From positions 960,001 through 1,024,000 of the forward strand of contig CAWIGG010000004.1 of NCBI GenBank assembly GCA_963835575.1: 64,000 nucleotides of DNA, read 5' to 3'. Both the position numbers and the translations under genes were made by a program. This document shows, one piece after another, positions 1 through 64,000 of this stretch. The DNA is from an uncultured Spirochaetota bacterium. Its GTDB lineage: Bacteria > Spirochaetota > Brevinematia > Brevinematales > JAOACQ01. How positions within the stretch are numbered: the first letter of the stretch is position 1; each line of letters begins with the position of its first letter. The notes below the pieces were generated by a model, which was given only the letters and a program-made list of their open reading frames with translations, ran no database searches and was not told the DNA's origin.

Positions 1-288
1 GCCACTTTTACATATTATTTCTCCAAAAATAAATAACCTTTCGCCGCTTAGTGCATCCCTTATAGCATTCATCATTCTAAGAGAATTTAGATGATTTTTT
101 AACCTTGATCCTACATCTTTGCTTTTACCGATATAGATTGGAATAACCTTTTCTCCGTACCTTCTGCAAAACATATAAACACCTGTTTTCTTAATAAACA
201 TCTCCATATTAGGTATTATATATACCAGCTTATCTTTAGTCCCATCCTCCATTGTTATTGAGTTATGCCATTTAATATCAATATCCAT
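1..288 (-). CDS. GIY-YIG nuclease family protein (3' end runs off the window; not in the ORF track)
   Basis: Manual translation from ATG 288 (AGGAGA RBS at 295-300): MDIDIKWHNS...KKTGVYMFCRRYGEKVIPIYIGKSKDVGSRLKNHLN... This has the GVY...YIG...R-L-x-x-H pattern and stays open to position 1. Confidence 0.8.
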   Translation of the reverse strand, partial: MDIDIKWHNSITMEDGTKDKLVYIIPNMEMFIKKTGVYMFCRRYGEKVIPIYIGKSKDVGSRLKNHLNSLRMMNAIRDALSGERLFIFGEIICKSG

Positions 289-375
289 GTGATGTCTCCT
301 TTAGTAAATTGAACATTCTCGTTATTATTGAGAATTAGACCAAAAACATTTACCATCAATAAGTAAAATGTTCTT

Positions 376-2124
376 TTAGAATCTTATTCCTAAAAGCCCG
401 CCGTCATCTTTTGCGTCAGTTAAAGTCTTCCTCACATACTTATCAAGGTCAAACCCTTTGCTAAAGTCTTTTACAGGCATTGTGTCCGAATTCATGGTGC
501 AGATGTACTGGAATTTTAGCCTTTCTGATTCTTTTGCTGCCAATTCAAGAGCCAAAGCTTTTTGCCGCTCATCTACATCCGCAAAGATTATGCTGTCATG
601 AATAAGAAGCCTGGGAGAAATATTTTTTTCTGCCCAGATTTGCGCAAGCACGAGATCGTAACAGAATATCTTCATGTTACCGATACCATAACTTCCAGAG
701 CGCTCAATAATGACTCCAAACTTAAAACCCGTCTTTGAAACATCTATTGAGAGCGTACCCGGCGCTTCATAGAGTGCTTTCGAGTTAGCATTGAAAAGAA
801 GGATTGCTTTTTCCTTCTGAACTTTCCTTTCTGACAAATCTATACTTGCATGCTGTTGAAGAAGCTCCATCTCGACCGTTACAGCACTTTTCCCTTGTTC
901 AAATATTTTCAGATTTTTTATCTTTATATCCAAGTCCTTCAATTCAGAAACGGTTTTCTGATGATTATTCTGCAATTGAGTATATTCCTCAAGGGCACCA
1001 TGCTCTTGCAGAACAAGCAGCAGTTCCACTTTCTTTGAGGACAGCTCCTGCTTTAGCTGCTCTCTCCCTGCTATTTTACTTTTTATATTCTCTATCTCTA
1101 TCTTCAAAAAATCTTTTCTGTTAGCAACAACCTGTTTGTGAAAAGATAAAACATCGTCCAACCTCTTAGTCACAAGGTCTGGCAAAGTTAATCCCGCTTC
1201 TTCATAAACCTTAGTTACAGATTCTGGTCTTGCGTCAACTTCTTCCTTTAGGCTTGCTTCATAGTACTCAAGAAGCCTCTTGTCACTTATGTTCTCATTA
1301 ATCAGCTCATGGATCCTTCTGGTCAAATCGTTTGCATCCGTCTCAATCTTGTTATATTGCGGATGCACCCTGAAGCTTTTTAATTGTTCGCCTTCCTGCT
1401 TCGCCTGCTCTTCACTCCTAACCTTTAATGCCTCGAGCTCTCCAAGAGTTCCCATGAAGCTTGCAAGAATCCCTGTCTGCGCTTCCTGCTTAATCTGGGC
1501 AAGAATTTTCACTCTGTCCTTCAGGACTTGCCATTTCGAAGAAAACTCCCAGCCGAGACCAAGAAGGTATGCGTTGTTCACTTGAATATCCCACTCGTGC
1601 TGATTCTTGTATTGCTGGAATGGGTTAAGAAATGCCCCGCTTTGGCCGTTGCGCCTGACCAAGTAAGAAATCATGCTCCTAAAAGTGGGGACGTACTTCA
1701 TATCGCCAAAGGAAGGTTTAAGGTCGAACATCAGAACTCCAAGTACTCTGATCCAGTCGTTTCTCGACAATACTTTTGCGCCTGTTTCTTTATCTGTGTC
1801 TGGAGTAATTGGCCATCCAGAGCAATCTCCCTCAATAACTATTTTGTTTTGTTCAGAAATGTTTCTGGTCACAGAGTGTCTTTTTCCTGCTATGTCAAGG
1901 TCTATAGTAAATGACCAACCCTCCATCTCTTTTTTGCTGAGAGTATCACCTTTATTTGCTCCGAAGCAGAAATGGATAATTTCAATAAGAGTTGACTTCC
2001 CAAGTCCATTTCTGGAATCTTTCTTTGTGGACTCTTTCGTTCTTTCAGCAAGAATTACGTTAAATCCTGACTTAAACTCAATATTCTTGAACGATGACTT
2101 GTTGCTCTTTATTGAATAAATCAT
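376..2124 (-). CDS. lmuB: Lamassu LmuB / ABC three-component SMC-like ATPase (DUF2326-type)
   Basis: Walker A NGLGKST, long central coiled coil, C-terminal GSYGIGNMKIFCYD and Walker B LLIHDS; last gene of a three-gene overlapping operon. Confidence 0.85.
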   Translation of the reverse strand: MIYSIKSNKSSFKNIEFKSGFNVILAERTKESTKKDSRNGLGKSTLIEIIHFCFGANKGDTLSKKEMEGWSFTIDLDIAGKRHSVTRNISEQNKIVIEGDCSGWPITPDTDKETGAKVLSRNDWIRVLGVLMFDLKPSFGDMKYVPTFRSMISYLVRRNGQSGAFLNPFQQYKNQHEWDIQVNNAYLLGLGWEFSSKWQVLKDRVKILAQIKQEAQTGILASFMGTLGELEALKVRSEEQAKQEGEQLKSFRVHPQYNKIETDANDLTRRIHELINENISDKRLLEYYEASLKEEVDARPESVTKVYEEAGLTLPDLVTKRLDDVLSFHKQVVANRKDFLKIEIENIKSKIAGREQLKQELSSKKVELLLVLQEHGALEEYTQLQNNHQKTVSELKDLDIKIKNLKIFEQGKSAVTVEMELLQQHASIDLSERKVQKEKAILLFNANSKALYEAPGTLSIDVSKTGFKFGVIIERSGSYGIGNMKIFCYDLVLAQIWAEKNISPRLLIHDSIIFADVDERQKALALELAAKESERLKFQYICTMNSDTMPVKDFSKGFDLDKYVRKTLTDAKDDGGLLGIRF

Positions 2125-2348
2125 TTCGATGCCCTCCGCAGAAGGCCGTCTTGGAACTCGACTGCACCCATAATGAATAATAAATCGAGACCGAGTGTAA
2201 ATCTTTCAAAAGTCTTTACCTCTGGAAGTATATTGACGGTATTCCATAATGCAGTGACTGTATGGTTGTTATCTATGTATTTAAGAAGCACTGCGCCTAC
2301 GCTAATCAAAGAATTCGTTAATCTTATGTGCTTTGTTGGAAGGATCAT
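2121..2348 (-). CDS. lmuC: ABC three-component middle component (LmuC-like)
   Basis: 75 aa, MILPTKHI...FERFTLGLDLLFIMGAV; 4-bp overlaps with both neighbours. Confidence 0.8.
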   Translation of the reverse strand: MILPTKHIRLTNSLISVGAVLLKYIDNNHTVTALWNTVNILPEVKTFERFTLGLDLLFIMGAVEFQDGLLRRASK

Positions 2349-3094
2349 TTTTCGAACACCTCACACTTCTCAAAAAGATAAACTAGGACAGCAAGTCCAG
2401 CTGCCTTCTGTTTGAAATTGTTACTCCCACCAGACGAAAAATCAAGCAATGCCATAAACAAATTATCACCCTCAAGCTCTTCAGCGTTTTTAAGCTGCTC
2501 ATATTTCATAACGAAGCCTTGCTTTAAGCGCTCTCCAAAATCAATGTCAGGAGATTTTCCAATATAGTCCCCGACCTGATTTGCCTGAATTGATCCCATA
2601 TTTATTAATGCCTCAATGCTTCCTGATAAGTTATTCTTTTTAATTTTATCCTTTGGAGGTATAACAGTAAAATCATCGCTAGGCATAGATTGACCAGAAA
2701 TCAAATATTTTGTGACAACATTCAACTCAGCAAAGGTAACATTCACAACCTCGGCCTTTGTACATTCCCTAATCCAATCCTCATGTTCCTTTTTAATCTG
2801 AAAAAGCATTACATCAGTATATGTATTTGGTTGATTGTCTATCTTTGTATGGCAATTAGGACATAACAATAAGAGGTTTGGGTAGCTATTTCTTTCAGTA
2901 TCACTCATGTTTGTATCGTAGCGGGCTGAGCCAGGGTTTTCTCCTTTTATGTGTGCAATCACTCCTATGATTGCGGCATTGTCAAAGTCATTACCAGGTT
3001 CAATAAGCTCCCGTCTACAATCAGGCAAAGCGCACCTGTTGCCACTTTTTATGCAAACAATCTTCTGCTGTTTCGGGGGAATATTCCCACTCAT
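2345..3094 (-). CDS. lmuA: Lamassu LmuA effector: HNH endonuclease plus ABC-3C C-terminal domain
   Basis: SGNRCALPDC...AHIKGENPGSARYD...NLLLLCPNCHTKID (HNH/zinc motifs); C-terminus VLVYLFEKCEVFEK typical of ABC-3C CTDs. Confidence 0.82.
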   Translation of the reverse strand: MSGNIPPKQQKIVCIKSGNRCALPDCRRELIEPGNDFDNAAIIGVIAHIKGENPGSARYDTNMSDTERNSYPNLLLLCPNCHTKIDNQPNTYTDVMLFQIKKEHEDWIRECTKAEVVNVTFAELNVVTKYLISGQSMPSDDFTVIPPKDKIKKNNLSGSIEALINMGSIQANQVGDYIGKSPDIDFGERLKQGFVMKYEQLKNAEELEGDNLFMALLDFSSGGSNNFKQKAAGLAVLVYLFEKCEVFEK

Positions 3095-3330
3095 TGCCTC
3101 ACACCAACCTCTATCCTTCTAGACAATAAACGGGGTAAAAACAGCTTCATAATTTACATTCTCCTTTCTACTAAAGACTGATAGGAGTTTTATAATTCCA
3201 GCTAAATGAATTGTAGTATAAAGAGATAAAAATCGCAAAAAAACACCGATCTTTTTGAAAATTAAGTCATGTTCGTACTTTTTAATAATAAATATATTTA
3301 GAAATCTCATGAATGTTAAACTAATTCTAT

Positions 3331-3360
3331 TTTTCTTCGTGCCTTCCCGCCTTGTTAATT
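3331..3360. repeat. Single right-arm repeat module (B type) at the edge of the Lamassu island
   Basis: TTCTTCGTGCCTTCCCGCCTTGTTAAT resembles TTCGTGTCTTCCCTTCCTGTTAAAT (about 13957) and TTCTTCCCGCCTGTTAATCC (about 37515). Confidence 0.55.
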
Positions 3361-3424
3361 ATTTCTTTTCAAATGAGGTAAGCTTTCGTCGGATGAACTT
3401 TTTTATTGATAAAAATCAAATAAT

Positions 3425-6400
3425 TTATCCCTGAAAGACGGCTGTTTTGTCCCTTCCGATAAAAAGCTCATCGCTGCCGCATTTCGGGCATTTATTATCG
3501 ATAAACAATTCTGATTTTTCAGAGCGGAAATCGCAGTTTGTACAGACCGTGTTTTTAGCCTGGTAAAGGGCCTTATCCGCCATGTCGATAAGCAGTACCT
3601 TGATCCCTTTTTTTATTCCTTCAATTTTTTCCCAATCCGCGCTCTTTATGTCCTGTATTTCAAAAATCTCCCTTAAACCGTTTATTTTGAGGTTTTCGCA
3701 GATAGCGGCCTCATTGTTGATGAGAGAAGAAACGCCGAAGCTGGAGGTGACATTTAACAGCTTATCGTTCAGATTAACGGATGTGCTTTTAATGTTGACG
3801 CGCAGTTTTTCCGCGACAATGGCCGCGTCATTCAGGGTCGCTTCGGGCAGGACGATGAGGAACTCCTCGCCGCCGTAACGCCCGGCTTTATCGTAGCTTC
3901 TGAGGGATTCTTTGATGATTTTACCGATCTGGGCCAGCAAAACATCGCCGGCCGGATGCCCATGCGTATCGTTAAAATTCTTGAAGTGATCGATATCCAT
4001 GAAAATAAGGGAAAGGTTTCGGAATGTCCGGAGCATGACGCGGTCATTCAGGAATTTCAGGATGGTATGCTTGTTGGCCAGGCCGGTCAGCTCATCTGTT
4101 GAAGCCTGCTGAAGCAGGAGTTTGTATTCCATGTACTTCCGTATATGCATATCAATATTGACGACCAATTCCCGCTCATCGACTGGTTTGTTCAGGTAGG
4201 CCAGGGCGCCTTTCTGCTTCCGCTCCAGCATGAGCGTCTTGTCTGTCATTGCGGTCAGGAACAGGATGGGGGTTTTCTTAAAGTCAGGATTGGATAAGAG
4301 CTGGTCGTGCAGTTCGTCGCCGCGCATTTTCGGCATATTATAATCGCTGATGATCAGATCAGGGCGGTATTGATATATTGCCTCAATACCGCTTTTTCCG
4401 TTCCCGGCCATGATGAAATTTTTATACCCGGCTTTGATCAGGTATTCCTTAACAATGTCCCTGATATAAAAATTATCATCTACAATAAGGATAACCCCTT
4501 TCTGCGGTTCAAATTCATTGTCTTTGTTCAAATCCGGAAAATCAGTGACTATTTCATCCTTCTGGCCGGAATCAATCAGATCGGAAGTGATGATGCTGTG
4601 GAATTCCTTCCGCTTGCCGGACTCGGAATTTTTAATATCAGCCGCGTCTTCGAGTATTTCCAGGTCCTTGAATATGTCTTTTCCCTTTTTCAGTTCAAGG
4701 ATAAAACGGGAGCCTTTATCAGGCCCGTCCGATTCGGCCCGGACCGTTCCCCTGAGATAACCTGTCAATTCCTTGACGAAAGCCAGGCCGATGCCTGTTC
4801 CTTTAAACCTTCCGTTGGCGCCGTTTTCAAGCTGTTCAAACCGGCCGAAAATGACATCGAGCTTATCCCGGGGAATACCGATCCCATTATCAGTAATGGA
4901 GAGCTCAATAGATGATTCTTTATCCTGGAGAGATATGGTAATTATACCGCTGCCGGGGTCGACAAACTTCAATGCGTTTGAAATAATATTATTAAGAATT
5001 TCCTCCAGTTTATCCACATCCGTATAGAAATCATTGATCTCATAGGAAGGAAGCCGGCAGTGGAACTGGATTTGAGTGGACATCGTCGCCGACAGATAAA
5101 AATCCGTTATATGTTCGATATAAGACCGGAGCATCAGCTTCTGAACATTCAGCTTGACGCCCTGCGCGTCCATTTTAGCCAGGTCCAGAAGCCGGTCTAT
5201 CGACATTTTTAATTTTAACGAAGCGTTATAGATGATGCTGTATCTTCGGATTATATTTTTAAAATCCTGGGTATTATCATACCGCAGGCCCAGGTCGGCA
5301 GTGTTCAGAATGATCATAAGCGGAGAACGGAAGTCATGCGTGATATTGGCTATAAAATCATTTTTTAGCCGGTCCAGCTGTGAAAGCTTTTGATTTGAGT
5401 CCTCAAGAGCGGCGGTCTTTTCCTGGATTATTTCCATATTCTTCATAATCTCTTTCTGCGCCGATTTCAGGCTCAGATTCGCTTTCTTCAAATTATCCAG
5501 CACCAGGGCCCCATGAATAGCGCTCGAAAGTTCGATGGAAAGAGTGTTATATAATCTTTCATCGACAGGCCCGGGTTCAAAGATGATATAACCTATCAGT
5601 TCCTGATGAATATGGATAAAATAAACCAGGAATGTATGGCTTTCTTTATCATAAAGCAGGCTTTCCAGCTGGTTTTTAGCGTCTTTTGAAATAGACCTGC
5701 TTTTTGGTTCCGCCCTTTTCCCATTGATTAATGAAAAAACAAGACGTTCTTTTGCTAATGTATCTTTTCCGTCCGGGAATAAAAAGATATGGCAATTCGG
5801 AACATTGATCCTTTTCAGGCTGGATTCAAACACATCCAGCAGTTTGTTAATATTAAACGTTATGACAATATTCTGGCCGATTTCCTGCATGACATGAGAA
5901 CTGCCCCGCCTCAGGACATCGCTGAAGCCTAAAACAGCCTCTATATGCTCTTGAATGACTATCTGAGACTTCAGCCATATATTCTCAGCCTGTTCACTCT
6001 GTCCCTTCAGGCATGGCGTGATAAAAGAACGGAATGTCAGAATATCCTGCTGTAAGTTGTAAAGCTCTTCAACGGTGATACCATGAGCAAAAATATTGCT
6101 TTCAAGCGTTTTTAAAAATCTGGTTTCGCTTTTATTTTTAATATCAGACTGAAAGCCGGAAAGAATTTTATCGAAATCCAGGATCTTGAGAGTGAGATTG
6201 CTTGCTTTAAAATCCTGCTTCAATTTTGCGCTTTCGATATTTCCGGCGGCGGTTTTTCTGTTTTCAAGAATATCAATTTTGACCCGGTCAAGCCTGCTGG
6301 AATCACAGCCGCAGGACCTTCTGATGCGTATCTCTCCCTGGACCGGAATAAGAAGGGGGGCTTTTTCACCGCCGATCATCTTCAATATAGTCAGACAGCC

Positions 6401-7171
6401 CACATATGCCTGCTGATAATACGGATAATAAACGGAAGTAAAAGAAGGATTGGAATACCGCCCTCTATCGCCGTCCTCCCAGCTGGTCAGCGCGATATCA
6501 TCAGGGACCCTGAGGTTCCTTGCCTTCAGTTCGTCCAGGATCAGCAGAGATTCGTATGTATACATGGACATGATCGCGTCTACTTCGATTTTTCTTTTAT
6601 CAAAAAGGATTGCCGCGATTTTTTTGGCCCGTTTAACGAAGAACCAGTCAACAGGCTTGTCCAGGTCCTCGTTTGTTAAAACCAGTTCCTTTTTAAAGAG
6701 CCCATGCTCTTTCATATATGCTTCATAGTCCTGATACCTGTTGTCCGGAATGATCGGTTTGACAAAGACTATGTTTTTATAATGATGCTTTTGTGTAAGG
6801 TGTTCAAGCAGTTCTTTTACATGTTCTCCGCCCTTCATATGAATGGAAGTGATGTTTTCCACTTCCCTGCCGATACTGACCAACGGCAGGGGCATCAGGT
6901 CTTTGAGAAGGCCCAGAAATTTTTTTGGGTTTTCCGCTATATCGCCCGACCAGCCCAGAAAAAGAAGACCGTCGGGCCTGACTTTCTTGATCATGGCGGT
7001 CATCAGTTCCAGGGGATAAGGATAGCGGTTCGCGTTGATATAAGTTTCAATCGTAAAACGGACAAGATTAAAATCATTTTCTTCGGCCGCTTTCATAGCG
7101 CCGGCGAGCATCTGGCTTTGATAATCATCGACAGACGTATCGCCGATGAAAGCAATCGTTTTTTTTCTCAT
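3425..7171 (-). CDS. Hybrid signalling protein: LacI-type sugar-binding domain, HisKA, HATPase, REC and GGDEF (with zinc-ribbon insert)
   Basis: N-terminal LRVPDDIALTSWED...IRRSCGC; H-box THDFRSPL; NNIISNALKF, DNGIGI, GTGIGL; REC ILIVDDN...ISDYNMP; RSYD I-site and GGEEF. Confidence 0.9.
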   Translation of the reverse strand: MRKKTIAFIGDTSVDDYQSQMLAGAMKAAEENDFNLVRFTIETYINANRYPYPLELMTAMIKKVRPDGLLFLGWSGDIAENPKKFLGLLKDLMPLPLVSIGREVENITSIHMKGGEHVKELLEHLTQKHHYKNIVFVKPIIPDNRYQDYEAYMKEHGLFKKELVLTNEDLDKPVDWFFVKRAKKIAAILFDKRKIEVDAIMSMYTYESLLILDELKARNLRVPDDIALTSWEDGDRGRYSNPSFTSVYYPYYQQAYVGCLTILKMIGGEKAPLLIPVQGEIRIRRSCGCDSSRLDRVKIDILENRKTAAGNIESAKLKQDFKASNLTLKILDFDKILSGFQSDIKNKSETRFLKTLESNIFAHGITVEELYNLQQDILTFRSFITPCLKGQSEQAENIWLKSQIVIQEHIEAVLGFSDVLRRGSSHVMQEIGQNIVITFNINKLLDVFESSLKRINVPNCHIFLFPDGKDTLAKERLVFSLINGKRAEPKSRSISKDAKNQLESLLYDKESHTFLVYFIHIHQELIGYIIFEPGPVDERLYNTLSIELSSAIHGALVLDNLKKANLSLKSAQKEIMKNMEIIQEKTAALEDSNQKLSQLDRLKNDFIANITHDFRSPLMIILNTADLGLRYDNTQDFKNIIRRYSIIYNASLKLKMSIDRLLDLAKMDAQGVKLNVQKLMLRSYIEHITDFYLSATMSTQIQFHCRLPSYEINDFYTDVDKLEEILNNIISNALKFVDPGSGIITISLQDKESSIELSITDNGIGIPRDKLDVIFGRFEQLENGANGRFKGTGIGLAFVKELTGYLRGTVRAESDGPDKGSRFILELKKGKDIFKDLEILEDAADIKNSESGKRKEFHSIITSDLIDSGQKDEIVTDFPDLNKDNEFEPQKGVILIVDDNFYIRDIVKEYLIKAGYKNFIMAGNGKSGIEAIYQYRPDLIISDYNMPKMRGDELHDQLLSNPDFKKTPILFLTAMTDKTLMLERKQKGALAYLNKPVDERELVVNIDMHIRKYMEYKLLLQQASTDELTGLANKHTILKFLNDRVMLRTFRNLSLIFMDIDHFKNFNDTHGHPAGDVLLAQIGKIIKESLRSYDKAGRYGGEEFLIVLPEATLNDAAIVAEKLRVNIKSTSVNLNDKLLNVTSSFGVSSLINNEAAICENLKINGLREIFEIQDIKSADWEKIEGIKKGIKVLLIDMADKALYQAKNTVCTNCDFRSEKSELFIDNKCPKCGSDELFIGRDKTAVFQG

Positions 7172-7521
7172 AAGAACACCTTCGGTTCAAAAATTGATAT
7201 CAACTTAAAAAAAGCTTTGAAATACAGCCCTGAAAATCCCCGCTTTATTATCATATATTATATCTCTTTTAAAATTATCTCAAGCTTAATTTTTAAATAT
7301 TATTTATGAATGCCTGATAATTGCCAATTCCGGATGACGGGATAATCTGGCTGTGTAATACTCAAAATAAGAAACAATCCAGGGTGTTTAACTTCACTCA
7401 AAATTGATGATAAAACCCGTTTAGACCGGCAAAAAACAGATATGAGTGAGGCCATTCTTGACAGGCCGTTCCCGGCGCCCTAAAATAATCAGTTTTATAA
7501 AAGAGAAGAGGTGAATGCTCT

Positions 7522-8778
7522 TTGAAAATATTTATCGAGACCGTCGGCTGCAAGCTCAACCAGTTTGAGTCGCAGGCGCTGGCTGAAAGTTTTGAAGGAA
7601 AGGACTTCCTGATCGCCGGAACGCTGGAAGAAGCTGATTTTGTTGTCGTAAATACATGCTCGGTCACAAACCGCGCGGATATAAAATCAAGGCAGGTGAT
7701 GAAGCGGGCGAAAAAGCTCGGTAAGAAAGTTGTCGCGACCGGGTGCTATGCCACGATGGACTATCTTGAGATAAAAAACGGCGATTACGCCGATATCATC
7801 GTGAAAAACAACGCGAAGTTTTCCATACCGGAGATCATCGAAGGCAGGATCCGGCTGGAAGAAGAGCTTTCGGAATTGAAAACCGCCGGTGAATTCCCCA
7901 TTGTCAGACAGTTTGAAAGGACGCGCGCTTTTGTTAAAATTCAGGACGGCTGCGATAAATTCTGCGCATACTGCAGGATCCCCCATGCCCGGGGCAGAAG
8001 CCGCAGCCTGGCGCCGGAAGCGGTCGTGAAATTTGTCGGAAGCCTTGTCGAAAGCGGATACAAAGAGGTGGTCCTGACGGGCATTAACATAAGCGATTAC
8101 CGTTCCGGGCCCGAACGCCTGTATGATCTTCTGATTAAAGTGCTTGAAATTCCCGGGGATTTCCGTTTGCGGCTTTCCTCGCTTCAGCCGGATGAATTTG
8201 ATGTCAGGATCCTTGAACTTCTTGATACCGGAAAGCTGGCGAACCATTTTCATCTTTCACTCCAGAGCGGAAGCAAAGGCGTGCTGAAGCGGATGAAAAG
8301 GGATTATACCCCGGAATTATTTTTAAGCATCACCGGTCAAATCAGGCAGTATGATGAAAGCTGCGGCCTGACCACCGATATCATCGCGGGCTTTCCGGAA
8401 GAGACAGAGGAAGAATTTGAAGAGACGGTCCGCCTGATAAAAGAAGCGGAATTCAGCCGGGCGCATATCTTTCCATATTCATCCAGGCCGCATACTGCCG
8501 CCGCTGTCTTTAAAGACCTGCCCGCTGATATTAAAAAAGAGCGGGTGAGGGCCCTGGAGGAAGAAGTATACAGGAGCGCCGCAGGTTTTATTGATAGGTC
8601 AGTTCTTGGAAGGGATTTCCATGTTCTTCTGGAAACACATGATAATGAAAAATGGACGGGCTATACTTCAAATTACATCAAAGTCCATACGCGATGTAAC
8701 GGACAGGAAAATACTTTCATAGATTTTACACCTTCTCAGATTGTCCGGAACGGATCTGTTCCGGAGCTGATAGACTGA
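7522..8778 (+). CDS. mtaB: tRNA t6A37 methylthiotransferase MtaB
   Basis: GCKLNQFES and NTCSVT (UPF0004 domain); radical SAM motif CDKFCAYC; HFHLSLQSG; TTG start. Confidence 0.9.
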   Translation: MKIFIETVGCKLNQFESQALAESFEGKDFLIAGTLEEADFVVVNTCSVTNRADIKSRQVMKRAKKLGKKVVATGCYATMDYLEIKNGDYADIIVKNNAKFSIPEIIEGRIRLEEELSELKTAGEFPIVRQFERTRAFVKIQDGCDKFCAYCRIPHARGRSRSLAPEAVVKFVGSLVESGYKEVVLTGINISDYRSGPERLYDLLIKVLEIPGDFRLRLSSLQPDEFDVRILELLDTGKLANHFHLSLQSGSKGVLKRMKRDYTPELFLSITGQIRQYDESCGLTTDIIAGFPEETEEEFEETVRLIKEAEFSRAHIFPYSSRPHTAAAVFKDLPADIKKERVRALEEEVYRSAAGFIDRSVLGRDFHVLLETHDNEKWTGYTSNYIKVHTRCNGQENTFIDFTPSQIVRNGSVPELID

Positions 8779-8872
8779 CTCCGGCAAAACGTCATTCCTT
8801 GAATTTTATACTGTATAAACTTATAATATTGATGTCAAAAAAACGTTTTTTTATAAAAAAGGGGGAGAGCAC

Positions 8873-9742
8873 ATGGATATTATCGCGACGATTAACGGCG
8901 AGGATATAACGGCGGAAATGCTGGATAATGCCGTGGGACGCTATATTGTCCAGCTTGAGGAAGATGAAGAAGCGGAATTTAAACCGACTAAAGAGAATTT
9001 GAAATATATTAAAACAGAAGTGCTGAATTTTTTAATTGAGAGGATCCTCCTTTTAAAAAGAGTGGAAATTGAAGGAATTGATGTTTCAAGGGACGCTATT
9101 CTGCAGAATATCCAGATCATCAGGAAGAATTTTGCTTCCGCCGAGGAATGGAATAACAATTTACTGGCTTTAAAGATCAGCGAGGACAATCTGTTTAATG
9201 AAATAAAGAAAGATATGATGATAGAAAAATTCCTGGATAATAATCTCGTCAATAAAGTTCAATTCGGAGAGAAAGAACTCCTAGACTACTATCAGGAAAA
9301 TGAAACAACCATGAAGGAGCCGGACCTTTTTACCTTTTATGAGGTATACGCCAATAATGCCGGGGAAGTCAAGAATGTTTACACTCTTCTGCAGAACAAT
9401 ACGGATGTCAGCGCGATGAAAGACGGGATAAAAAGCATAGGGCTTGAACTGCATAATCATACCGACATTCCCAGCTATCAGCTCCCCGAGGAAGTGTATA
9501 ATGTTCTTGCGGACCTGGAACCGGGGAAGATCGCTTCCATGCAGGCTTCGGACGCGGGAATGCTTGTCTATAAGATGATCAATAAAACGCCGGGAAAGAA
9601 GCTCGTGTTTGATGAAATCAAGGAAAAACTCGCCGATTATCTGATCAAGGCGTCAAAGCAGGAATTGATGGAGCATTTTGTCAGCGAGGAAATGGAGAAG
9701 GCGAAAATTGAATATAAGAACATGTCTTATCTGGAAAAATAA
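8873..9742 (+). CDS. SurA/PrsA-like chaperone with a degenerate parvulin-like region
   Basis: IIATINGEDIT N-terminus, VLNFLIERILL, ELLDYYQEN, C-terminal EKAKIEY; no obvious signal peptide. Confidence 0.65.
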   Translation: MDIIATINGEDITAEMLDNAVGRYIVQLEEDEEAEFKPTKENLKYIKTEVLNFLIERILLLKRVEIEGIDVSRDAILQNIQIIRKNFASAEEWNNNLLALKISEDNLFNEIKKDMMIEKFLDNNLVNKVQFGEKELLDYYQENETTMKEPDLFTFYEVYANNAGEVKNVYTLLQNNTDVSAMKDGIKSIGLELHNHTDIPSYQLPEEVYNVLADLEPGKIASMQASDAGMLVYKMINKTPGKKLVFDEIKEKLADYLIKASKQELMEHFVSEEMEKAKIEYKNMSYLEK

Positions 9743-9763
9743 GAGATTCTTGAAAATCTTATC

Positions 9764-10117
9764 ATGAAAGCTCTTGATTTTATCGTTATTATCCTTGTTT
9801 TATTTGCCGGCTTAAGCGGGATAATTTACAGTCTGAATGGAAGCGGCGGTGATTTTATCCGGATCACATGCCCTGACGGGGAATACCGCTATTCTTTATC
9901 AAAGGACAGGGTTGTCCGTTTAAAGGGAGCGGCGGGCTTTCTCACGGCCGAGATAAAAAACGGCAGGGTCCGTGTCAGCGAATCGTCCTGCCCCTTTCAA
10001 GTATGCCGGGGCCGCGGCTGGATTTATCTGTCCGGCGACAGCATTGTCTGCGTTCCCAACCGCATCACGATAAAAATAACCGGGACCAGGCAGGATTTCG
10101 ATGCAATTACTGAATGA
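9764..10117 (+). CDS. NusG domain II-containing (Lin0431-like) exported protein
   Basis: N-terminal TM; GRVRVSESSCPFQVC...GWI...IVCVPNRITIKI. Confidence 0.85.
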   Translation: MKALDFIVIILVLFAGLSGIIYSLNGSGGDFIRITCPDGEYRYSLSKDRVVRLKGAAGFLTAEIKNGRVRVSESSCPFQVCRGRGWIYLSGDSIVCVPNRITIKITGTRQDFDAITE

Positions 10118-10646
10118 CATCCGGAATTATTATAAGCTGACGCTTGAAAGAAAAATCTATCTCATCGCTTTTCTTGCCGCCCTGTCGGGCATCTTTTCCG
10201 TCCTGGACGCGATGATCCCGAAGCCCATCCCTTTTGTCAAAATAGGCATTGCCAATATTGTCAGCCTCATCCTTGTCCGGGAAGACAAACTTCTTCTGGC
10301 CCTGAATGTGGCGGTTTTAAGGACAATTGTTTCATCCCTCTTTATCGGGACTTTCCTTTCCTATACGTTTCTCCTCAGCTTTACCGGGGCGGTTGTGTCC
10401 CTTCTATTTATGTGGCTGTTTTTCAAAATTTTCGGGAAAAATCTGTCCGAAGTCGGGCTTTCGGTGATCGGGGCCTTTTTTAACACAGCGGCGCAGGGGC
10501 TTCTGGTCTTTCTCTTCTGGAGCTACGACAGAGGAACGCTATTTCTTGTCTCCATTCTGATCCTGGCAAGCCTTGTGAACGGCATTATCATCGGCTTTCT
10601 GGCGAAAATGTTTTATAAAGAGGCGGAGAAAATTCCCACTGAATAA
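10101..10646 (+). CDS. Gx transporter family protein (annotated heptaprenyl-diphosphate synthase component I-like)
   Basis: PIPFVKIGIANIV, SFTGAVVS, GLSVIGAFFN; multi-TM; commonly paired with NusG-II genes. Confidence 0.85.
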   Translation: MQLLNDIRNYYKLTLERKIYLIAFLAALSGIFSVLDAMIPKPIPFVKIGIANIVSLILVREDKLLLALNVAVLRTIVSSLFIGTFLSYTFLLSFTGAVVSLLFMWLFFKIFGKNLSEVGLSVIGAFFNTAAQGLLVFLFWSYDRGTLFLVSILILASLVNGIIIGFLAKMFYKEAEKIPTE

Positions 10647-10649
10647 CTT

Positions 10650-10992
10650 CACCACCACAAAGAGCACTAAGAAACACCAACTGGAGTTATACCTTTCTTT
10701 ATTGTTTAATTTAATATTTTGATCAGTATTTCTTTGTTCTAATATCCGATTGTTCACGCGGATTAACGCGGATTAGGTGGATTTCATAGGATTTAGTTTT
10801 ACTCAAAGCCGCCTTTACACTTTTGCCCGGCGCATCATCTTATGCAGATGATTAGTAATTGGGATTGATTGTGGGCTGTGCCCGGTAGACAAGGAATTTT
10901 AATATAGAATTCTTGAATAATTTATAAAAGCTGTTTTGCAGAACCCAATTGAGCAGGATGGGCAGGATTTGGAAGGATAAACAGGATTATGG
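10650..10992 (+). repeat. Left composite repeat arm of locus L1
   Basis: Modules CACCACAAAGAGCACTAAGAAACACCAA, TTCACGCGGATTAACGCGGATT, GGGCTGTGCCCGG and ACCCAATTGAGCAGGATGGGCAGGAT; about 10760-10945 is an inverted copy of about 37185-37372. Confidence 0.8.
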
Positions 10993-11005
10993 ATATTTAA
11001 ATTGT

Positions 11006-11035
11006 TTGCATACGATGGGGTGAAAGGAGTATAAT
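11006..11035 (+). promoter_or_regulatory. Putative sigma70 promoter upstream of the cassette
   Basis: TTGCAT-18 bp-TATAAT. Confidence 0.45.
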
Positions 11036-11119
11036 GTTTAGGAAGTAAATTGATATTAGTAGCGTATATTAATAGTTCTACGCCATGCCACACGAATTAT
11101 AATAAAAAGGAGTAAATTT

Positions 11120-11911
11120 ATGAATAAGCAAATATTGCCAATTCTTATAGCTTATTATTCATTTTTATTTGGTTCATCAATAACAATATTTAAAGATTAT
11201 ATTCAAAAGCATGTTTTTACATTTTTTATTGTTGTTTCAATACTTTGTATAATACCTTTGTTCGTTTTTATTCTTATTAAATTATCTGCTTCATTCGCAA
11301 AATTATTTAGAATTTTATTATTTTACTCTCTTAAAATAAATACATTTTCAATAATAGGTATCTCTGTATTATTATTCTTTTGTGTTTTAATGACAATTAA
11401 TTATTTGAATAAATATTTAAATATTGATCTTATTAATTTTAATATCATTATTCTTAATATCATTTTTATTTTATATTTTATATTTTTTATAAATAAAAAA
11501 ATAAGATTTTTTGAACCTAAAGGACTTCTAATTCAAGAATTTGGTCATATTGAAATATATCTATATCATAAAGGAAAATTACGACACATACCAGATCCAC
11601 CAACTTTACAACTGCTTGGTTATTCAATAAAAGATGTAAATGTAATACCTCATCAAGAATATATTAAATATAAACTTGATTCACCTTTAGAAAGTATTTA
11701 CTCAGTAAAATTTGTTACAATAAATGGAAGACCTGAAATATACATGATAATAAATGGAGAAAAAAGACATATACCAGATGTTGTTACTTTTGATTGGATT
11801 AAAAATGTACGTTCTGAAAAAAGAATTGACAATACATTAGAACCGATTTTAGAAGATAGATTAAATCAATGGAAAACTGGCAAACCATTAAAAAGTTTAA
11901 TCCAGGATTAA
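11120..11911 (+). CDS. AT-rich hypothetical membrane protein (4 TM, then two RHIPD repeats)
   Basis: AGGAG RBS; hydrophobic N-half; EIYLYHKGKLRHIPD and EIYMIINGEKRHIPD. Confidence 0.75.
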   Translation: MNKQILPILIAYYSFLFGSSITIFKDYIQKHVFTFFIVVSILCIIPLFVFILIKLSASFAKLFRILLFYSLKINTFSIIGISVLLFFCVLMTINYLNKYLNIDLINFNIIILNIIFILYFIFFINKKIRFFEPKGLLIQEFGHIEIYLYHKGKLRHIPDPPTLQLLGYSIKDVNVIPHQEYIKYKLDSPLESIYSVKFVTINGRPEIYMIINGEKRHIPDVVTFDWIKNVRSEKRIDNTLEPILEDRLNQWKTGKPLKSLIQD

Positions 11912-11939
11912 TATAGGTGTCGCACGGCGTAGAACACGG

Positions 11940-13617
11940 GAGTCTGTCGCAAAAGCTGCCGAATGAATCAGCAATGTCCTATTGAAAATGGCTTTTTTAA
12001 AATTTTATAACTTTCTCGGGTAATATGATCATTCAGTCCGGATTTTAACTGTATCTCCTGCCCCTAATCCTACAATTTAATCCCCAAAGCCGCCATTTTC
12101 CTGAAATTGTACGCAATGCAGACCATATGCCAGATAGTGTTTACACTATCCAGACCGCGGTAGTAAAACCTTCCGAAGTTGAAGTATTCTTTTATCGTCC
12201 CGAAAATGTGCTCGATCAGGCAGGCACGCTCATTGTAAGTTCTTTTACCTTCAATACTCCTAAGCTTTTCCTTCATCTTGCGCCTTAATTCAACCGTTTC
12301 AAAATATTCATACTTTACATTAAACCGTTTGTTTTTTAATGCTTCCAGCTTACCGGCGCAATTTGAAAGCAGCTTGCACTTCCTGCACAACTCGCGCTTT
12401 GGATAGAAACGGTAATTCTTGACTCCCCGATCATTATAAGCTCTTTCCGCGCACATAATCTGGCCTCCGGGGCATTTGATTTTCCTGATATTACCGTCAA
12501 TTATTAATTCACAGTCTTTGGATGTTATTTTATCCTTGTTCTTTCTCTTTTTCGGACTTCCGTCTTCTTCTTTTCCTTCGGGGATATAAAGGTCGATCTT
12601 TTTATCTTCACCGTATTGGATATTATCCGATGTGAAATATCCGGCGTCCAGCGTGAACTTTGTGTCTTCCTTCGGCTCTTCCTGGTGATCCATTACTTCC
12701 TCTATCATCGGGACAGCAAGGTTACGGTCGCTTGCGCAGTCTGATACCATCGCGCCCGTGAGAAATTCATTTTTACTGTCAACGGCGGCCTGGCAATTAT
12801 ACCCGGGGCCGATTGATCCGTTATTCATTTTCATTAACCTGGCGTCTTTGTCTGTCAGGTTTACGCTTTCCGTTTCGTCTAAATTCCTGTCCTCAACTGT
12901 TTTCAGAAATTTATCTATCCCGGATTTCTGCTGTTCAAACTTCTTGAGTTTATTTGCCATCCTTTTGGAATATTTATCATCGGTATTGCTGTTCACCGTT
13001 TCCTGGAGGATTTTTAAGATCTTTTCCTCGATTTTATCCTTTTTATCCCGGAATTCCTTCGCATTCCCCGTGAAATTCCTGTTGGCCGATGCCTTTATCT
13101 TTGTACCGTCTATAGCTTCCAGTTCATAACTGATAAAACCCGATTTCGCCAGAATGTATACCATTTTCCCGAAAATACTAACGATCTCATCCAGGTATTT
13201 ATTGATAAATCTACAGATATTACTGTGGTCAACGGTGGTATTTCCCGCGAGATAAATCGTGTTCAGGTCGTTTTTCATCCTTTTTTCTATTTTACGTGAA
13301 GTGTAAATACCGGACGCGAAGCTGTAAAAAAGGACTTTCAGCATCATTGTAGGGTTGACCGCTTTTGCTCCCGTTGTTTGATTCCGCAGTTTAACGGCAA
13401 ATTCAGCGGGGGAAATATAGCTCTCAACATAATCGTCAATGACTTTGACCAGCGGATTGTTTTCCCTGATTTTGTCGGGATCGACGGTCAGCCAGTAGAT
13501 TTGATCGCGAATATATTTTTTGAATTTCCCCAGCATTTGACACCTCTTAAATATGGTTTTATTATATTCTATCGTAAGTTATGAAAAATGTACATGAAGA
13601 GCTTTTGCGACAGACTC
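11940..13617 (-). mobile_element. IS1182-family insertion sequence
   Basis: 18-bp perfect terminal IR GAGTCTGTCGCAAAAGCT / AGCTTTTGCGACAGACTC; 4-bp target duplication ACGG (11936-39, 13618-21). Confidence 0.92.
12070..13536 (-). CDS. IS1182-family DDE transposase
   Basis: PTMMLKVLFYSFASGIYTSRKIE, AIDGTKIKASA, TDKDARLM, GYNCQ, LDAGY, IEHIFGTIK. Confidence 0.93.
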   Translation of the reverse strand: MLGKFKKYIRDQIYWLTVDPDKIRENNPLVKVIDDYVESYISPAEFAVKLRNQTTGAKAVNPTMMLKVLFYSFASGIYTSRKIEKRMKNDLNTIYLAGNTTVDHSNICRFINKYLDEIVSIFGKMVYILAKSGFISYELEAIDGTKIKASANRNFTGNAKEFRDKKDKIEEKILKILQETVNSNTDDKYSKRMANKLKKFEQQKSGIDKFLKTVEDRNLDETESVNLTDKDARLMKMNNGSIGPGYNCQAAVDSKNEFLTGAMVSDCASDRNLAVPMIEEVMDHQEEPKEDTKFTLDAGYFTSDNIQYGEDKKIDLYIPEGKEEDGSPKKRKNKDKITSKDCELIIDGNIRKIKCPGGQIMCAERAYNDRGVKNYRFYPKRELCRKCKLLSNCAGKLEALKNKRFNVKYEYFETVELRRKMKEKLRSIEGKRTYNERACLIEHIFGTIKEYFNFGRFYYRGLDSVNTIWHMVCIAYNFRKMAALGIKL

Positions 13618-13749
13618 ACGGCGTTTGCGCTGCGGTGCGTGCTCGTAAACTGCGCGCGCTCCTCGTTGTTATGATAAAAGCAACGAAAAAGAAACTTGAT
13701 GGTTCGCCCTTAAGGTTTAAATAAATAGTTTTGAACAATGATGATATTC

Positions 13750-14058
13750 ACCTGACATCGAGCCGGTCCTGAAATCACTAAAATCCGCTTACAATTGGGT
13801 TTAAAAAAACAGCTTTAATTTAATTTTCAAAAATGATGTCTTTTGTATTTCAGGCGTAGCCCACATCCTTTTCAATTTCCGTGCCCTGGAGTTTACCCTG
13901 AGCGAGCGCAACGAGTCGAAGGGTGCAATTCTGTGGCTATACCCCTTTTAGTTCCCCTTCGTGTCTTCCCTTCCTGTTAAATTTCCCCAGTTGGTGCTTC
14001 TTTGTGCTCCCTTCGATACGCCCTATCGGGTTACTCAGGAACCGGCGCGGGGTGAAAA
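13750..14058 (-). repeat. Right composite repeat arm of locus L1 (inverted relative to the left arm)
   Basis: AATTGGGTTT..AAACAGCTTT, ATTTCAGGCGTAGCCC, TTCCGTG..GTGCAATTCTGTGGCTA, CTTCCCTTCCTGTTAA, GTTGGTGCTTCTTTGTG..GGTGAAA. Confidence 0.78.
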
Positions 14059-14071
14059 TCTGCCTATTAAT

Positions 14072-15837
14072 GGCCCTACTGCAAAAACAATCCTACCGAT
14101 TCATGTACAAAAGTTGCATAACTCGTTATAATATATGCACATGAATCAGAGAGAGGTCAAAATGTTCAAGCTGAATCAGAGACATATAGAACAGGATTTA
14201 TATCCGGTAAGATATGAAATGAACCAGGAAATGAGAGAAAGTTTAAATGAAAGCTGGGCCGGGCTTTTTTACCAGAAAGTTTTCTCAAAAATAAATGAGC
14301 GGAAGTTTGCTCCACTATATGACCCAAAACTTGGTAGGAGTAATTTCCCGGTCAACATATTAGCCGGGCTGGAAATCATGAAAGAGCTATTCTCTCTGAC
14401 CGATGAACAGTTGTTTGAGCGGTATCGATATGATTTATCGTTTCGATACGCGCTGGGATTGGAAGACATCAACGCGCAGCAGATGTCGATCAGGACGTTA
14501 TACTATTTTCGTGCCGCTGTGGCGGAGAATCAGGACGGGCTTTTTGACGTTATATTTGATGAGTTTCGGGATCTTTTAATTGGAGAGGTCGGGATCAAAA
14601 CCGGACTGCAGAGGACAGATTCTGTAATGATTGGGGCCAATATCAAGCGGCTGAATCGGGTTATGCTGTTTCATAAAGTGTTGTCCAATATGGCGGAAGA
14701 TGTTTCCAATGCTGGATTTTCCTTAAGTGAAAGATGTAAGGATTTTCTAAAACAAAATGAGGACGGATTCAGTTATCGACTGAAAAAGGAGAATTACGAA
14801 TCGAAAACGGTGGAAATTGGCGAGGAAATATTCGGGCTGATTACAGAGAACGTGTTTCACAATAAAGTCAGGAAACAAAAGAGTTTCCGGCAGGCAATGA
14901 GACTTTTGCGGGAACAATGCCGGATAGAAAAAGAAGGCAAGGTGACGCTGAAGCTGCCGCGGGAAATCAAAGCCTCATCGATGCAGTCGCCGGTGGACGA
15001 AGACGCGACCTACCGGGAGAAGCGGGGAAAACAGTATGTCGGGTATAAGGTGAACGCGGTTGAAACCTGTGACCCTCAAAATCCGATGCAGGTGATTACC
15101 AGCATAGAAACCGCATCAAATAATGCTGACGATGGGGATTTATTCCGCAGGCAACTATCTAATTTAAAAAAGGAAACGAATATTGAAACAGCGATAAGCG
15201 ATGGCGGTTATAATTCTGAAGACCTTCGGAATGAGAGCGGCGAAGACGTTCAACTGGTAATGAGCGCGATACGCGGCGTCGATCTGGAAGGGATAAAAAA
15301 CAAAGCGAAACTTTCTGAGTATACAGACCCAAAAACCGGCAAATATGGGATGTGTCCGGCGGGAGAAATCCCGAATAGCATTATTGAAAATGAAGATGGT
15401 TCCGTGGTATTGAATTTTGATGTAAAAAAATGTGCCGCCTGCGATAAGAAAGAAAATTGTCTGGCCTGTGTCGGCAAGAAGCAAAGTCGGCTGGTAATAG
15501 ACGCCAAAAGGGAATGGATGGATGAATTTTTGGAATTGATATGTATGGATGCAGGAAAATTTCTGATGGGACTACGCCCTGCCGTAGAAGGATTGATGAG
15601 TTTATTGAAACCAAAGTATTTGAGCGGCAGGATTTTGTTCCGTGGTCTGGTAAAAGTCAAAACCCGCATGCTTTTAAGGGGAATCGGGATTAATTTCAAG
15701 AGATATCGGGGCTATTTGGCTGATAAATCGAAGGCTGCCGCCGACATGGCCTTTGATTTCTTAATCTTTTTCCTTGTGCGGTTGAAAATTTGCCGGAATA
15801 TCCCCTATGCTTGTGTTTGAATTTTTTCAGCAGGGCC
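14072..15837 (+). mobile_element. IS5/IS1182-like insertion sequence
   Basis: IRs GGCCCTACTGCAAAAA / TTTTTCAGCAGGGCC flanked by ATTAAT on both sides (14066-71, 15838-43). Confidence 0.85.
14162..15820 (+). CDS. DDE transposase (IS5/IS1182-like)
   Basis: LGRSNFPVNIL, QRTDSVMIGANI, SPVDEDATYREK, GYKVN, SDGGY, RPAVEGLMS; ATG 14162 preceded by GAGG. Confidence 0.88.
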   Translation: MFKLNQRHIEQDLYPVRYEMNQEMRESLNESWAGLFYQKVFSKINERKFAPLYDPKLGRSNFPVNILAGLEIMKELFSLTDEQLFERYRYDLSFRYALGLEDINAQQMSIRTLYYFRAAVAENQDGLFDVIFDEFRDLLIGEVGIKTGLQRTDSVMIGANIKRLNRVMLFHKVLSNMAEDVSNAGFSLSERCKDFLKQNEDGFSYRLKKENYESKTVEIGEEIFGLITENVFHNKVRKQKSFRQAMRLLREQCRIEKEGKVTLKLPREIKASSMQSPVDEDATYREKRGKQYVGYKVNAVETCDPQNPMQVITSIETASNNADDGDLFRRQLSNLKKETNIETAISDGGYNSEDLRNESGEDVQLVMSAIRGVDLEGIKNKAKLSEYTDPKTGKYGMCPAGEIPNSIIENEDGSVVLNFDVKKCAACDKKENCLACVGKKQSRLVIDAKREWMDEFLELICMDAGKFLMGLRPAVEGLMSLLKPKYLSGRILFRGLVKVKTRMLLRGIGINFKRYRGYLADKSKAAADMAFDFLIFFLVRLKICRNIPYACV

Positions 15838-15875
15838 ATTAATAAGCTCTTATAAAAAATTTGTTCAATTTTAGT

Positions 15876-18287
15876 TTAACCCATGATAACTTCAACAGAA
15901 TGGGTTTTACCATCCTCAAAGGAAGGAATGATGTTTCCATTGATTTCCTTTCCGTCAACCTTGACCGAAGAAACGCCTTTATTCTTATGATCCGGATTTT
16001 TTATATTGATCTGGTAGACGGCGTCTTTATACTTCCGCGCGATTTTAAAACCGTTCCATTTTTTAGGGATGCATGGATCGATTTCAAGCCCGTCATAGCG
16101 TGGTTTTAATCCCAGGATATATTTCGTCGCCGATTGGTACATCCATGATGAAGTCCCGGAAAGCCAGCTGTTGCGGGCAAGGCCGAACTGGGGGTGCTCG
16201 TCGCCGAGGATGTTCTGGGCATAAACATAAGGCTCGCATTCATATTCTTCTATTATATCATTCTTGGCGGCGGGATTGATCTGGTTGTAGTATTCAAAAG
16301 CCCGGTCGCCATGGCCGAGAATGGTTTCGGCGATAATGACCCAGGGATTGGTATGAAGGAAAATTCCGCCGTTTTCTTTCGCCCCGGGCGGATAGGTGGT
16401 GATGCCGCCCTTTGTGCGGTCATAGCCGTTAAAACCGGGCGTGCTGAGCTTGATGCCTTTGGAGGTATTCAGCATTTTATTGAGCGATTCCAGGGCCTTC
16501 TCAGCTCTTTCAGGCGTGGCCATACCGGATATCACAGGCCAGGACTGCGCGTTGATGTAGATCTTGCCATGCTTATTCTTATGAGAGCCCAGAGGAGTGC
16601 CGTCGGAGTCAAAGTAGCGGACATACCATTCCCCGTCCCAGCAGTATTTATTGAATGTTTCCTTCAGGGTCTCGTATTCCTGTTTATATTTTAAAGCCGA
16701 ATCTTTATCTCCCAGATACTCGCAGAGCTCAACCATTTCAAGCAGGTCTTTTCCGTAAAGATGCGTATTAAAGAGCGATTCCGCGCCCGTCGGCAGGTTC
16801 ACGCAGTCGTTCCAGTCGGCGTAGCCCAGGTGCGGCAGGCAGTGCTTGCCGGTATCGCTTTTTGTAAATTCGAGCGAACGCTTCATATGGTCCATTACAG
16901 TACCGCTTTCAAGGGGTTTGCCGTTTTTATCCTTTTCATAATAGGGGATGATTTCGCTGAGAAAATCCATGTCCCCCGTTTCCTTAAGGTAAGCCGTGAC
17001 CGATAAAACGATCCAGAGGTGATCATCGCCGTAATACTGCGGCCTGTCCGGCCAATCGACGGTCTCGCCCGCCGAGCCGTCCATGGTCAGCGGATTGAAG
17101 CCATGCATGGCGTTGCCGGCTTTCTTCTGGACCATCATCAGCTTTTTAAGCAGTTCCTTTCCTTCTTCCGGCATCCTGTCGAAAACGGCCATAACATCCT
17201 GTGAGCTGTCCCGGAAGCCCAGGCCCCTTGTGCCCAGCCCAAGCTGATAATAGGAAAGGTAGCGGGACCAGTTTTTTGTAATGAAACACTGCCTGGGATT
17301 ATGCACGTTCAGCATGCTGTTCATATTGGGATCCGGCGTTTCCACTTCAAGTTTGGACAGGTAGACTTTCCAGAACTCCGAAAGCTCATCCAGAGCCGCC
17401 TGGACGTTCTCGGTCTTTCTGTATTTTTCTATTCCAGGCTGGGCTTTCTGCAGGCTTTCATCCTGGCCCAGCTGTGTAATGAATTCTTTTGTTTCGCCCG
17501 GCTTAAGGACGCCCAGTTTATGGAGAAGGGCGCCGATGTTATCGCCCCTGTGCGCCTCATAATTATCCAGGTCCTCATTCTGCAGTGAAAGCGGATTGGC
17601 CCATGTCCCGTATTCGTTATCTCCAAGGAAGCGCTTCCTGTCGGACTCAAATGAAGAAACGGGATAATTTGATGTAAAGAAATTGATATGGGTTTCACGC
17701 CGGAGAAAAGCGTACTGGATAAGGGTCAGAAGGCCGTTTTTCTCGTGCTGGCAGCGTGACTGCATAGTCTGCGGCACCCAGTCCCCGTTATTGAACTGCT
17801 TGACGGCGTCAAAGTGCGTATATTCGACCACGCTGACGGCGTCAATATTGCACTCTTTGTCTGAGACATTTGTAATTTTTATATGGCGTATCTCCCGGCA
17901 GTCATTAATGGGGACAAAGATGGTGCAGTCTGTCCGGATCCCGTAGAATTCGGAAACGATCCTTGTATAGCCCAGGCCGACATGGCATTCATATTTATCA
18001 TATTTATCCAGAGTAGGGACAAAAAAAGGCGAAAATAACTTATAAGAACCGTTCAGCTTGAACCGGAGGTAAAGGGTCTCGCCTTTGAATTCAGATGACG
18101 GCAGCTGCTGTATATATTTGACAATCCTGTTCAGGGAAGGATCTTCCTTGCACAGCAGGGCTCCGCCCGTATGGTCGACAAAACCTCCGAAGGCAAGAGT
18201 GCCGATGTAATTTATCCATTTAACCGGCGTTTTCGGATTTGTGATCACATATTCCTTGTTTTTATCGTCAAAGTAACCGAAATTCAT
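15876..18287 (-). CDS. GH94 glycoside phosphorylase (cellobiose/chitobiose phosphorylase-like)
   Basis: MNFGYFDDKNKEYVIT, GFRDSSQD, ADWNDC, ENGGIFLH, SWLSGTSSW; GGAGG RBS before ATG 18287. Confidence 0.92.
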   Translation of the reverse strand: MNFGYFDDKNKEYVITNPKTPVKWINYIGTLAFGGFVDHTGGALLCKEDPSLNRIVKYIQQLPSSEFKGETLYLRFKLNGSYKLFSPFFVPTLDKYDKYECHVGLGYTRIVSEFYGIRTDCTIFVPINDCREIRHIKITNVSDKECNIDAVSVVEYTHFDAVKQFNNGDWVPQTMQSRCQHEKNGLLTLIQYAFLRRETHINFFTSNYPVSSFESDRKRFLGDNEYGTWANPLSLQNEDLDNYEAHRGDNIGALLHKLGVLKPGETKEFITQLGQDESLQKAQPGIEKYRKTENVQAALDELSEFWKVYLSKLEVETPDPNMNSMLNVHNPRQCFITKNWSRYLSYYQLGLGTRGLGFRDSSQDVMAVFDRMPEEGKELLKKLMMVQKKAGNAMHGFNPLTMDGSAGETVDWPDRPQYYGDDHLWIVLSVTAYLKETGDMDFLSEIIPYYEKDKNGKPLESGTVMDHMKRSLEFTKSDTGKHCLPHLGYADWNDCVNLPTGAESLFNTHLYGKDLLEMVELCEYLGDKDSALKYKQEYETLKETFNKYCWDGEWYVRYFDSDGTPLGSHKNKHGKIYINAQSWPVISGMATPERAEKALESLNKMLNTSKGIKLSTPGFNGYDRTKGGITTYPPGAKENGGIFLHTNPWVIIAETILGHGDRAFEYYNQINPAAKNDIIEEYECEPYVYAQNILGDEHPQFGLARNSWLSGTSSWMYQSATKYILGLKPRYDGLEIDPCIPKKWNGFKIARKYKDAVYQINIKNPDHKNKGVSSVKVDGKEINGNIIPSFEDGKTHSVEVIMG

Positions 18288-18548
18288 GATTAGAACCTCC
18301 AGATTCCGATATAATTTAAAAGAGCGCATATTTTATATAATAATTGAAGATAAGTCAAAAGTTAAAAAAAAGGAAATTTTTTTGAAAAAATTCTTAAATC
18401 AGTTGTTTTTAATGAATTAATTGATGAATCCATCGATTAATGTGATAAAATGGCGGAATTAAAAGCAAAAAAAAATTCCTAAAAGCTTGAATATTAAAGG
18501 AATATTTCAGATAATATAGGGAGAGAAATAGGGGTAAAGAACAGGTTT

Positions 18549-20417
18549 ATGGGAATTTTAAAGGAAAAAAAGGAAAAACTCGGCATTAATACGCTGGATT
18601 ATGAAAATCAGAAAAAGCTCTATGATGATTTTATAGGCGCAGGCGGACAGGTTGTTGAATTAAAGGCAGGTCCTCAAAGAAAATTAAACGACCAGCTGGA
18701 AAAATGGATCCAGCTCAAGGAAGAAGAGCAGAAAAAACGTCTGTTGGAGGAACAGAGAAAAACTGAAGAGGAGCTGATGCGGCAGAAAGCCCTTGCGGAG
18801 CAGGAAAAGCTTCAGAAGCTTCTGGCTCAGCAGGCCGAAAGAGTAGAGAAAAAGGAAGAAATTATTATAGATAAGGCCCCGCCTAAAATAGTAAAAATTA
18901 AAGAACCGAACCCGACGCAGGATTTTTTCAGCCGGCTCGCGGCAAAAATTGTCTGTATGCTTTACGGGGTTATTCATTTTTTCGGCAATAATTTTAACCG
19001 CACATTCCTGGACATGACCCTTTTTGACCTCAAGAACGGTCTGATTGAATGCCAGCAGATCCTTGTCTCACTTCTCCATCAGGACAAGGCTTTTTCCATT
19101 GAAGAGAGAAGATTATTAAAGGAAAGCGGTTATCCTTTTTATTATGAATTGATTTACCGTTTTTATATGATATTTGAGGAAGAGATCTTCAACCTGATCA
19201 GGGAATTAAGGACTGCGGAAAATCCCCTTCAGAAGGGCAAGTATGTTTTTGTCAAACTTTTCAAAAAGATCCTTGTCCTCAGCCGCTACCATCCTTCCCT
19301 CTTCAATGCCTTTGAAAGGGCCCTGTCCATTGAAAAAAAACTCAGGCATCTCGCGGATAATGTAGTAGACTTAAATCTGAGAAAACTCTATCACTGTTAT
19401 CATTTTTTATTCTATAAATATTATTCGAAAATTCTGAACCTTGTGGATTTTTATTATAAAGATGAGCTTTTTATAGGCAGGAAAATGTCCTACAGCGAAT
19501 TTGTCGGCATTACAGAAGTGGATAATCTGGGCTATTATACAAAACTCTGGGAGGAGGAGGAAGCCAGGGAAAAGCAGAAGAAAGAACAGAAGGAAAAGAT
19601 AAAAGTCCAGGAGAAGGAAGAAGAAAAGACCGGGGAAAAAGAAGAAAAGGACGTGGAAATAGAGGAAGAAATGAAAAACCTGACCGATGAGGTCGCGATG
19701 GGCATCGGTTTGATCAGGGATAAGGTGAATTTTCAGGACATCATTCAATACTACGAAGAAATAAAAGACCCGCGGATGAGCCTTCCGGTTCAGGACAAGG
19801 CATTTCTCACCGGCACACTTCTGGAGTTTTTTGACAAGGAATTTTCCTTCCTTTTTATCGCTTCCAATGTTCAGTTTAATATTTTCTTCGACAGGGGCCA
19901 GAGGAAAGATATCAAAAGCGCTTTAAAGGACCTCTATTTTCATATTGATGATGTTTATAAGCGGCTTTATGAATATGTCAGGGTATTAAGCGGGATGGAA
20001 AAAGTAAAAGACGATTCGTTTATTCATTCCAAGGAAAAGTTTTCCAAACTTCAGCAGCTAAGCTTTCAGCGCAGTATGATATCCCGGGCTGTCCGGACGC
20101 AGACGCAGAACATCATCGGCGATTTCCAGAAAAACCTTCAGATTGTACTCGAGGATTATAAGAAAGAAAAGCATTATATCCAGAACCCTGATGAAATATT
20201 GAATTTTGACACGAGAGTGGCGGGCAAGAAAGTTTATCATAAGGAAACTGTTGTTGAAATATTCAAGAAAGCTTATGCTTTTTCTTCGGCTATATATTTC
20301 CTGCTCCATGACGGGGAGCTCGGCGGGGCTTATGTGACCCTCAAGAACCCCGTTTATTTACGCGGTATTGTCCCTCCGCCTGAGGAAGGCGGGTCTGACG
20401 ACCTGGAGGAAATGTAG
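18549..20417 (+). CDS. Hypothetical protein (helical, with charged coiled-coil stretches)
   Basis: 622-aa ORF with host-like composition; no motif recognised. Confidence 0.75.
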   Translation: MGILKEKKEKLGINTLDYENQKKLYDDFIGAGGQVVELKAGPQRKLNDQLEKWIQLKEEEQKKRLLEEQRKTEEELMRQKALAEQEKLQKLLAQQAERVEKKEEIIIDKAPPKIVKIKEPNPTQDFFSRLAAKIVCMLYGVIHFFGNNFNRTFLDMTLFDLKNGLIECQQILVSLLHQDKAFSIEERRLLKESGYPFYYELIYRFYMIFEEEIFNLIRELRTAENPLQKGKYVFVKLFKKILVLSRYHPSLFNAFERALSIEKKLRHLADNVVDLNLRKLYHCYHFLFYKYYSKILNLVDFYYKDELFIGRKMSYSEFVGITEVDNLGYYTKLWEEEEAREKQKKEQKEKIKVQEKEEEKTGEKEEKDVEIEEEMKNLTDEVAMGIGLIRDKVNFQDIIQYYEEIKDPRMSLPVQDKAFLTGTLLEFFDKEFSFLFIASNVQFNIFFDRGQRKDIKSALKDLYFHIDDVYKRLYEYVRVLSGMEKVKDDSFIHSKEKFSKLQQLSFQRSMISRAVRTQTQNIIGDFQKNLQIVLEDYKKEKHYIQNPDEILNFDTRVAGKKVYHKETVVEIFKKAYAFSSAIYFLLHDGELGGAYVTLKNPVYLRGIVPPPEEGGSDDLEEM

Positions 20418-20534
20418 AGTTTCCCGCTTTGAAAAAACCCGGCCGAGGGCTGATTAATTATAAATCTTTCCGGATATTTTATATTTCAAAGAGCAAAATC
20501 ATCTGCTTTAAGAGATGCTTAAAAGGCATATTTT

Positions 20535-23500
20535 ATGGTTTTCCGTATTATAAAAAAAATACAAGCGCAGACAGGCAGGAATAATTTCCTTTATCTTCTG
20601 GCATTACTGGGCGCTTTCTCTGCTTTCAATTGTGTTTTATTTCTTTTAATTTATTTTTTGCCTTTCTTTTTAATCCTTATTATCATTCTTTTTTTCGGGC
20701 TCCTGTTTTTTATTATAAGCAGAGCCCGGCGTGATAAAAAAAACCGCCGGGATTTGATGAAAGAACTGGAAAAAGAAATCTTCGGTAAAAGGACGCTTAT
20801 TATCGATTCGCTCTTTGAATTTGAAGAAAAGAAAATTGAAACGGGGACCACACTTGAATTATCGCGGGACCTTGAGAAAAATCCCGCATTCGGCAATTTT
20901 ATTCAAAAAAAGAAAAAAGAGCTGGCATGGAAAAGCCTCTTATATCTGATAATAATTTTAATTTCTGCCGGCGCGGTCTTTTTTATGTTCAGGCCGGTTT
21001 TTTTAAAAGGAAAGGAAATAACCCGGTTTATTTCGGATACGGCATCCCCCGGGCTGCCGGATTTTTACAGCGAGGGAAAAGAATTCGGCATTGACTTATC
21101 GCCGCTTTACCGGGCATATGACCATGTTAAATTGATTATTGATGAGAATGAGATAGAAGGAGAAAAAGGCGTATTTAAAATACATGAGGAATTTACAGGA
21201 AGGGGATCTTTTTCTCTTGTAATAAAAATTGAAAAGTTCGGCCTTGTTAAAACAATAATAAAAAAATCGCTCTACGCGGTATCCCGCCTGTTTCCACAGA
21301 AGGCCGCGGTGACGGTGATATATCCGGCCGGCTCAGGATTAAGCGCGGAAGAATACGCCGGCCTTCAGGACCTTGAGGTCTGGCAGGGGGCCGAAATAAA
21401 AATCAGCGGGGAAATGACAAAAGAACTGAGCGGCATTATTTTTTCCAATGGAATGGAAAGAGATCTTAAAATATCCGGCCGGAATTTCTCCTTCCGTTTT
21501 AAGCCGCTCCGGACCCGTTCTTATCATCTGGAGCTGAAATCCATAGACGGCGATAGCTTTGAGTTTCCGGATTTTACCATAAAAATCGTCCCGAATTCGC
21601 CGCCGGTCCTCAGGCTTTTATTCCCGCTGTCGGATATTGTCCTCAGTTATTACCCATGGAAAGTCCTTTCCATTATTGAAGGGGAAGATGATCAGGGTAT
21701 AAAGGAAATAACTGTTGAAATAATCATTACGAACAGGGATATCAATCTGTCGAAATATTCAAAAAAGATTATCAGCCGCCATCCTCAATCCGGCGGAAAA
21801 TATATCAAACAGAATTTTCCGTTTGACAGCGCTTCACTTGAGCTTCTTCCCAATGACGCGGCAAGCATAAAGTTCACTGCCTCGGATGTTTTCGGATCGA
21901 AATCCATGCCGGTCGGTTTCAATATCATTTCCCCGGATTTAATGGATTTAAAAAAGCGGTGGGACAATGAGGAAAAAAATATAGTTGATATGGTTGGAAA
22001 GATATCGAATCTTTATGAGAGTATGCAGAAGGATATAAATGAAAAAAACACTTCCCGGCTTGATCAAAAAGCCGGAGAAATAGAAAGCGGAGTTCAGAAA
22101 TTAAATGATTCGCTAACCCGTCTGGATAATTCCTCATTTACGAGCGAGGCAAAGGAAATGCAGGAAACCCTTAAGGAACTGCGGGATATTACCGGGCAGC
22201 TGGCGAAAAATTCCGAAGAGCTTAAAAAATGGGCTGATTTTATGCAAAATAAAGATGTGCAATATGAAAATAAGGATATCGGAAAATTGGGAATTAAGGA
22301 ATATCTCAAGCAGATTTCATCGCTGATGAAAAACCTCGAATATTACCAGAAGTACCGCGGCCTCCTGACGCAATTTCAGCTCGCGAAAAACACTTACGAG
22401 GCCTTGAAAAAAAGAGAAGAGAAGGAAAGCTTCAATGAATCCCTCAAATCCTACCGGAAAGAATTGACTGATCTGGGGAAAATGGGGAATGATACAACAG
22501 CCGCTTTAACCAGCCGTCTTGTTGAGGAATCAAAAAAATGGGATAAGAAAGAAGACCGCTCGTATGTTCAGTCCGACGCTTTGATGAAACAGCTGGAAAA
22601 CGAGATCAGGAATCAGATTACAGATGCCGGCAAAGAGCGGATCAGGGAAAAAATGGACCGCCTGCAGAAAGCGCTTCAGGAAATTTATATCACCGTGATT
22701 TTTATTGAAAGATCAAAAAAGCTGGATATGGGAACGAGCGGCAGTCCGGATATTGACCGGGTCAATACGGAAGTGGAAATAGTCACTTCCATCAATAATT
22801 CGGCGAAATACTTAAAAAGAGAACTGGACGGTATACTTGAGGGACTGGTCATTAAACCGGCTTCAATTTCCAATAAAAACGGCAATGATCCGGGAGAAGA
22901 GATGGTAAAGGAAATGGAGAATATTCAGGATGATATTTCCTCAATCCAGACATTTCTCAGGGATTATAAGATTGAAAATGTGAAATATATTCTGAACGAT
23001 CTTGAGAACGGCTATACATCGTTATTTCTTTCCCTGCTGAGGCTTAATTCCGCGCTGAACGGCGCCATGGAGAAAAAGCAGAACGGCGAAGCTCCTGATG
23101 CAATGATGACGCTGGAGATGGGGGACCTTCTGAAAATGCAGGCAATGGTCAGCGAAGGGCTGAAACAGCTCTCGGAACGGCTGGAAAGGGAAGGCAAACT
23201 TTCTTCCGAGGCGAAGCAGATGATGGACGAGCTCGGCCGGCTGCAGTCGGAAATCCTGAAAAACCTTCAAAAGCTTTTAAAGGAAGGACAGGGAGGCGCC
23301 TATTCCGGCGGGAATGACATGGCAAAGGATATGGAAGATATTATAAAAAACCTTCAAAGTTATTCCATTAAAAACGAAACCCTTGAAAAGAGCAAAAAAC
23401 TTGAGGAAAAGATGCTCTCCAATCAGAAATCTCTGCAGAACAAAGGAATAAGTCAGGAAAGAAAAGCGGAGACGGCAAAGACTTACACAGTCGTTCCCCC

Positions 23501-23615
23501 GGCGACAAACGCGGTCGAAACGCCGGAAAAGATCGACCTTGACAGCCTGCCGGATAAAAATATCAGCGACTATTACAAAAAGCTTCTGGAAAAGTATCAT
23601 AAAACAGCGCAGTAA
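20535..23615 (+). CDS. Large membrane protein with a long coiled-coil tail (DUF4175-like architecture)
   Basis: N-terminal TMs, beta-rich middle (PPVLRLLFP..EDDQGI..ASDVFG), coiled-coil C-half ending YYKKLLEKY. Confidence 0.65.
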   Translation: MVFRIIKKIQAQTGRNNFLYLLALLGAFSAFNCVLFLLIYFLPFFLILIIILFFGLLFFIISRARRDKKNRRDLMKELEKEIFGKRTLIIDSLFEFEEKKIETGTTLELSRDLEKNPAFGNFIQKKKKELAWKSLLYLIIILISAGAVFFMFRPVFLKGKEITRFISDTASPGLPDFYSEGKEFGIDLSPLYRAYDHVKLIIDENEIEGEKGVFKIHEEFTGRGSFSLVIKIEKFGLVKTIIKKSLYAVSRLFPQKAAVTVIYPAGSGLSAEEYAGLQDLEVWQGAEIKISGEMTKELSGIIFSNGMERDLKISGRNFSFRFKPLRTRSYHLELKSIDGDSFEFPDFTIKIVPNSPPVLRLLFPLSDIVLSYYPWKVLSIIEGEDDQGIKEITVEIIITNRDINLSKYSKKIISRHPQSGGKYIKQNFPFDSASLELLPNDAASIKFTASDVFGSKSMPVGFNIISPDLMDLKKRWDNEEKNIVDMVGKISNLYESMQKDINEKNTSRLDQKAGEIESGVQKLNDSLTRLDNSSFTSEAKEMQETLKELRDITGQLAKNSEELKKWADFMQNKDVQYENKDIGKLGIKEYLKQISSLMKNLEYYQKYRGLLTQFQLAKNTYEALKKREEKESFNESLKSYRKELTDLGKMGNDTTAALTSRLVEESKKWDKKEDRSYVQSDALMKQLENEIRNQITDAGKERIREKMDRLQKALQEIYITVIFIERSKKLDMGTSGSPDIDRVNTEVEIVTSINNSAKYLKRELDGILEGLVIKPASISNKNGNDPGEEMVKEMENIQDDISSIQTFLRDYKIENVKYILNDLENGYTSLFLSLLRLNSALNGAMEKKQNGEAPDAMMTLEMGDLLKMQAMVSEGLKQLSERLEREGKLSSEAKQMMDELGRLQSEILKNLQKLLKEGQGGAYSGGNDMAKDMEDIIKNLQSYSIKNETLEKSKKLEEKMLSNQKSLQNKGISQERKAETAKTYTVVPPATNAVETPEKIDLDSLPDKNISDYYKKLLEKYHKTAQ

Positions 23616-23690
23616 CCAGCTATTAGCTGCTGGCTGTAAGCGGTTAGCAGTTTAACAGCCGGAAGCTAATAGCTAAAAGCTAACGGCTAG
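23616..23690. repeat. Heptamer-period (TAGCTRN-like) inverted repeat cluster, G module
   Basis: AGCTATTAGCTGCTGGCTGTAAGCGGTTAGC followed by AGCCGGAAGCTAATAGCTAAAAGCTAACGGCTA. Confidence 0.7.
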
Positions 23691-23762
23691 AATCTATTTT
23701 CTTGCCATACAAGCCGCGGAAAGCTAAAATAAGATAACTCTTTAAATTTATAGGAAGGCACA

Positions 23763-24833
23763 ATGCCTGAAAATGGGAATTTAATCAGGGCCGGACTGGC
23801 CGGCTGCGGCGCCATTTCCCATGCTCATGCGAAGGCCGCGGGAAAGACCGGCGCTTTTAAAATCGTTTCATGCTGCGACGTGATAGAAAGTAAAGCGGCT
23901 GACTTCGCGAAGAAGTATAAATGCGCTTCATATTATACGGATTTAAAAACGATGCTGGAAAAAGAGAAACTGGACGCGGTCATCCTCTGCACCTGGCCTT
24001 CGCAGCACCTTGAGCAGATCGAAACCTGCCTTGGGCTGGGAATGAAAAACATACTCTGCGAAAAATCCCTGGCCATGACCGGAAAAGAAGCGTTATCCAT
24101 CTGGACAAGGATAAAAGAAGAAAAGGCTTTTTTAATGGAAGCCTGCATGAACCGTCACCATCCCGCGGTCCTTAAATTAAAAAGCATTGTTTCTTCCGGC
24201 AGAATCGGACCTGTCGACAGCGTCAGGGCGGTTTTCAGCAACTTTGAGCCCGGAGGGACTGATGGCGGAGACTGGCCCGCCCGAAACGGCGGGGGCGACT
24301 GGAGGTTGAAGAAAGAAGCCGGAGGCGGCATTCCTTACGACTGGATGAGCTATACAGTGAACGCATGCAATTATTTCAGCGGCGGATTGCCGGTGGAAGT
24401 ATATGCCTCCGGCAGCGTCAACAGAAAATACGGCGTGATTGACCGGGTATACGCGATGATTAAATATGATAACGGCTCTGTAGGATTTATTGAAAACAGC
24501 AAATACGCGCATTTCAGCGAGGAACTGCAGATCGCCTGCGCGAAAGGAAGATTGACCCTCCCCATAGCATGGGGTATTCTCGGATCTGTCAGGATCACTT
24601 TACAGAAGCGGATAAAAGAGGGATGGCCGTACATTGTAAAGAATAAATACAGGATCGGGAAAAACAATTCTTATGTTTTACAGTTGAGGAATTTTGCCGG
24701 GGTGATCAGGGGCCTTGAAAAGCCGGTGATGCCGCTGGACCAGTCTGTCGTCAATATCTATACGATTGAAGTCATTGTATCAAGCGTTCTGGAAAACAAG
24801 AGTGTTGAACTGAAAATCCCGCTATTGAGTTAA
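23763..24833 (+). CDS. Gfo/Idh/MocA family oxidoreductase
   Basis: GLAGCGAI, ILCEKSLA, GGGIPYD. Confidence 0.9.
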   Translation: MPENGNLIRAGLAGCGAISHAHAKAAGKTGAFKIVSCCDVIESKAADFAKKYKCASYYTDLKTMLEKEKLDAVILCTWPSQHLEQIETCLGLGMKNILCEKSLAMTGKEALSIWTRIKEEKAFLMEACMNRHHPAVLKLKSIVSSGRIGPVDSVRAVFSNFEPGGTDGGDWPARNGGGDWRLKKEAGGGIPYDWMSYTVNACNYFSGGLPVEVYASGSVNRKYGVIDRVYAMIKYDNGSVGFIENSKYAHFSEELQIACAKGRLTLPIAWGILGSVRITLQKRIKEGWPYIVKNKYRIGKNNSYVLQLRNFAGVIRGLEKPVMPLDQSVVNIYTIEVIVSSVLENKSVELKIPLLS

Positions 24834-24868
24834 GACAGTTCCAAAAATGTGAGTTTTTTAGAACTGCC
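24834..24868. repeat. GGCAGTTC..GAACTGCC palindrome, short form
   Basis: GACAGTTCCAAAAA-N-TTTTTAGAACTGCC immediately after the stop codon. Confidence 0.7.
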
Positions 24869-24930
24869 TTTAATACGGCGCTGTTGGTAATTTATAATGG
24901 ACCGATATTAGATATGTAAAGGTAATAAAA

Positions 24931-26790
24931 ATGCTGAAACGTATCAGGAAGCTGTTCAACAAATTATTGACAGGGAGAAAATTGGGTTATGATGATCTGG
25001 AATTAAACGCCCGGATAACGTTATTATATATCGTCTTTGCGGTAAGTCTTGCCGTATTGATACCCTACGCTGTTTATTCTTTGGTCAAGGGCTTTTTTAT
25101 TCTGGGCTATGTTGAACTGGCGACGGCAGCCGTCCTGATAATAAACTTTATTATATTAACAATAACAAAAAAATATCTCCTGTTCAGCCGGCTTGGTATT
25201 TTTATTATGGAAGCTCTTTTTCTGTATATTTTCATTACCGGCGGTATTTCCCAGATAGGGTACCAGTGGGTTTACACCTTTCCTCTTTTTGTCCTTTTTC
25301 TTCTGGGACCGGTTGAAGGTACTCTGGTTGTTTTATCCTTTTTACTATTGATCATCATTTATTTTATCATCGGTTTTCCTTCATCTTCATTGGAATATGG
25401 AATCTATTTTAAGGTCAATTTTATCGGTTCATTCCTTGCCGTTTATATCATCTCGAATTTTTTTGAATATCTCCGCGCGAAGACCTACAGGAAAATGCTG
25501 GATAAAAATGTTGAGCTTCAATACTCGGAACAGCGTCAGCGCGACATCACATTCAGCAGTTCCGACATTATATGGGAAGTCGATAAAAACATGAAATACA
25601 CTTTTGCCAGCGGCCGGACGCTGGATATCCTGGGTTATCATCCCGGGGAGCTTCTGGGCAAGACGCCTTTCGACCTGTGCGGCGGAGCTGAGGCGAGGAA
25701 GCTGAGGAACGTCTTTAAAAAAGCGACAACCGGGAGGAGCCGCGTGACAGAGCTTGCGCACTGGTGCCTTCATAAAAACGGTATGCCGGTATTCCTTCTG
25801 ACAAACGCCATTCAGATCATGGGAACCAGAAATAATATTACCGGTTACCGCGGGGTGGATAAGGACATAACCGAATGGAAGCAGACCGAGGAAGCCCTCC
25901 GGGAATCGGAATTTAATTTAAGAATGATCATCGACGCCGCGCCGTTCGGCGCGTTTGTCATTGAAGAGATGCCCGACGGGAGGCTGTTGATAGCCAATTT
26001 CAATAACGCGGCCGGGGTTTTGTTCCGGAAAGACATGAAGAAATTCAAAGACAGGGATATCGGGGAAATATTCCCGGGATTGAAGGAAACAAAATTTCTT
26101 GTTCAGATCCGGGAGCTTATCCGCAGGGGAAAAACCCTTTTAATAGATGATTTTCTCTATGAGGAAAACAGGGAAAAAAGGATTTTTGAGATCCATGGCT
26201 TGAAGATCGGCACGAATACCGCCGTATTTTTCTTTATAGATAACACGGAAAGGATTTTACGGGAAGAAACCATCCGGTTTCAGGCCGAACATGACAATTT
26301 GACCGGCCTGGCGAACCGGGTAGTTTTTATGAAGCGGATGCGGCTTAATCTGCATGAGGCGCGTTCTAAAAAGAATTTACTGGCCGTGCTCTATCTTGAC
26401 CTGGATGAGTTCAAGCAGGTTAATGATAATTACGGCCATGGCGCCGGCGATGAACTGCTCAAACTGGCCGCGGCAAGATTAAAAACAGGCTTGAGGGACA
26501 GCGACCTGGTCGGCCGCCTGGGCGGGGACGAGTTCGCGATAATTCTTCCGCTTATTAAAGACAAAAAATCCGTCAGGCAGATCGCTGAAAAAATACTGCA
26601 GGAATTTAATCACCCGTTCCATATTGACAGGCATAATATTCAGATCAGCACCAGCATCGGAATCAGTGTATATCCCGCCGACGGGAACGATCCGGAGGAA
26701 CTGCTCCAGAAATCCGATAAGGCCCTCTATCAGGCAAAATCCCTGGGGAAAAACATGTTTATTTTTTATGCGAAGGACATGGAGAAATAA
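24931..26790 (+). CDS. Membrane-bound PAS/PAS diguanylate cyclase
   Basis: About 5-6 TMs; PAS (DIIWEVD..LGYHPGELLGK..DITEWK); HDNLTGLANR, RDSD I-site, GGDEF. Confidence 0.92.
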   Translation: MLKRIRKLFNKLLTGRKLGYDDLELNARITLLYIVFAVSLAVLIPYAVYSLVKGFFILGYVELATAAVLIINFIILTITKKYLLFSRLGIFIMEALFLYIFITGGISQIGYQWVYTFPLFVLFLLGPVEGTLVVLSFLLLIIIYFIIGFPSSSLEYGIYFKVNFIGSFLAVYIISNFFEYLRAKTYRKMLDKNVELQYSEQRQRDITFSSSDIIWEVDKNMKYTFASGRTLDILGYHPGELLGKTPFDLCGGAEARKLRNVFKKATTGRSRVTELAHWCLHKNGMPVFLLTNAIQIMGTRNNITGYRGVDKDITEWKQTEEALRESEFNLRMIIDAAPFGAFVIEEMPDGRLLIANFNNAAGVLFRKDMKKFKDRDIGEIFPGLKETKFLVQIRELIRRGKTLLIDDFLYEENREKRIFEIHGLKIGTNTAVFFFIDNTERILREETIRFQAEHDNLTGLANRVVFMKRMRLNLHEARSKKNLLAVLYLDLDEFKQVNDNYGHGAGDELLKLAAARLKTGLRDSDLVGRLGGDEFAIILPLIKDKKSVRQIAEKILQEFNHPFHIDRHNIQISTSIGISVYPADGNDPEELLQKSDKALYQAKSLGKNMFIFYAKDMEK

Positions 26791-26900
26791 AAAATTGAAA
26801 TACCGGGCGATTCATGTCATACTGACGGCTAAAGGAAATGGATTATTTGTCGAAAGTTTTATTAATGTTATTCAGCGATGAACGAAGGTCATTAAAATAA

Positions 26901-26960
26901 GGGCAGTTCCAAAACCTATGTTGGAAATATCTGATTGATTTTGAGTTTTTGGAACTGCCC
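26901..26960. repeat. GGGCAGTTCCAAAA..TTTTGGAACTGCCC element, 60-bp form
   Basis: 14-bp perfect IR; near-identical to 30350-30409. Confidence 0.8.
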
Positions 26961-26984
26961 ATAATTAAAAAATTGAGTGGTTTT

Positions 26985-28061
26985 ATGAACAATCTGAATC
27001 AGGGAAACATCCTTCAAAAAGTCTATCTTTTTAAAAAAGACGGCATTGTCCAGCTGGAGGACAAAACCTTCCAGGGATTGGGCTATGAATTGATCAAAGG
27101 CCATGTGAAAGGCTTTTTTATTGAAAGCCACCATATGCTGGAGTCAAGAACACGGAGCGAAGTGATCGATTTGAACCAGCTGGTGATGTATAACGCACTC
27201 TATCTTAAGGTCAACCAGCAGCTTAAAAGCCTTCTCAGCGTGGACAATTACAATGTGTTCAAGGAAAATTACGGCAAGTTCGATATCAGGGACTTTGACA
27301 ATAAAAGGAAGGAATTTCTGGAAAACATCACCCAGCAGGTCATAGTGGCCGAGCTCTTTTCCCTTACCATCCGGGATATCTCCGATAATGAGCGCGCGCA
27401 GAAGGAGCGGAAGATCCAGGGGTTTGTCGACCAGATCTTCAGCCATATGGACAGCAGGGTCTTTGAGATCATCTATATGCAGGATGAAAGTTATCATATG
27501 GAATGGATCTCCTCGATCAGCGCCATTATTTCCAAATACTATTACCTTTCCGAGATCATTGAGGGAATGGGCATACCGCTTTTTGAGGTCATAGAAAACG
27601 CCCAGAAGGAAAACCAGAAGATCATTCTGAAAGAGATGTTCCCCGGCGAAGATGAAACGGCGCTGATCGGCCGGCTTGCGGACATTGAAACAAGAAACTC
27701 GGTTATCAATAAACTGGCCGAAAAAAATATTTTTATCCGCTGTGCCTGGTTTATTGACGAAAACTGGAGTTTTAACGGAAACGAAGCCACGGTCGTAAGG
27801 ATCGCCGTCACAAACAGGGGCCAGATGGACGATGAAATGAAGGAAAATGTCCGCAAAAAGACAAGCCTGTCCGTTGAGGACAAATCGCTGGATTATTTCT
27901 TCAGCAACTATTCAGAAAGAAGCCTTTCGGCCGGCATCGGCCTTCCGATGGTCAGTTTCCTTGTGGACGAATTCAAGCAGAAAGGCATAGAAGTCAAGTT
28001 TTCCCTGTCAAACGCCACCCAGAGGGACCATATTATCGCGGAAATGAGATTTGTGATATAA
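26985..28061 (+). CDS. Hypothetical protein with a divergent HATPase_c (GHKL)-like C-terminal half
   Basis: LFEVIENA (N box), RIAVTNRG (G1-like), SAGIGLPMV (G2-like); the track's TTG start lies inside a repeat, so ATG 26985 is preferred. Confidence 0.6.
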   Translation: MNNLNQGNILQKVYLFKKDGIVQLEDKTFQGLGYELIKGHVKGFFIESHHMLESRTRSEVIDLNQLVMYNALYLKVNQQLKSLLSVDNYNVFKENYGKFDIRDFDNKRKEFLENITQQVIVAELFSLTIRDISDNERAQKERKIQGFVDQIFSHMDSRVFEIIYMQDESYHMEWISSISAIISKYYYLSEIIEGMGIPLFEVIENAQKENQKIILKEMFPGEDETALIGRLADIETRNSVINKLAEKNIFIRCAWFIDENWSFNGNEATVVRIAVTNRGQMDDEMKENVRKKTSLSVEDKSLDYFFSNYSERSLSAGIGLPMVSFLVDEFKQKGIEVKFSLSNATQRDHIIAEMRFVI

Positions 28062-28065
28062 TGCG

Positions 28066-28420
28066 TTGTTCACTTTTCTTTTGGCACGTCCCAAAAGAAA
28101 AGTGAACCGATCCCTCACCAGATGTACATATAATTTTCTACCTCGCGATGACTTTCGTGCACATCTGGTGAGGGACGAGGCCATTTTCATACGAAGCTGT
28201 CGGATCGTATGGATGTGTGTTATCCGGCATTTAGAATTTCATCCCTTGTAGTAATAGCCTCCTTATATCGCTGTCCATAGCTTTATGCGTCGGTTTTGAC
28301 ATCCGTGTCAAAAGTATGTGCCTCTCTTCTATTATTATAATAACGGATAATACAACTTGATATTGAGTTATTTGATTTTCCGATTATGGTTAAGAGGAAA
28401 ATGGCCTCGGGAACGGGGTA
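28066..28420. repeat. Structured palindromic element (MITE/REPIN-like), copy 1
   Basis: Core bounded by CGAGGCCATTTTC (28176) and GAAAATGGCCTCG (ending 28409); inner GTGTTATCCG/CGGATAATAC and TTTTGACATCCGTGTCAAAA; extra hairpins 28068-28107 and 28111-28175; inverted copy at 53521-53830. Confidence 0.85.
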
Positions 28421-28421
28421 C

Positions 28422-28482
28422 AATTAGCTTTTAGCTTCTGGCTGTCAGCTGGCTAACCGCTAACAGCCAATGGCTAACTGCT
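28422..28482. repeat. G-module heptamer repeats
   Basis: TTAGCTTTTAGCTTCTGGCTGTCAGCT..GCTAACCGCTAACAGCCAATGGCTAACTGCTA. Confidence 0.7.
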
Positions 28483-29200
28483 ATTTCTTTGCATTCGTTA
28501 CTGAAGATATATTCGTACCTTCCGACTTTACTGAATTCGTTTCCGGCCAATTATAAAGGAAATTTATTTTACTGATGCACAGGTCGTTATATTTACTGCC
28601 TTTATATACTGATTTGATTTTAAAAACTATTGTATATTTACTAATGTCTTCAACATATTTATCAAACCTATTTTCCTTATGTTCTTTATCTAAATCAGTC
28701 TTGAAATAAAATGAATTATTCAAGTTATAATCATCCTTCAATTGTATATTGTTTGATTCAATAAGAAACAAACCCAATATAACTTCGCCTATGTCTTGTC
28801 TAACATCATAAATGATTTTATACAAATATAAGTCAATATCCTTCACTCGATTATTTAAATCATATAATTGTTTATTCCTATGAAATCCATTAATTATTTT
28901 TATACCTTTAACCCATTTTTCATTAGAAAAAGGATCAGGACGGTCAAACATAATCATTATTTCTTCACCAACACCGCCATTCTTCCTTGTAGCCCAGGGT
29001 AAATCCGTTTGATCATTTATAAGGTTTTTATCATAAAAAATAATATCGTTCTCCACTAATTCTGAAGTTGAAGTAATATAAATTTTACTGCCCGATTTAA
29101 GAAATAAATCTTTAACCCGTTTTTCATTAAAATATATTTTATCTTTACCAAATGCCCATGCATTCATTAGAATAAACAGGATAATTATAATCCGCTTCAT
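28481..29200 (-). CDS. Secreted protein with NADase-type/F5-8-like glycan-binding domain
   Basis: Signal peptide; W..GVGEEI..IINGF..NNRVK..IKSVYKGSKYNDLCISKINF; very AT-rich. Confidence 0.7.
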   Translation of the reverse strand: MKRIIIILFILMNAWAFGKDKIYFNEKRVKDLFLKSGSKIYITSTSELVENDIIFYDKNLINDQTDLPWATRKNGGVGEEIMIMFDRPDPFSNEKWVKGIKIINGFHRNKQLYDLNNRVKDIDLYLYKIIYDVRQDIGEVILGLFLIESNNIQLKDDYNLNNSFYFKTDLDKEHKENRFDKYVEDISKYTIVFKIKSVYKGSKYNDLCISKINFLYNWPETNSVKSEGTNISSVTNAKK

Positions 29201-29263
29201 ATATTTAACCTCTTTCTAAATAAATTAGTAAACAATACATCCCCATAATATTACCTCAAAATT

Positions 29264-29430
29264 TTCCCATACGCAAATCAGGGACGCTGAAAGAAGCGTC
29301 CCTGTATTTATATTAAAAACTATAAACTTCGAATTCTTCCCGCATTCCTGTTTATGAGCTATTAAACTAAATAATTAATCCGCGCAAATCCGCCCCATCC
29401 GCGTTATCCGCGTGAAAAATCGGATATTAC
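29264..29430 (-). repeat. Repeat arm of locus L2 (REP hairpin plus B and F modules)
   Basis: CAGGGACGCT-GAAAGA-AGCGTCCCTG; TTCTTCCCGCATTCCTGTTT; ATCCGCGTTATCCGCGTGAAAAATCGGATATT (reverse complement of 10741-10775). Confidence 0.78.
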
Positions 29431-29499
29431 AATAAAGTATCAATTATATAAATCCTTATATCAAAACAAAAGAGCCGTTAATCCTCTTCTAGCCAGCCC

Positions 29500-30144
29500 C
29501 TATTTGCCCGCTTGTTCCGCCAGATTGATCTTTTTATAAACATATTTGATGTATTCCAGATTAATGTCCTTCGCCACTGTTATTTTGATAGTCTCTTTCG
29601 ATTTCCCGACCGGGATATCATCAGCGCTGTAATCACGCCAGTTTAAAGGATAGACCAGGTCTTTCCCGTCGCAGATCGTCAGATAATTTCCTTCTATGAT
29701 CCGCCTGAAGGAGAAATGCTCATTGAGACTGTTCTTATTCTCGATCAGCAGATCAATATTATAGGTTTTCGTGTTTTTATTGATAGAAGATATGCTTCCG
29801 GCAACGCTGACATCCATTTTTTCAAGCTGATCGACAAATTGATTGTCCCAGTTCTTCACCAGCTCGTCCTTTGTCAGGATCAGGCCTTTAGAAACGATTT
29901 TTGCCGAGACTTTCAATATGCTGTCGGAAATCGGTTCCCAGTTGGCAATAATTAAAATCACATTGAGCCCGATTAATATTATAATCCCGAAAACGAGGGA
30001 TGAAAGAGTGATGATGACTTTATTCACGTTGATTTTGTTCTTCTGTACCAGGTCAATGATCAATTTAATGACAATAGCCGCGATAATAACAAAGATGACT
30101 ACTATAAGAAGGGAAATGATGATAATTCCGATTATACTGAGCAT
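29500..30144 (-). CDS. Hypothetical membrane protein
   Basis: Two N-terminal TMs; GAGGAGG RBS before ATG 30144. Confidence 0.7.
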   Translation of the reverse strand: MLSIIGIIIISLLIVVIFVIIAAIVIKLIIDLVQKNKINVNKVIITLSSLVFGIIILIGLNVILIIANWEPISDSILKVSAKIVSKGLILTKDELVKNWDNQFVDQLEKMDVSVAGSISSINKNTKTYNIDLLIENKNSLNEHFSFRRIIEGNYLTICDGKDLVYPLNWRDYSADDIPVGKSKETIKITVAKDINLEYIKYVYKKINLAEQAGK

Positions 30145-30206
30145 AAATCCTCCTCTAAACAATGCTTTATAGATTTTATCATTAATTGAAGGAATAAATC
30201 AAATAA

Positions 30207-30409
30207 GGGCAGTTCTAAAAACTCAAATATTTAGAACTGCCGCTATTGTATGAGTTCATGCTACCGCTCGAGTTCGCTGTCTGAAAAGAAAGCCGACCAG
30301 CGAACTCTATACGGCAGCGCCATTTGCATTCACAAGGAATTTTTAACCGGGGCAGTTCCAAAACCTGTTGTGGAAATATCTGATAAATTTTTAGTTTTTG
30401 GAACTGCCC
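30207..30409. repeat. Pair of GGCAGTTC..GAACTGCC palindromes (30207-30241 and 30350-30409)
   Basis: Same IR family as 24834 and 26901. Confidence 0.75.
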
Positions 30410-30455
30410 ATAACAGATATTTTGAGAATTGATCTGCGGCAGGAAATATCCCGGA

Positions 30456-31805
30456 CTATTTTCTCATGGCGTTAACCGCATAAGCCCGGTCGAAATATTG
30501 ATCAAGCTCTTCTTTTTTTAAGGAAGTATTTTCTATAATAATCTTCTTATATTCTTCCATTGTGCCGGGATTTCGGGAATTGAGGATTTCATAAATTTCT
30601 TTGATCTTGTGATATCCCAGTACGGGTACCAGCGTGTTAAGAAGGACATGCGAGCGGAGCATGTTTTCCTCGATCCTCTCATGGTCCAGCTCCATCAGCG
30701 GGAAGAATTTTTCAAGAAGCGCGGAGATGGCCTTATTGAGACAGGAATGGATCTCGATAAATGATTCCAGGATAAAAGGCAGGTAAGCGTTCAATTGAAG
30801 CTGGCCGTTCTGAGCGTAGGAAGCGATCTTGCCGGCCTCATGCTGTACGGAAATAGATAAGCCGCGGGCCAGTTCCAGTATGACGGGATTGGTCTTGGCG
30901 GCCATGATCGTGGAGCCGTATTGAAGGACGGGATGCCTGATCTCGCCGATAAACGATGAAGTATAGAGCAGGAGGTCGCCCGTCATTTTGAAGATGTTCA
31001 AAGCGCAGAGGCTGTAGCCGTTCGCGAGCTCCGCCCATTTGTCCTGGTTGGCGATTTCATCCGTCAGGTTCTGGCTTCTTGCCAGCGGAAGGCCTGTGAT
31101 CTGGCGGAGGTATTTTTCGGTAAAATAAATATATTCCTGCGGTGCGGAAAAGCATGTGCCGAGCGCCGTGCCGCCCAGCGCGGTTGTCCTGATGCGCTCC
31201 TTGAGCTTGTGGAGCCGCCACCTGTCGCGCTCGACGCCCCCCGCCCATGAGGCAAATACCTGCCCGAGCGTTATGGGAAGCGCGTCCTGCATTTCGGTCC
31301 TTCCGGTCATCATGATACTGCCGGTCTCATTTTCTTTTTTGATCAAAGATTCCTGAAGTTTGATGACGGATTCTTCAGTTTCCAGAAGGTCCCGGTACAG
31401 CATGACCGTCACCGCGGTCGGGAATGTATCGTTTGTCGATTGATAGCGGTTGATATCGTCTATCGGGTCAATGTGAATCTTCTTTTTATCTTTTTTGTAT
31501 GACAATTCTGAAGCCCTGCCGGCAATGACTTCGTTGATGTTCATATTGATACTGGTCCCGGCGCCTCCCTGTTTGAGAGAGAGGGGAAAATGAGAATCAA
31601 GCTTTCCTTCGACGACTTCATCCGCCGCTTCCAGGACGCATCCGTAAACGGACGGCCCGAATACTTTGCCGTTTTCCTGCATGGCCATGATACAGCTCTT
31701 CTTGACCTCGCCGTACGCGCGGATCAGTTCCCGGGGGAGATTTCCCCGGCCGAAGTTTTGTATTGCTTTTTCCGTTTCACTGCCGTAATACTTTTTTTCA
31801 GGCAT
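30456..31805 (-). CDS. Aspartate ammonia-lyase / fumarase-family lyase (hyd-associated)
   Basis: QGGAGTSINMNINEVIA, QSTNDTFPT, GRTEMQDA, GSTIMAAKTNP. Confidence 0.85.
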   Translation of the reverse strand: MPEKKYYGSETEKAIQNFGRGNLPRELIRAYGEVKKSCIMAMQENGKVFGPSVYGCVLEAADEVVEGKLDSHFPLSLKQGGAGTSINMNINEVIAGRASELSYKKDKKKIHIDPIDDINRYQSTNDTFPTAVTVMLYRDLLETEESVIKLQESLIKKENETGSIMMTGRTEMQDALPITLGQVFASWAGGVERDRWRLHKLKERIRTTALGGTALGTCFSAPQEYIYFTEKYLRQITGLPLARSQNLTDEIANQDKWAELANGYSLCALNIFKMTGDLLLYTSSFIGEIRHPVLQYGSTIMAAKTNPVILELARGLSISVQHEAGKIASYAQNGQLQLNAYLPFILESFIEIHSCLNKAISALLEKFFPLMELDHERIEENMLRSHVLLNTLVPVLGYHKIKEIYEILNSRNPGTMEEYKKIIIENTSLKKEELDQYFDRAYAVNAMRK

Positions 31806-32817
31806 TGACAGCCTCCTTTAAGCGTCTTAATGAATCCCCTCTTCCTTTTATAATAGTCTTTCCTGCGGAGCGGGCGCGAACTTCAAGACAGCCGATGCAC
31901 TGCAGGCCGTCCTCTTCGATGCAGATCTTGCCCGGATAGAGAGTGTAATAACGGCGGTAGGGCAGAGGCGTGATATTGGGCATGATGATATTGGCGCCGG
32001 CCCGGAGCATTTTTTCCCGGCCTTCCGGGTCAAGACTGCCCGCCGCCGTCGTGGCTGGAATATGCGCGCGCGGCAGAAGCAGGCGGACGAGCGATACGGC
32101 GCGGAGCGTATGTTCAAACGATAGCTGGGGCGAACCCCCAAGCGGCGTATCGGGATGGGGGATAAAAGGGCCGATCCCGACCATATCCAGTTCGAGCTTC
32201 CGGCAGAGCAGGGCATTCTGTACGCGGATCTCTTCGGTTTCACCCGGCAGGCCGGTCATATAGCCGGAGCCCGTTTCATAATCCAATTCCTTCAAGTCGG
32301 CAAGGGCCTGAAGCCTCTCTTCAAGGGTCCGGCCGTTCCGGAGATGCCTGTGCAGGTCCGGGCCGGCTGTTTCAAAGCGCAGAAGATAGCGGTCGGCGCC
32401 GGCTTTTTTAAAAGCCCGGTATTCTTCCTTTTTCCGGATGCCGCATGAAAGCGTCAGGGCGGCTTCCCCGTTTGTCTTTGTTTTTATTTTTTCGATCAGG
32501 GCGGTTAATATTTTACCAGTGTAAAAATCGTCCTCGCCGCTCTGGAGGACAAATGTCCTCAGGCCCGCCTTAAAACCTTCCCTGATAATTTCCAGTATTT
32601 GCTTTTCATCCAGCCTGTATCGGCTGATTTTTAAATTGCCCGCCCTGATCCCGCAGTACAGGCAGTCTCTCCGGCAATAGTTTGAGAACTCGACGAGGCC
32701 GCGGAGCCACACGGTATTGCCATGATTTTCACGGCAGACCCGGTCGGCCTGTTTTGACAGTTCTTCGGGAGAAGCGGTTTTGTAGAAGTCGATGATGGTT
32801 TTTATATCTTTTTCCAT
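31798..32817 (-). CDS. hydE: [FeFe]-hydrogenase maturase HydE
   Basis: RGLVEFSNYCRRDCLYCGIR, GPFIPHPDTP, GANIIMPN, YTLYPGK. Confidence 0.93.
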   Translation of the reverse strand: MEKDIKTIIDFYKTASPEELSKQADRVCRENHGNTVWLRGLVEFSNYCRRDCLYCGIRAGNLKISRYRLDEKQILEIIREGFKAGLRTFVLQSGEDDFYTGKILTALIEKIKTKTNGEAALTLSCGIRKKEEYRAFKKAGADRYLLRFETAGPDLHRHLRNGRTLEERLQALADLKELDYETGSGYMTGLPGETEEIRVQNALLCRKLELDMVGIGPFIPHPDTPLGGSPQLSFEHTLRAVSLVRLLLPRAHIPATTAAGSLDPEGREKMLRAGANIIMPNITPLPYRRYYTLYPGKICIEEDGLQCIGCLEVRARSAGKTIIKGRGDSLRRLKEAVNA

Positions 32818-32821
32818 TTTA

Positions 32822-33082
32822 TTTCACCGCCAAGACACCAAGAACACAAAAAGGCACAAACGGGGATTAATAATTCTTTATTGTATCAATTAAAGCCATC
32901 TATTAGCATTTCTTTTTTTTGGAATCAAATTGAGTAATCCGCTAAGTCACGCGAATGAACGCTAATATAATGTAACTATTAGAAACCTTCATTTTCATTC
33001 TTGATTCTTTGCGTGTATTCGCGTGCATTCGCGGATTACCCTAGTTGGCGGTCCTTGGTGTTCTTTGTGTCTTGGTAGTTAA
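32822..33082. repeat. Empty composite inverted-repeat locus L3
   Basis: A (32822-32860) and C (32935-32966) followed by mirror C' (33008-33039) and A' (33044-33082); no ORF between. Confidence 0.8.
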
Positions 33083-33099
33083 TCTGAACATTTCTCATT

Positions 33100-33879
33100 T
33101 TATTTTCCCTTTCTATATATGACCGTTGCCGAGGCCTGATGGGTCGGCATCAGCGTGATCTCGGAAATCTGGACGTGCTCCGGTGCGGATACGGCATAGA
33201 GAACAGCGTCCGCTATATCCTCCGCGTCGAGCGGTTTGACGCCTTCGTAAAATTTATGGGCGCGCTCTATGTTGCCATGAAAGCGGACGATGCTGAATTC
33301 CGTTTCGGCCAGGCCGGGCTGGATATTCGTCACGCGGATGGGCCGGTCGACAAGCTCCATCAGGAGGGCGTCGGATATAAAACGCACGGCGGCTTTCGAT
33401 GCGCAGTAAACGGCGCCGTGCGCGTAAGCCTGCTTCCCGGCGATGGAGCCGATATTTACGATATGGGCCTTTGCCCCGGCCGGAAGGGATTTTAAAAAAA
33501 GCTGTGTTATGTAGAGAAGTCCTTTTATGTTTGTGTCGATCATCGCGTCCCAGTCGTCCGGGTCGCCGTCCTGTACTTTTTCAAGTCCGAGCGCGAGGCC
33601 GGCGTTATTAATAAGAATGTCAATCTGTTTCCATTCACCGGGAAGATTTTTAAACCAGTCTTCGCAGGCGGAACGGTCCCGGACATCCAGCTTTCCAGAG
33701 TACAATTTCACACCGTACTTTTTTTGAAGACCTTTTGAGACTTCCTCAAGCCTGTCCATCCGCCTCGCGCAGAGGACCAGCCGCGCTCCTGCCCCTGCGA
33801 ATTTTTCCGCGCAGGCTTTGCCGAAGCCGCTCGAAGCGCCGGTGATAAAAACGGTCTTGTTTTTTAAGATTGTCCGCAT
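33100..33879 (-). CDS. SDR oxidoreductase (YdfG-like)
   Basis: TGASSGFG, NNAGLALG, YCASK, QPGLAETEFS. Confidence 0.9.
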   Translation of the reverse strand: MRTILKNKTVFITGASSGFGKACAEKFAGAGARLVLCARRMDRLEEVSKGLQKKYGVKLYSGKLDVRDRSACEDWFKNLPGEWKQIDILINNAGLALGLEKVQDGDPDDWDAMIDTNIKGLLYITQLFLKSLPAGAKAHIVNIGSIAGKQAYAHGAVYCASKAAVRFISDALLMELVDRPIRVTNIQPGLAETEFSIVRFHGNIERAHKFYEGVKPLDAEDIADAVLYAVSAPEHVQISEITLMPTHQASATVIYRKGK

Positions 33880-33887
33880 ATGATCCC

Positions 33888-35294
33888 TCAAAAATAAATG
33901 TCCCGTTCGCCATTACCGATTTTTTCAAGGACCTCCGCCATTCTCTTTTTTAAGGCGGGTTTATCCGCGCCGTTTATAAGTGAATCGATCAGCTTGAGCC
34001 CTTTTTCCCTGACATCAGGGGAAGCGTAATCGCTGAGATATTCCTTGAATGTAAATACAGCGTTCGGAAAACAGAATTCCTTGATCAGCCCGGGTTTCGC
34101 CAGGTCCATAAAGTCATGACCTACCCTTCCCTTCCGGTAGCAGCCCGTGCAGAAGGAAGGAATATATTTATCGTCGATCAAAGCGGAAATGACTTCCTCC
34201 AGCGACCGGTGGTCGCCCAGCGAGAACTGCCCGCCCTTATCGTTATTAATATGGGCCGCGTAAGCGCCGGGATTTGTCCGGGAACCTGCCGAGATCTGGC
34301 TGATGCCGTAATGGAAGAGCTCCGTGCGGAGCTTTTCGCTTTCGCGCGTCGAGAGAATGATCCCGGTGTAAGGCAGCGCGATGCGGATGACGGCGACGAT
34401 CTTTTTAAAGTCCTCGTCGCTCACAGGATAGGGAATATGGCGCGAGAGCGGCGCGCCGTCCGCCGGTTCGATCCTGGGGACGCTCACGGTATGGGGGCCG
34501 CAGCCGAACGCTTTTTCCAGATGAGCGGCATGCTCCATCAGCGCCAGCACCTCAAAGCGGTAATCCGCCAGGCCGAAAAGTGCGCCGATGCCGACATCGT
34601 CGATGCCGCCCGCCATTGCGCGGTCCATGACGGTCAGGCGCCATTCATAATCCGCCTTTCTGCCGGAGGGATGGTATTTTTTATAAAGCTCTTCGTCGTA
34701 TGTTTCCTGGAAGCAGACGTATGTGCCGATTTTTTCCGCCTTGAGCTTTTTAAAACCTTCTATATCCTGAGGGGCGATCTCGACATTGACCCTCCGGATG
34801 TAAGCCTCCCCGGCCCGCGCGGCGTACGCCGTCCGGATCGCCGAAAGAAAATAATCCGGCGGCAGTTCCTCAGTCTCGCCGCAGAGCATAAGAAGCCTTT
34901 TATGCCCCTGCTCGAGGAGCGTGATCACTTCTTTTTCAACCTGCGGCAGTGTGAGATTTGTCCTGTGTATTGATTTGTTGTCTTTGCGGAACGCGCAGTA
35001 AAGGCAGTTGTTCGAACAGATATTGCCGATGTAAAGAGGCGCGAACAGAACCAGGCGGTTGCCGTAAATCTCCTGTTTGACCTTGTTGGCGGTGATGAAT
35101 ATTTTTTTCAGCTGGTCTTTATCTTTTATCTGGAGAAGGGCGGAAACGTCTTTTTGGTTCAAGCCCTTGAGTATGAGCGCTTTTTCCAGGATGGCGTTTA
35201 CTTCGCTTTCAGTAGGTTCAAGTCTATCTATCAGTCCGTAGAGCCTATCCCTGTCAATGAAATTCTTCGGGCCCGAAGCCTTCGTTTGGGTCAT
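33888..35294 (-). CDS. hydG: [FeFe]-hydrogenase maturase HydG
   Basis: FAPLYIGNICSNNCLYCAF, GPHTVSVPRIEPA, PSFCTGCYR. Confidence 0.95.
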   Translation of the reverse strand: MTQTKASGPKNFIDRDRLYGLIDRLEPTESEVNAILEKALILKGLNQKDVSALLQIKDKDQLKKIFITANKVKQEIYGNRLVLFAPLYIGNICSNNCLYCAFRKDNKSIHRTNLTLPQVEKEVITLLEQGHKRLLMLCGETEELPPDYFLSAIRTAYAARAGEAYIRRVNVEIAPQDIEGFKKLKAEKIGTYVCFQETYDEELYKKYHPSGRKADYEWRLTVMDRAMAGGIDDVGIGALFGLADYRFEVLALMEHAAHLEKAFGCGPHTVSVPRIEPADGAPLSRHIPYPVSDEDFKKIVAVIRIALPYTGIILSTRESEKLRTELFHYGISQISAGSRTNPGAYAAHINNDKGGQFSLGDHRSLEEVISALIDDKYIPSFCTGCYRKGRVGHDFMDLAKPGLIKEFCFPNAVFTFKEYLSDYASPDVREKGLKLIDSLINGADKPALKKRMAEVLEKIGNGERDIYF

Positions 35295-35550
35295 TATCTT
35301 CCTCCCTGTATCTGGTCAAAACCGATTTGACCTGGATGCCCTCCAGCTTTCCGATCTTTCCTGTCAGGGCGCCGATCTGGTCCGTATCGCCTTCCACAAT
35401 GAGGGAGATGATGTGAATGCCTTTATCGCGGAGAGGCAGGCCCATCCTGCCGATAATGATCTCTCCATGCTCGGACAAAAGCGAGTTGAGTTTCGGGACG
35501 TTTTTTGTTTCTTTGAGAAGAATTGCGACAACGCCGATTCTCTTTTCCAT
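35254..35550 (-). CDS. TM1266-family iron-only hydrogenase system regulator (ACT-like)
   Basis: MEKRIGVVAILL..LNSLLSE..IIIGRMGLP..IGALTGKIGKLEGIQVKS; GGAGGAG RBS. Confidence 0.9.
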   Translation of the reverse strand: MEKRIGVVAILLKETKNVPKLNSLLSEHGEIIIGRMGLPLRDKGIHIISLIVEGDTDQIGALTGKIGKLEGIQVKSVLTRYREEDNDPNEGFGPEEFH

Positions 35551-35628
35551 CAGATGTCTCCTCCGGATCAGTCTGGGATTCAAACGGCTCCTTGATACAA
35601 TGAGTGATCGTATCTTAGAGGCTGATAG

Positions 35629-35657
35629 ATTTTACGCCTGTTTTTTACAAATGTCAA
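35629..35657 (-). promoter_or_regulatory. Putative sigma70 promoter of the hyd maturation operon
   Basis: Minus strand TTGACA-17 bp-TAAAAT. Confidence 0.6.
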
Positions 35658-35669
35658 AATAATAGGTAT

Positions 35670-36162
35670 AACCACGAAGGGCACGAAGAACACGAAGAAG
35701 CACTAACGGGGGATTAACAGGCGGGAAGGGGGAACGGACGGGGTAATCCGCGAAGCCACGCGAATGGACGCTAAGGGGATTAACAGGAAGTCACGAAGAC
35801 GGGAAGGGAAACGGGGGGTCAGCCACGGAATTTCACGGAAGGGCACGGAAAGGACTGAAATCGGGGGGCTATGCCCGGCGGAGGAAAGATTTTGATTGAG
35901 AAGACCTTTTTGTTTTATTAAAAATTATTGTACGACTCAATTTCACACAGATTACACGGATTAAGGCGGATTTATAGGATTTAGTTTTACTTGACGATGC
36001 TTGTAAAGTTTTAATCGGTGTCTGGTATGAGATAGGACGCTTGTGAACGGGGATTTTATAAGGGGGCTACGCCTGAAATATGAAAGATTAAATTTTATTA
36101 TTCTTTAATGTAATATCCGATTGTTCACACAGATGATGCGGAATGGATGGATTTATGCGGAA
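35670..36162 (+). repeat. Left composite repeat arm of locus L4
   Basis: Module order A-B-C-B-D-E-F-E-F (CACGAAG.., TTAACAGG..GGAAG, CCGCGAA..CACGCGAAT, GCCACGGAA.., GGGCTAYGCC, TTCACACAGAT..). Confidence 0.85.
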
Positions 36163-36163
36163 A

Positions 36164-37069
36164 TTAATGTTCGCGAAATGCAGGTAATATTTTTGGACCA
36201 CTTTCAAACCAGTGAATACTATAAAGATCAATATTCTTTTCTTTACACAATGGCCATAATTTACTCTTTTCTTTATTTGTTACTTTATCACCAATAACAA
36301 TGGCTTGAATTGTCGATGTAATATCAAAATAAATATCAATATTTTGTTCATTATAAATCATAATTCTAAATTCATTTTCATCCTGATAATCTTTGAATTT
36401 ATAAAACAGGGATTCAAATAATATTTTCTTGTTTGATTGGTAATAGCGTTCAGCATCTTGTTTAGGATTGATTCCATTATAGTGGGGAATATGTCTCAAT
36501 GACTCAAAAGCACCAGGTAATAGATTTTTATAAATAACTTTTTCTGCATACAAGTTTTCATCAGAATAAAAATTTTTAACCGTTTCTATTAATTTTTGTT
36601 TAATAAAAACTAAACATACACCTTCATGCCCATTTGCATATTGTCCCCACATTCTTGATCTTCCATATCCTTTTAAGAATGGGTCATCATGAATTGAACC
36701 ACTTTTATCTATACAAAAACAGCAAACTCGATGATTTTTCTTTTCCGAATTGATTATTTTCTCATATTCTTTGCGAAATTGGGACTCACTATCGGATCTT
36801 CCAAGAATTGAATCGGGTTCCTTGCCAAATATTTGTTCTTGAGTTAAAGAAAAAGTAGGGAAATATTCCTTATATTCCAACGGATCGTTTGTCATATTCA
36901 TTCGATTAAACAAAAGCTTGTTCGTTTTTAGTACTTTGAAAGCTTTTTTTGAATCTGTATAATGGTAAAGTAATTCATCTGTATATTGTGAATAAAGAAG
37001 TTCATCTATTTTTTTATTCATAATTGTGAAAGCTTCTATCATTTTCTTTATTTTATTTCTCCAAAACAT
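36164..37069 (-). CDS. DUF2971-like protein (AT-rich, often defence-associated)
   Basis: LYHYT, TNDPLE, MWGQYANGHEGVCLVF, KFKDYQDENEFRI. Confidence 0.82.
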   Translation of the reverse strand: MFWRNKIKKMIEAFTIMNKKIDELLYSQYTDELLYHYTDSKKAFKVLKTNKLLFNRMNMTNDPLEYKEYFPTFSLTQEQIFGKEPDSILGRSDSESQFRKEYEKIINSEKKNHRVCCFCIDKSGSIHDDPFLKGYGRSRMWGQYANGHEGVCLVFIKQKLIETVKNFYSDENLYAEKVIYKNLLPGAFESLRHIPHYNGINPKQDAERYYQSNKKILFESLFYKFKDYQDENEFRIMIYNEQNIDIYFDITSTIQAIVIGDKVTNKEKSKLWPLCKEKNIDLYSIHWFESGPKILPAFREH

Positions 37070-37131
37070 AGATTGAAAAATTAATCTATTTTATTCATTT
37101 TAAATAGTTCATTAATAATTATCAATTAACT

Positions 37132-37613
37132 TCCACAAAAAATCCATGTTAATCCGTCTGTTTTGTGAAATTAGCGTTAAATTGTGGTCTGAAAAACAAC
37201 TTTTATAAATTATTCAAGAATTCAATATTAAAATTCTTTGTCTGCCGGGCGTAGCCCCCAATCAATCTCAATTACCAACCATCTGCGTAAGATTATGCGC
37301 CGGGTAAAAGAGTAAAGGCGGCTTTGAACAAAACTAAATCCTTTAAAATTCGATTAATCCGCGTAATCCGTGATAAATTGGGGTCTGATAAATTGTTTTA
37401 ATATCATTTAAAAGAATTCTTTGTTAAAATCCTTTGTATTTCAGGCGTAGCCCGCCTAATTCTTCTTCCGTGATCTTCCGTGCAATTCTGTGGCTAACCT
37501 CGTCGTTTCTTCCTTTCTTCCCGCCTGTTAATCCTTTTCATTCGCGTCCATTCGCGTGGATTCGCGGATGACCCCCGTTTGTGTTTCTTCGTGTCCTTGG
37601 TACCCTTGGTAAT
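37132..37613 (-). repeat. Right composite repeat arm of locus L4 (mirror of the left arm)
   Basis: Reverse-complement modules in the order F'-E'-F'-E'-D'-B'-C'-A'. Confidence 0.85.
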
Positions 37614-37688
37614 GAAAAAAAAGTATTGACATTCATCGCATTACTTATTATTTATTATAATAGCATTTCACAATCAAGGAGGTTTGAA

Positions 37689-38651
37689 ATGAAAGCTATT
37701 TTAATTCATGAATTCGGCGGGCCGGAAGTCCTCAGGCTTGAGGAAGTTCCTACACCGGTTCCTTCAGCCGGGCAGGTGCTGGTCCGTATCTATGCCGCCG
37801 GCGTCAACCCGGCCGACACATACACGCGTACTGGGAATTATGCGGTCAAGCCCCAGCTTCCCTTTACGCCGGGCACTGACGGCGCCGGTACAATTGAAAG
37901 TGTGGGCAGCGGCATAACAAAAGTAAAGCCCGGCGACAGGGTCTATCTGGCGCGCTCCATTACCGGCGCTTATGCCGAATACGCGCTGGCGCTGGGATCC
38001 CAGGCGCACCGTCTGCCGGACAATGTTTCCTATTCTCAGGGTGCCGGCGTTTATGTCCCTTATGGCACGGCCTACCACGCCCTTCATCACCGGGCGAAAG
38101 CGCTCGCCGGTGAGACGGTCCTTGTCCATGGGGCAAGCGGCGGTGTCGGCATCGCGGCGGTGCAGATGGGCGCGGCTATGGGGCTCAAAGTCTTCGGTAC
38201 GGCAGGAAGCGCGAGAGGGCTTGAGCTGGTAAAAAAAGAAGGAGCTATAGCCGTTTTCGATCATAACAAACCGGGCTATCAGGATAAAATCCTTGAAAAA
38301 ACGGAAGGCAGAGGCGTCGACATCATCCTTGAAATGCTGGCCAATGTCAATCTGGGCGCCGACCTGAAGCTTCTCTCAAAAAACGGGCGCGTTGTGGTTA
38401 TCGGAAGCAGGGGAGATGTGACAATTACTCCCCGGGAGTTGATGGCCCGCCGAGCTTCAATCCATGGCATGATGCTTTGGAATATTACGGAACCTGAGAC
38501 TGAGGAAATCCATGCCGGGATTATCGAAGGGCTTGAAAAAGGGGCGCTCCGGCCCGTTGTCGGTAAGGAACTGCCTCTTGCGGAGGCTGCCCGCGCCCAT
38601 AAAGAAATTATGGAACCGGGCGCTTATGGTAAGATCGTCTTGCTGCCGTAA
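37689..38651 (+). CDS. qor: NADPH:quinone reductase (zeta-crystallin/Qor family)
   Basis: MKAILIHEFGGPEVL, AAGVNPAD, HGASGGVG, GKIVLLP; AGGAGG RBS before ATG 37689. Confidence 0.9.
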   Translation: MKAILIHEFGGPEVLRLEEVPTPVPSAGQVLVRIYAAGVNPADTYTRTGNYAVKPQLPFTPGTDGAGTIESVGSGITKVKPGDRVYLARSITGAYAEYALALGSQAHRLPDNVSYSQGAGVYVPYGTAYHALHHRAKALAGETVLVHGASGGVGIAAVQMGAAMGLKVFGTAGSARGLELVKKEGAIAVFDHNKPGYQDKILEKTEGRGVDIILEMLANVNLGADLKLLSKNGRVVVIGSRGDVTITPRELMARRASIHGMMLWNITEPETEEIHAGIIEGLEKGALRPVVGKELPLAEAARAHKEIMEPGAYGKIVLLP

Positions 38652-38700
38652 ATCAATAATGATTATTACAAAAGTAATATATGAATCGTGTACAAAATGC

Positions 38701-38843
38701 GTCATTGCGAGAAATTCGTTTTAAACCATGCCGATGATTATCGAGCGAAGCAATCTGTTTAATAATAAAGATATCTTCATATATAGACAGATTGCTTCGT
38801 ACTTTGCATAGTGGCGAAGTTTAATTCTTGCGACTAGCAATGA
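38701..38843. repeat. RPE/REP-like palindromic element
   Basis: GTCATTGC..CGAAGCAATCTGT..ACAGATTGCTTCG..GCAATGAC. Confidence 0.75.
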
Positions 38844-38952
38844 CAGCTTTTTTATTTAAAATAAGATGAGTAATTAATGTTTACATACTTTTAACTTATT
38901 TATTTGCAAAACGGGCTGTTATTCCTTATAATTTATTTCCCGTATAATAAAT

Positions 38953-40257
38953 ATGGATTTTGGAATGAGTGAAAAATATAGTGTGAAGCCCTATCAGGGA
39001 AGAATAAAAGCCGAGCTTTCACTGCCCGGCTCGAAAAGCATCACAAACCGCGCGCTTCTTCTTTCGGCCCTGGCCGATGGAAAAACAAAGCTTTTCAATT
39101 TCCTTTTTTCCGATGATACGGATTTTATGTTTAAGGCGCTCAGGCAGACAGGAATGTCAATTACCGCTGATGATATCAATAAGACATGCGAAATAGAAGG
39201 CGGAAAACTTCCGGAAGGCAGTTTCAGCCTTTTTGTCGGTAATGCCGGCACGGCGATGCGTTTTCTGTCGTCTTACTATACTCTCGGGAAAGGGGAGTTT
39301 CTTCTTGACGGCGATGAGAGAATGCGCCAGCGGCCCATACAGGACCTGTTAAACGCTCTTTCACAGCTGGGCTGTAATATTCAATCGGTAAAAGACAGCG
39401 GCTGTCCGCCGGTCCGAATTATTTCTGATGGTATGCCGGGCGGGGAGTGCATGGTCGTCGGAAAAAACTCCAGCCAGTATATTTCTTCCATATTAATGTC
39501 GGCGCCTTACAGCAGGAACGGCGTCAGGATCAAACCATCCGGGGAAGTTGCTTCCCGGCCCTATCTGGATATGACAATAAAAATGATGGAACAGTTCGGT
39601 TTGAAGATCTCCCGGAATTCGTATAAGGAATTCAGCGTGCCGGCCGGAGCTTACAAGAGCCCGGGAGAATATTATATTGAACCGGACGCCTCCAGCGCGT
39701 CTTATTTTTTAGCGGCGGCCGCTATTTTAGGGGGTGAGATAACTATCAAAGGGCTTGGGAGAAATTCCCTGCAGGGTGACGCTCTTTTTGTAAAATACCT
39801 TGAGCAGATGGGCTGTTCGGTTGAATTGAATGATGATTTGATCAAACTCATATCGGATGGGAAATTAAAGGGAATTGATGCGGACATGAACTCTCTTCCC
39901 GACATGGCGCCGACGCTGGCCGTGACAGCGCTTTTTGCGGAAGGGCCGACCCGCATCAGAAATGTGGCCAATTTAAGGATCAAAGAAAGCGACCGGATCA
40001 GCGCGCTCGCTGCGGAATTGAAAAAACTCGGGGCGGAAGTCAAAGAATCCGCCGCCGGCCTTGATATATTTCCGAAAAATAATTATAATCATGCTCTTAT
40101 TGAAACCTATAATGATCACAGGATAGCAATGGCTTTTTCCATTGCCGGGCTTAAAATTGAAGGTGTGGAAATTTCCAATCCTTCATGCGTGTCGAAAACA
40201 TTTCCCGATTTTTATGAATATTTCGGAAGTGTATTTAATAATCAGCATAATTTTTGA
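38953..40257 (+). CDS. aroA: 3-phosphoshikimate 1-carboxyvinyltransferase (EPSP synthase)
   Basis: PGSKSITNRALL, GNAGTAMRFL, SSQYISS, RIKESDRI, DHRIAMAF. Confidence 0.96.
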   Translation: MDFGMSEKYSVKPYQGRIKAELSLPGSKSITNRALLLSALADGKTKLFNFLFSDDTDFMFKALRQTGMSITADDINKTCEIEGGKLPEGSFSLFVGNAGTAMRFLSSYYTLGKGEFLLDGDERMRQRPIQDLLNALSQLGCNIQSVKDSGCPPVRIISDGMPGGECMVVGKNSSQYISSILMSAPYSRNGVRIKPSGEVASRPYLDMTIKMMEQFGLKISRNSYKEFSVPAGAYKSPGEYYIEPDASSASYFLAAAAILGGEITIKGLGRNSLQGDALFVKYLEQMGCSVELNDDLIKLISDGKLKGIDADMNSLPDMAPTLAVTALFAEGPTRIRNVANLRIKESDRISALAAELKKLGAEVKESAAGLDIFPKNNYNHALIETYNDHRIAMAFSIAGLKIEGVEISNPSCVSKTFPDFYEYFGSVFNNQHNF

Positions 40258-40283
40258 CATTTTTTTAAAAACAAGTGTATAAT
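40254..40283 (+). promoter_or_regulatory. Sigma70 promoter for the tRNA-Thr/rpmG/secE cluster
   Basis: TTGACA-18 bp-TATAAT just upstream of the tRNA. Confidence 0.65.
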
Positions 40284-40297
40284 AAAAAATGCTACGA

Positions 40298-40370
40298 GCC
40301 CATATAGCTCAGCTGGTAGAGCACCTCCATGGTAAGGAGGGGGTCGGCGGTTCAATCCCGCCTGTGGGCT
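40298..40370 (+). tRNA. tRNA-Thr (GGT)
   Basis: Cloverleaf: GCCCATA/TGTGGGC acceptor, CCTCC-ATGGTAA-GGAGG anticodon arm, TTCAATC T-loop; CCA not encoded. Confidence 0.93.
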
Positions 40371-40488
40371 AATGTGTGTAACAGGCTGCCGGTTGAAAAT
40401 TGGGCTTGAAGGGATCGCTTAAAACCAGCGGCTTGTTGAAGATATATATAAATTTTTATATTAATGCAAATAGAGATGGAGTGTTTTT

Positions 40489-40641
40489 ATGCAGATTGTT
40501 ACGTTGGAATGCGAAACCTGCGGAGAAAGAAATTACACAACGAATAAAACGAAAGAAATGGTCCAGCAAAGGGTAAAATTGAATATTAAAAAGTACTGCC
40601 CGCGCTGCAGAAAGCATACGGTTCATAAAGAAGTAAAATAA
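40489..40641 (+). CDS. rpmG: 50S ribosomal protein L33 (zinc-binding form; not in the ORF track)
   Basis: [20 protein letters not shown]...[17 protein letters not shown]. Confidence 0.93.
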
Positions 40642-40642
40642 A

Positions 40643-40760
40643 GCGGAAAGCTAAAAGCTAAAAGCTAAAAGCGGGCAGGGAGAAATTTCCTGAAAGCAAG
40701 CGATAGTTTTTTATTATGTATTCCCGGCTTTTTGCTTTCTGACTTTCAGCTTTGAGCTAA
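40643..40760. repeat. G-module heptamer inverted repeat between rpmG and tRNA-Trp
   Basis: (AAAGCTA)n followed by GGCTTTTTGCTTTCTGACTTTCAGCTTTGAGCT. Confidence 0.7.
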
Positions 40761-40766
40761 TAATAT

Positions 40767-40839
40767 AGGCCTGTAGCTCAATTGGCAGAGTAGCGGTCTC
40801 CAAAACCGTTGGTTGGGGGTTCGATTCCCTCCAGGCCTG
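40767..40839 (+). tRNA. tRNA-Trp (CCA)
   Basis: AGGCCTG/CAGGCCT acceptor, GCGGT-CTCCAAA-ACCGT anticodon arm, TTCGATT T-loop; canonical position before secE. Confidence 0.95.
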
Positions 40840-40856
40840 ATTACTAGGAGTTTAAT

Positions 40857-41099
40857 ATGGCGACTTTGATATATTGGATTATAATTGGAGCCGGGGTTCT
40901 CATTGTCGGAATTGTACTGATTGTACAAAGGGCTTTTGTCAAGGAAAGCCTGGATGAGTTGAAAAAAGTTACCTGGCCTTCCAGGGAGCTGGCGCTGACT
41001 TCCGCTACTGTAACGATTATTTTCGTTGTTGTGTTTTCGCTTATGCTGGCTGTACTGGATTATGTCGCTAATTTAGTTGTAAAAGGCATGGTTAGATAG
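40857..41099 (+). CDS. secE: Preprotein translocase subunit SecE
   Basis: ELKKVTWPSR motif; gene context. Confidence 0.93.
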   Translation: MATLIYWIIIGAGVLIVGIVLIVQRAFVKESLDELKKVTWPSRELALTSATVTIIFVVVFSLMLAVLDYVANLVVKGMVR

Positions 41100-41100
41100 A

Positions 41101-41664
41101 ATGGCAAGAGGATGGTTTGTAATTCAGGTCTATACCGGATATGAAAAGAGGACAACGAATGATCTGCTTGCGAAAAAAACCAATGGGTCTCTCAAGGATA
41201 TTTTGCTGGATGTGAAAATCCCCGAAGAAGAATATGTAGTTGAAAAGAAAAATAAAAAAGTCGTTAAGAAAAGAAATCTTTATCCTGGTTATATATTAGC
41301 CGAGCTGGACCTTCCCGACGATGATGCAGTCTGGAAGAAGGTTTATTCCGAGATCCGCTCTATTACGGGAGTGGGTATGTTTTTAACGGCCGGGGGCGGG
41401 AACAAAAGGCCTTCCCCGCTGGCTTATGATGATGTAAAGTCCATCTTTGAAAAAACAGGCGAGATTAAACCGCATCTGGCAAAACTGGAATCGGGATTTT
41501 CTATCGGCGATAAGGTCAAGATCAATGAAGGTCCTTTCAAGGATTTTGAGGGCGAGGTCCAGGAAATCCATAATGAGAAGAACAGCCTCACTTTAAGGGT
41601 TGAGATTTTCGGACGGCTGACGCCGGTAGAGCTGGATTTCAATCAGATCCAGCGGATTTCATAG
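41101..41664 (+). CDS. nusG: Transcription factor NusG
   Basis: [19 protein letters not shown] domain [18 protein letters not shown]. Confidence 0.96.
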
Positions 41665-41686
41665 AGGTGAAAGAAGGAGAATTCAA

Positions 41687-42121
41687 ATGGCACCGAAAAC
41701 AAAAAAGTTAAAAGCGATTGTAAAATTACAGATTCCCGCAGGGCTTGCCAATCCGGCTCCGCCTGTCGGGACGGCCCTCGGACCTCATGGCATTCCTTTA
41801 ATGGATTTCTGCAAGCAGTTTAATGACGCGACAAAAGATAAAGCGGGTTTTATTATTCCCGTTGTTTTAAGCGTTTTTGAGGACAGGACGTTTACTTTTA
41901 TAACCAAGACGCCGCCTGCTTCCAATCTCATTAAAAAAGAGCTGGGCCTTGAAAAGGGTTCTTCCGAATCCAATAAGCAGAAGGTCGGGAAGATCACGAT
42001 GGAACAGTTGAAAAAGATCGCGCAGATCAAGATGCAGGATTTGAACGCGAAGGACATAGACGCGGCGGCCAGGATTATCGGCGGGACCGCCAGAAATATG
42101 GGTATAGAGCTGGAGGGGTAA
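41687..42121 (+). CDS. rplK: 50S ribosomal protein L11
   Basis: [25 protein letters not shown]. Confidence 0.97.
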
Positions 42122-42835
42122 ATGAAAAGTTTAGTCAAAAACGGCGTTATTTTTAAAGGCGGGAAAAGATACCTGTCTTTGATAGAAAAAAACGACCTCT
42201 TCAAGGCTTACGCGTTTGATGAGGCCTGCAAGATGGTCAAGACATTGGCCACAGCCAAGTTTGATGAATCGATAGACCTGAGCTATAAGCTCAATATCAA
42301 GCAGAAGCACACGATCCGCGATGTGGTTGTACTTCCGCATTCCATCGGGAAAAAGATACGGGTGCTTGTTTTCGCCGCGGGAGATAAGGCGGCGGAAGCC
42401 CAGCAGGCCGGCGCGGACTTTATCGGCGGGGAAGACCTTGTCGAAAAGATATCCCAGGGCTGGCTTGAATTTGACGCTGTGCTGGCGACGCCGGATATGA
42501 TGAAGATCCTGAGTAAAGTAGCCCCGATATTGGGCCGGCGTAAAATGATGCCGAACCCGAAAACCGGAACTGTTACAATGGATATAACCCGTGTCGTGAA
42601 AGAATCAAAAGCCGGAAAGGTCGAGATCCGGGCCGATAAAACCGGGAATGTTCATGTCGTAGTCGGCAAGAAATCTTTGTCCGATCAGGACCTCTTTGAA
42701 AACGCGTTTGCCATTCATAAAGTCCTGATAAAGAATAAGCCTGCGGATTTGAAAGGGGATTATATAAAAACCATGGCCCTGTCCTCAACGATGAGCCCCG
42801 CCGTTCAGGTGGATTTCAAAAAAATTGCCGTATAG
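42122..42835 (+). CDS. rplA: 50S ribosomal protein L1
   Basis: AKFDESID, MPNPKTGTVT, SSTMSP. Confidence 0.96.
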   Translation: MKSLVKNGVIFKGGKRYLSLIEKNDLFKAYAFDEACKMVKTLATAKFDESIDLSYKLNIKQKHTIRDVVVLPHSIGKKIRVLVFAAGDKAAEAQQAGADFIGGEDLVEKISQGWLEFDAVLATPDMMKILSKVAPILGRRKMMPNPKTGTVTMDITRVVKESKAGKVEIRADKTGNVHVVVGKKSLSDQDLFENAFAIHKVLIKNKPADLKGDYIKTMALSSTMSPAVQVDFKKIAV

Positions 42836-42872
42836 AATCCCGGTTTAAAATTGAGTTATAAGGAAGGTTTGT

Positions 42873-43391
42873 ATGCCGAATCCAGAAAAAATAAAGTATG
42901 TGGAAGCGATAAAAGAGGACCTGAAAGGGATTGACGGCCTGGTGCTGGCCGATTTTAAAGGCCTGACTGTTCTGGAGCAGGATGATCTGAGAAAAAAAGT
43001 TGATAAGGAAGGCGGTTCGGCCAGGGTTATCAAAAACACGCTCTTAAAAAAGGCCTTTGATGATTCAAAGATCGAAGGCTTGAACGATTTCTTGATCAAC
43101 AACACCATCGTTTTTTCTTCAAAGACCGATATTATGCGGCTTCTTAAAATCGTCTCGGATTTTTCCAGACAGCATGACAAGTTTACGCTTAAGGGCGGTT
43201 ATCTTGACGGCAGGGCATATGATAAGGCCGGTGTTATCGTGATGGCCCAGATGCCTTCAAGGAAGGAATTGCTCGGTCAGATTGCCGGCAATATGTACGC
43301 GATGGTCGGGAATGTTGTCGGGGTACTGGACGCTATTGTGACCAAATTTGTTGGTACAGTTGAAGCGCTTGAAAAAAAGAAAGAAAACTAA
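42873..43391 (+). CDS. rplJ: 50S ribosomal protein L10
   Basis: DFKGLTV, VIKNTLLKKA, MPSRKELL. Confidence 0.95.
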   Translation: MPNPEKIKYVEAIKEDLKGIDGLVLADFKGLTVLEQDDLRKKVDKEGGSARVIKNTLLKKAFDDSKIEGLNDFLINNTIVFSSKTDIMRLLKIVSDFSRQHDKFTLKGGYLDGRAYDKAGVIVMAQMPSRKELLGQIAGNMYAMVGNVVGVLDAIVTKFVGTVEALEKKKEN

Positions 43392-43420
43392 GCTTATAAA
43401 ATAATAGAAGGAGTACAAAT

Positions 43421-43807
43421 ATGGCTGAAAATAAGATTCAGGAAGTCATCGATTTAATTTCTAATATGACTGTATTAGAATTGAACGAACTCAGAAAGGC
43501 GATGGAAGAAAAGTTTGATGTAAAAGCGGCTGCTCCGATGGCCTTCGCGGCTCCTGCGGCCGGCGCCGGCGCTGCTCCTGCTGCGGAAGAAGCTTCTACG
43601 GTTTCTGTTTTCATTAAAGATGCAGGCGCCAAGAAGATTGAAGTAATTAAAGTTGTCAGAAATATTACAGGACTTGCTTTGAAAGAAGCGAAGGAACTGG
43701 CTGAAGGCGGCGGAAAGTCGGCTGTTAAGGAAAACATTTCCAAAGCGGACGGCGATAAGCTCAAAAAAGAGCTTGAAGAAGCCGGAGCTGTCGTTGAGGT
43801 TAAGTAA
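43421..43807 (+). CDS. rplL: 50S ribosomal protein L7/L12
   Basis: Ala-rich hinge, [33 protein letters not shown]. Confidence 0.97.
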
Positions 43808-43866
43808 GCATTTCTTACCCATACTGTTTCATCTCTTATTTAATGTAGTCAAATGTTGAGTTGTAT

Positions 43867-43894
43867 CTTCCCCTTCTTATTAAGGAAGGGGAAG
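43867..43894 (+). terminator. Hairpin between rplL and rpoB (terminator/attenuator-like)
   Basis: CTTCCCCTTC-TTATTAAG-GAAGGGGAAG followed by a T-rich tail. Confidence 0.6.
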
Positions 43895-43931
43895 TTGTGT
43901 TTATTTTATAAATAAGGCAGGGGAGTAATAT

Positions 43932-46900
43932 ATGGTAGTGAGTCAAGAAAGGATTACATTCGCGAAGAATAAAGACAGAGCGCCTCTTCCCGATCTGCTT
44001 GATATTCAATTAAGGTCCTTCAAAGATTTTCTCCAGATTGATAAAAAACCCACCCAGAGGGAAAGCAAAGGCCTGGAGCATGTTTTCAGGAGCTTTTTTC
44101 CCATCGAAGGCGCTAACGGCGAGATCATTATTGAATATGTCAGTTATGAAGTGGGCGCGTGCAAATATACGGAAGACGAGTGCTTCGATAAAAATCTGAC
44201 TTACAGCGTTCCCGTCAAGGCGATATTCCGTTTGATCGACAGGAAAACAGGCGAAATAAAGGAAAAAGATATATACATAGGCGATTTTCCCCTGATGACG
44301 AAGAGGGGGACATTTATTTTTAACGGCGCCGAACGGGTTGTCGTGAACCAGATCTATAAATCGCCCGGCGTTCTTTTCAGCTATAAAAACAAGGAATTTT
44401 CCTCAAAAATCGTGCCTGAGAAAGGTTCCTGGCTCGAATTTATTATAGACACGAAAAAGGACCTGATGTATGTCCGTATCGACTCGAGAAGAAAAGTCCT
44501 GGTTACCATGTTCCTCAGGGCCCTAGAGCTGAGCACGGCCGATATCATCAACGCATTTTTCAAAATCAGGAAGATTGACCTTTCCAGGATCGAGAAGGAT
44601 GAGGCCATCACGCGTCTGGTCGGCAAGTATGTGGCCGAGGACGTTCTGGACGAAGAGAATAATATTATGATAGGAGCTGTCGAAAAACTCTTCCCGAACA
44701 GCATCAACCAGCTCTATCAGAAAGGGAAGACGATCATTAAAATTATCGATCCCAAATCGGTCATAGAAAACAGGCCGCTCATCAATACCCTCGAAAAGGA
44801 TGACACCAAGGACGCTGTTAATAAGGCCATCAAAAAGATTTACAGCATTCTTCATCCCGGCGAAGCGGCGCCTCTTGAAAGCATCGTGAAGGAACTCCAT
44901 AATATGTTCTTCAGCCCCAAGATGTACGACCTGGGCGAAGTCGGCCGGTACAAACTGGTACTCAAGCTCTATCCCGAAATAACGCAGGACGAGAAGAACG
45001 CCCTGATCGAGCAGAGGACGCTGTCCTTTGAGGATATCAACAGGACGCTGTCGCATCTTGTCAAGGTTTATAATAAACAAACAAACCTGGACGATGTCGA
45101 TCATCTGGGCAATAGAAGGGTCCGGAACGTGAATGAGCTTCTTGTGAACCAATTGATCTCCGCTTTTACGAAAGTGGAAAAATCGATCCATGAAAAGCTT
45201 TCTTCAAGGGAAATAGAAGACCTGACGCCCCAGAGCATCATCGCGATCAAGCCCATTGTCTCGGCTTTGAATGATTTCTTCGGGATGAGCCAGCTTTCCC
45301 AGTTTATGGACCAGACGAACCCGATTTCCGAATTGACGCATAAAAGAAGGCTCTCTGCCCTCGGCCCCGGCGGCCTCTCAAGGGACAGGGCCGGATTTGA
45401 AGTCCGCGACGTTCATAATACGCATTACGGCAGGGTCTGCCCCATTGAAACGCCGGAAGGCCCGAACATCGGCCTGATTGTTTCTCTGGCGACATATGCT
45501 AATGTTAACAACTATGGATTTCTCGAAACCCCCTATGTGGTCATTAAGAACAGAAAAGTAACGGATGAGATCCGCTATCTATCGGCCACTGAAGAAGAAA
45601 ATTATTATATAGCCCAGGCCAACGCGAAGCTCAACGCCAAAGGCGAAATCGTGGAAGATTTTGTCCAGTCACGATATAAAGTGGAATTCGAGCTGGCCCC
45701 GAGCGATAAGATCCAGCTGATGGACGTTGCGCCGAAACAGATCCTTTCCGTATCGGCTTCCATTATTCCCTTTATCGAGCACGACGACGCCAACCGCGCC
45801 CTGATGGGCTCGAACATGCAGAGACAGGCTGTTCCTCTTCTTGCATCCGACGCGCCCATCGTGGGAACAGGTATGGAATATTATGTGGCGAGGGATTCAC
45901 GCGCTGTTGTTCTCTCCGAAGTGGACGGCAAAGTCTTAAAAGTGGATTCGCAGGCCATCACGGTCCATGAAAACCGTAAGGGCGACGTGACATATAATCT
46001 TGTCAAGTTCAGAAGGACCAATCAGGATACAAGCTTCAATCAGAAGCCGATCGTCGATGAGGGCGATATTGTCAAAAAAGGGACTGTCCTCGCGGACGGT
46101 TTCGCGAGCGCGGGCGGAGAACTGGCGCTGGGTAAAAATATCCTCGTCGCGTTCATGCCCTGGAACGGCTATAATTATGAAGATGCGGTGCTCATCAGCG
46201 AAAAACTTCTTAAAGATGATGATTTTACTTCCATATACACGACGGTTTTTGAATGTAAAGCCCTGGAAACCAAGCTGGGCAGCGAAGAGATAACCAATGA
46301 GATCCCCAATGTAGGCGAGGACGCCGTCAGGAACCTGGATGAAAACGGGATCATCCGCGTCGGGGCATATGTCAAACCCGGCGATATACTGGTCGGCAAA
46401 GTAACTCCGAAAGGCGAGCCGACGGAAACCCCTGAGTTCAGGCTTCTCCATGCCATCTTCGGCGAAAAGGCCAAGGACGTCAGGGACACATCGCTGCGCG
46501 TGCCGCATGGCGAAGGTGGCGTTGTCGTGGATGTCAAAGTGTTCAGCGCAGACAAGGGCGACGAGCTGGCGCCCGGAGTGCTCAAGCTTGTCAAAGTCTA
46601 TATGGCAAAGAAAAGAAAAATAAAACCCGGCGATAAAATCGCGGGACGCCATGGAAATAAAGGTGTCATTTCCCGCGTTCTGGCGGAAGAGGATATGCCT
46701 TATCTGCCTGACGGGACGCCGGTTGATATCGTATTGAACCCTCTCGGCGTGCCGAGTAGAATGAATATCGGCCAGCTTTTTGACAGCCTTCTGGGACTGG
46801 CGGGCTGGAAACTGGGCGTGCAGTATGAATGCCCCGTTTTCGAAGGCGCGACACTGGAAGAAATTGAAAAGCAGCTCGAACTGGCCAATGATAAAACGAA

Positions 46901-47462
46901 AAAGGAAATCATAAAGGAAAGGAAGAATTACGGCGAATCGGACAGGGAAATACACCGCTATTATGAAAGGATCAAGCTTCAGAAAGACGGCAAATTCCTG
47001 GTCAGGGACGGCAAAACGGGCGACTTATTTGAAAAGCCCGTGTTTGTCGGCGTGATGTACATTATGAAGCTGCACCATATGGTGGATGATAAGATACACG
47101 CGCGCTCCGTCGGCCCGTACTCGCTTGTGACCCAGCAGCCGCTGAGAGGAAAGGCGAACTTCGGAGGGCAGAGGCTCGGCGAAATGGAAGTCTGGGCGCT
47201 GGAAGCTTACGGCGCGGCGAACCTTTTACAAGAGATGCTGACAATAAAATCGGATGATACGGACGGAAGGGTGAGGATTTACGAAGGCGTCATCAAGGGC
47301 AAGTACACGGCTTCGCCCGGTATTCCGGAATCGTTCAATGTGCTGGTCCAGGAACTCCGCGGTCTGGCGCTGGACATCCAGGTTTATGACAAGAACGGAA
47401 AAAGGGTCCCTCTGAACGATAAGGAAAAAGAATTGATCGATATGAAGGTGCATTTAATATAA
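43932..47462 (+). CDS. rpoB: RNA polymerase beta subunit
   Basis: ETPEGPNIGL, GSNMQRQ, GDKIAGRHGNKG, GQRLGEMEVWALE. Confidence 0.99.
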   Translation: MVVSQERITFAKNKDRAPLPDLLDIQLRSFKDFLQIDKKPTQRESKGLEHVFRSFFPIEGANGEIIIEYVSYEVGACKYTEDECFDKNLTYSVPVKAIFRLIDRKTGEIKEKDIYIGDFPLMTKRGTFIFNGAERVVVNQIYKSPGVLFSYKNKEFSSKIVPEKGSWLEFIIDTKKDLMYVRIDSRRKVLVTMFLRALELSTADIINAFFKIRKIDLSRIEKDEAITRLVGKYVAEDVLDEENNIMIGAVEKLFPNSINQLYQKGKTIIKIIDPKSVIENRPLINTLEKDDTKDAVNKAIKKIYSILHPGEAAPLESIVKELHNMFFSPKMYDLGEVGRYKLVLKLYPEITQDEKNALIEQRTLSFEDINRTLSHLVKVYNKQTNLDDVDHLGNRRVRNVNELLVNQLISAFTKVEKSIHEKLSSREIEDLTPQSIIAIKPIVSALNDFFGMSQLSQFMDQTNPISELTHKRRLSALGPGGLSRDRAGFEVRDVHNTHYGRVCPIETPEGPNIGLIVSLATYANVNNYGFLETPYVVIKNRKVTDEIRYLSATEEENYYIAQANAKLNAKGEIVEDFVQSRYKVEFELAPSDKIQLMDVAPKQILSVSASIIPFIEHDDANRALMGSNMQRQAVPLLASDAPIVGTGMEYYVARDSRAVVLSEVDGKVLKVDSQAITVHENRKGDVTYNLVKFRRTNQDTSFNQKPIVDEGDIVKKGTVLADGFASAGGELALGKNILVAFMPWNGYNYEDAVLISEKLLKDDDFTSIYTTVFECKALETKLGSEEITNEIPNVGEDAVRNLDENGIIRVGAYVKPGDILVGKVTPKGEPTETPEFRLLHAIFGEKAKDVRDTSLRVPHGEGGVVVDVKVFSADKGDELAPGVLKLVKVYMAKKRKIKPGDKIAGRHGNKGVISRVLAEEDMPYLPDGTPVDIVLNPLGVPSRMNIGQLFDSLLGLAGWKLGVQYECPVFEGATLEEIEKQLELANDKTKKEIIKERKNYGESDREIHRYYERIKLQKDGKFLVRDGKTGDLFEKPVFVGVMYIMKLHHMVDDKIHARSVGPYSLVTQQPLRGKANFGGQRLGEMEVWALEAYGAANLLQEMLTIKSDDTDGRVRIYEGVIKGKYTASPGIPESFNVLVQELRGLALDIQVYDKNGKRVPLNDKEKELIDMKVHLI

Positions 47463-47466
47463 TACA

Positions 47467-47500
47467 CCGGTAGAGACGTTGCATGCAACGTCTCTACCGG
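47467..47500. repeat. GTAG-type REP, perfect 34-bp palindrome
   Basis: CCGGTAGAGACGTTGCATGCAACGTCTCTACCGG. Confidence 0.85.
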
Positions 47501-47528
47501 GACAACATTAAAATAAAAGGAGATAAAC

Positions 47529-50500
47529 ATGAAGGGATCGACCAGTTTTGGAGCGATATCCATTCAGCTTGCTTCTTCTGAACTTATCAAGAGTCTATCC
47601 TACGGCGAGGTCAAGAAGCCGGAAACAATAAATTACAGAACGCTCAGGCCCGAGCGGGAAGGCCTTTTCTGTGAAAAGATCTTCGGACCGACAAAGGACT
47701 ATGAATGTTCGTGCGGGAAATTCCGCTCCATCCGCTACAAGGGCATTGTCTGCGACAAGTGCGGCGTGGAAGTGACGGAAGCGAAGGTCAGGCGCTACAG
47801 GACAGGCCATATCGAGCTGGCTGCGCCGGTGGCCCATATCTGGTACTACAGGATTGTGCCGAGCAAGATCGCCCTTCTCCTTGAAGTCGCTCCCGCGGAT
47901 ATCCAGAGCATCCTTTATTTTGAAAAGTATATTGTCATCGATCCGGGCGAGACGGACCTGGAACAGAACCAGGTGCTGACGGACGAGGAATTTGAGGAAT
48001 ACAAGGAGAAATATAAAGAGGCTTTTACGGCCGACACGGGGGCCGTGGCCATTAAAAAGATCTTAAAGAACCTCGATCTGGACGTCCTGATCGATATGCT
48101 TCGCAATCATGTGGACAGCAAACTGAAAGTGGACAAAAAGGTATTAAAGAGGCTGGAGCTTGCCGAGGAGATCCGGAAGTCCAATAATAAGCCCGAATGG
48201 GTGGTACTGGACATTATTCCCGTCATTCCGCCGGATTTAAGGCCGATGGTTCCGCTGGACGGGGGACGGTTCGCCACTTCCGACATTAATGATTTATATA
48301 GAAGGCTCATCAACAGGAATAACCGTTTGAGGAAACTCAAATCGGTTAACGCGCCCGATATCATCATCAAGAATGAAATGAGAATGGTCCAGGACGCCGT
48401 TGATTCGCTTTTTGATAATTCAAGGCGCTCACACCCCGTGACGGGGAACGGCGACAGGCCGCTCAAATCACTGTCCGACATATTGAAAGGAAAACAGGGG
48501 CGTTTCAGACAGAACCTTCTCGGAAAGAGAGTGGACTACTCCGGACGTTCCGTTATTATAGTAGGCCCGAACCTCAAGCTGCACCAGTGCGGCCTGCCGA
48601 AACTGATGGCGCTTGAGCTTTTCAAGCCCTTTGTCATGCGCGGGCTGGTCGAGCAGGGTTACGCTCATAATATCAAAGCCGCCAAGCGGATGATCGAAAC
48701 GGAGCATGAACTGGTATGGGGAATTCTGGAGAATGTCGTCAAAGGGCATCCGGTGCTGTTAAACCGCGCTCCGACGCTCCACAGGCTCGGCATCCAGGCC
48801 TTTGAGCCGATCCTGATCGAAGAAAAAGCCATTCAGCTTCATCCCCTTGTCTGTCATGCCTACAACGCGGACTTCGACGGCGACCAGATGGCGGTCCATG
48901 TCCCTCTGACGCCTGAAGCCCAGATCGAGGCGTGGCTTTTGATGCTTTCATCGAGGAACCTGCTGAACCCGGCAAACGGAAAACCGATCGTCTATCCGAC
49001 GCAGGACATGGTGCTCGGGATTTACTACCTGACAAAACCGGAAGGCGATGTCCCGAAACGGTACAAGCATTTTGACAATATAGAGGAAATATTTCTGGCC
49101 ATTGAAACAAGAAACGCGCAGTATAACCAGAGGATAAAATTTAAAAAGAACGGCAAATGGATAGAAACGACATACGGCAGGGTGATCTTTAATGAAGTTA
49201 TTCCCGCACAGATGGAATTTATCAACGACACGCTGACAAGCAAGAAAATAGAAAATCTGATCGCCGCCTGCTACAAACTTTATGGGATCAAGGAAACAGC
49301 GCAATTGGTGGACGATCTGAAAACACTCGGGTTCAAATATTCGACAATTTACGGCGTGACCATTTCCGTATCGGATGTGGAAATTCCGGAAGAGAAGTAT
49401 GAGATCGTTGAGAAGACCGAGAAAGAAGTGGAAAAGACGGAAGACAACGCCCGGAAGGGTTTGATCACGCATGATGAAAAATACAACCAGGTGATCGACC
49501 TCTGGGCCAGCGCCAACGAAAAAGTAAAAAAGCTGGTCGAGGCGAAATTGAAGGAAAGCGACAAAGGCTTCAATTCGCTTTACGCGATGATGGACTCCGG
49601 CGCGAGAGGCTCGAGGGAACAGATCCGCCAGCTGGCGGGAATGAGAGGCTTGATGGCAAAACCGTCGGGCGAAATCATCGAGCTTGCCATTAAATCGAAT
49701 TTTAAAGAAGGGCTTTCCGTGCTTGAGTACTTTATCTCGAGCCACGGCGCGAGAAAGGGTCTGGCCGATACGGCTCTCAAGACGGCGGACGCCGGCTACC
49801 TGACAAGAAAGCTGGTTGATATCTCGCAGGATGTCGTGGTCACGGAAACAGACTGCGGCACTGTCAAGGGTATTGATATTTCCTCGATAAAGGAAGGCGA
49901 CGAAGTGATCAAGCCTTTAAAGGAAAGGATCCTCGGACAGACTGTCGTGTCGAATATTTACGACCCGCGCAACGGTAATCTGCTTGTTCAGGCCAATGAT
50001 CTGCTTGATGAGGAAAAGACCAAACTGATAGAAGATTCGGGGATTGAAACAATAAAGATCCGCAGCGTGCTGACATGCGAAGCGGCACATGGCGTATGCG
50101 GAAAATGCTACGGCTGGGACCTCTCCGCGCGTTCGCTTGTGAATATCGGCGAAGCCGTGGGAATCATAGCGGCGGAATCGATCGGCCAGCCCGGCACACA
50201 GCTGACGATGAGAACATTCCATATCGGCGGTACGGCGGCGACGCAGCTTGAGGAAAGCGAATTGAAGCTGACTTACGATTCCTATATTGTCGACCTGCCC
50301 GAAAACCTTATTTCCAAGGAAATGGACGGGCTTGAAAAAGTGATCGTTCCCAGGAAGTCTTATGTCAGGGTCAGGAAGATCGTCCAGGTATTCAACAGGG
50401 CGGACATTGACAATAAGAAGGAACTGCCGTCGCTCAACGGCAAGGAATTCCTCAGCGAAAAAACCGTTTTTGTTTTAAAAGACGGGACCGAGGTGAAATT

Positions 50501-51611
50501 CGGAAAGAAAATCTTTGTCGTCATCAAGGACAAGGATGTTTATATACTGGAAAGCTCTATAAATGAATATCCCGTAAAGATCGGCTCGTTCATCTATGTC
50601 AAGCAGGGGCAGGTGGTGAAAAAAGGCGAGAAGATCGCCGACTTTGACCCGTATAACGAAGTATTCATCAGCGAGCATGACGGTATTGTCGGGTTCGCCA
50701 TGGAAAAATCCGGCGAAGAGGAAGAAAAGAATAAAAATATTCTGGTCATCTATAGCGATAAAAAGAAAGAATTGGAAAGGTTCGTTCTAGTCCACGGTAC
50801 AGCGCTGGCCGTTCCCGAAGGGGACAAGGTCCGCCGCGGCGATATCGTGGCGAGAAGGCCTGTGGCCAAGAGAAGAACAAGAGACATCATCGGCGGTCTG
50901 CCGCGCGTGACGGAACTGTTTGAATCGAGGAAGCCGAAAAACATCGCGGTCATCTCTAAGATCAACGGTATCGTGGAAGATATCGAGCAGAAGAAGGGAA
51001 AATACATCATTCTGATAAAGGGCAGCAACGGCATAAGCTTCTCGCATGTCGTGCCGACGGGCAAGAACATCTTCGTGAGGATCGGCGACAAAGTCCAGGC
51101 GGGAGAATCGATCTGCGACGGCGTCGTCAGCTCGCATGACATCCTGAAGGTCCTCGGCTATACGAAAGTGAACGAATTCCTTCTGAACGAGATCCAGTCC
51201 GTTTACCGCCTGCAGGGCGTGGACATCAACGAAAAGCACATCAGCGTGATCATCCGCCAGATGCTCAAAAAGGTTGAGGTAGTCAACCCCGGCGATACGG
51301 AATTCATCACCGGTCAAAATATCGACAAGAGCAAGTTCTACAAGGAAAACGAAAAGATCTCCAGCCAGGGCGGCCAGGCCGCGAAGGCGCGTCCGATCCT
51401 GATGGGCCTCACCAAGGCCTCGCTCTTTACCGAAAGCTTCCTTTCGGCCGCGTCGTTCCAGGAAACGCCCCGGGTGCTCTCGAGCGCCGCTTTGAAGAGC
51501 GCGAGGGACAAGCTCGAAGGCCTGAAGGAAAACCTCGTGATCGGCCAGCTCATCCCGGCCGGCACGGGCATCAAGAACTACCAGGGAGTCAAGATCAAGA
51601 TACCGGATTGA
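47529..51611 (+). CDS. rpoC: RNA polymerase beta' subunit
   Basis: NADFDGD, zinc ribbon, [16 protein letters not shown]. Confidence 0.99.
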
Positions 51612-51616
51612 TTGGG

Positions 51617-51795
51617 TTTCACCACGAAGACACGAAGAACACGAAGAAACACCAACAGGGTAGCACGCGAATTCATGCGAATAGACGCGAATAAGAAAGA
51701 ATGGAGAGGTTTAACAGGAAGGCGGGAAGAATTCTTATGTTATATATAAATTTACAGGGACGCTGAATGAAGCGTCCCTGATCTGCGTACGGGGG
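51617..51795 (+). repeat. Left composite arm of locus L5 (A, C and B modules plus REP hairpin)
   Basis: CACCACGAAGACACGAAGAACACGAAGAAACACCAAC; CACGCGAATTCATGCGAATAGACGCGAAT; TTAACAGGAAGGCGGGAAG; CAGGGACGCT-GAATGA-AGCGTCCCTG. Confidence 0.82.
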
Positions 51796-51816
51796 AATAT
51801 AAATTTTGCGGATCAA

Positions 51817-52152
51817 TTATTGATTTTTATAAAAGATGAAAAATGTGTAGAAGCTGTTCCCTCTTGGAATATCGGCGCAGTAGGCTGTTTTCAATTCATA
51901 GCCTTTAGAGGCCATATCCAGTAATAATTTTGTAACGGAGACATATTTTATAGTCTCTCTTTTCGCAATACCGTAATCAATTTCCGCTTCTCCGGACATT
52001 TGATAGACACCCATAGAGCCAAGCCCGGCAAAGTCATGATTAAATTTAACTATGCATATTTTGCTTTCACCGTCTGCAGAGAGCATAATTAAAGGGAATA
52101 ACGTTAATATGCATGCCAGGACCACAACTCTTAAAATAGATTTTTGACTCAT
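51817..52152 (-). CDS. Small secreted hypothetical protein
   Basis: Signal-peptide-like N-terminus, GGAGGA RBS, MASKGYELKTAY. Confidence 0.65.
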   Translation of the reverse strand: MSQKSILRVVVLACILTLFPLIMLSADGESKICIVKFNHDFAGLGSMGVYQMSGEAEIDYGIAKRETIKYVSVTKLLLDMASKGYELKTAYCADIPRGNSFYTFFIFYKNQ

Positions 52153-52518
52153 TTTATTCCTCCTAAAGTATTTTCCTGTTTTAGAATAAATTTTACTCTA
52201 ACAAGCTGGATATCATTTTCGCAGCAGTCAAATTTGTTATCGGAAAGACATAAAATCCATCGGGTATTCCTAACCGTTAACTTTAATCAGCTTCCCGGGA
52301 TTTTTGAATTGTTGTAACTTAATGTATATAATACTCCGAAGATCCGGATATTTTGCAAATTAAAAAAATATTTTTATAATTCATAAATGATTTCTGTAAT
52401 TAAAATTTGACCATGCGTCTTCCCCTGCAGGCTGCCTCCTGCGGTGTTACCTTTATGGGTACGCTTCGGCAAGCTGCGCATCAGTGCGGGTCACGCCGCA
52501 GGCAAAAAGAAAGGACTG

Positions 52519-52690
52519 GGTGTTCGATTATTATCTGAAAAAAGAGGAACGGCAGTTATCGGTTGGCTATTAGCGGTTAGCAGGAAACGGATGGAAGCTG
52601 ATGGCTAGAAGCTGACAGCTAAAAGCTATATGTGGTGTTCGACTATTATCTGAAAAAAGGAGACTAGCCGTTAGCTGTCGGCAATTAATT
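52519..52690 (+). repeat. Direct repeat pair (115-bp spacing) with G-module heptamers
   Basis: GGTGTTCGAYTATTATCTGAAAAAAG at 52519 and 52634, each followed by G-type repeats. Confidence 0.75.
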
Positions 52691-52706
52691 TTCAGCAGCT
52701 TTTTAT

Positions 52707-52735
52707 TTGACAATATAACCAAATGGTTATATTGT
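52707..52735 (+). promoter_or_regulatory. TA promoter with overlapping palindromic operator
   Basis: TTGACA-17 bp-TATTGT; perfect IR ACAATATAACCA-AA-TGGTTATATTGT. Confidence 0.75.
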
Positions 52736-52751
52736 TTATAAAGGATAAGAT

Positions 52752-53105
52752 ATGAAAGTCAAATTTTATATTAATTCCGCCGGGAAATTTCCTGTGCTGG
52801 ATTCTATTAATGTGTTGGGCAAAGAGGATCAAGTAAAGATCATTGGTTGTCTTGAAAATATTCAGCAATTAGGCTTTAACTGTCCCCGCGTAGAATTCAG
52901 GCAGATTGAAGGCAAACTCTGGGAAATTAAAATCAGGATCCAAAGCGGCGGTTATAGAATTTTTTATTTATCTATTAATAAAGATATAATTGTGTTATTG
53001 CATATGTTTAAGAAGCAGGGGCAAAAAACACCGGCAAAAGATATAAAAACAGCCATGAATCGTTTAAAGGAGGTGATTGATAATGAAGCCGATTACATTA
53101 GATGA
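52752..53105 (+). CDS. RelE/HigB-type toxin (Gp49-like)
   Basis: RQIEGKLWEIKI..YRIFY..IVLLHMFKKQGQKTP. Confidence 0.88.
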   Translation: MKVKFYINSAGKFPVLDSINVLGKEDQVKIIGCLENIQQLGFNCPRVEFRQIEGKLWEIKIRIQSGGYRIFYLSINKDIIVLLHMFKKQGQKTPAKDIKTAMNRLKEVIDNEADYIR

Positions 53106-53382
53106 AGTCATCCGGGAGAATTTAAAAAATGAAGAATTTGCCATTTTATATGAAAAAGAAAAAATAATAAACAAAATAGCCTGCGCGGTTGTGGACATGA
53201 GGCAGAGACAGGGATTAACTCAGGAAGAATTGGCTGAAAAGGCCAATACATCGCAGCCGGTTATCGCAAGGCTGGAAAGGGGAGCCGATTCAAGAATCCC
53301 GTCATTAGAACTATTAGGCCGTATTGCGCATGCTCTTGGTAAAGAAATAGTCATAGATTTTAAAACTACTTCACAGCATTAG
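53083..53382 (+). CDS. HigA-type Xre-HTH antitoxin
   Basis: RQRQGLTQEELAEKANTSQPVIARLERG..PSLELLGRIAHALG; toxin-first order. Confidence 0.88.
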   Translation: MKPITLDEVIRENLKNEEFAILYEKEKIINKIACAVVDMRQRQGLTQEELAEKANTSQPVIARLERGADSRIPSLELLGRIAHALGKEIVIDFKTTSQH

Positions 53383-53450
53383 TAATTATTCATTAGTCAT
53401 TAAGCTTTACTTGTCCTATGGAAATATTAATTTTGACTGAAGAAATAGAG

Positions 53451-53830
53451 GTTAGCTGATAGCTGTTGGCTATTAGCGGTTAGCAGGAAACGGTTGGAAG
53501 CTGACAGCTAATAGCTAATTGTTCCCTCCGTTCCCGAGGCCATTTTCCTCCTGGCTTAAATCTGCAAATAAAACATCTCAATTTCAAGGCGTGTTATCCG
53601 CTATTATAATAGAAGACTGAAGTACATGTTTTTGACACGGATGTCAAAACCGACGCATAAAGTCATTGGACGGCGAGATAAGGAGGCTATTTCAATGAGG
53701 GATCGTTTTATAAAACCGGATAACACACATCCATACAAACAGACAGCTTAGTATGAAAATGGCCTCGACCTGTTTTCTTTCTTTAGCGCGATATTTCTTT
53801 CTTTTCGAAAAGAAAGAAATATCGTGATCC
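53451..53830. repeat. G-module repeats plus structured palindromic element, copy 2 (inverted relative to 28066-28482; tail resumes at 55540-55563)
   Basis: Core CGAGGCCATTTTC (53535) to GAAAATGGCCTCG (ending 53767) with TTTTGACACGGATGTCAAAACCGACGCATAAAG. Confidence 0.85.
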
Positions 53831-53864
53831 CCGATTGCCGGTCGTGGCAAAATAGTTGCCGCCG

Positions 53865-55539
53865 TTGCCTGTCGGTTTTTATAACATGCTTCATGGACAT
53901 ACGGCAGGGTTCCCGTTAAAATAAAACGGGAGAAAAAGATGGCAAGATTTGAAAAGAACAGCCTGGAGCAGGGTGAGTTCCTCGCGATCAATATAGGCGA
54001 GCAGTTTGATGAGAATTCCAGAGAATTTATACTAAAAGAATTCATCAAAAACCGTATTAAACTGGAGGATTTCGCGGCTTACTATAAGAACAACCATAGA
54101 GGCAGAGAGATTAAAAATCCTCGGGATGTGATCTGTGCGGTACTCTACGGTTACATTACGGGAAATCGTATCAGCCGAAAGATAGAAGATTTGCTGAAAA
54201 AACACATTGGGTTTATGTATGTTTCAAACCGGCTGAAAATTGACCATTCGGTAATTTGCGAGTTCAAGGTACTTTTTCAGGAAAAGATCGAGGAGTTGTT
54301 CAGCCAGCTTTTATATATACTCAACGAAATGGGGTCTATAGATTGGGACATGGTAGTGGGTGACGGCACAAAGATCAAGGCCTACGCGAGTAAGAATAAG
54401 AATGTGGGAAAGAAACATACCCGGAAGCTGATGGACACTTACCAGAAGATGGCGGAAAAGATTGTGAAACAAGACCTGGAACTGGAAGAATCTTACCGGG
54501 AAGGCAAGCTGGAGCAGCCTTATTACGAAGCGGAGAAGAAGCGGGTATCAAGGCGGAAAAAGATTTACGATAGTGTTTTGAACCAAATCGATGAATACAA
54601 AAAACAGGTAGAGAGAGGGGAAAAGACAGACGAAGAATTCACCAACCTGACTGATCCCGAAAGCAAGCTGATGTCTGGAAATCCGCATAGTGTGTTTATA
54701 CAGGGATATAATTCGGCGATGATGGTCAGTAATAATGATGTGATTATAGATTTTGAAGCAATCACAACACCGGAAAAACAGCATACGGAAGAAATGGTAA
54801 AGAGGGTGGAACAGAAAAAAGCGGAATTAAAAGTTGATAAGGCTAGCAAATACCTTTTTGATTCGGGTTTTCAGGACATGGAAGAGACAATCCGGATGGT
54901 GGAGGAAGGAAAAGACCTTTATGTGGATACGAAAGAGCGGGATTTCAGTGATAAATCACAGAAGCGAAGAGACTTTAAACTGGAAAAGATTGATGACGAA
55001 TATATCCTGGGATGCCGGGGCGGCCGTAAGGAAAATGGGTATTTAGATCGAAATAACCAAAGATATACATTTTTGTATTCACGGAAGGGCTGTGAAAGAT
55101 GTCCATTTTTCAGTGAGTGTTATAAAAACATCAAACCGAAAACACAGCAAAAGACAGTAATTTTCAGTGAGTTTGAATTGAATAATCGGTCTAAGATTGA
55201 TGCTTATTTAACAAAACTTTACAGCGAAGAAGGGCAAAAGATATACAACCGCAGGATAGGTAAAGAACACGTATTTTCAAACATCAAAACACAGAAGGGT
55301 TATGTTCAGACAGTTTACAGAGGTCAACGGAAAGTGAATTTGGAGCTATGCTGGGTATCCCTTGCGCATAATTTTATGAAATATGCCCAATATTTGAGAA
55401 AATAGAGAGGATTTTGTATAGTCTGAGTATCGATTATTCGAAATTTATTATTAAAATCAGCTAAGCTGACAAAATTTTTATTTGCCCGCTTATTGTAAGG
55501 GGCTGGTTTGACTCCGAAAATGAAATAACCGACAGGCAA
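53865..55539 (+). mobile_element. IS1182-family insertion sequence
   Basis: IRs TTGCCTGTCGGTT / AACCGACAGGCAA; no clear target duplication. Confidence 0.82.
53939..55405 (+). CDS. IS1182-family DDE transposase
   Basis: VLYGYITGNRISRKIE, GDGTKIKAYAS, NLTDPESKLM, QGYN, FDSGF, KEHVFSNIK. Confidence 0.92.
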   Translation: MARFEKNSLEQGEFLAINIGEQFDENSREFILKEFIKNRIKLEDFAAYYKNNHRGREIKNPRDVICAVLYGYITGNRISRKIEDLLKKHIGFMYVSNRLKIDHSVICEFKVLFQEKIEELFSQLLYILNEMGSIDWDMVVGDGTKIKAYASKNKNVGKKHTRKLMDTYQKMAEKIVKQDLELEESYREGKLEQPYYEAEKKRVSRRKKIYDSVLNQIDEYKKQVERGEKTDEEFTNLTDPESKLMSGNPHSVFIQGYNSAMMVSNNDVIIDFEAITTPEKQHTEEMVKRVEQKKAELKVDKASKYLFDSGFQDMEETIRMVEEGKDLYVDTKERDFSDKSQKRRDFKLEKIDDEYILGCRGGRKENGYLDRNNQRYTFLYSRKGCERCPFFSECYKNIKPKTQQKTVIFSEFELNNRSKIDAYLTKLYSEEGQKIYNRRIGKEHVFSNIKTQKGYVQTVYRGQRKVNLELCWVSLAHNFMKYAQYLRK

Positions 55540-55665
55540 GCTGGACAAAAGAAAGTGAACAACCTCTGGCAATAATTGCCAAGCCAATACTCTGGAGATT
55601 ATTATATCAAAATCGAATCGGGTCAAAATTTTAAAAAATAAATTTTTAAAAAGTCAAATATTTAT

Positions 55666-55694
55666 TTGACAGACTTAAAATTACAAATTAGAAT
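55666..55694 (+). promoter_or_regulatory. Sigma70 promoter of the giant protease gene, with a palindrome over the -35
   Basis: TTGACA-17 bp-TAGAAT; GTCAAATA-TT-TATTTGAC. Confidence 0.6.
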
Positions 55695-55890
55695 ACTTCC
55701 TGTAAACGGAGCCGTGCTCCGAAAATATTTTTGCTGAAAATTTCATTTTTTCCAGGTCGGGGGAGTATTCTTATAGAGAGAAATTGAAAAGCGGGCAGCT
55801 TAAATAACCCCGTTCATAAGGCGGTATTATTTATGCTGCCGCTCTCTCATATGATAAATTTGTCGAAAGACAAAATGGCCGGAGAAAAGC

Positions 55891-58800
55891 GTGAAGCGGT
55901 GGGCGGTATTTTTAATTTTCTTTTTATTCTTTTCCTGCGACAAAATGGCCCGGGACCAGGGGGCGAAAAAACCGGAAGGCCGTTCCGACAGGGCAGCCCT
56001 GACGGAAAACGGCGGCAGGCCTCTTTTGAATGAAAAAAATGAGGAAGCGGCGCGGTTTTTAGAAAAATATCCTGTACGGAAAGGGTTTGAAAACGGGAAA
56101 GAGATTATTGCGATTGGAAATGTCAAATTCACTGGAATCGGCTTCAATAGCAGCCTCGTCAAAAAAGATCCGGAAAGCTACATCATCGAAATCCGTCAAT
56201 ATAATGATGAATACAAAGGTTATCTTGCCAAAAACGGGATAGTCATCGGCTATTATGTCCCGGATAACGAATTGATCGTCAGATGCCCGAAGGACATTCA
56301 GGAACTCAGACGGCTCAATGGAATAAAAAGCGTCATACCCTACCAGCCGTTCATGAAAATCGCGGAAGCCGACGGCGATACCGCCGGGATAAAAAAGGCC
56401 AAGGTCATGCTGTGGGAAAAAGCGGACAGGGCCTGGTTTGAGGAATACAGCCGGAAGAACGGCGTCCGAATCATGGCAAAAGCCGGCAATGATTATATGG
56501 TTGAAACGGAAGACATCAAGCCCCTGCTCTTTGAGGACAGGGTCCTGAGGGTGGAAAAGTACAGGGAGCCGGCCGTGTTTTCATTTTCGGCGAATGAGAT
56601 TGAAAAAGTTCTTACTATAAATAACCCGGCTTACTTAAGGGACGCTCCTGTTGCCGTTTCCGTTTTTGACGTCGGTGTGGACAGTTCGCAGAACAACCTT
56701 TCGGGCGCGCTGAGAAATGTCTTTGACACGGCCCTGGACGGCGACAAGGGCGAGTTTGTATCCCACGGCACGCATATCAGCGGCATCATCGCCGGGCGGG
56801 GTAATAACTCCATGGGCGGCGTATCCGGCGTCAACCCGGAAGCGAAGATTGATTTTTACGCCATGGGCGACAGCCTGAAGGGCCTCATCATACCGCCGTC
56901 GATGGCGGACCTTTTCAATACATCGATCAATAATAACGCATATATCGCCAATTTAAGCTGGGGAACATATGACGATGGAAACGAGGGGCGGTACCTGTCC
57001 ATCAGCCGCGATATCGACGAATTCATTTATGAACACCCCGGATTTATCATAATCGCCGCGGCGGGAAATAACGGCGTCAGCATCGCGTCGCCCGCGACGG
57101 CTAAAAACGTTATTTCAGTCGGCGCCCTGGACGGGAATGCCCTGGCTTCCTACTCCCCGACTAACTTCTGTTATGACGGAAGGGTCAAGCCGGACATCAC
57201 GGTACAGGGCAGCGCGGTTAATTCGCTGAACCTGAACAACGGCTACATCGTTTTAAACGGCACAAGCCAGGCGGCCGCGCTTGTCAGCGGGTTCGTATCG
57301 AAGATCTATTACGGGATGAAAATGGACTTCGGCATCAGCCCGACGCACAGCGCCGTCAAATCCGTACTGGCCGCCAGTTCCGGGGACGCTGAAACAAAAA
57401 ACGGCTACGGGTACGGCAAACTCTTCTTCAACACGCCTTTCTCAAAAAAATATTATGATATAGAGAACCTGGAAGGCCCGTCCGGCGTAATGGAATTTTC
57501 CAGATGGCTGACGAACGGCGACGAGATCAGGGCCGTACTTTCATGGACTGACCCGCCGGCGTATGAATTCGCCCTTTACGCGCTGATCGACAATTATGAA
57601 CTGGAGATCGAGACGCCCGATGGAGAGAAGATAAGGACGGGCGATCCGCTGGATAATATCAAAAAAATCACTTACCATACAACAAAGGCCGGAGTTTACT
57701 TCTTCAGGATCATTCCCGCCGGCGTCCCTCTGCCGGTCAGGGACATGACGCTGGTTGTGAGGAGCCTCGCCGGTGTTATTGAAAACCCGCCGCAGGAAAC
57801 CAATCAGAACCCGAACCCTGTTTCGGGCGGACCGCAGAGTTCGGGCAATTTGCTGGCCGATCAGGTCCTGCATGACGCTCCTTCTGATATTCAGAGCGAG
57901 GTCCAGACCATGCTTCAGGAGAACGGAAGCTCGAGCTCTCCGGCGATGAACCCGCAGAGCGGAAATAACGGCCAGACCGGCGGTGTTCCAGCCGATCCCG
58001 GCACAGCGCTCGGCGGCCTTTCCAGCGCATCGAACGCCGCGGCGGAATATCAGTTATACAGGAAATACGGAATCAACGCCTATTCCCTGCGCGGCCTTGG
58101 ATTCGATGACGTCGACTTCATCGGAGCGACTTTCAGCATTTCCAATCTGCCGGACCAGTATTTTACGGTACCGGTCAAAAGCTTTACGAATGCAAATGAT
58201 ACGAACGAAGGTTATAAAAAGGTCCAGCTCAATATCCCGGACAGCTCGGCGATCCTGAACTCTTCCCTTCTTGTCAAAAACGACAATACGCAGGAGACCA
58301 ACGCTGTTTCCGTCAAGTTCATCCTGGACAGCACAGCGCCCTCTTTCGGGGACCGCGATCCTTTGAATAACGGTATATTGACTTCGCCTTCAGCCTGGAT
58401 CGAGATCATCGATACACAGAGCGGCGTGGACACAAATTTTACCGTCAGCGTGAACGGCGCGGCCCTTTCGAACGGCCAGTACGATTATAATTACGGGAAT
58501 AATAAATTGACGCTTTATCTCGATAGGGTCCTTGTCCTGACGAACGTGAATATAGTTGACGTCCGGCTCATCAATGTCTGCGACATGGTCGGCAACGCGG
58601 CGCCGGCCGAGGAGTGGAAGTTCATCACATACATAACGAACAACACGACGCCTCCCGCGAAGCCGGAAGGGCTGACGGCCCATGTCTCGAACAGGACGGT
58701 ATTCCTGGACTGGCATGCGAACCGCGAGACGGATTTAAAAGGGTACAAAGTCTATCTTGTCAAGGGCGATTACAGTTCGTCAGAGCCGCTGACGGCGGCC

Positions 58801-61800
58801 CCTATCGCGCAGAATCATTATGAGATAAACAGGCAGAATGTGGAAATCGCCGGCGTGACGGCTCTGGACCAGGCGGGGAATGAAAGCGAAACGGCCTATG
58901 TCGATGTGAGCTATATTGATATGAATTACCCGCCGGATATTTTCATTAAAAACGTGCCGGAAAGGACTAACGGGAATGTCATCGCCGATATTCAGATACG
59001 GGATGACGGATATATCGCCATGACGAACGTCATACTGGACGCGCAGAACCTGTACGGGACCTGGTCGAACCAGGACGGCTATTTTACGATAGACGGGAAC
59101 GGACCTCATACCCTGACGGTGATTGCCCGCGATGACGACGGGAATACCGTGACGAACGCGGTCTCGTTCGAGATCGATAAAAACGCGCCCAATCCGCCGG
59201 ATTTTGTGACGTGGCAGGCGCAGAGGAAGAACGTCCTCCTGACATGGGGCGAAGTGAATAAAAACGGAAATAACTGCAGTTACCGGGTTTACCTGAATAA
59301 TCAGAACCTTGAGGAAAACTGGCCTTTGAGCAATTATACAATCTCGCCGGCAGATTACGGACGTTTCTCTATAGGCGTGAGCGCCGTCGACAGCCTGGGC
59401 AATGAAAGCGCGGTAAAGTACGTCATCGCCGATACGGAAACAGGCATTGCCGTCAATATCGGCGGAACTCTTGTCAGCGGGAATATCCATGTCGAAGCGG
59501 ATGCGCTTCTCGCTTCAACGCGCTATGACAGTCTCGGCGTCCGGTTAAGCAGCGGGAACAGCGTGAAAAACTGGGATTTCGCCGGCACGAATTATATCAA
59601 TGAGGATTTGAGTTTAGCGGGCATACCCGACGGGGATTATACATTGACCGTCTTTGTTTCCTCAAACGGCGCGCCGGTCAATACGGCCGCGTTTAATACA
59701 AACATCACCGTGGACCAGACGCCTCCGGTCATAGTTCTTGCCGACGGGAACATAACGAACACGGCGCCTTTTATGATCACGCGCAGCGATCATGTGGAAA
59801 TGATCGTGAGCGACGCGCATTACCAGTCCTGCCTTGTGAACACGGGAAATTCGGCGCCCCTCTATTATTACACAAATCATATCGGCCTTTCCATCGCCGG
59901 GGAGGCTTATATCAGCGTCCGGGCGTCCGACGCGGCCGGCAATACGCTCGAAAAGAGCTTCCGGATCGTAAGCGATACGGAGCCGCCGCTGATCGACATC
60001 GCGTACGCAGACGGCTTTATTTTTGGAAGGATTAACGACGCTTATCTAAAAGGCTACAGCCTGTATTCCGGGATGGGGCCCGATTCCATGACAAACCTGT
60101 TCTATTCCTCCGATTTTCCCGCGGACGGGATCATCTCTTCCGTTCCCTTTGGGAGCAGTACCGTAGAGGCGGTCGCATTCGACATGGCGGGGAACACAAA
60201 CACGGCTTTTGTCGATATTCCCCAGAGTAATACAACAAACGCGCCGGACTCGATCGACGAGATCCTGGTGAATAACGGGAGCGGCGTTTACTTTAACGCC
60301 CGTTCAATAGATATTTCATTCAGGGGCAGCCTGGGCGGCTTTGTCCGCTTTGATGTCTTTCAGAATAACAATCCGCTCGTTTCCTCGGGCGATATTCTCC
60401 AGCAGAGCTATACCGTCAGCGGGCTGAACGACGGGGAATACACGCTCCGCGTGAGCGGCTCGGGGCTCTGGAAGGAAAAGAATATCGTGATCGACACGCT
60501 GGGCCCTGTTATCGTCATCGGCACCAACGCTTTCGCGGGGCAGAAGATAAGCTCCGCCGTATCGATCAATGAGCCCAACCCGGCAAACACGGAATACTGG
60601 ATCATGAAAGAAGGGAGCGGCCTGGACCTGCGGCTCGCGGACCCGGACGAGCTTTTTGAACAGGGCCTGTACACCATTCAGGTCAACTGCTCCGACCTCG
60701 CCGGCAACACTGCCGAGAATACCGGGCTGGTGGAAGTCATCGACGCGAGGACGAACTGGCTCGCCGCGCACTTCACCGGCATTACGGACGGCGGATTTTA
60801 TAATTCGCCCGTCAGGCTCGGCATACTGGAAAAGGACACGGCCGTACAGTACCGGGTGAACGGCCTTCCGGGCGGGGATTATCTCGACAAAGAAGGCGTC
60901 TATTACATAGATGTCTCGGCCCGCTCGCTTGTATCGAACATGATCTACACCAACAGCGCCGGCATTACTCTTGATTTTACGCCGCCCCTTATCGTCTGCT
61001 CCATTACGGACGGAGGGTATTATCCCGCGCTTCCGCCCGTTTTCATCGACGACCGCTATTTACTGGACAAAGACATCCGGATAGACGGCATGAGCTATTC
61101 GAACGGCGATATCGGCGACGGCCTTCATTCCATCATGGTCCGGGCATGGGACAGGGCGGGCAACTCGAACAGCTTCGCGGCTTCCTTTAATATAGACACG
61201 GAACCGCCCTCGGTCAGCGTCCAGCCTGCGGACGGTTCCTATACGCAGATAAATTTAACGGTCAGCGCGGACGACGGCGGCGGGATCGCCGGCATGGAAT
61301 ACTCCGTCAACGGGAAAAGCTTCCCGGCGAACGGCTCTTTTGACAGCGAGGGCGATTATTTCCTGACCGTGACGGCTTCCGACAGGGCGGGCAACCAGAC
61401 CTCCGTTTCCAGGTATTATTCCATCGACAGGACGCCTCCGGTGATCGCGCTGAATATAGAAGACGGCGGGTATTACGGAACAAACCTTGTCGTTGCAGGA
61501 ATGAACCAGGACCTTCATCCTTCAACGCTTGATATTTACATAGACGGGTTGAAATACACCGGCTTCGGGATCAATACCGAAGGGCCGCATACCCTCCGCG
61601 CGGCGGCTTCCGACAGGGCCGGCAATTCCTCCGTGAAAGAGGCGCGTTTTATCATCGACGGGACGCCGCCTTTGATCTCTGTGAGCGGCGTCGAAAATAA
61701 CGGCGCGTACAAAATGCCGGTTTCTTATTCCGTCAGCGTTTCCGACCCGAATATCGACAGCTCTGAAATCCTTCTGGACGGCGAGACGGCGCCGATGACG

Positions 61801-64000
61801 GGCTCCGCCGGCACGGAAGGCGACCATCTCCTGAGGATCACGGCAAGGGACAAAGCCGGCAATACAAGCATAAAGGAGATCAATTTCTACTGCGGCGAAA
61901 CACTGCCTCTGCTGGCGATATCGGGCGTGCAGAACGGGATGAGCTACGGCGGCGCCGTGGAATACAGGGTCGAAAAAACAACGTCGGATGTTTTCGACAT
62001 CCATGTCGTTCTGAACGGCGCGGACGCTGCGGAGAACGGCTCCTGCGCAGACGAGGGGACATATACGCTGACGGCGAGTGCGCATGACGCAAGCCTGAAT
62101 TACTTTGAAAGGACAATCCGTTTTAATATCGATAAAACGCCCCCGCGATTTGTCATAACCGGGATTTCTGACGGCGGGTTTTATAACCATCCGGCCGTCT
62201 ACAGCTTCGGCGCGCTGGACGCTAACGGCGCGGACATCGCGGCGTACCATAACGGGGCTCCTATACCTGCGAACGGGACGCTGGACGGCGAGGGGGGCCA
62301 TTCCGTCCGGCTTACGGCTTCCGACATGGCCGGGAACAGGAGCGAAACGAACATCTCTTTTGTCATCGACAGGACCGGGCCGCGCATCAGCATCATAGGC
62401 GCGGAGGACGGCGTCATATACAGGACAAGCCGGTATATCGAGATCGGCATCGACGAAGCGAACCTCGATCATTATTCGGTAAAGATAAACGGCGACGAGA
62501 CGAACGCGACTAATCTCCTGATCTCCGCGGACGGGACATTCAGCCTGGATGTGACGGCGTACGATAAAGCGGGCAACACGGCGGAGGAGCAGGCGAAATT
62601 CATGGTCGATTTGACCCCCCCGCAGATCAGCCTGGAAGACTTTTCGCCATGCATGAATAACCTCAACGCCGGGATCCATATCGCGGACAGCGAGGTTTTC
62701 AATCAATTTTATATCTACCTGAACGGATCGACCGTCATGCGGGCGTCGAACATCGCGGCGGCCGAAACCAATATTTACCTGAGGGACCTTATGATAAACG
62801 GCAGTCCGGCCGTAAGCGGGGACGGGAATTACACGCTGGAAGCCATAGCGATAGACAGGGCGGGCAACCCGGCCGACACGCGCGTCCAGGGCTTTATTTA
62901 CGACACAACCCCGCCGGCGCTGTATTCGCTCTATCCCCCGGACGGCGCGGTGCTGACAAGGGCGGACGTCAGGGCCGTCGTGATGGACCAAAATCTTCAG
63001 AGCGCCTCTGTCTATTTGAACGGCTCGCTCGCGGCGAGCGTGAACAGCGATACGAACATGATCACGCTTCTGCCCGGAGCTGTCACGGCCGAGGGCGTCT
63101 ACCATATGCAGGTGTCCGCGATTGACAAAGCGGGCAATCAGTCCGCCACAAACACCGTTTTTATCATTGATAATACGCCGCCAATCATAACCGTGAACGG
63201 CATTACGCCGGGCGGCTGGTACAACGGAGGCAGGCCCATTACTATTACTAACCTGGACGCGAACCTCGGGGCGTATTACATCACCGACGATTGCCATTAC
63301 ACAAACGGCTGGACGCCATACGCCCATTCAGGCAGCAACGCTGACGGGGTATATTCTTTCAATTCCGCGAATGAAGGCGCCCATACTTTAACGGTGACGG
63401 CCAGCAACAAGGCGGGCTTAATAACGACGACAAATATTGTTTATTATATTGACGAGCATAGCCCGGAATTATGGATAAGAGGCGGCGTTGATATTACGAA
63501 TGGCGGGTTCTACCGCAATGATCCGGGTTTAACCGCCGAAATATTTGATAACATGAACAGTTATGCAATTCCGAATGCCATAGAATCAATCAACCTATGG
63601 GTGTCTTACAGTAATGCCGCAGGATGGGCCGATTATGAAAACTGGACAAATCTCGGAACATATACCCTCGCTCTTTCCGTGAACAAAACTTACAATATCG
63701 GCGCCAGGGCTGTTGATAAAGCCGGGAACGCGTTAATAACCAACATAATTATTACTTTAGATTCAATCCCGCCGGATATCGCCGTTACAGGCGTTACAGA
63801 CAGCGGGAAATATAACAGCAACAGGTTTATAAACGTTACGCTTTCGGACGATTACCTGGACCCCACCCGGTGCCTTGTCCGGCTTGACGGCGCCGATCAG
63901 GGGCCTCTGGCGCTGGCCGGAAGAGACCTGACAATGAACGTTCCGGACAGCCGGGAATCAAGCAATAAGGAACTGTTTGTCGAGGCCTTTGACAGGGCGG
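55891..64000 (+). CDS. Giant surface lipoprotein: subtilisin-like S8 peptidase, FN3-like domains and many bacterial Ig-like repeats (runs off the window; not in the ORF track)
   Basis: GTG start after GGAGA; MKRWAVFLIFFLFFSC lipobox; catalytic motifs FDVG (about 56665), HGTHISG (56764), AAGN, GTSQA (about 57259); repeated D-x-AGN...IDxTPP units; same frame at every point checked through 64000. Confidence 0.88.
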   Translation, partial: MKRWAVFLIFFLFFSCDKMARDQGAKKPEGRSDRAALTENGGRPLLNEKNEEAARFLEKYPVRKGFENGKEIIAIGNVKFTGIGFNSSLVKKDPESYIIEIRQYNDEYKGYLAKNGIVIGYYVPDNELIVRCPKDIQELRRLNGIKSVIPYQPFMKIAEADGDTAGIKKAKVMLWEKADRAWFEEYSRKNGVRIMAKAGNDYMVETEDIKPLLFEDRVLRVEKYREPAVFSFSANEIEKVLTINNPAYLRDAPVAVSVFDVGVDSSQNNLSGALRNVFDTALDGDKGEFVSHGTHISGIIAGRGNNSMGGVSGVNPEAKIDFYAMGDSLKGLIIPPSMADLFNTSINNNAYIANLSWGTYDDGNEGRYLSISRDIDEFIYEHPGFIIIAAAGNNGVSIASPATAKNVISVGALDGNALASYSPTNFCYDGRVKPDITVQGSAVNSLNLNNGYIVLNGTSQAAALVSGFVSKIYYGMKMDFGISPTHSAVKSVLAASSGDAETKNGYGYGKLFFNTPFSKKYYDIENLEGPSGVMEFSRWLTNGDEIRAVLSWTDPPAYEFALYALIDNYELEIETPDGEKIRTGDPLDNIKKITYHTTKAGVYFFRIIPAGVPLPVRDMTLVVRSLAGVIENPPQETNQNPNPVSGGPQSSGNLLADQVLHDAPSDIQSEVQTMLQENGSSSSPAMNPQSGNNGQTGGVPADPGTALGGLSSASNAAAEYQLYRKYGINAYSLRGLGFDDVDFIGATFSISNLPDQYFTVPVKSFTNANDTNEGYKKVQLNIPDSSAILNSSLLVKNDNTQETNAVSVKFILDSTAPSFGDRDPLNNGILTSPSAWIEIIDTQSGVDTNFTVSVNGAALSNGQYDYNYGNNKLTLYLDRVLVLTNVNIVDVRLINVCDMVGNAAPAEEWKFITYITNNTTPPAKPEGLTAHVSNRTVFLDWHANRETDLKGYKVYLVKGDYSSSEPLTAAPIAQNHYEINRQNVEIAGVTALDQAGNESETAYVDVSYIDMNYPPDIFIKNVPERTNGNVIADIQIRDDGYIAMTNVILDAQNLYGTWSNQDGYFTIDGNGPHTLTVIARDDDGNTVTNAVSFEIDKNAPNPPDFVTWQAQRKNVLLTWGEVNKNGNNCSYRVYLNNQNLEENWPLSNYTISPADYGRFSIGVSAVDSLGNESAVKYVIADTETGIAVNIGGTLVSGNIHVEADALLASTRYDSLGVRLSSGNSVKNWDFAGTNYINEDLSLAGIPDGDYTLTVFVSSNGAPVNTAAFNTNITVDQTPPVIVLADGNITNTAPFMITRSDHVEMIVSDAHYQSCLVNTGNSAPLYYYTNHIGLSIAGEAYISVRASDAAGNTLEKSFRIVSDTEPPLIDIAYADGFIFGRINDAYLKGYSLYSGMGPDSMTNLFYSSDFPADGIISSVPFGSSTVEAVAFDMAGNTNTAFVDIPQSNTTNAPDSIDEILVNNGSGVYFNARSIDISFRGSLGGFVRFDVFQNNNPLVSSGDILQQSYTVSGLNDGEYTLRVSGSGLWKEKNIVIDTLGPVIVIGTNAFAGQKISSAVSINEPNPANTEYWIMKEGSGLDLRLADPDELFEQGLYTIQVNCSDLAGNTAENTGLVEVIDARTNWLAAHFTGITDGGFYNSPVRLGILEKDTAVQYRVNGLPGGDYLDKEGVYYIDVSARSLVSNMIYTNSAGITLDFTPPLIVCSITDGGYYPALPPVFIDDRYLLDKDIRIDGMSYSNGDIGDGLHSIMVRAWDRAGNSNSFAASFNIDTEPPSVSVQPADGSYTQINLTVSADDGGGIAGMEYSVNGKSFPANGSFDSEGDYFLTVTASDRAGNQTSVSRYYSIDRTPPVIALNIEDGGYYGTNLVVAGMNQDLHPSTLDIYIDGLKYTGFGINTEGPHTLRAAASDRAGNSSVKEARFIIDGTPPLISVSGVENNGAYKMPVSYSVSVSDPNIDSSEILLDGETAPMTGSAGTEGDHLLRITARDKAGNTSIKEINFYCGETLPLLAISGVQNGMSYGGAVEYRVEKTTSDVFDIHVVLNGADAAENGSCADEGTYTLTASAHDASLNYFERTIRFNIDKTPPRFVITGISDGGFYNHPAVYSFGALDANGADIAAYHNGAPIPANGTLDGEGGHSVRLTASDMAGNRSETNISFVIDRTGPRISIIGAEDGVIYRTSRYIEIGIDEANLDHYSVKINGDETNATNLLISADGTFSLDVTAYDKAGNTAEEQAKFMVDLTPPQISLEDFSPCMNNLNAGIHIADSEVFNQFYIYLNGSTVMRASNIAAAETNIYLRDLMINGSPAVSGDGNYTLEAIAIDRAGNPADTRVQGFIYDTTPPALYSLYPPDGAVLTRADVRAVVMDQNLQSASVYLNGSLAASVNSDTNMITLLPGAVTAEGVYHMQVSAIDKAGNQSATNTVFIIDNTPPIITVNGITPGGWYNGGRPITITNLDANLGAYYITDDCHYTNGWTPYAHSGSNADGVYSFNSANEGAHTLTVTASNKAGLITTTNIVYYIDEHSPELWIRGGVDITNGGFYRNDPGLTAEIFDNMNSYAIPNAIESINLWVSYSNAAGWADYENWTNLGTYTLALSVNKTYNIGARAVDKAGNALITNIIITLDSIPPDIAVTGVTDSGKYNSNRFINVTLSDDYLDPTRCLVRLDGADQGPLALAGRDLTMNVPDSRESSNKELFVEAFDRA

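Follow-up and report, generated by a model that had tools for sequence, protein, structure and literature searches.

Two loci with related flanks

The window, that is, the whole analyzed stretch of 64,000 nucleotides, carries two loci, L2 and L5, in which different genes lie between related flanking sequences. The features of L2 and its surroundings are the following:

26949..28061, + strand: ORF of 370 aa, located 3' of the L2 element
28068..28175, - strand: L2 3' hairpins, comprising a tail hairpin with pyrimidine/purine arms (28068-28107) and, at about 28110-28175, an additional hairpin of another type
28176..28417, - strand: L2 structured element body, TwoAYGGAY-like, with outer stem, inner stem, and GGA-loop hairpins (28294-28313 and 28270-28281)
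28416..28480, - strand: L2 heptamer array, beginning at the cargo stop codon and leading into the element
28481..29200, - strand: L2 cargo gene for a 239-aa protein with an NADase-type glycan-binding domain, GC 0.28
29264..29352, - strand: L2 left flank, made up of the final array word, an AT-rich linker, a hairpin with a 10-bp stem (29279-29304), and 3' bases
29370..29429, - strand: L2 short-word repeat module, pointing to the cargo (inner end approximate)
29500..30162, - strand: ORF of 220 aa, membrane type, 5' of L2, without a family match

The L2 cargo protein matches NADase_transloc (PF25302/NF047619). Its homologues in G004, G007, and G014 are each encoded immediately after a long same-strand ORF, putatively the position of an immunity gene; these preceding ORFs gave no Pfam match in the stretches examined. 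The short-word module has 117 profile matches across the genome of the window (G000). The 370-aa ORF, used as a query, found no homologue in 11 other genomes of the family, and the 220-aa ORF sits in a segment that is missing from G004 between GGDEF and aspA-like genes. L5 is composed as follows:

47529..51611, + strand: rpoC, followed by L5 in G000 and directly by rpsL in 4/4 congeners
51620..51712, + strand: L5 short-word arrays, immediately 3' of the rpoC stop
51713..51793, + strand: L5 left flank, with a hairpin at 51755-51780
51817..52152, - strand: L5 cargo, ORF of 111 aa with a hydrophobic N terminus, without a family match
52511..52687, + strand: L5 cargo, two 3'-end remnants of an SH3-domain gene plus heptamers
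52752..53382, + strand: L5 cargo, toxin-antitoxin (TA) pair of a RelE/HigB-like (Gp49/RelE-like) toxin (52752-53105) and an HTH (HTH_3) antitoxin (53077-53382)
53451..53526, + strand: L5 heptamer array and junction to the element
53527..53767, + strand: L5 structured element body, with GGA-loop hairpins (53630-53649 and 53662-53674)
53768..53866, + strand: L5 3' hairpins (tail)
53867..55537, + strand: IS1182-family element inserted in the L5 tail

The IS1182-family element has 24 near-identical full copies in the genome, and beyond this one the right half of an L5 tail hairpin resumes at 55543-55560. With the 111-aa ORF as query, a search of 34 other genomes of the order gave no homologue. By sequence, the cargo of both loci resembles genes of the neighboring Rhs toxin island, which begins at L5 and encodes Rhs, SH3 proteins, a CHC2 primase, and paired tyrosine recombinases. 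The SH3 remnants are 73 to 76% identical to the far end of the island (C4:1065581, C6:1955, and C6:3652-3898), and the toxin and antitoxin are 65% and 71% identical, respectively, to a second pair in its center (C4:1054564-1055191). Orphan toxin/immunity modules are known from polymorphic toxin (Rhs) loci, according to the available part of PMC3482391, and the L2 gene and the L5 SH3 remnant likewise resemble genes, putatively for immunity, behind Rhs-type ORFs. Both loci also have lineage-specific DNA on their 3' side.

An earlier note had described L2 and L5 as a fixed scaffold with swappable cargo. Its coordinates for the flanks are correct, and so is its account of the cargo as an NADase-type glycan-binding gene in L2 and a small gene plus a TA pair in L5. 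In pairwise alignments, 70 of 89 columns are identical between the left flanks (29264-29352 on the - strand versus 51713-51793 on the + strand), as are 253 of 322 columns across the heptamers, junction, and structured element of the right flanks. The left-flank match has an E value of 3.5e-12 against the 4.39-Mb genome (blastn). About the first 20 bases of this flank are a word of the abundant short-word repeat family (many blastn matches of 17 to 19 bases), which is also found at other island edges; the unique part is the hairpin with some 50 surrounding bases. No third full-length copy was found in the genome, either by blastn or with an unfiltered search using a profile of the two sequences. 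The exact hairpin pattern was seen in G000 alone among 35 genomes of the order, being absent from the 34 others, while the best blastn matches in five relatives were 21 bases of the repeat word, with no true homologue. A pattern scan of metagenomes gave 13 loci, all of them generic terminator- or REP-like hairpins that lacked both the flanking bases and the element.

Both left flanks are co-oriented with an element and lie less than 2 kb 5' of it, positions that make up 0.8% of the genome. A heptamer array at the 5' junction of the element occurs in 2 of 34 copies, which are the two left-flank carriers (1/561, post hoc test). Given these two coincidences, the flank pairing is not due to chance, which makes common descent likely: L2 and L5 probably derive from one ancestral block whose cargo has since changed. 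Independent occurrence of the flanks, the outcome that the earlier note had set against its own idea, was found on one side only, the right flank being dispersed in 34 copies and the left flank being confined to L2 and L5 (two copies). Since 32 of 34 element copies lack the left flank, however, this flank is not a general cassette end, nor is the fixed pair of flanks the unit of a genome-wide system.

The structured element and its relatives

The structured element is not restricted to L2 and L5, as 34 copies could be delimited in the genome from their 5' ends. It consists of a covarying structure of ∼245 bp plus 3' hairpins, the whole unit measuring about 350 bases, and these extra hairpins extend it ∼90 to 120 bases further 3' than the end given in the earlier note. 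Across 63 copies, 89.5% of the cells in the fold are paired, and two-sided changes occupy 379 cells versus 110 in shuffles and 25 to 52 in slid controls; this alignment was fitted to the model, and an unfitted 14-row alignment gives an agreeing result. A covarying 3' pseudoknot of 3 to 5 bp is present in 17 of the 19 tails (of 60) that a script could parse. Which strand folds better is ambiguous, with A-C versus G-T mismatches numbering 38 versus 12 in the inner stem and 15 versus 21 in the outer stem and the reverse strand being energetically lower in 37 of 60 copies. Identity between the bodies of L2 and L5 is 81.6% (mean among 24 aligned copies, 79.7%).

Both GGA-loop hairpins covary and stand on a common basal stem, as in the TwoAYGGAY RNA motif (Rfam RF01731; Weinberg et al. 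2010, PMC2864571), with which the element also shares tens of copies per genome and a patchy distribution. The L2 loops have the exact AYGGAY consensus, and other copies differ in the first two letters. Differences from the motif are the host phylum, here Spirochaetota, and a score below the Rfam gathering threshold of 43 bits (L2, 19.3 bits, E value of 2.7 in a 501-base search). The RF01731 model matched neither 15 loci searched singly nor anything in the whole of G000 at an E value of ≤10, and Rfam at the gathering level yielded two tRNAs and nothing else in the window. The full model gave five matches of 24 to 37 bits in G006/G009, all on copies of the element and on the same strand.

An extended Pseudomonadota form of TwoAYGGAY has been described (Li et al. 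2026, bioRxiv 10.64898/2026.09.22.753630); in the available text, the extension among genomes having an Rfam match is mostly limited to Pseudomonadota, and doublets are reported, with no cargo in the main text. Judged against that text description, the elongated basal stem, extra 3' hairpins, and 3' pseudoknot are also found here, as is an excess of divergent doublets (19 divergent, 0 convergent, and 10 tandem), and the 5' short-repeat array of L2/L5 includes 5-mers that are among the six listed in the preprint. Unlike in the available description, 5' short repeats occur here in 2 of 34 copies, with the same heptamers at element-free loci, and doublets span 0.1 to 10.4 kb versus a median of 249 bp in Pseudomonas, where the grouping limit is 2 kb. 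By sequence and predicted fold, the right flank is a spirochaete relative or branch of the extended motif, below the Rfam cutoff. Intergenic heptamer repeats are described in PMC4679880, the available text of which lacks the term “four helix.”

Eight split copies hold a group II intron, one of two IS types or, in one case, a repeat plus a second copy; none of these eight is an autonomous version with its own ORF. Among all matches to the terminal stem motif in G000, no cognate transposase sharing the element's ends was found, and the ORFs inside interrupted copies encode unrelated IS and intron proteins.

Distribution, polarity, and cargo

The covariance model matched 43 times in G000, 29 times in G006, and 22 times in G009 (an assembly that is 57% complete), and not at all in four congeners of G000. 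A run over 150 genomes of the phylum, with stricter filters and 14 candidates per genome scored, gave no match; the listed rows of this run did not include G006 and G009. The exact element pattern was found at two loci in genome contigs and at none in viral or metagenome contigs. At several loci, congeners show empty sites: ftsK and dinG abut in 3/3, lon and the radical SAM gene in 3/3, rsmA and its neighbor in 2/3, and rpoC and rpsL in 4/4. At lpxD and mreB, the sites of the two divergent pairs in G000 and two of the seven loci compared, synteny is uninformative because the neighboring genes are rearranged. No target-site duplication was seen by eye at three junctions, the congeners being too diverged to fix the element ends. 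Replichore bias was not significant (23/34, P = 0.058).

The element is polar with respect to its surroundings. GC content is lower on the 5' than on the 3' side for 27 of 34 copies in G000 (P = 3.6e-6) and for 32 of 46 in G006/G009 (P = 0.0026). The nearest non-IS gene, classified by hand, is of the defense/TA type on the 5' side in 14/34 cases versus 1/34 on the 3' side in G000 (P = 2e-4) and in 12/45 versus 0/38 in G006/G009 (P = 3e-4). Among 271 proteins encoded within 4 kb of 5' ends, restriction-modification (RM)/RAYT-like, IS, and TA families alone were recurrent. Genes beside the 5' end are oriented toward the element in 18 cases and away in 16, which is unlike a fixed 5' untranslated region or terminator. 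The word module, the sole repeat family compared as a polarity control, is equally polar (88/117), suggesting that several kinds of repeat may be drawn to the borders of imported DNA.

Of 105 copies in three genomes, neighbors less than 12 kb apart form 19 divergent, 0 convergent, and 10 tandem pairs; leaving out three partners found solely inside fetched loci, the divergent-to-convergent ratio is 16:0 (P = 3e-5). Divergent pairs, 0.1 to 10.4 kb apart, enclose genes. Cargo between copies includes a Cas3-Cas1 locus and a type I RM system in G000 and a type I RM system and SIR2/Dsr1-like genes in G006. The similarity of pair partners (80.1%) does not exceed that of random copies (80.6%). In G000, 24 of 34 copies have no neighbor within 12 kb, and an alignment-free tail search, which recovered part of the known tails, found no further partners. 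Solo tails in direct orientation lie 0.8 to 2.2 kb 5' of five elements; one is a 105-bp direct repeat of 98% identity, and one possibly belongs to a truncated tandem copy.

The best candidate for an enzyme acting in trans, albeit a weak one, is an HUH/Y1 (RAYT-like) nuclease. Of five RAYT-like matches in G000, three are located 5' of an element at a distance of up to 10 kb, and the end of one such gene is 49 bases 5' of a copy. In a comparison of 12 genomes, the two co-occur imperfectly, with five Y1 matches and no element in G008 and elements without a Y1 match in G009. No nuclease gene consistently flanked by the element was found. With regard to an IscB/IsrB omega RNA, an IscB-type (RRXRR) gene matched in 0 of 5 genomes, where the control set likewise matched nowhere; tyrosine recombinases were listed for five genomes. 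The available part of PMC5581495 yielded no link between a RAYT group and restriction genes.

Mobility and alternative explanations

In composite transposons and MITE pairs, two inverted ends flank exchangeable cargo and the enzyme acts in trans. The element resembles these in its inverted end pairs around putatively exchangeable cargo, for which an enzyme would come from elsewhere, but instead of near-identical IS copies its ends are long folds that covary and share about 80% identity, and no cognate DDE transposase or target duplication was found. Integron attC sites are folded sites beside variable, often defense or TA, cargo and are targets of IS1182 and group II introns. The element likewise has tandem site-cargo-site layouts and IS1182 and group II intron insertions; in contrast to attC, it is dispersed rather than arrayed, measures 245 to 350 bases, has more divergent than tandem pairs, and lacks a uniform cargo orientation (18 toward, 16 away). 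REPIN/RAYT and NTS/SsnA are hairpin-nuclease systems in which a protein encoded at another site is believed to process dispersed noncoding palindromic repeats in single-stranded DNA form (available parts of PMC3116915, PMC3337134, and PMC11893778); the unit here differs in its length of about 350 bases and its multihelix fold.

Our preferred, still tentative, reading is that the structured element behaves as the end of nonautonomous cargo elements. The earlier note's broader idea, of a nonautonomous element that has swappable cargo but does not encode its own enzyme, suits the structured element far better than the two-flank scaffold. The unit moved or exchanged would be two copies with their 5' ends facing the cargo or, alternatively, one copy with a tail remnant or other repeat module; it would fold as a single strand and be processed by an enzyme encoded elsewhere. 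Single copies would be pairs after loss of a partner or one-ended events. L2 and L5 would be a special case, whose ancestral block of word array, hairpin, immunity-type gene, heptamers, and element may have come from material of the Rhs island. This block would have been duplicated 22 kb away and inverted, long ago given the identity of about 80%, with the cargo between the flanks changing afterwards.

A recombination anchor without a dedicated enzyme, in which a self-spreading repeat provides one- or two-sided homology for RecA-type import or replacement of adjacent foreign DNA, strikes us as unlikely. It has a parallel in Neisseria hairpin repeats that modulate integration of transforming DNA (available part of PMC11893778). 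All copies being about 80% identical, with no close pairs, is expected under repeated import from a pool, and the tail-cargo-element direct repeats are compatible with Campbell-type integration. However, 80% identity over 245 bases is a poor substrate for homologous recombination, the element is missing from congeners at empty sites, and an anchor alone leaves 5'-side cargo in donors and the strict covariation unexplained. Similarly improbable is a CsrA-binding RNA, as proposed for TwoAYGGAY in the available part of PMC4333381, or an insulator that blocks spurious transcription starting in AT-rich imports, either being kept next to foreign DNA, with selection instead of co-mobility yielding the polarity. 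The GGA loops are conserved across three genomes, the 3' pseudoknot suggests a folded single strand, and csrA is present in G000 and G006, but it is also present in G002 and G004, both without the element. Furthermore, adjacent genes are randomly oriented, the GGA strand is not clearly the better folder, copies tolerate IS and intron insertions, and such a function would still require a mechanism by which copies arrive.

A dedicated cassette system with this left and this right flank as two fixed ends, as the earlier note had it, is very unlikely and, as a genome-wide system, largely refuted: left flank, heptamer junction, and element are coupled at two loci, but the left flank was found nowhere else, it is partly an abundant repeat word, and heptamers also trail immunity-type genes of the island where no element is present. 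Least credible is that independent repeat modules came together by chance at two intergenic sites that tolerate them. Some repeat is carried by 1167 of 2067 intergenic regions, several other element pairs also have upstream modules in common, and the L2 and L5 bodies are not mutual nearest neighbors (each ranks 7th of 23 for the other); against this stand the co-orientation of a two-copy left flank within 2 kb of an element both times and the heptamer-junction coincidence.

With rather more doubt than for the preferred reading itself, we suggest that TwoAYGGAY-type structures may be recognition ends of undescribed cross-phylum nonautonomous mobile elements and not primarily regulatory RNAs. 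These would carry anti-phage or accessory blocks (0.1 to over 10 kb) between gene junctions with the help of a dedicated single-strand-processing enzyme in trans, and L2 and L5 would be two states of one block after cargo exchange. No published description of cargo bracketing by a TwoAYGGAY-type motif was found in the literature searched. By itself, the L2/L5 pair is of modest interest, as an old duplication with changed cargo. It is an open question how chromosomal defense systems that lack an integrase or transposase arrive at new gene junctions, and no function has been assigned to TwoAYGGAY since 2010. A folded repeat that in three genomes is turned from outside toward restriction, CRISPR-Cas, Dsr-like, DRT-like, and TA genes joins both puzzles. 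In practice, the 5' side of the element points to unannotated AT-rich genes, possibly new defense systems.

Common flanks and different cargo at L2 and L5

Two loci of the window, L2 and L5, had been described in an earlier note as sharing the same flanks but carrying different cargo, namely a secreted NADase-type glycan-binding gene at L2 and a small secreted gene with a HigBA-like toxin-antitoxin (TA) pair at L5. The features concerned are as follows:

28066-29429, minus strand: L2
29264-29352, minus strand: hairpin-bearing left flank of L2
29370-29429: short-word module (a separate abundant repeat) at L2
51620-53830, plus strand: L5
51713-51793, plus strand: left flank of L5
53867-55537: IS1182-family insertion in the tail hairpin of the L5 element

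Pairwise alignment recovered two co-oriented blocks, with 70 of 89 columns identical in the left flank and 253 of 322 in the right, and the cargo annotations were upheld. The right flank is a structured repeat (here called the element), whose 5' side faces the cargo. Among its 34 copies in the source genome (G000), only those at L2 and L5 have an array of G-heptamer repeats at the 5' junction, and the left flank likewise lies beside these two only, a coincidence with a probability of 1/561 if both were independent (post hoc test). No third copy of the left flank was found in the 4.39 Mb (7 contigs) of G000. The end of the L2 gene runs straight into the heptamers, homologues of this gene lie directly behind a long co-oriented open reading frame (ORF) in all three other genomes that have one, and the GGDEF and aspA-like genes flanking L2 are separated by 190 bases in G004, another genome of the order. 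Named homologues of the L2 protein belong to Brevinematales, in agreement with a Spirochaetota lineage. The simplest history is a single ancestral block that was duplicated and then changed its cargo. The earlier observation of common flanks with different cargo is supported in this form, whereas its extension to a general left-end/right-end scaffold is not, given 2 copies of the left flank and 34 of the element. The G000-specific segment containing L2 is bounded on both outer sides by hairpin repeats of another abundant family (window 30200-30420 and 26800-26870), and a third heptamer array of the window (23618-23700) follows a 1026-aa gene without a structured element.

L5 forms the left edge of a larger region. 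In all four congeners rpoC is followed by rpsL; in G000, rpsL is located at C6:7248 (C-numbers denote contigs), and at least 62 kb would separate the two genes if C4 and C6 join, as we infer. This island-type DNA (window 51612-64000, G000:C4:1024000-1066873 and C6:1-7247) encodes Rhs, SH3 proteins, a CHC2 primase and paired tyrosine recombinases, and the heptamers seen at L2 and L5 also flank a four-helix-bundle gene within it. L5 holds heptamers and remnants of an SH3-gene end resembling those at the far end of the region, and its TA pair is paralogous to one in the centre. The island also encodes a 3175-aa subtilase/Ig protein and a 3602-aa Rhs-M23 protein, and its CHC2 primase and two tyrosine recombinases are duplicated in inverted orientation around a TA pair.

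Fold, distribution and relation to TwoAYGGAY

Copies of the right flank are dispersed over the genome: a profile search of G000 yielded 41 pieces, corresponding to 34 copies by their 5' ends. Mean identity among the 24 uninterrupted copies is 79.7%; the L2 and L5 elements are 81.6% identical and not nearest neighbours within this set. Two stems, one outer and one inner, and two hairpins with GGA loops make up the fold; on the 3' side come a tail hairpin, whose loop is paired with bases 5' of it, and one further hairpin. Across 63 copies, in an alignment fitted to the model and checked with an unfitted one, 26 of 30 pairs showed both-sided changes, and 379 cells were changed on both sides, whereas shuffles gave 110 and slid controls no more than 52. 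A covariance-model scan of the order (61 candidates scored per genome) gave 43 matches in G000, 29 in G006, 22 in G009 and a marginal one in G005, with none in the other 31 genomes, including four congeners of G000. G009 also contains a second subfamily that shares this tail (23 blastn pieces).

The Rfam TwoAYGGAY model matched L2 from end to end at 19.3 bits (cut-off 43), gave no match across the whole of G000, and found five places in G006 and G009 (24-37 bits), all copies of the element. The element works and looks like an extended TwoAYGGAY, although by score it formally falls short of the family threshold. For Pseudomonas TwoAYGGAY, Li et al. 2026 describe a structure with a lengthened basal stem, three additional hairpins, a 3' pseudoknot and 5' short repeats, as well as divergent doublets with a median spacing of 249 bp and an expansion resembling mobile elements; neither "cargo" nor "restriction" occurs in the main text. 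CsrA binding of TwoAYGGAY was proposed by Gardner and Eldai (PMC4333381), and Silby 2009 lists a family R200 (320 bp, 47 copies in SBW25), which probably corresponds to the 48 TwoAYGGAY matches.

Several copies in G000 are split, three by a group II intron and others by insertion sequences, and IS1182 is found in the 3' hairpins of four, including L5. The element is a common target of several mobile elements. The intron, with identical reverse transcriptase, lies antisense in the first GGA-hairpin loop (G000:C2:94363-96392, C4:452771-454800, C5:90392), and four copies hold an insertion sequence with a DUF772 transposase in their second hairpin. IS1182-family insertions in the tail hairpin recur in all three genomes (also G006 L089, L091, L094, L111 and L123; G009 L099 and L102; L-numbers denote loci around element copies). 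Five loci in G000 (C2:1013489-1013811, C2:1415128-1415448, C4:515973-516292, C4:908301, C5:320096) carry a second family of long palindromes, in which 21-bp inverted ends enclose ~340 bp; three of these loci lie within 2 kb of an element and one inside it.

Polarity, divergent pairs and empty sites

At 27 of 34 copies in G000 and at 32 of 46 scorable copies in G006 and G009, AT content is higher in the 1.5 kb 5' of the element than in the 1.5 kb 3' of it. In G000, the nearest 5' gene is of restriction-modification (RM), Cas, TA or PADLOC type at 14/34 copies (20/34 with the second gene), versus 1/34 for the nearest 3' gene, as counted with our own ORF caller, skipping IS genes, taking the second 3' ORF for two copies whose first looked spurious, and leaving out an AT-rich kinase with generic PADLOC matches. 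In G006 and G009 the figures were 12 of 45 distinct 5' genes versus 0 of 38 3' genes, with PADLOC applied unequally (a chosen 5' subset at 1e-10 versus 66 3' genes at 1e-25).

RAYT-like Y1 domains are fused into or lie inside RM loci on the 5' side (G000:C5:410034-410444 at L056, C4:784586-785108, L088:8121-8648), and a defence-type block with DUF2326/CTD10 (ABC-three-component) and HNH genes occupies 376-3094 at the window's left end. AT-rich 5' genes (GC 0.20-0.31) lacking Pfam or PADLOC matches are candidate undescribed defence genes:

L054:2990-5943
L087:4461-6702
L091:4762-7529
L124:1980-4533
L117:4689-5573

Element neighbours less than 12 kb apart comprise 19 divergent, 0 convergent and 10 tandem pairs (105 copies, three genomes). 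The two G000 pairs of this kind are at C2:809393/819629 and C5:22899/33273, and the DNA bracketed by divergent copies in G000 includes a CRISPR-Cas locus and a type I RM system. In G006 such pairs surround genes of type I RM and SIR2/Dsr1-like type as well as unannotated AT-rich ones; the smallest gene-bearing pair (G009:C5:288165-289770, L090) holds 1.1 kb with a broken HNH-repeat/HNH endonuclease-type gene. Cargo and element in G000 lie between genes that abut in congeners, namely ftsK-dinG (3/3), lon-radical SAM (3/3), and rsmA and its neighbour (2/3); at lpxD and mreB, where the neighbouring genes are rearranged, the comparison gave no information. At five copies, a solo tail lies in direct orientation beyond a small cargo. 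The most recent-looking event found is a direct repeat at L031 (105 bp, 98% identical, G000:C2:98540-98645 versus C2:94057-94161), which starts at the last tail hairpin and encloses a Fic gene, a small ORF and the element.

As a caution on the polarity of the element, the short-word module (~80 bp, 117 matches in G000) is equally directional, a second marker of such boundaries that points into AT-richer DNA in 88/117 cases, and is enriched in co-orientation within 6 kb 5' of the element (11/34 versus 7.4%). At ftsK-dinG, inverted word arrays enclose cargo and element together. The borders of imported DNA in G000 thus consist of several repeat families nested in one another.

Possible roles and what is new

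Alongside the observed fold, polarity, divergent bracketing and empty sites, we tentatively favor, at somewhat under even chances, dedicated mobile ends: element and cargo would move together, through single-strand processing of the element by an enzyme that may act in trans. We found no cognate enzyme, target duplications, recent identical copies or strain-level swaps. The strand evidence does not decide between RNA and DNA, and an RNA or insulator retained by selection appears unlikely, as does, to a similar degree, a passive recombination anchor. The fixed pair of flanks proposed earlier is distinctly improbable as a general left-end/right-end unit. Chance juxtaposition is very improbable indeed.

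The TwoAYGGAY motif family, its doublets and its suspected mobility are already published. As far as literature searches reach, what is new is a spirochaete branch below Rfam detection, a polarity quantified in three genomes, and kilobase-scale bracketing together with empty sites.

Follow-up and report, generated by a model that had tools for sequence, protein, structure and literature searches.

Nested inverted word arrays enclose a DUF2971 gene in a Spirochaetota genome and match the ends of GxxExxY nuclease cassettes

The window analyzed here is a stretch of 64,000 nucleotides (G000:C4:960001-1024000) from the genome of an uncultured Spirochaetota bacterium, which totals 4.39 Mb in 7 contigs. 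As the initial annotation had proposed, it contains an AT-rich DUF2971 gene (GC 0.28, compared to a genome gene median of 0.43) enclosed by two arms of about 490 bp, the left at 35669-36161 and the right at about 37140-37616, in a spacer between divergent genes (Table 1). The left arm is composed of modules in the order A-B-C-B-D-E-F-S-E-F, and the right arm carries their reverse complements in the order (f)-e-s-f-e-d-b-c-a, with a degenerate innermost f (75% over 28 nt). In a global alignment, the left arm and the reverse-complemented right arm agree at 326 of 447 aligned bases (73%), AT-rich spacers included. The alignment scores 331 in mirror orientation and 57.5 in direct orientation, and none of 200 shuffles (at most 123.5) or 200 block permutations (at most 227.5) matched the mirror score. 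The suggested near-mirror order of the two arms is thus real and above chance. It had also been stated that the arms are not one long inverted repeat. Because they are colinear through their spacers, we instead regard them as a single degenerate long inverted repeat and not only a set of isolated modules. Their sole break in register is an extra 31-nt copy of B in the left arm. With eight matched layers, this is the deepest nest in the genome.

Module E is not an 11-bp motif but a unit of about 75 bp with a short hairpin, a spacer usually 58-62 nt long and the motif CCCCAAT. It is nearly always followed by an F or H word array and represents an outer extension of F/H ends; S likewise extends the F end. 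There are two subtypes of E, and each E pair at the DUF2971 locus has one of each, with the inner pair reversed. The modules do recur at all five other sites that had been listed in the window, with refined coordinates (Table 1). At the second nested locus (L2), the cargo consists of a 263-aa low-GC gene and an attC-like repeat split by an IS1182-like element. This repeat, identified by eye, is also found elsewhere in the genome.

Table 1. Features of the DUF2971 locus and of the other module sites in the window. Lowercase letters mark modules in reverse complement.
Feature	Position	Strand	Remarks
Left host flank, TM1266-family hydrogenase regulator gene	35254..35550	-	Conserved in sister species
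Module A word array (CACGAAG type)	35669..35708	+	Outermost left end
B - C - B, two B copies around a C array (end1 type)	35709..35815	+	Outer B is the extra copy, absent on the right
Module D word array	35819..35850	+	D type brackets GxxExxY gene at C2:377388
Outer E(P subtype)-F-S unit	35864..36050	+
Inner E(T subtype)-F unit	36062..36161	+	3 bp from cargo stop codon
DUF2971 cargo gene	36164..37069	-	301 aa, or 292 aa from second ATG; Pfam PF11185, E 7.9e-11
Sigma-70-like site pointing into cargo	37097..37125	-	10/12 consensus, 17-nt spacer; consensus match only
Inner degenerate f + e(P subtype)	37140..37259	-
s - f - e(T subtype)	37268..37455	-
d - b - c - a, outer right stack	37466..37616	-
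Right flank, zinc-type dehydrogenase gene	37689..38651	+	Host-like GC; located elsewhere in sister genomes
Degenerate B/A	about 3333-3358
Second nested locus (L2), A-F-S-E-H / cargo / e-d-b-a	10649..14020		Arms 10649-10989 and 13809-13980
Single F end, no partner found	29377..29417	-	Points at low-GC gene 28481-29200
Empty two-layer nest A-C-c-a	32823..33082
A-C-B left arm directly after rpoC-like stop codon	51618..51720	+	Points at small low-GC genes including a Gp49/HTH pair

The closest database relatives of the DUF2971 protein are at most 35% identical to it, and a search of the genome_contigs collection found no relative of the gene. The protein matches the PADLOC model PDC-S31 (E 1.9e-14). 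In a fold search with its structure model (pLDDT 74.9), the ADP-ribosyltransferase folds of DarT, CteC and Tpt1 rank first, weakly, with E 1.2e-3 and Z 6-7.6 for DarT and Tpt1. Support for a predicted ADP-ribosyltransferase-like fold is therefore weak but consistent. Aristaios, a tested lactococcal anti-phage system, is described in the accessible part of its report as a DUF2971 protein with an ADP-ribosyltransferase-like fold (PMC11381338). As far as that account goes, Aristaios and the cargo protein share Pfam family, similar length and predicted fold, a comparison of family and model and not of directly aligned sequences (PMC11381338). The cargo is a candidate anti-phage protein. None of eight other DUF2971 loci has arrays, indicating that the gene is a passenger. 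Sigma-70-like sites at the locus are no more frequent than expected (8 found, compared to 8.7 in shuffles). We rejected a promoter as a general feature of the arms, as the strict motif occurs in only 4 of 47 H ends and 2 of 108 F ends.

The genes at other module loci encode, among others, a type IIG restriction-modification enzyme and a type II methylase that also has a weak match to a nuclease. Further cargo comprises Panacea, PIN and IrrE/DUF4411 pairs, two kinases, an SDH-type protease, a protein with a Schlafen domain and numerous ORFans, and IS transposases are frequent in the cargo regions. PADLOC matches were obtained for 9 of 32 cargo proteins, a count that includes some generic kinases and methylases, comes without a control set and leaves most others with none. 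The stop codon of the cargo lies close to the inner array not only at the DUF2971 locus but also elsewhere (3, 7 and 21 bp at other loci).

Profile searches located 587 modules in 306 clusters across the genome. Although genes of at least 120 aa, as called by our own simple gene caller, make up 80% of the genome, 575 of the modules lie outside them and only 12 inside. Of the adjacent pairs on opposite strands, 106 are inward-facing and 7 outward-facing, and the two modules of an inward pair share their type in 93 cases. Among clusters within 3 kb of each other, the types agree in 25 of 52 inward pairs compared to 2 of 24 outward pairs. Modules point at low-GC genes in 34 cases and away from them in 2 (n = 240), whereas for other genes the counts are 95 and 333 (n = 2903). 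A same-type pair brackets 14 of 378 low-GC genes, three of which encode GxxExxY proteins and eleven others; random flipping of the clusters gave a mean of 4.4 and reached 14 in none of 300 trials. The modules thus have both the orientation bias and the association with accessory genes that had been anticipated for them.

Both orientations occur together at 143 loci, 11 of which share two or more types. At these multi-layer loci, mirror order is the better fit in nine cases and ties in two, and the summed fit was unmatched in 5000 shuffles, in support of the predicted mirror nesting. The nesting order A>C>B>D>E>F dominates. A universal order is ruled out by H-C, H-D, F-A and C-A nests and by an F array outside C in the sister genome G002. 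The 93 interiors have a median length of 66 bp and a GC content of 0.28, and 27 of 83 are similar to at least one other. The median distance from an outer end to a gene 3' end is 39 bp, with the host stop codon at the module edge in 26 of 208 cases, and clusters occur preferentially between convergent genes (88 of 306, compared to 239 of 1569 spacers). A within-genome search for empty sites returned only other empty repeats. We also considered and discarded the idea that the modules mark IS hotspots, because IS elements lie near modules in 10 of 34 and 1 of 7 cases compared to 24.6% of random segments.

GxxExxY proteins (PF13366, TIGR04256) form a widespread family that is listed as of unknown function, at least in the available portion of the source (PMC3424549). 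The genome contains nine such genes, three of which look broken. When the flanks were read by eye, every one of the nine was found between an inward pair of a single array type: type C around three genes, A (C2:137455 and C2:747052) and F around two each, and B and D around one each. The ends of these cassettes are inward-facing arrays of three to four seven-base words at a 9-bp pitch, and modules A, B, C, D and F are these same arrays. The link to GxxExxY PD-(D/E)xK genes, which the initial annotation had mentioned for other genomes, therefore holds for the whole set in this one. In its full form, each family consists of a GxxExxY PD-(D/E)xK gene between two inward word arrays. Other pairs of these ends enclose short AT-rich interiors, the ends of other families or unrelated AT-rich passengers such as the DUF2971 gene.

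Our own array detector found arrays on both sides of 8 of 14 GxxExxY loci in relatives, on one side of 3 and on neither side of 3. Proteins that share a word type are more similar than those that do not (identity 0.62 versus 0.45 among 14 labelled proteins, with a permutation p of 0.0002 that treats kin as independent, which they are not). The F-type nucleases are not one clade and fall in two places on the GxxExxY tree. A structure model of one GxxExxY protein (pLDDT 92.8) has the PD-(D/E)xK fold. Its best match is SSO0001 (E 1.5e-3, Z 7.8, rmsd 3.3 over 97 residues), which we take to be a Cas4-family nuclease. Restriction-like folds tie with it, all matches are weak with none reaching E 0.001 or Z 8, and no transposase appears at the top.

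Neither E nor S flanks any GxxExxY gene, and no partner gene for either was found. E was not found outside the source genome: it was not detected in 40 relatives, and its pattern with a 58-62 gap gave 11 metagenome matches and one viral match, none of which scored with the module models and the best of which lies inside a coding gene. With a gap of 62-82, the pattern gave chance matches, and of 199 loci screened only those of our own genome and one A array scored. A plasmid search returned one 38-bp match, probably by chance, and Rfam yielded no match. The idea that four-helix-bundle, RAYT-like or GIY-YIG genes might be flanked by the same modules did not hold up, as the intact ones have other repeats instead. 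At C4:1026468, the repeats on either side of an intact small GIY-YIG gene are of the CGTC type and not modules A-F, and a broken GIY-YIG remnant is cargo inside an F-A nest. The genome has two Y1_Tnp matches, one of them within a 1208-aa frame; the flanks of the other were read and have other palindromes.

We compared these loci with sister species, which at about 72% DNA identity are too distant for comparison of junctions. The L2 site is empty, with its flanking host genes adjacent, in all three informative sister genomes. Similarly, the sites at C3:96926, C4:466133, C4:891503 and C4:370482 are empty in three, four, two and one of four sisters, respectively, and the remaining sisters at these five cargo loci have other genes or are uninformative. 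The expected contrast of empty and filled alleles is therefore present, and the comparison shows that the cassettes are lineage-specific insertions. At the DUF2971 locus, the three informative sisters (G001, G002 and G004) carry different genes and lack arrays, meaning that this spot is variable in any case.

One sister, G002, has F arrays of its own. In 14 regions that we read, an F pair surrounds a non-GxxExxY ORF six times, a GxxExxY gene once and an 11.5-kb island once, and a further F-bracketed non-GxxExxY ORF lies beyond those regions. One of the six is the nest with F outside C noted above. Single-layer ends of 30-50 bp carry cargo in this genome, and one cargo cassette appears, by eye, to keep an inner promoter-like segment of GxxExxY cassettes. 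A small cargo family lies within F ends wherever it occurs in G002 (three places) and is bare at both of its places in G001/G004, a distribution that fits capture by F ends followed by copying to three loci. End and cargo were copied together in G002, with 66.5% identity over 403 bp running from the array into the gene. For eight of 11 G002 cassettes, a syntenic spot was identifiable in the source genome (G000). Four of these eight spots hold a different family (C, D, A, or an A-C-B stack around a cupin gene, for which synteny rests on flanks 50-56% identical), and another is a gap of 18 bp. In this small sample, the presence of different families at syntenic spots suggests shared hotspots. 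Farther afield, a three-word pattern was commoner than its control in 6 of the 10 genomes from other phyla, and there was one additional single match. No foreign gene lay inside an array pair in 20 regions from five genomes of four other phyla, where one region contained a GxxExxY gene.

The arms themselves record something of how they were built. Simple C elements are polar, as 47 of 54 pairs combine end1 with end2, 7 are untyped and none joins two end1 copies. Of the 23 C modules in stacked arms, 16 are end1, and the modules mostly abut within 1-35 bp with almost no interior. At C6:240773, and probably at the DUF2971 locus too, the C ends of the two arms are of one type. In addition, each DUF2971 arm has a block closer to another locus than to its partner arm (72%): the D-E-F-S block on the left shares 85% identity over 204 bp with an arm at C4:883782, and the F-S-E block on the right shares 87% over 176 bp with the left arm of L2. 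Many loci genome-wide have unequal arms. Nested insertion alone would be expected to leave unlike ends and split interiors, so copying of blocks or recombination between stacks must have contributed. The earlier proposal of successive nested insertions thus survives in part: mirror nesting agrees with it, but pure nesting does not account for the end1-rich stacks or the 176-204-bp blocks.

We looked for target-site duplications and found no excess of direct repeats at any offset in 41 C, 12 D and 7 A pairs, although decay in old elements could hide them. Recent copies are absent, with a best identity of 89% between distinct whole elements (n = 107) compared to 99.5-100% for IS copies. By these measures, the spread of the modules is an old or slow process.

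Taken together, these observations lead us to favor, by a modest degree of belief, the reading that the arms are stacked ends of several small non-autonomous element families of the GxxExxY type, whose ends capture or carry passengers. That the nuclease binds the arrays, cuts there and drives capture or movement seems somewhat more probable than its opposite. In such a process, the GxxExxY nuclease would bind the word arrays cooperatively and cut at or near the ends, and the DNA between two cut ends could then be replaced, excised or reinserted with the help of host repair. Elements would favor gene 3' ends and spots beside existing ends, leading to stacking, and recombination or gene conversion between stacks would copy multi-module blocks, producing long mosaic mirror arms. 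The DUF2971 locus would then be an old cassette slot with slow turnover, occupied at present by a candidate anti-phage toxin.

Some of the same features would also be expected if REP-like arrays served as platforms on which cargo is swapped mainly when resident arms recombine, homologously or at specific sites, with incoming arm-flanked DNA, the nuclease only stimulating or limiting the exchange in the way suggested for the dRS3 repeats of Neisseria and their Ssn nuclease. The mosaic blocks common to other loci, the matching C ends on both arms, the lack of a detected target duplication and the different word families at half of the orthologous G000/G002 spots all agree with this model, and the accessible text of one study proposes this model for the arrays of neisserial intergenic mosaic elements (NIME) (PMC1797815). 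We nevertheless judge it unlikely, because many sister sites are without any arm, implying that ends arrive de novo, because the single-layer ends in G002 are presumably short for homologous recombination, and because one cargo family occupies three unlinked loci.

The arms may, on the other hand, play no role at all: selfish empty elements could pile up in tolerant spacers where foreign genes land later through IS elements, integron cassettes or illegitimate recombination. The attC-like repeat in L2 and its presence elsewhere, the IS transposases in many cargo regions, the spots that vary without arrays and the absence of cargo from the 20 regions in other phyla are all in keeping with such a sink. 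It is hard to reconcile with modules that aim at low-GC genes, cargo stop codons that adjoin the inner array, the joint copying of end and cargo in G002 and the lack of IS enrichment near modules, and we consider it improbable. More improbable still is a device acting at the RNA level, in which the arms pair in a transcript or a single-stranded DNA cruciform and the insert loops out or undergoes processing resembling that of an rRNA intervening sequence, a function for which the arms would be retained. The arm duplex is indeed stable (-198 kcal/mol, compared to a mean of -61 for 30 shuffles) and clusters prefer the spacers of convergent genes. However, the DUF2971 locus lies between divergent genes, each of its arms resembles arms elsewhere more than its partner, the arms are unequal at many loci and Rfam offers no match.

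Under the reading that we favor, the closest functional parallel is with mobile insertion cassettes. The IS231A transposase belongs to the DDE class. In the part of the literature open to us, MIC231 of Bacillus cereus and mic-qnrD have inverted ends around a passenger that replaces the mobility gene, a promoter inside and mobilization in trans, and their ends are IS terminal repeats moved by the IS231A transposase, usually with target duplication (PMC3913671). The loci described here similarly have inverted ends around a passenger and no transposase inside, as in mobile insertion cassettes or MITEs. Unlike those cassettes, they use word arrays at a 9-bp pitch tied to a 125-aa PD-(D/E)xK protein, show no duplication and nest up to five families. 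The arm ends match those of GxxExxY cassettes and not, short of a one-by-one comparison, those of an IS with a cognate transposase.

REPIN-RAYT systems are old, slowly spreading intergenic inverted doublets that flank their presumed mobilizer gene and are enriched downstream of genes; RAYT belongs to the HUH Y1 transposases, and REPs are palindromic. To our knowledge, REPINs do not carry passenger genes. The inward, extragenic, high-copy doublets of our genome resemble them, but the modules do not flank the RAYT-like gene whose flanks were read. REP dimers inserted in longer palindromes provide a precedent for two-layer nesting of repeat families, in an account whose accessible portion mentions neither cargo genes nor a GxxExxY link and whose text never uses the word 'nested' (Di Nocera 2013, PMC3733652).

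In architecture, the arrays resemble the NIME system, in which, according to the accessible parts of two reports, GC-rich inverted dRS3/NTS motifs flank diverse AT-rich spacers in mosaic arrays beside variable genes and, like the arrays here, also flank a small stand-alone nuclease gene, Ssn (PMC1797815, PMC11893778). The mosaic arrays of our genome likewise have diverse AT-rich spacers and lie beside variable genes. As described in the same sources, however, dRS3/NTS are self-contained hairpins, Ssn is a GIY-YIG enzyme, and NIME arrays are tandem and not mirror-nested around one cargo (PMC1797815, PMC11893778). In our genome, the GIY-YIG gene with its CGTC-type repeats is a separate system. 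Overall, the system works like a mobile insertion cassette and looks like NIME plus Ssn, and it differs from each in its enzyme and its ends; we class it as non-autonomous inverted-repeat cassettes in a new form. A literature search, with subscription journals and supplements outside its reach, found no published description of GxxExxY arrays or nested cargo repeats.

We tentatively raise a broader idea, which we regard as possible but doubtful: a new class of prokaryotic gene capture, in which a Cas4-like PD-(D/E)xK nuclease of about 125 aa, with word-specific paralogues, replaces the interior of iteron-like inverted ends with foreign DNA. This would create integron-like slots without integrase, att sites or target duplication, and nested families would share arms as promoter-bearing platforms that stock defense and toxin-antitoxin genes. 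The genome offers cognate DNA ends for GxxExxY proteins, pairs of word and protein, empty and filled alleles and passengers, making binding, cutting and mobility testable. If the ends do capture genes, they would constitute a route of horizontal gene gain that annotation tools for IS elements, integrons and REPs would be expected to miss. The brackets also mark candidate defense genes.

The loci also differ from integron cassettes. At the 3' end of the DUF2971 gene, the stop codon abuts an F array and there is no attC site, the attC-like repeat being limited to L2 among the cargo loci of the window, and no integron integrase lies near the arms within the window. For the five of 23 tyrosine recombinase domains that were scanned, the best matches are XerC, XerD and XerA. 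Adjacency of XerC and XerD was also observed.

The dehydrogenase gene beside the DUF2971 locus (37689-38651) is missing at the same spot in the sister genomes, where it is located elsewhere. Two genes beside the second nested locus (9764-10646), one of them for heptaprenyl synthase component I, are likewise missing at the same spot in the sisters. Given the absence of these host-like neighbors, the comparison hints that genes may have been relocated at both loci.

Just within arms built of an H word array and E(P), its ~75-bp outer extension, we observed a conserved, near-consensus putative sigma-70 site directed into the cargo. It occurs at four loci in the genome under study.

Putative promoter sites in the genome under study (G000)
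Feature	Location
Putative sigma-70 site inside E(P)-H arm	G000:C2:480348
Putative sigma-70 site inside E(P)-H arm	G000:C2:1631299
Putative sigma-70 site inside E(P)-H arm	G000:C4:970945
Putative sigma-70 site inside E(P)-H arm	G000:C5:158936

Elsewhere in this genome, a XerD-like gene (C2:1245275-1245943) and a XerC-like gene (C4:114122-114730) are each followed immediately, at the 3' end, by a C-led arm with low-GC cargo, and the C end contains the stop codon of the XerD-like gene. In the window, a lone B/A end (3333-3358) is directed at ABC-three-component-like defence genes (DUF2326, CTD10 and HNH; 376-3094). Two inward F ends enclose an 11.5-kb island carrying integrase and replication-protein genes in a sister species (G002:C1:1371400-1384100, L316). 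F-word arrays in a planctomycete (G305; C3, C10, C17 and C19) form outward-facing pairs with ~108 bp between them, the opposite of the inward orientation in G000.

Other repeats share the genome. A doublet of CGTC-type palindromes lies at 38700-38850, and the same kind flanks a small GIY-YIG gene (C4:1026468); these palindromes are a separate, Ssn-like repeat system. Long inward arrays of a different 9-bp word lie on both sides of a four-helix-bundle (PF05635) gene (C6:2181-2498), and a similar array occupies the spot orthologous to the DUF2971 locus in the sister genome G004 (L015:1455-1550).

An attC-like stem-loop 3' of a 263-aa low-GC gene is interrupted by an IS1182-like element, leaving two parts (11912-11945 and 13615-13676). 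Clusters of repeats resembling it are present at C2:2031215-2045270, at C6:422304-425782 and where several contigs begin, which suggests that a cassette array resides elsewhere. A Mutator-family IS is present in 34 near-identical copies genome-wide and the IS at 14066-15846 in ~11; both sets of copies reveal a very recent IS expansion.
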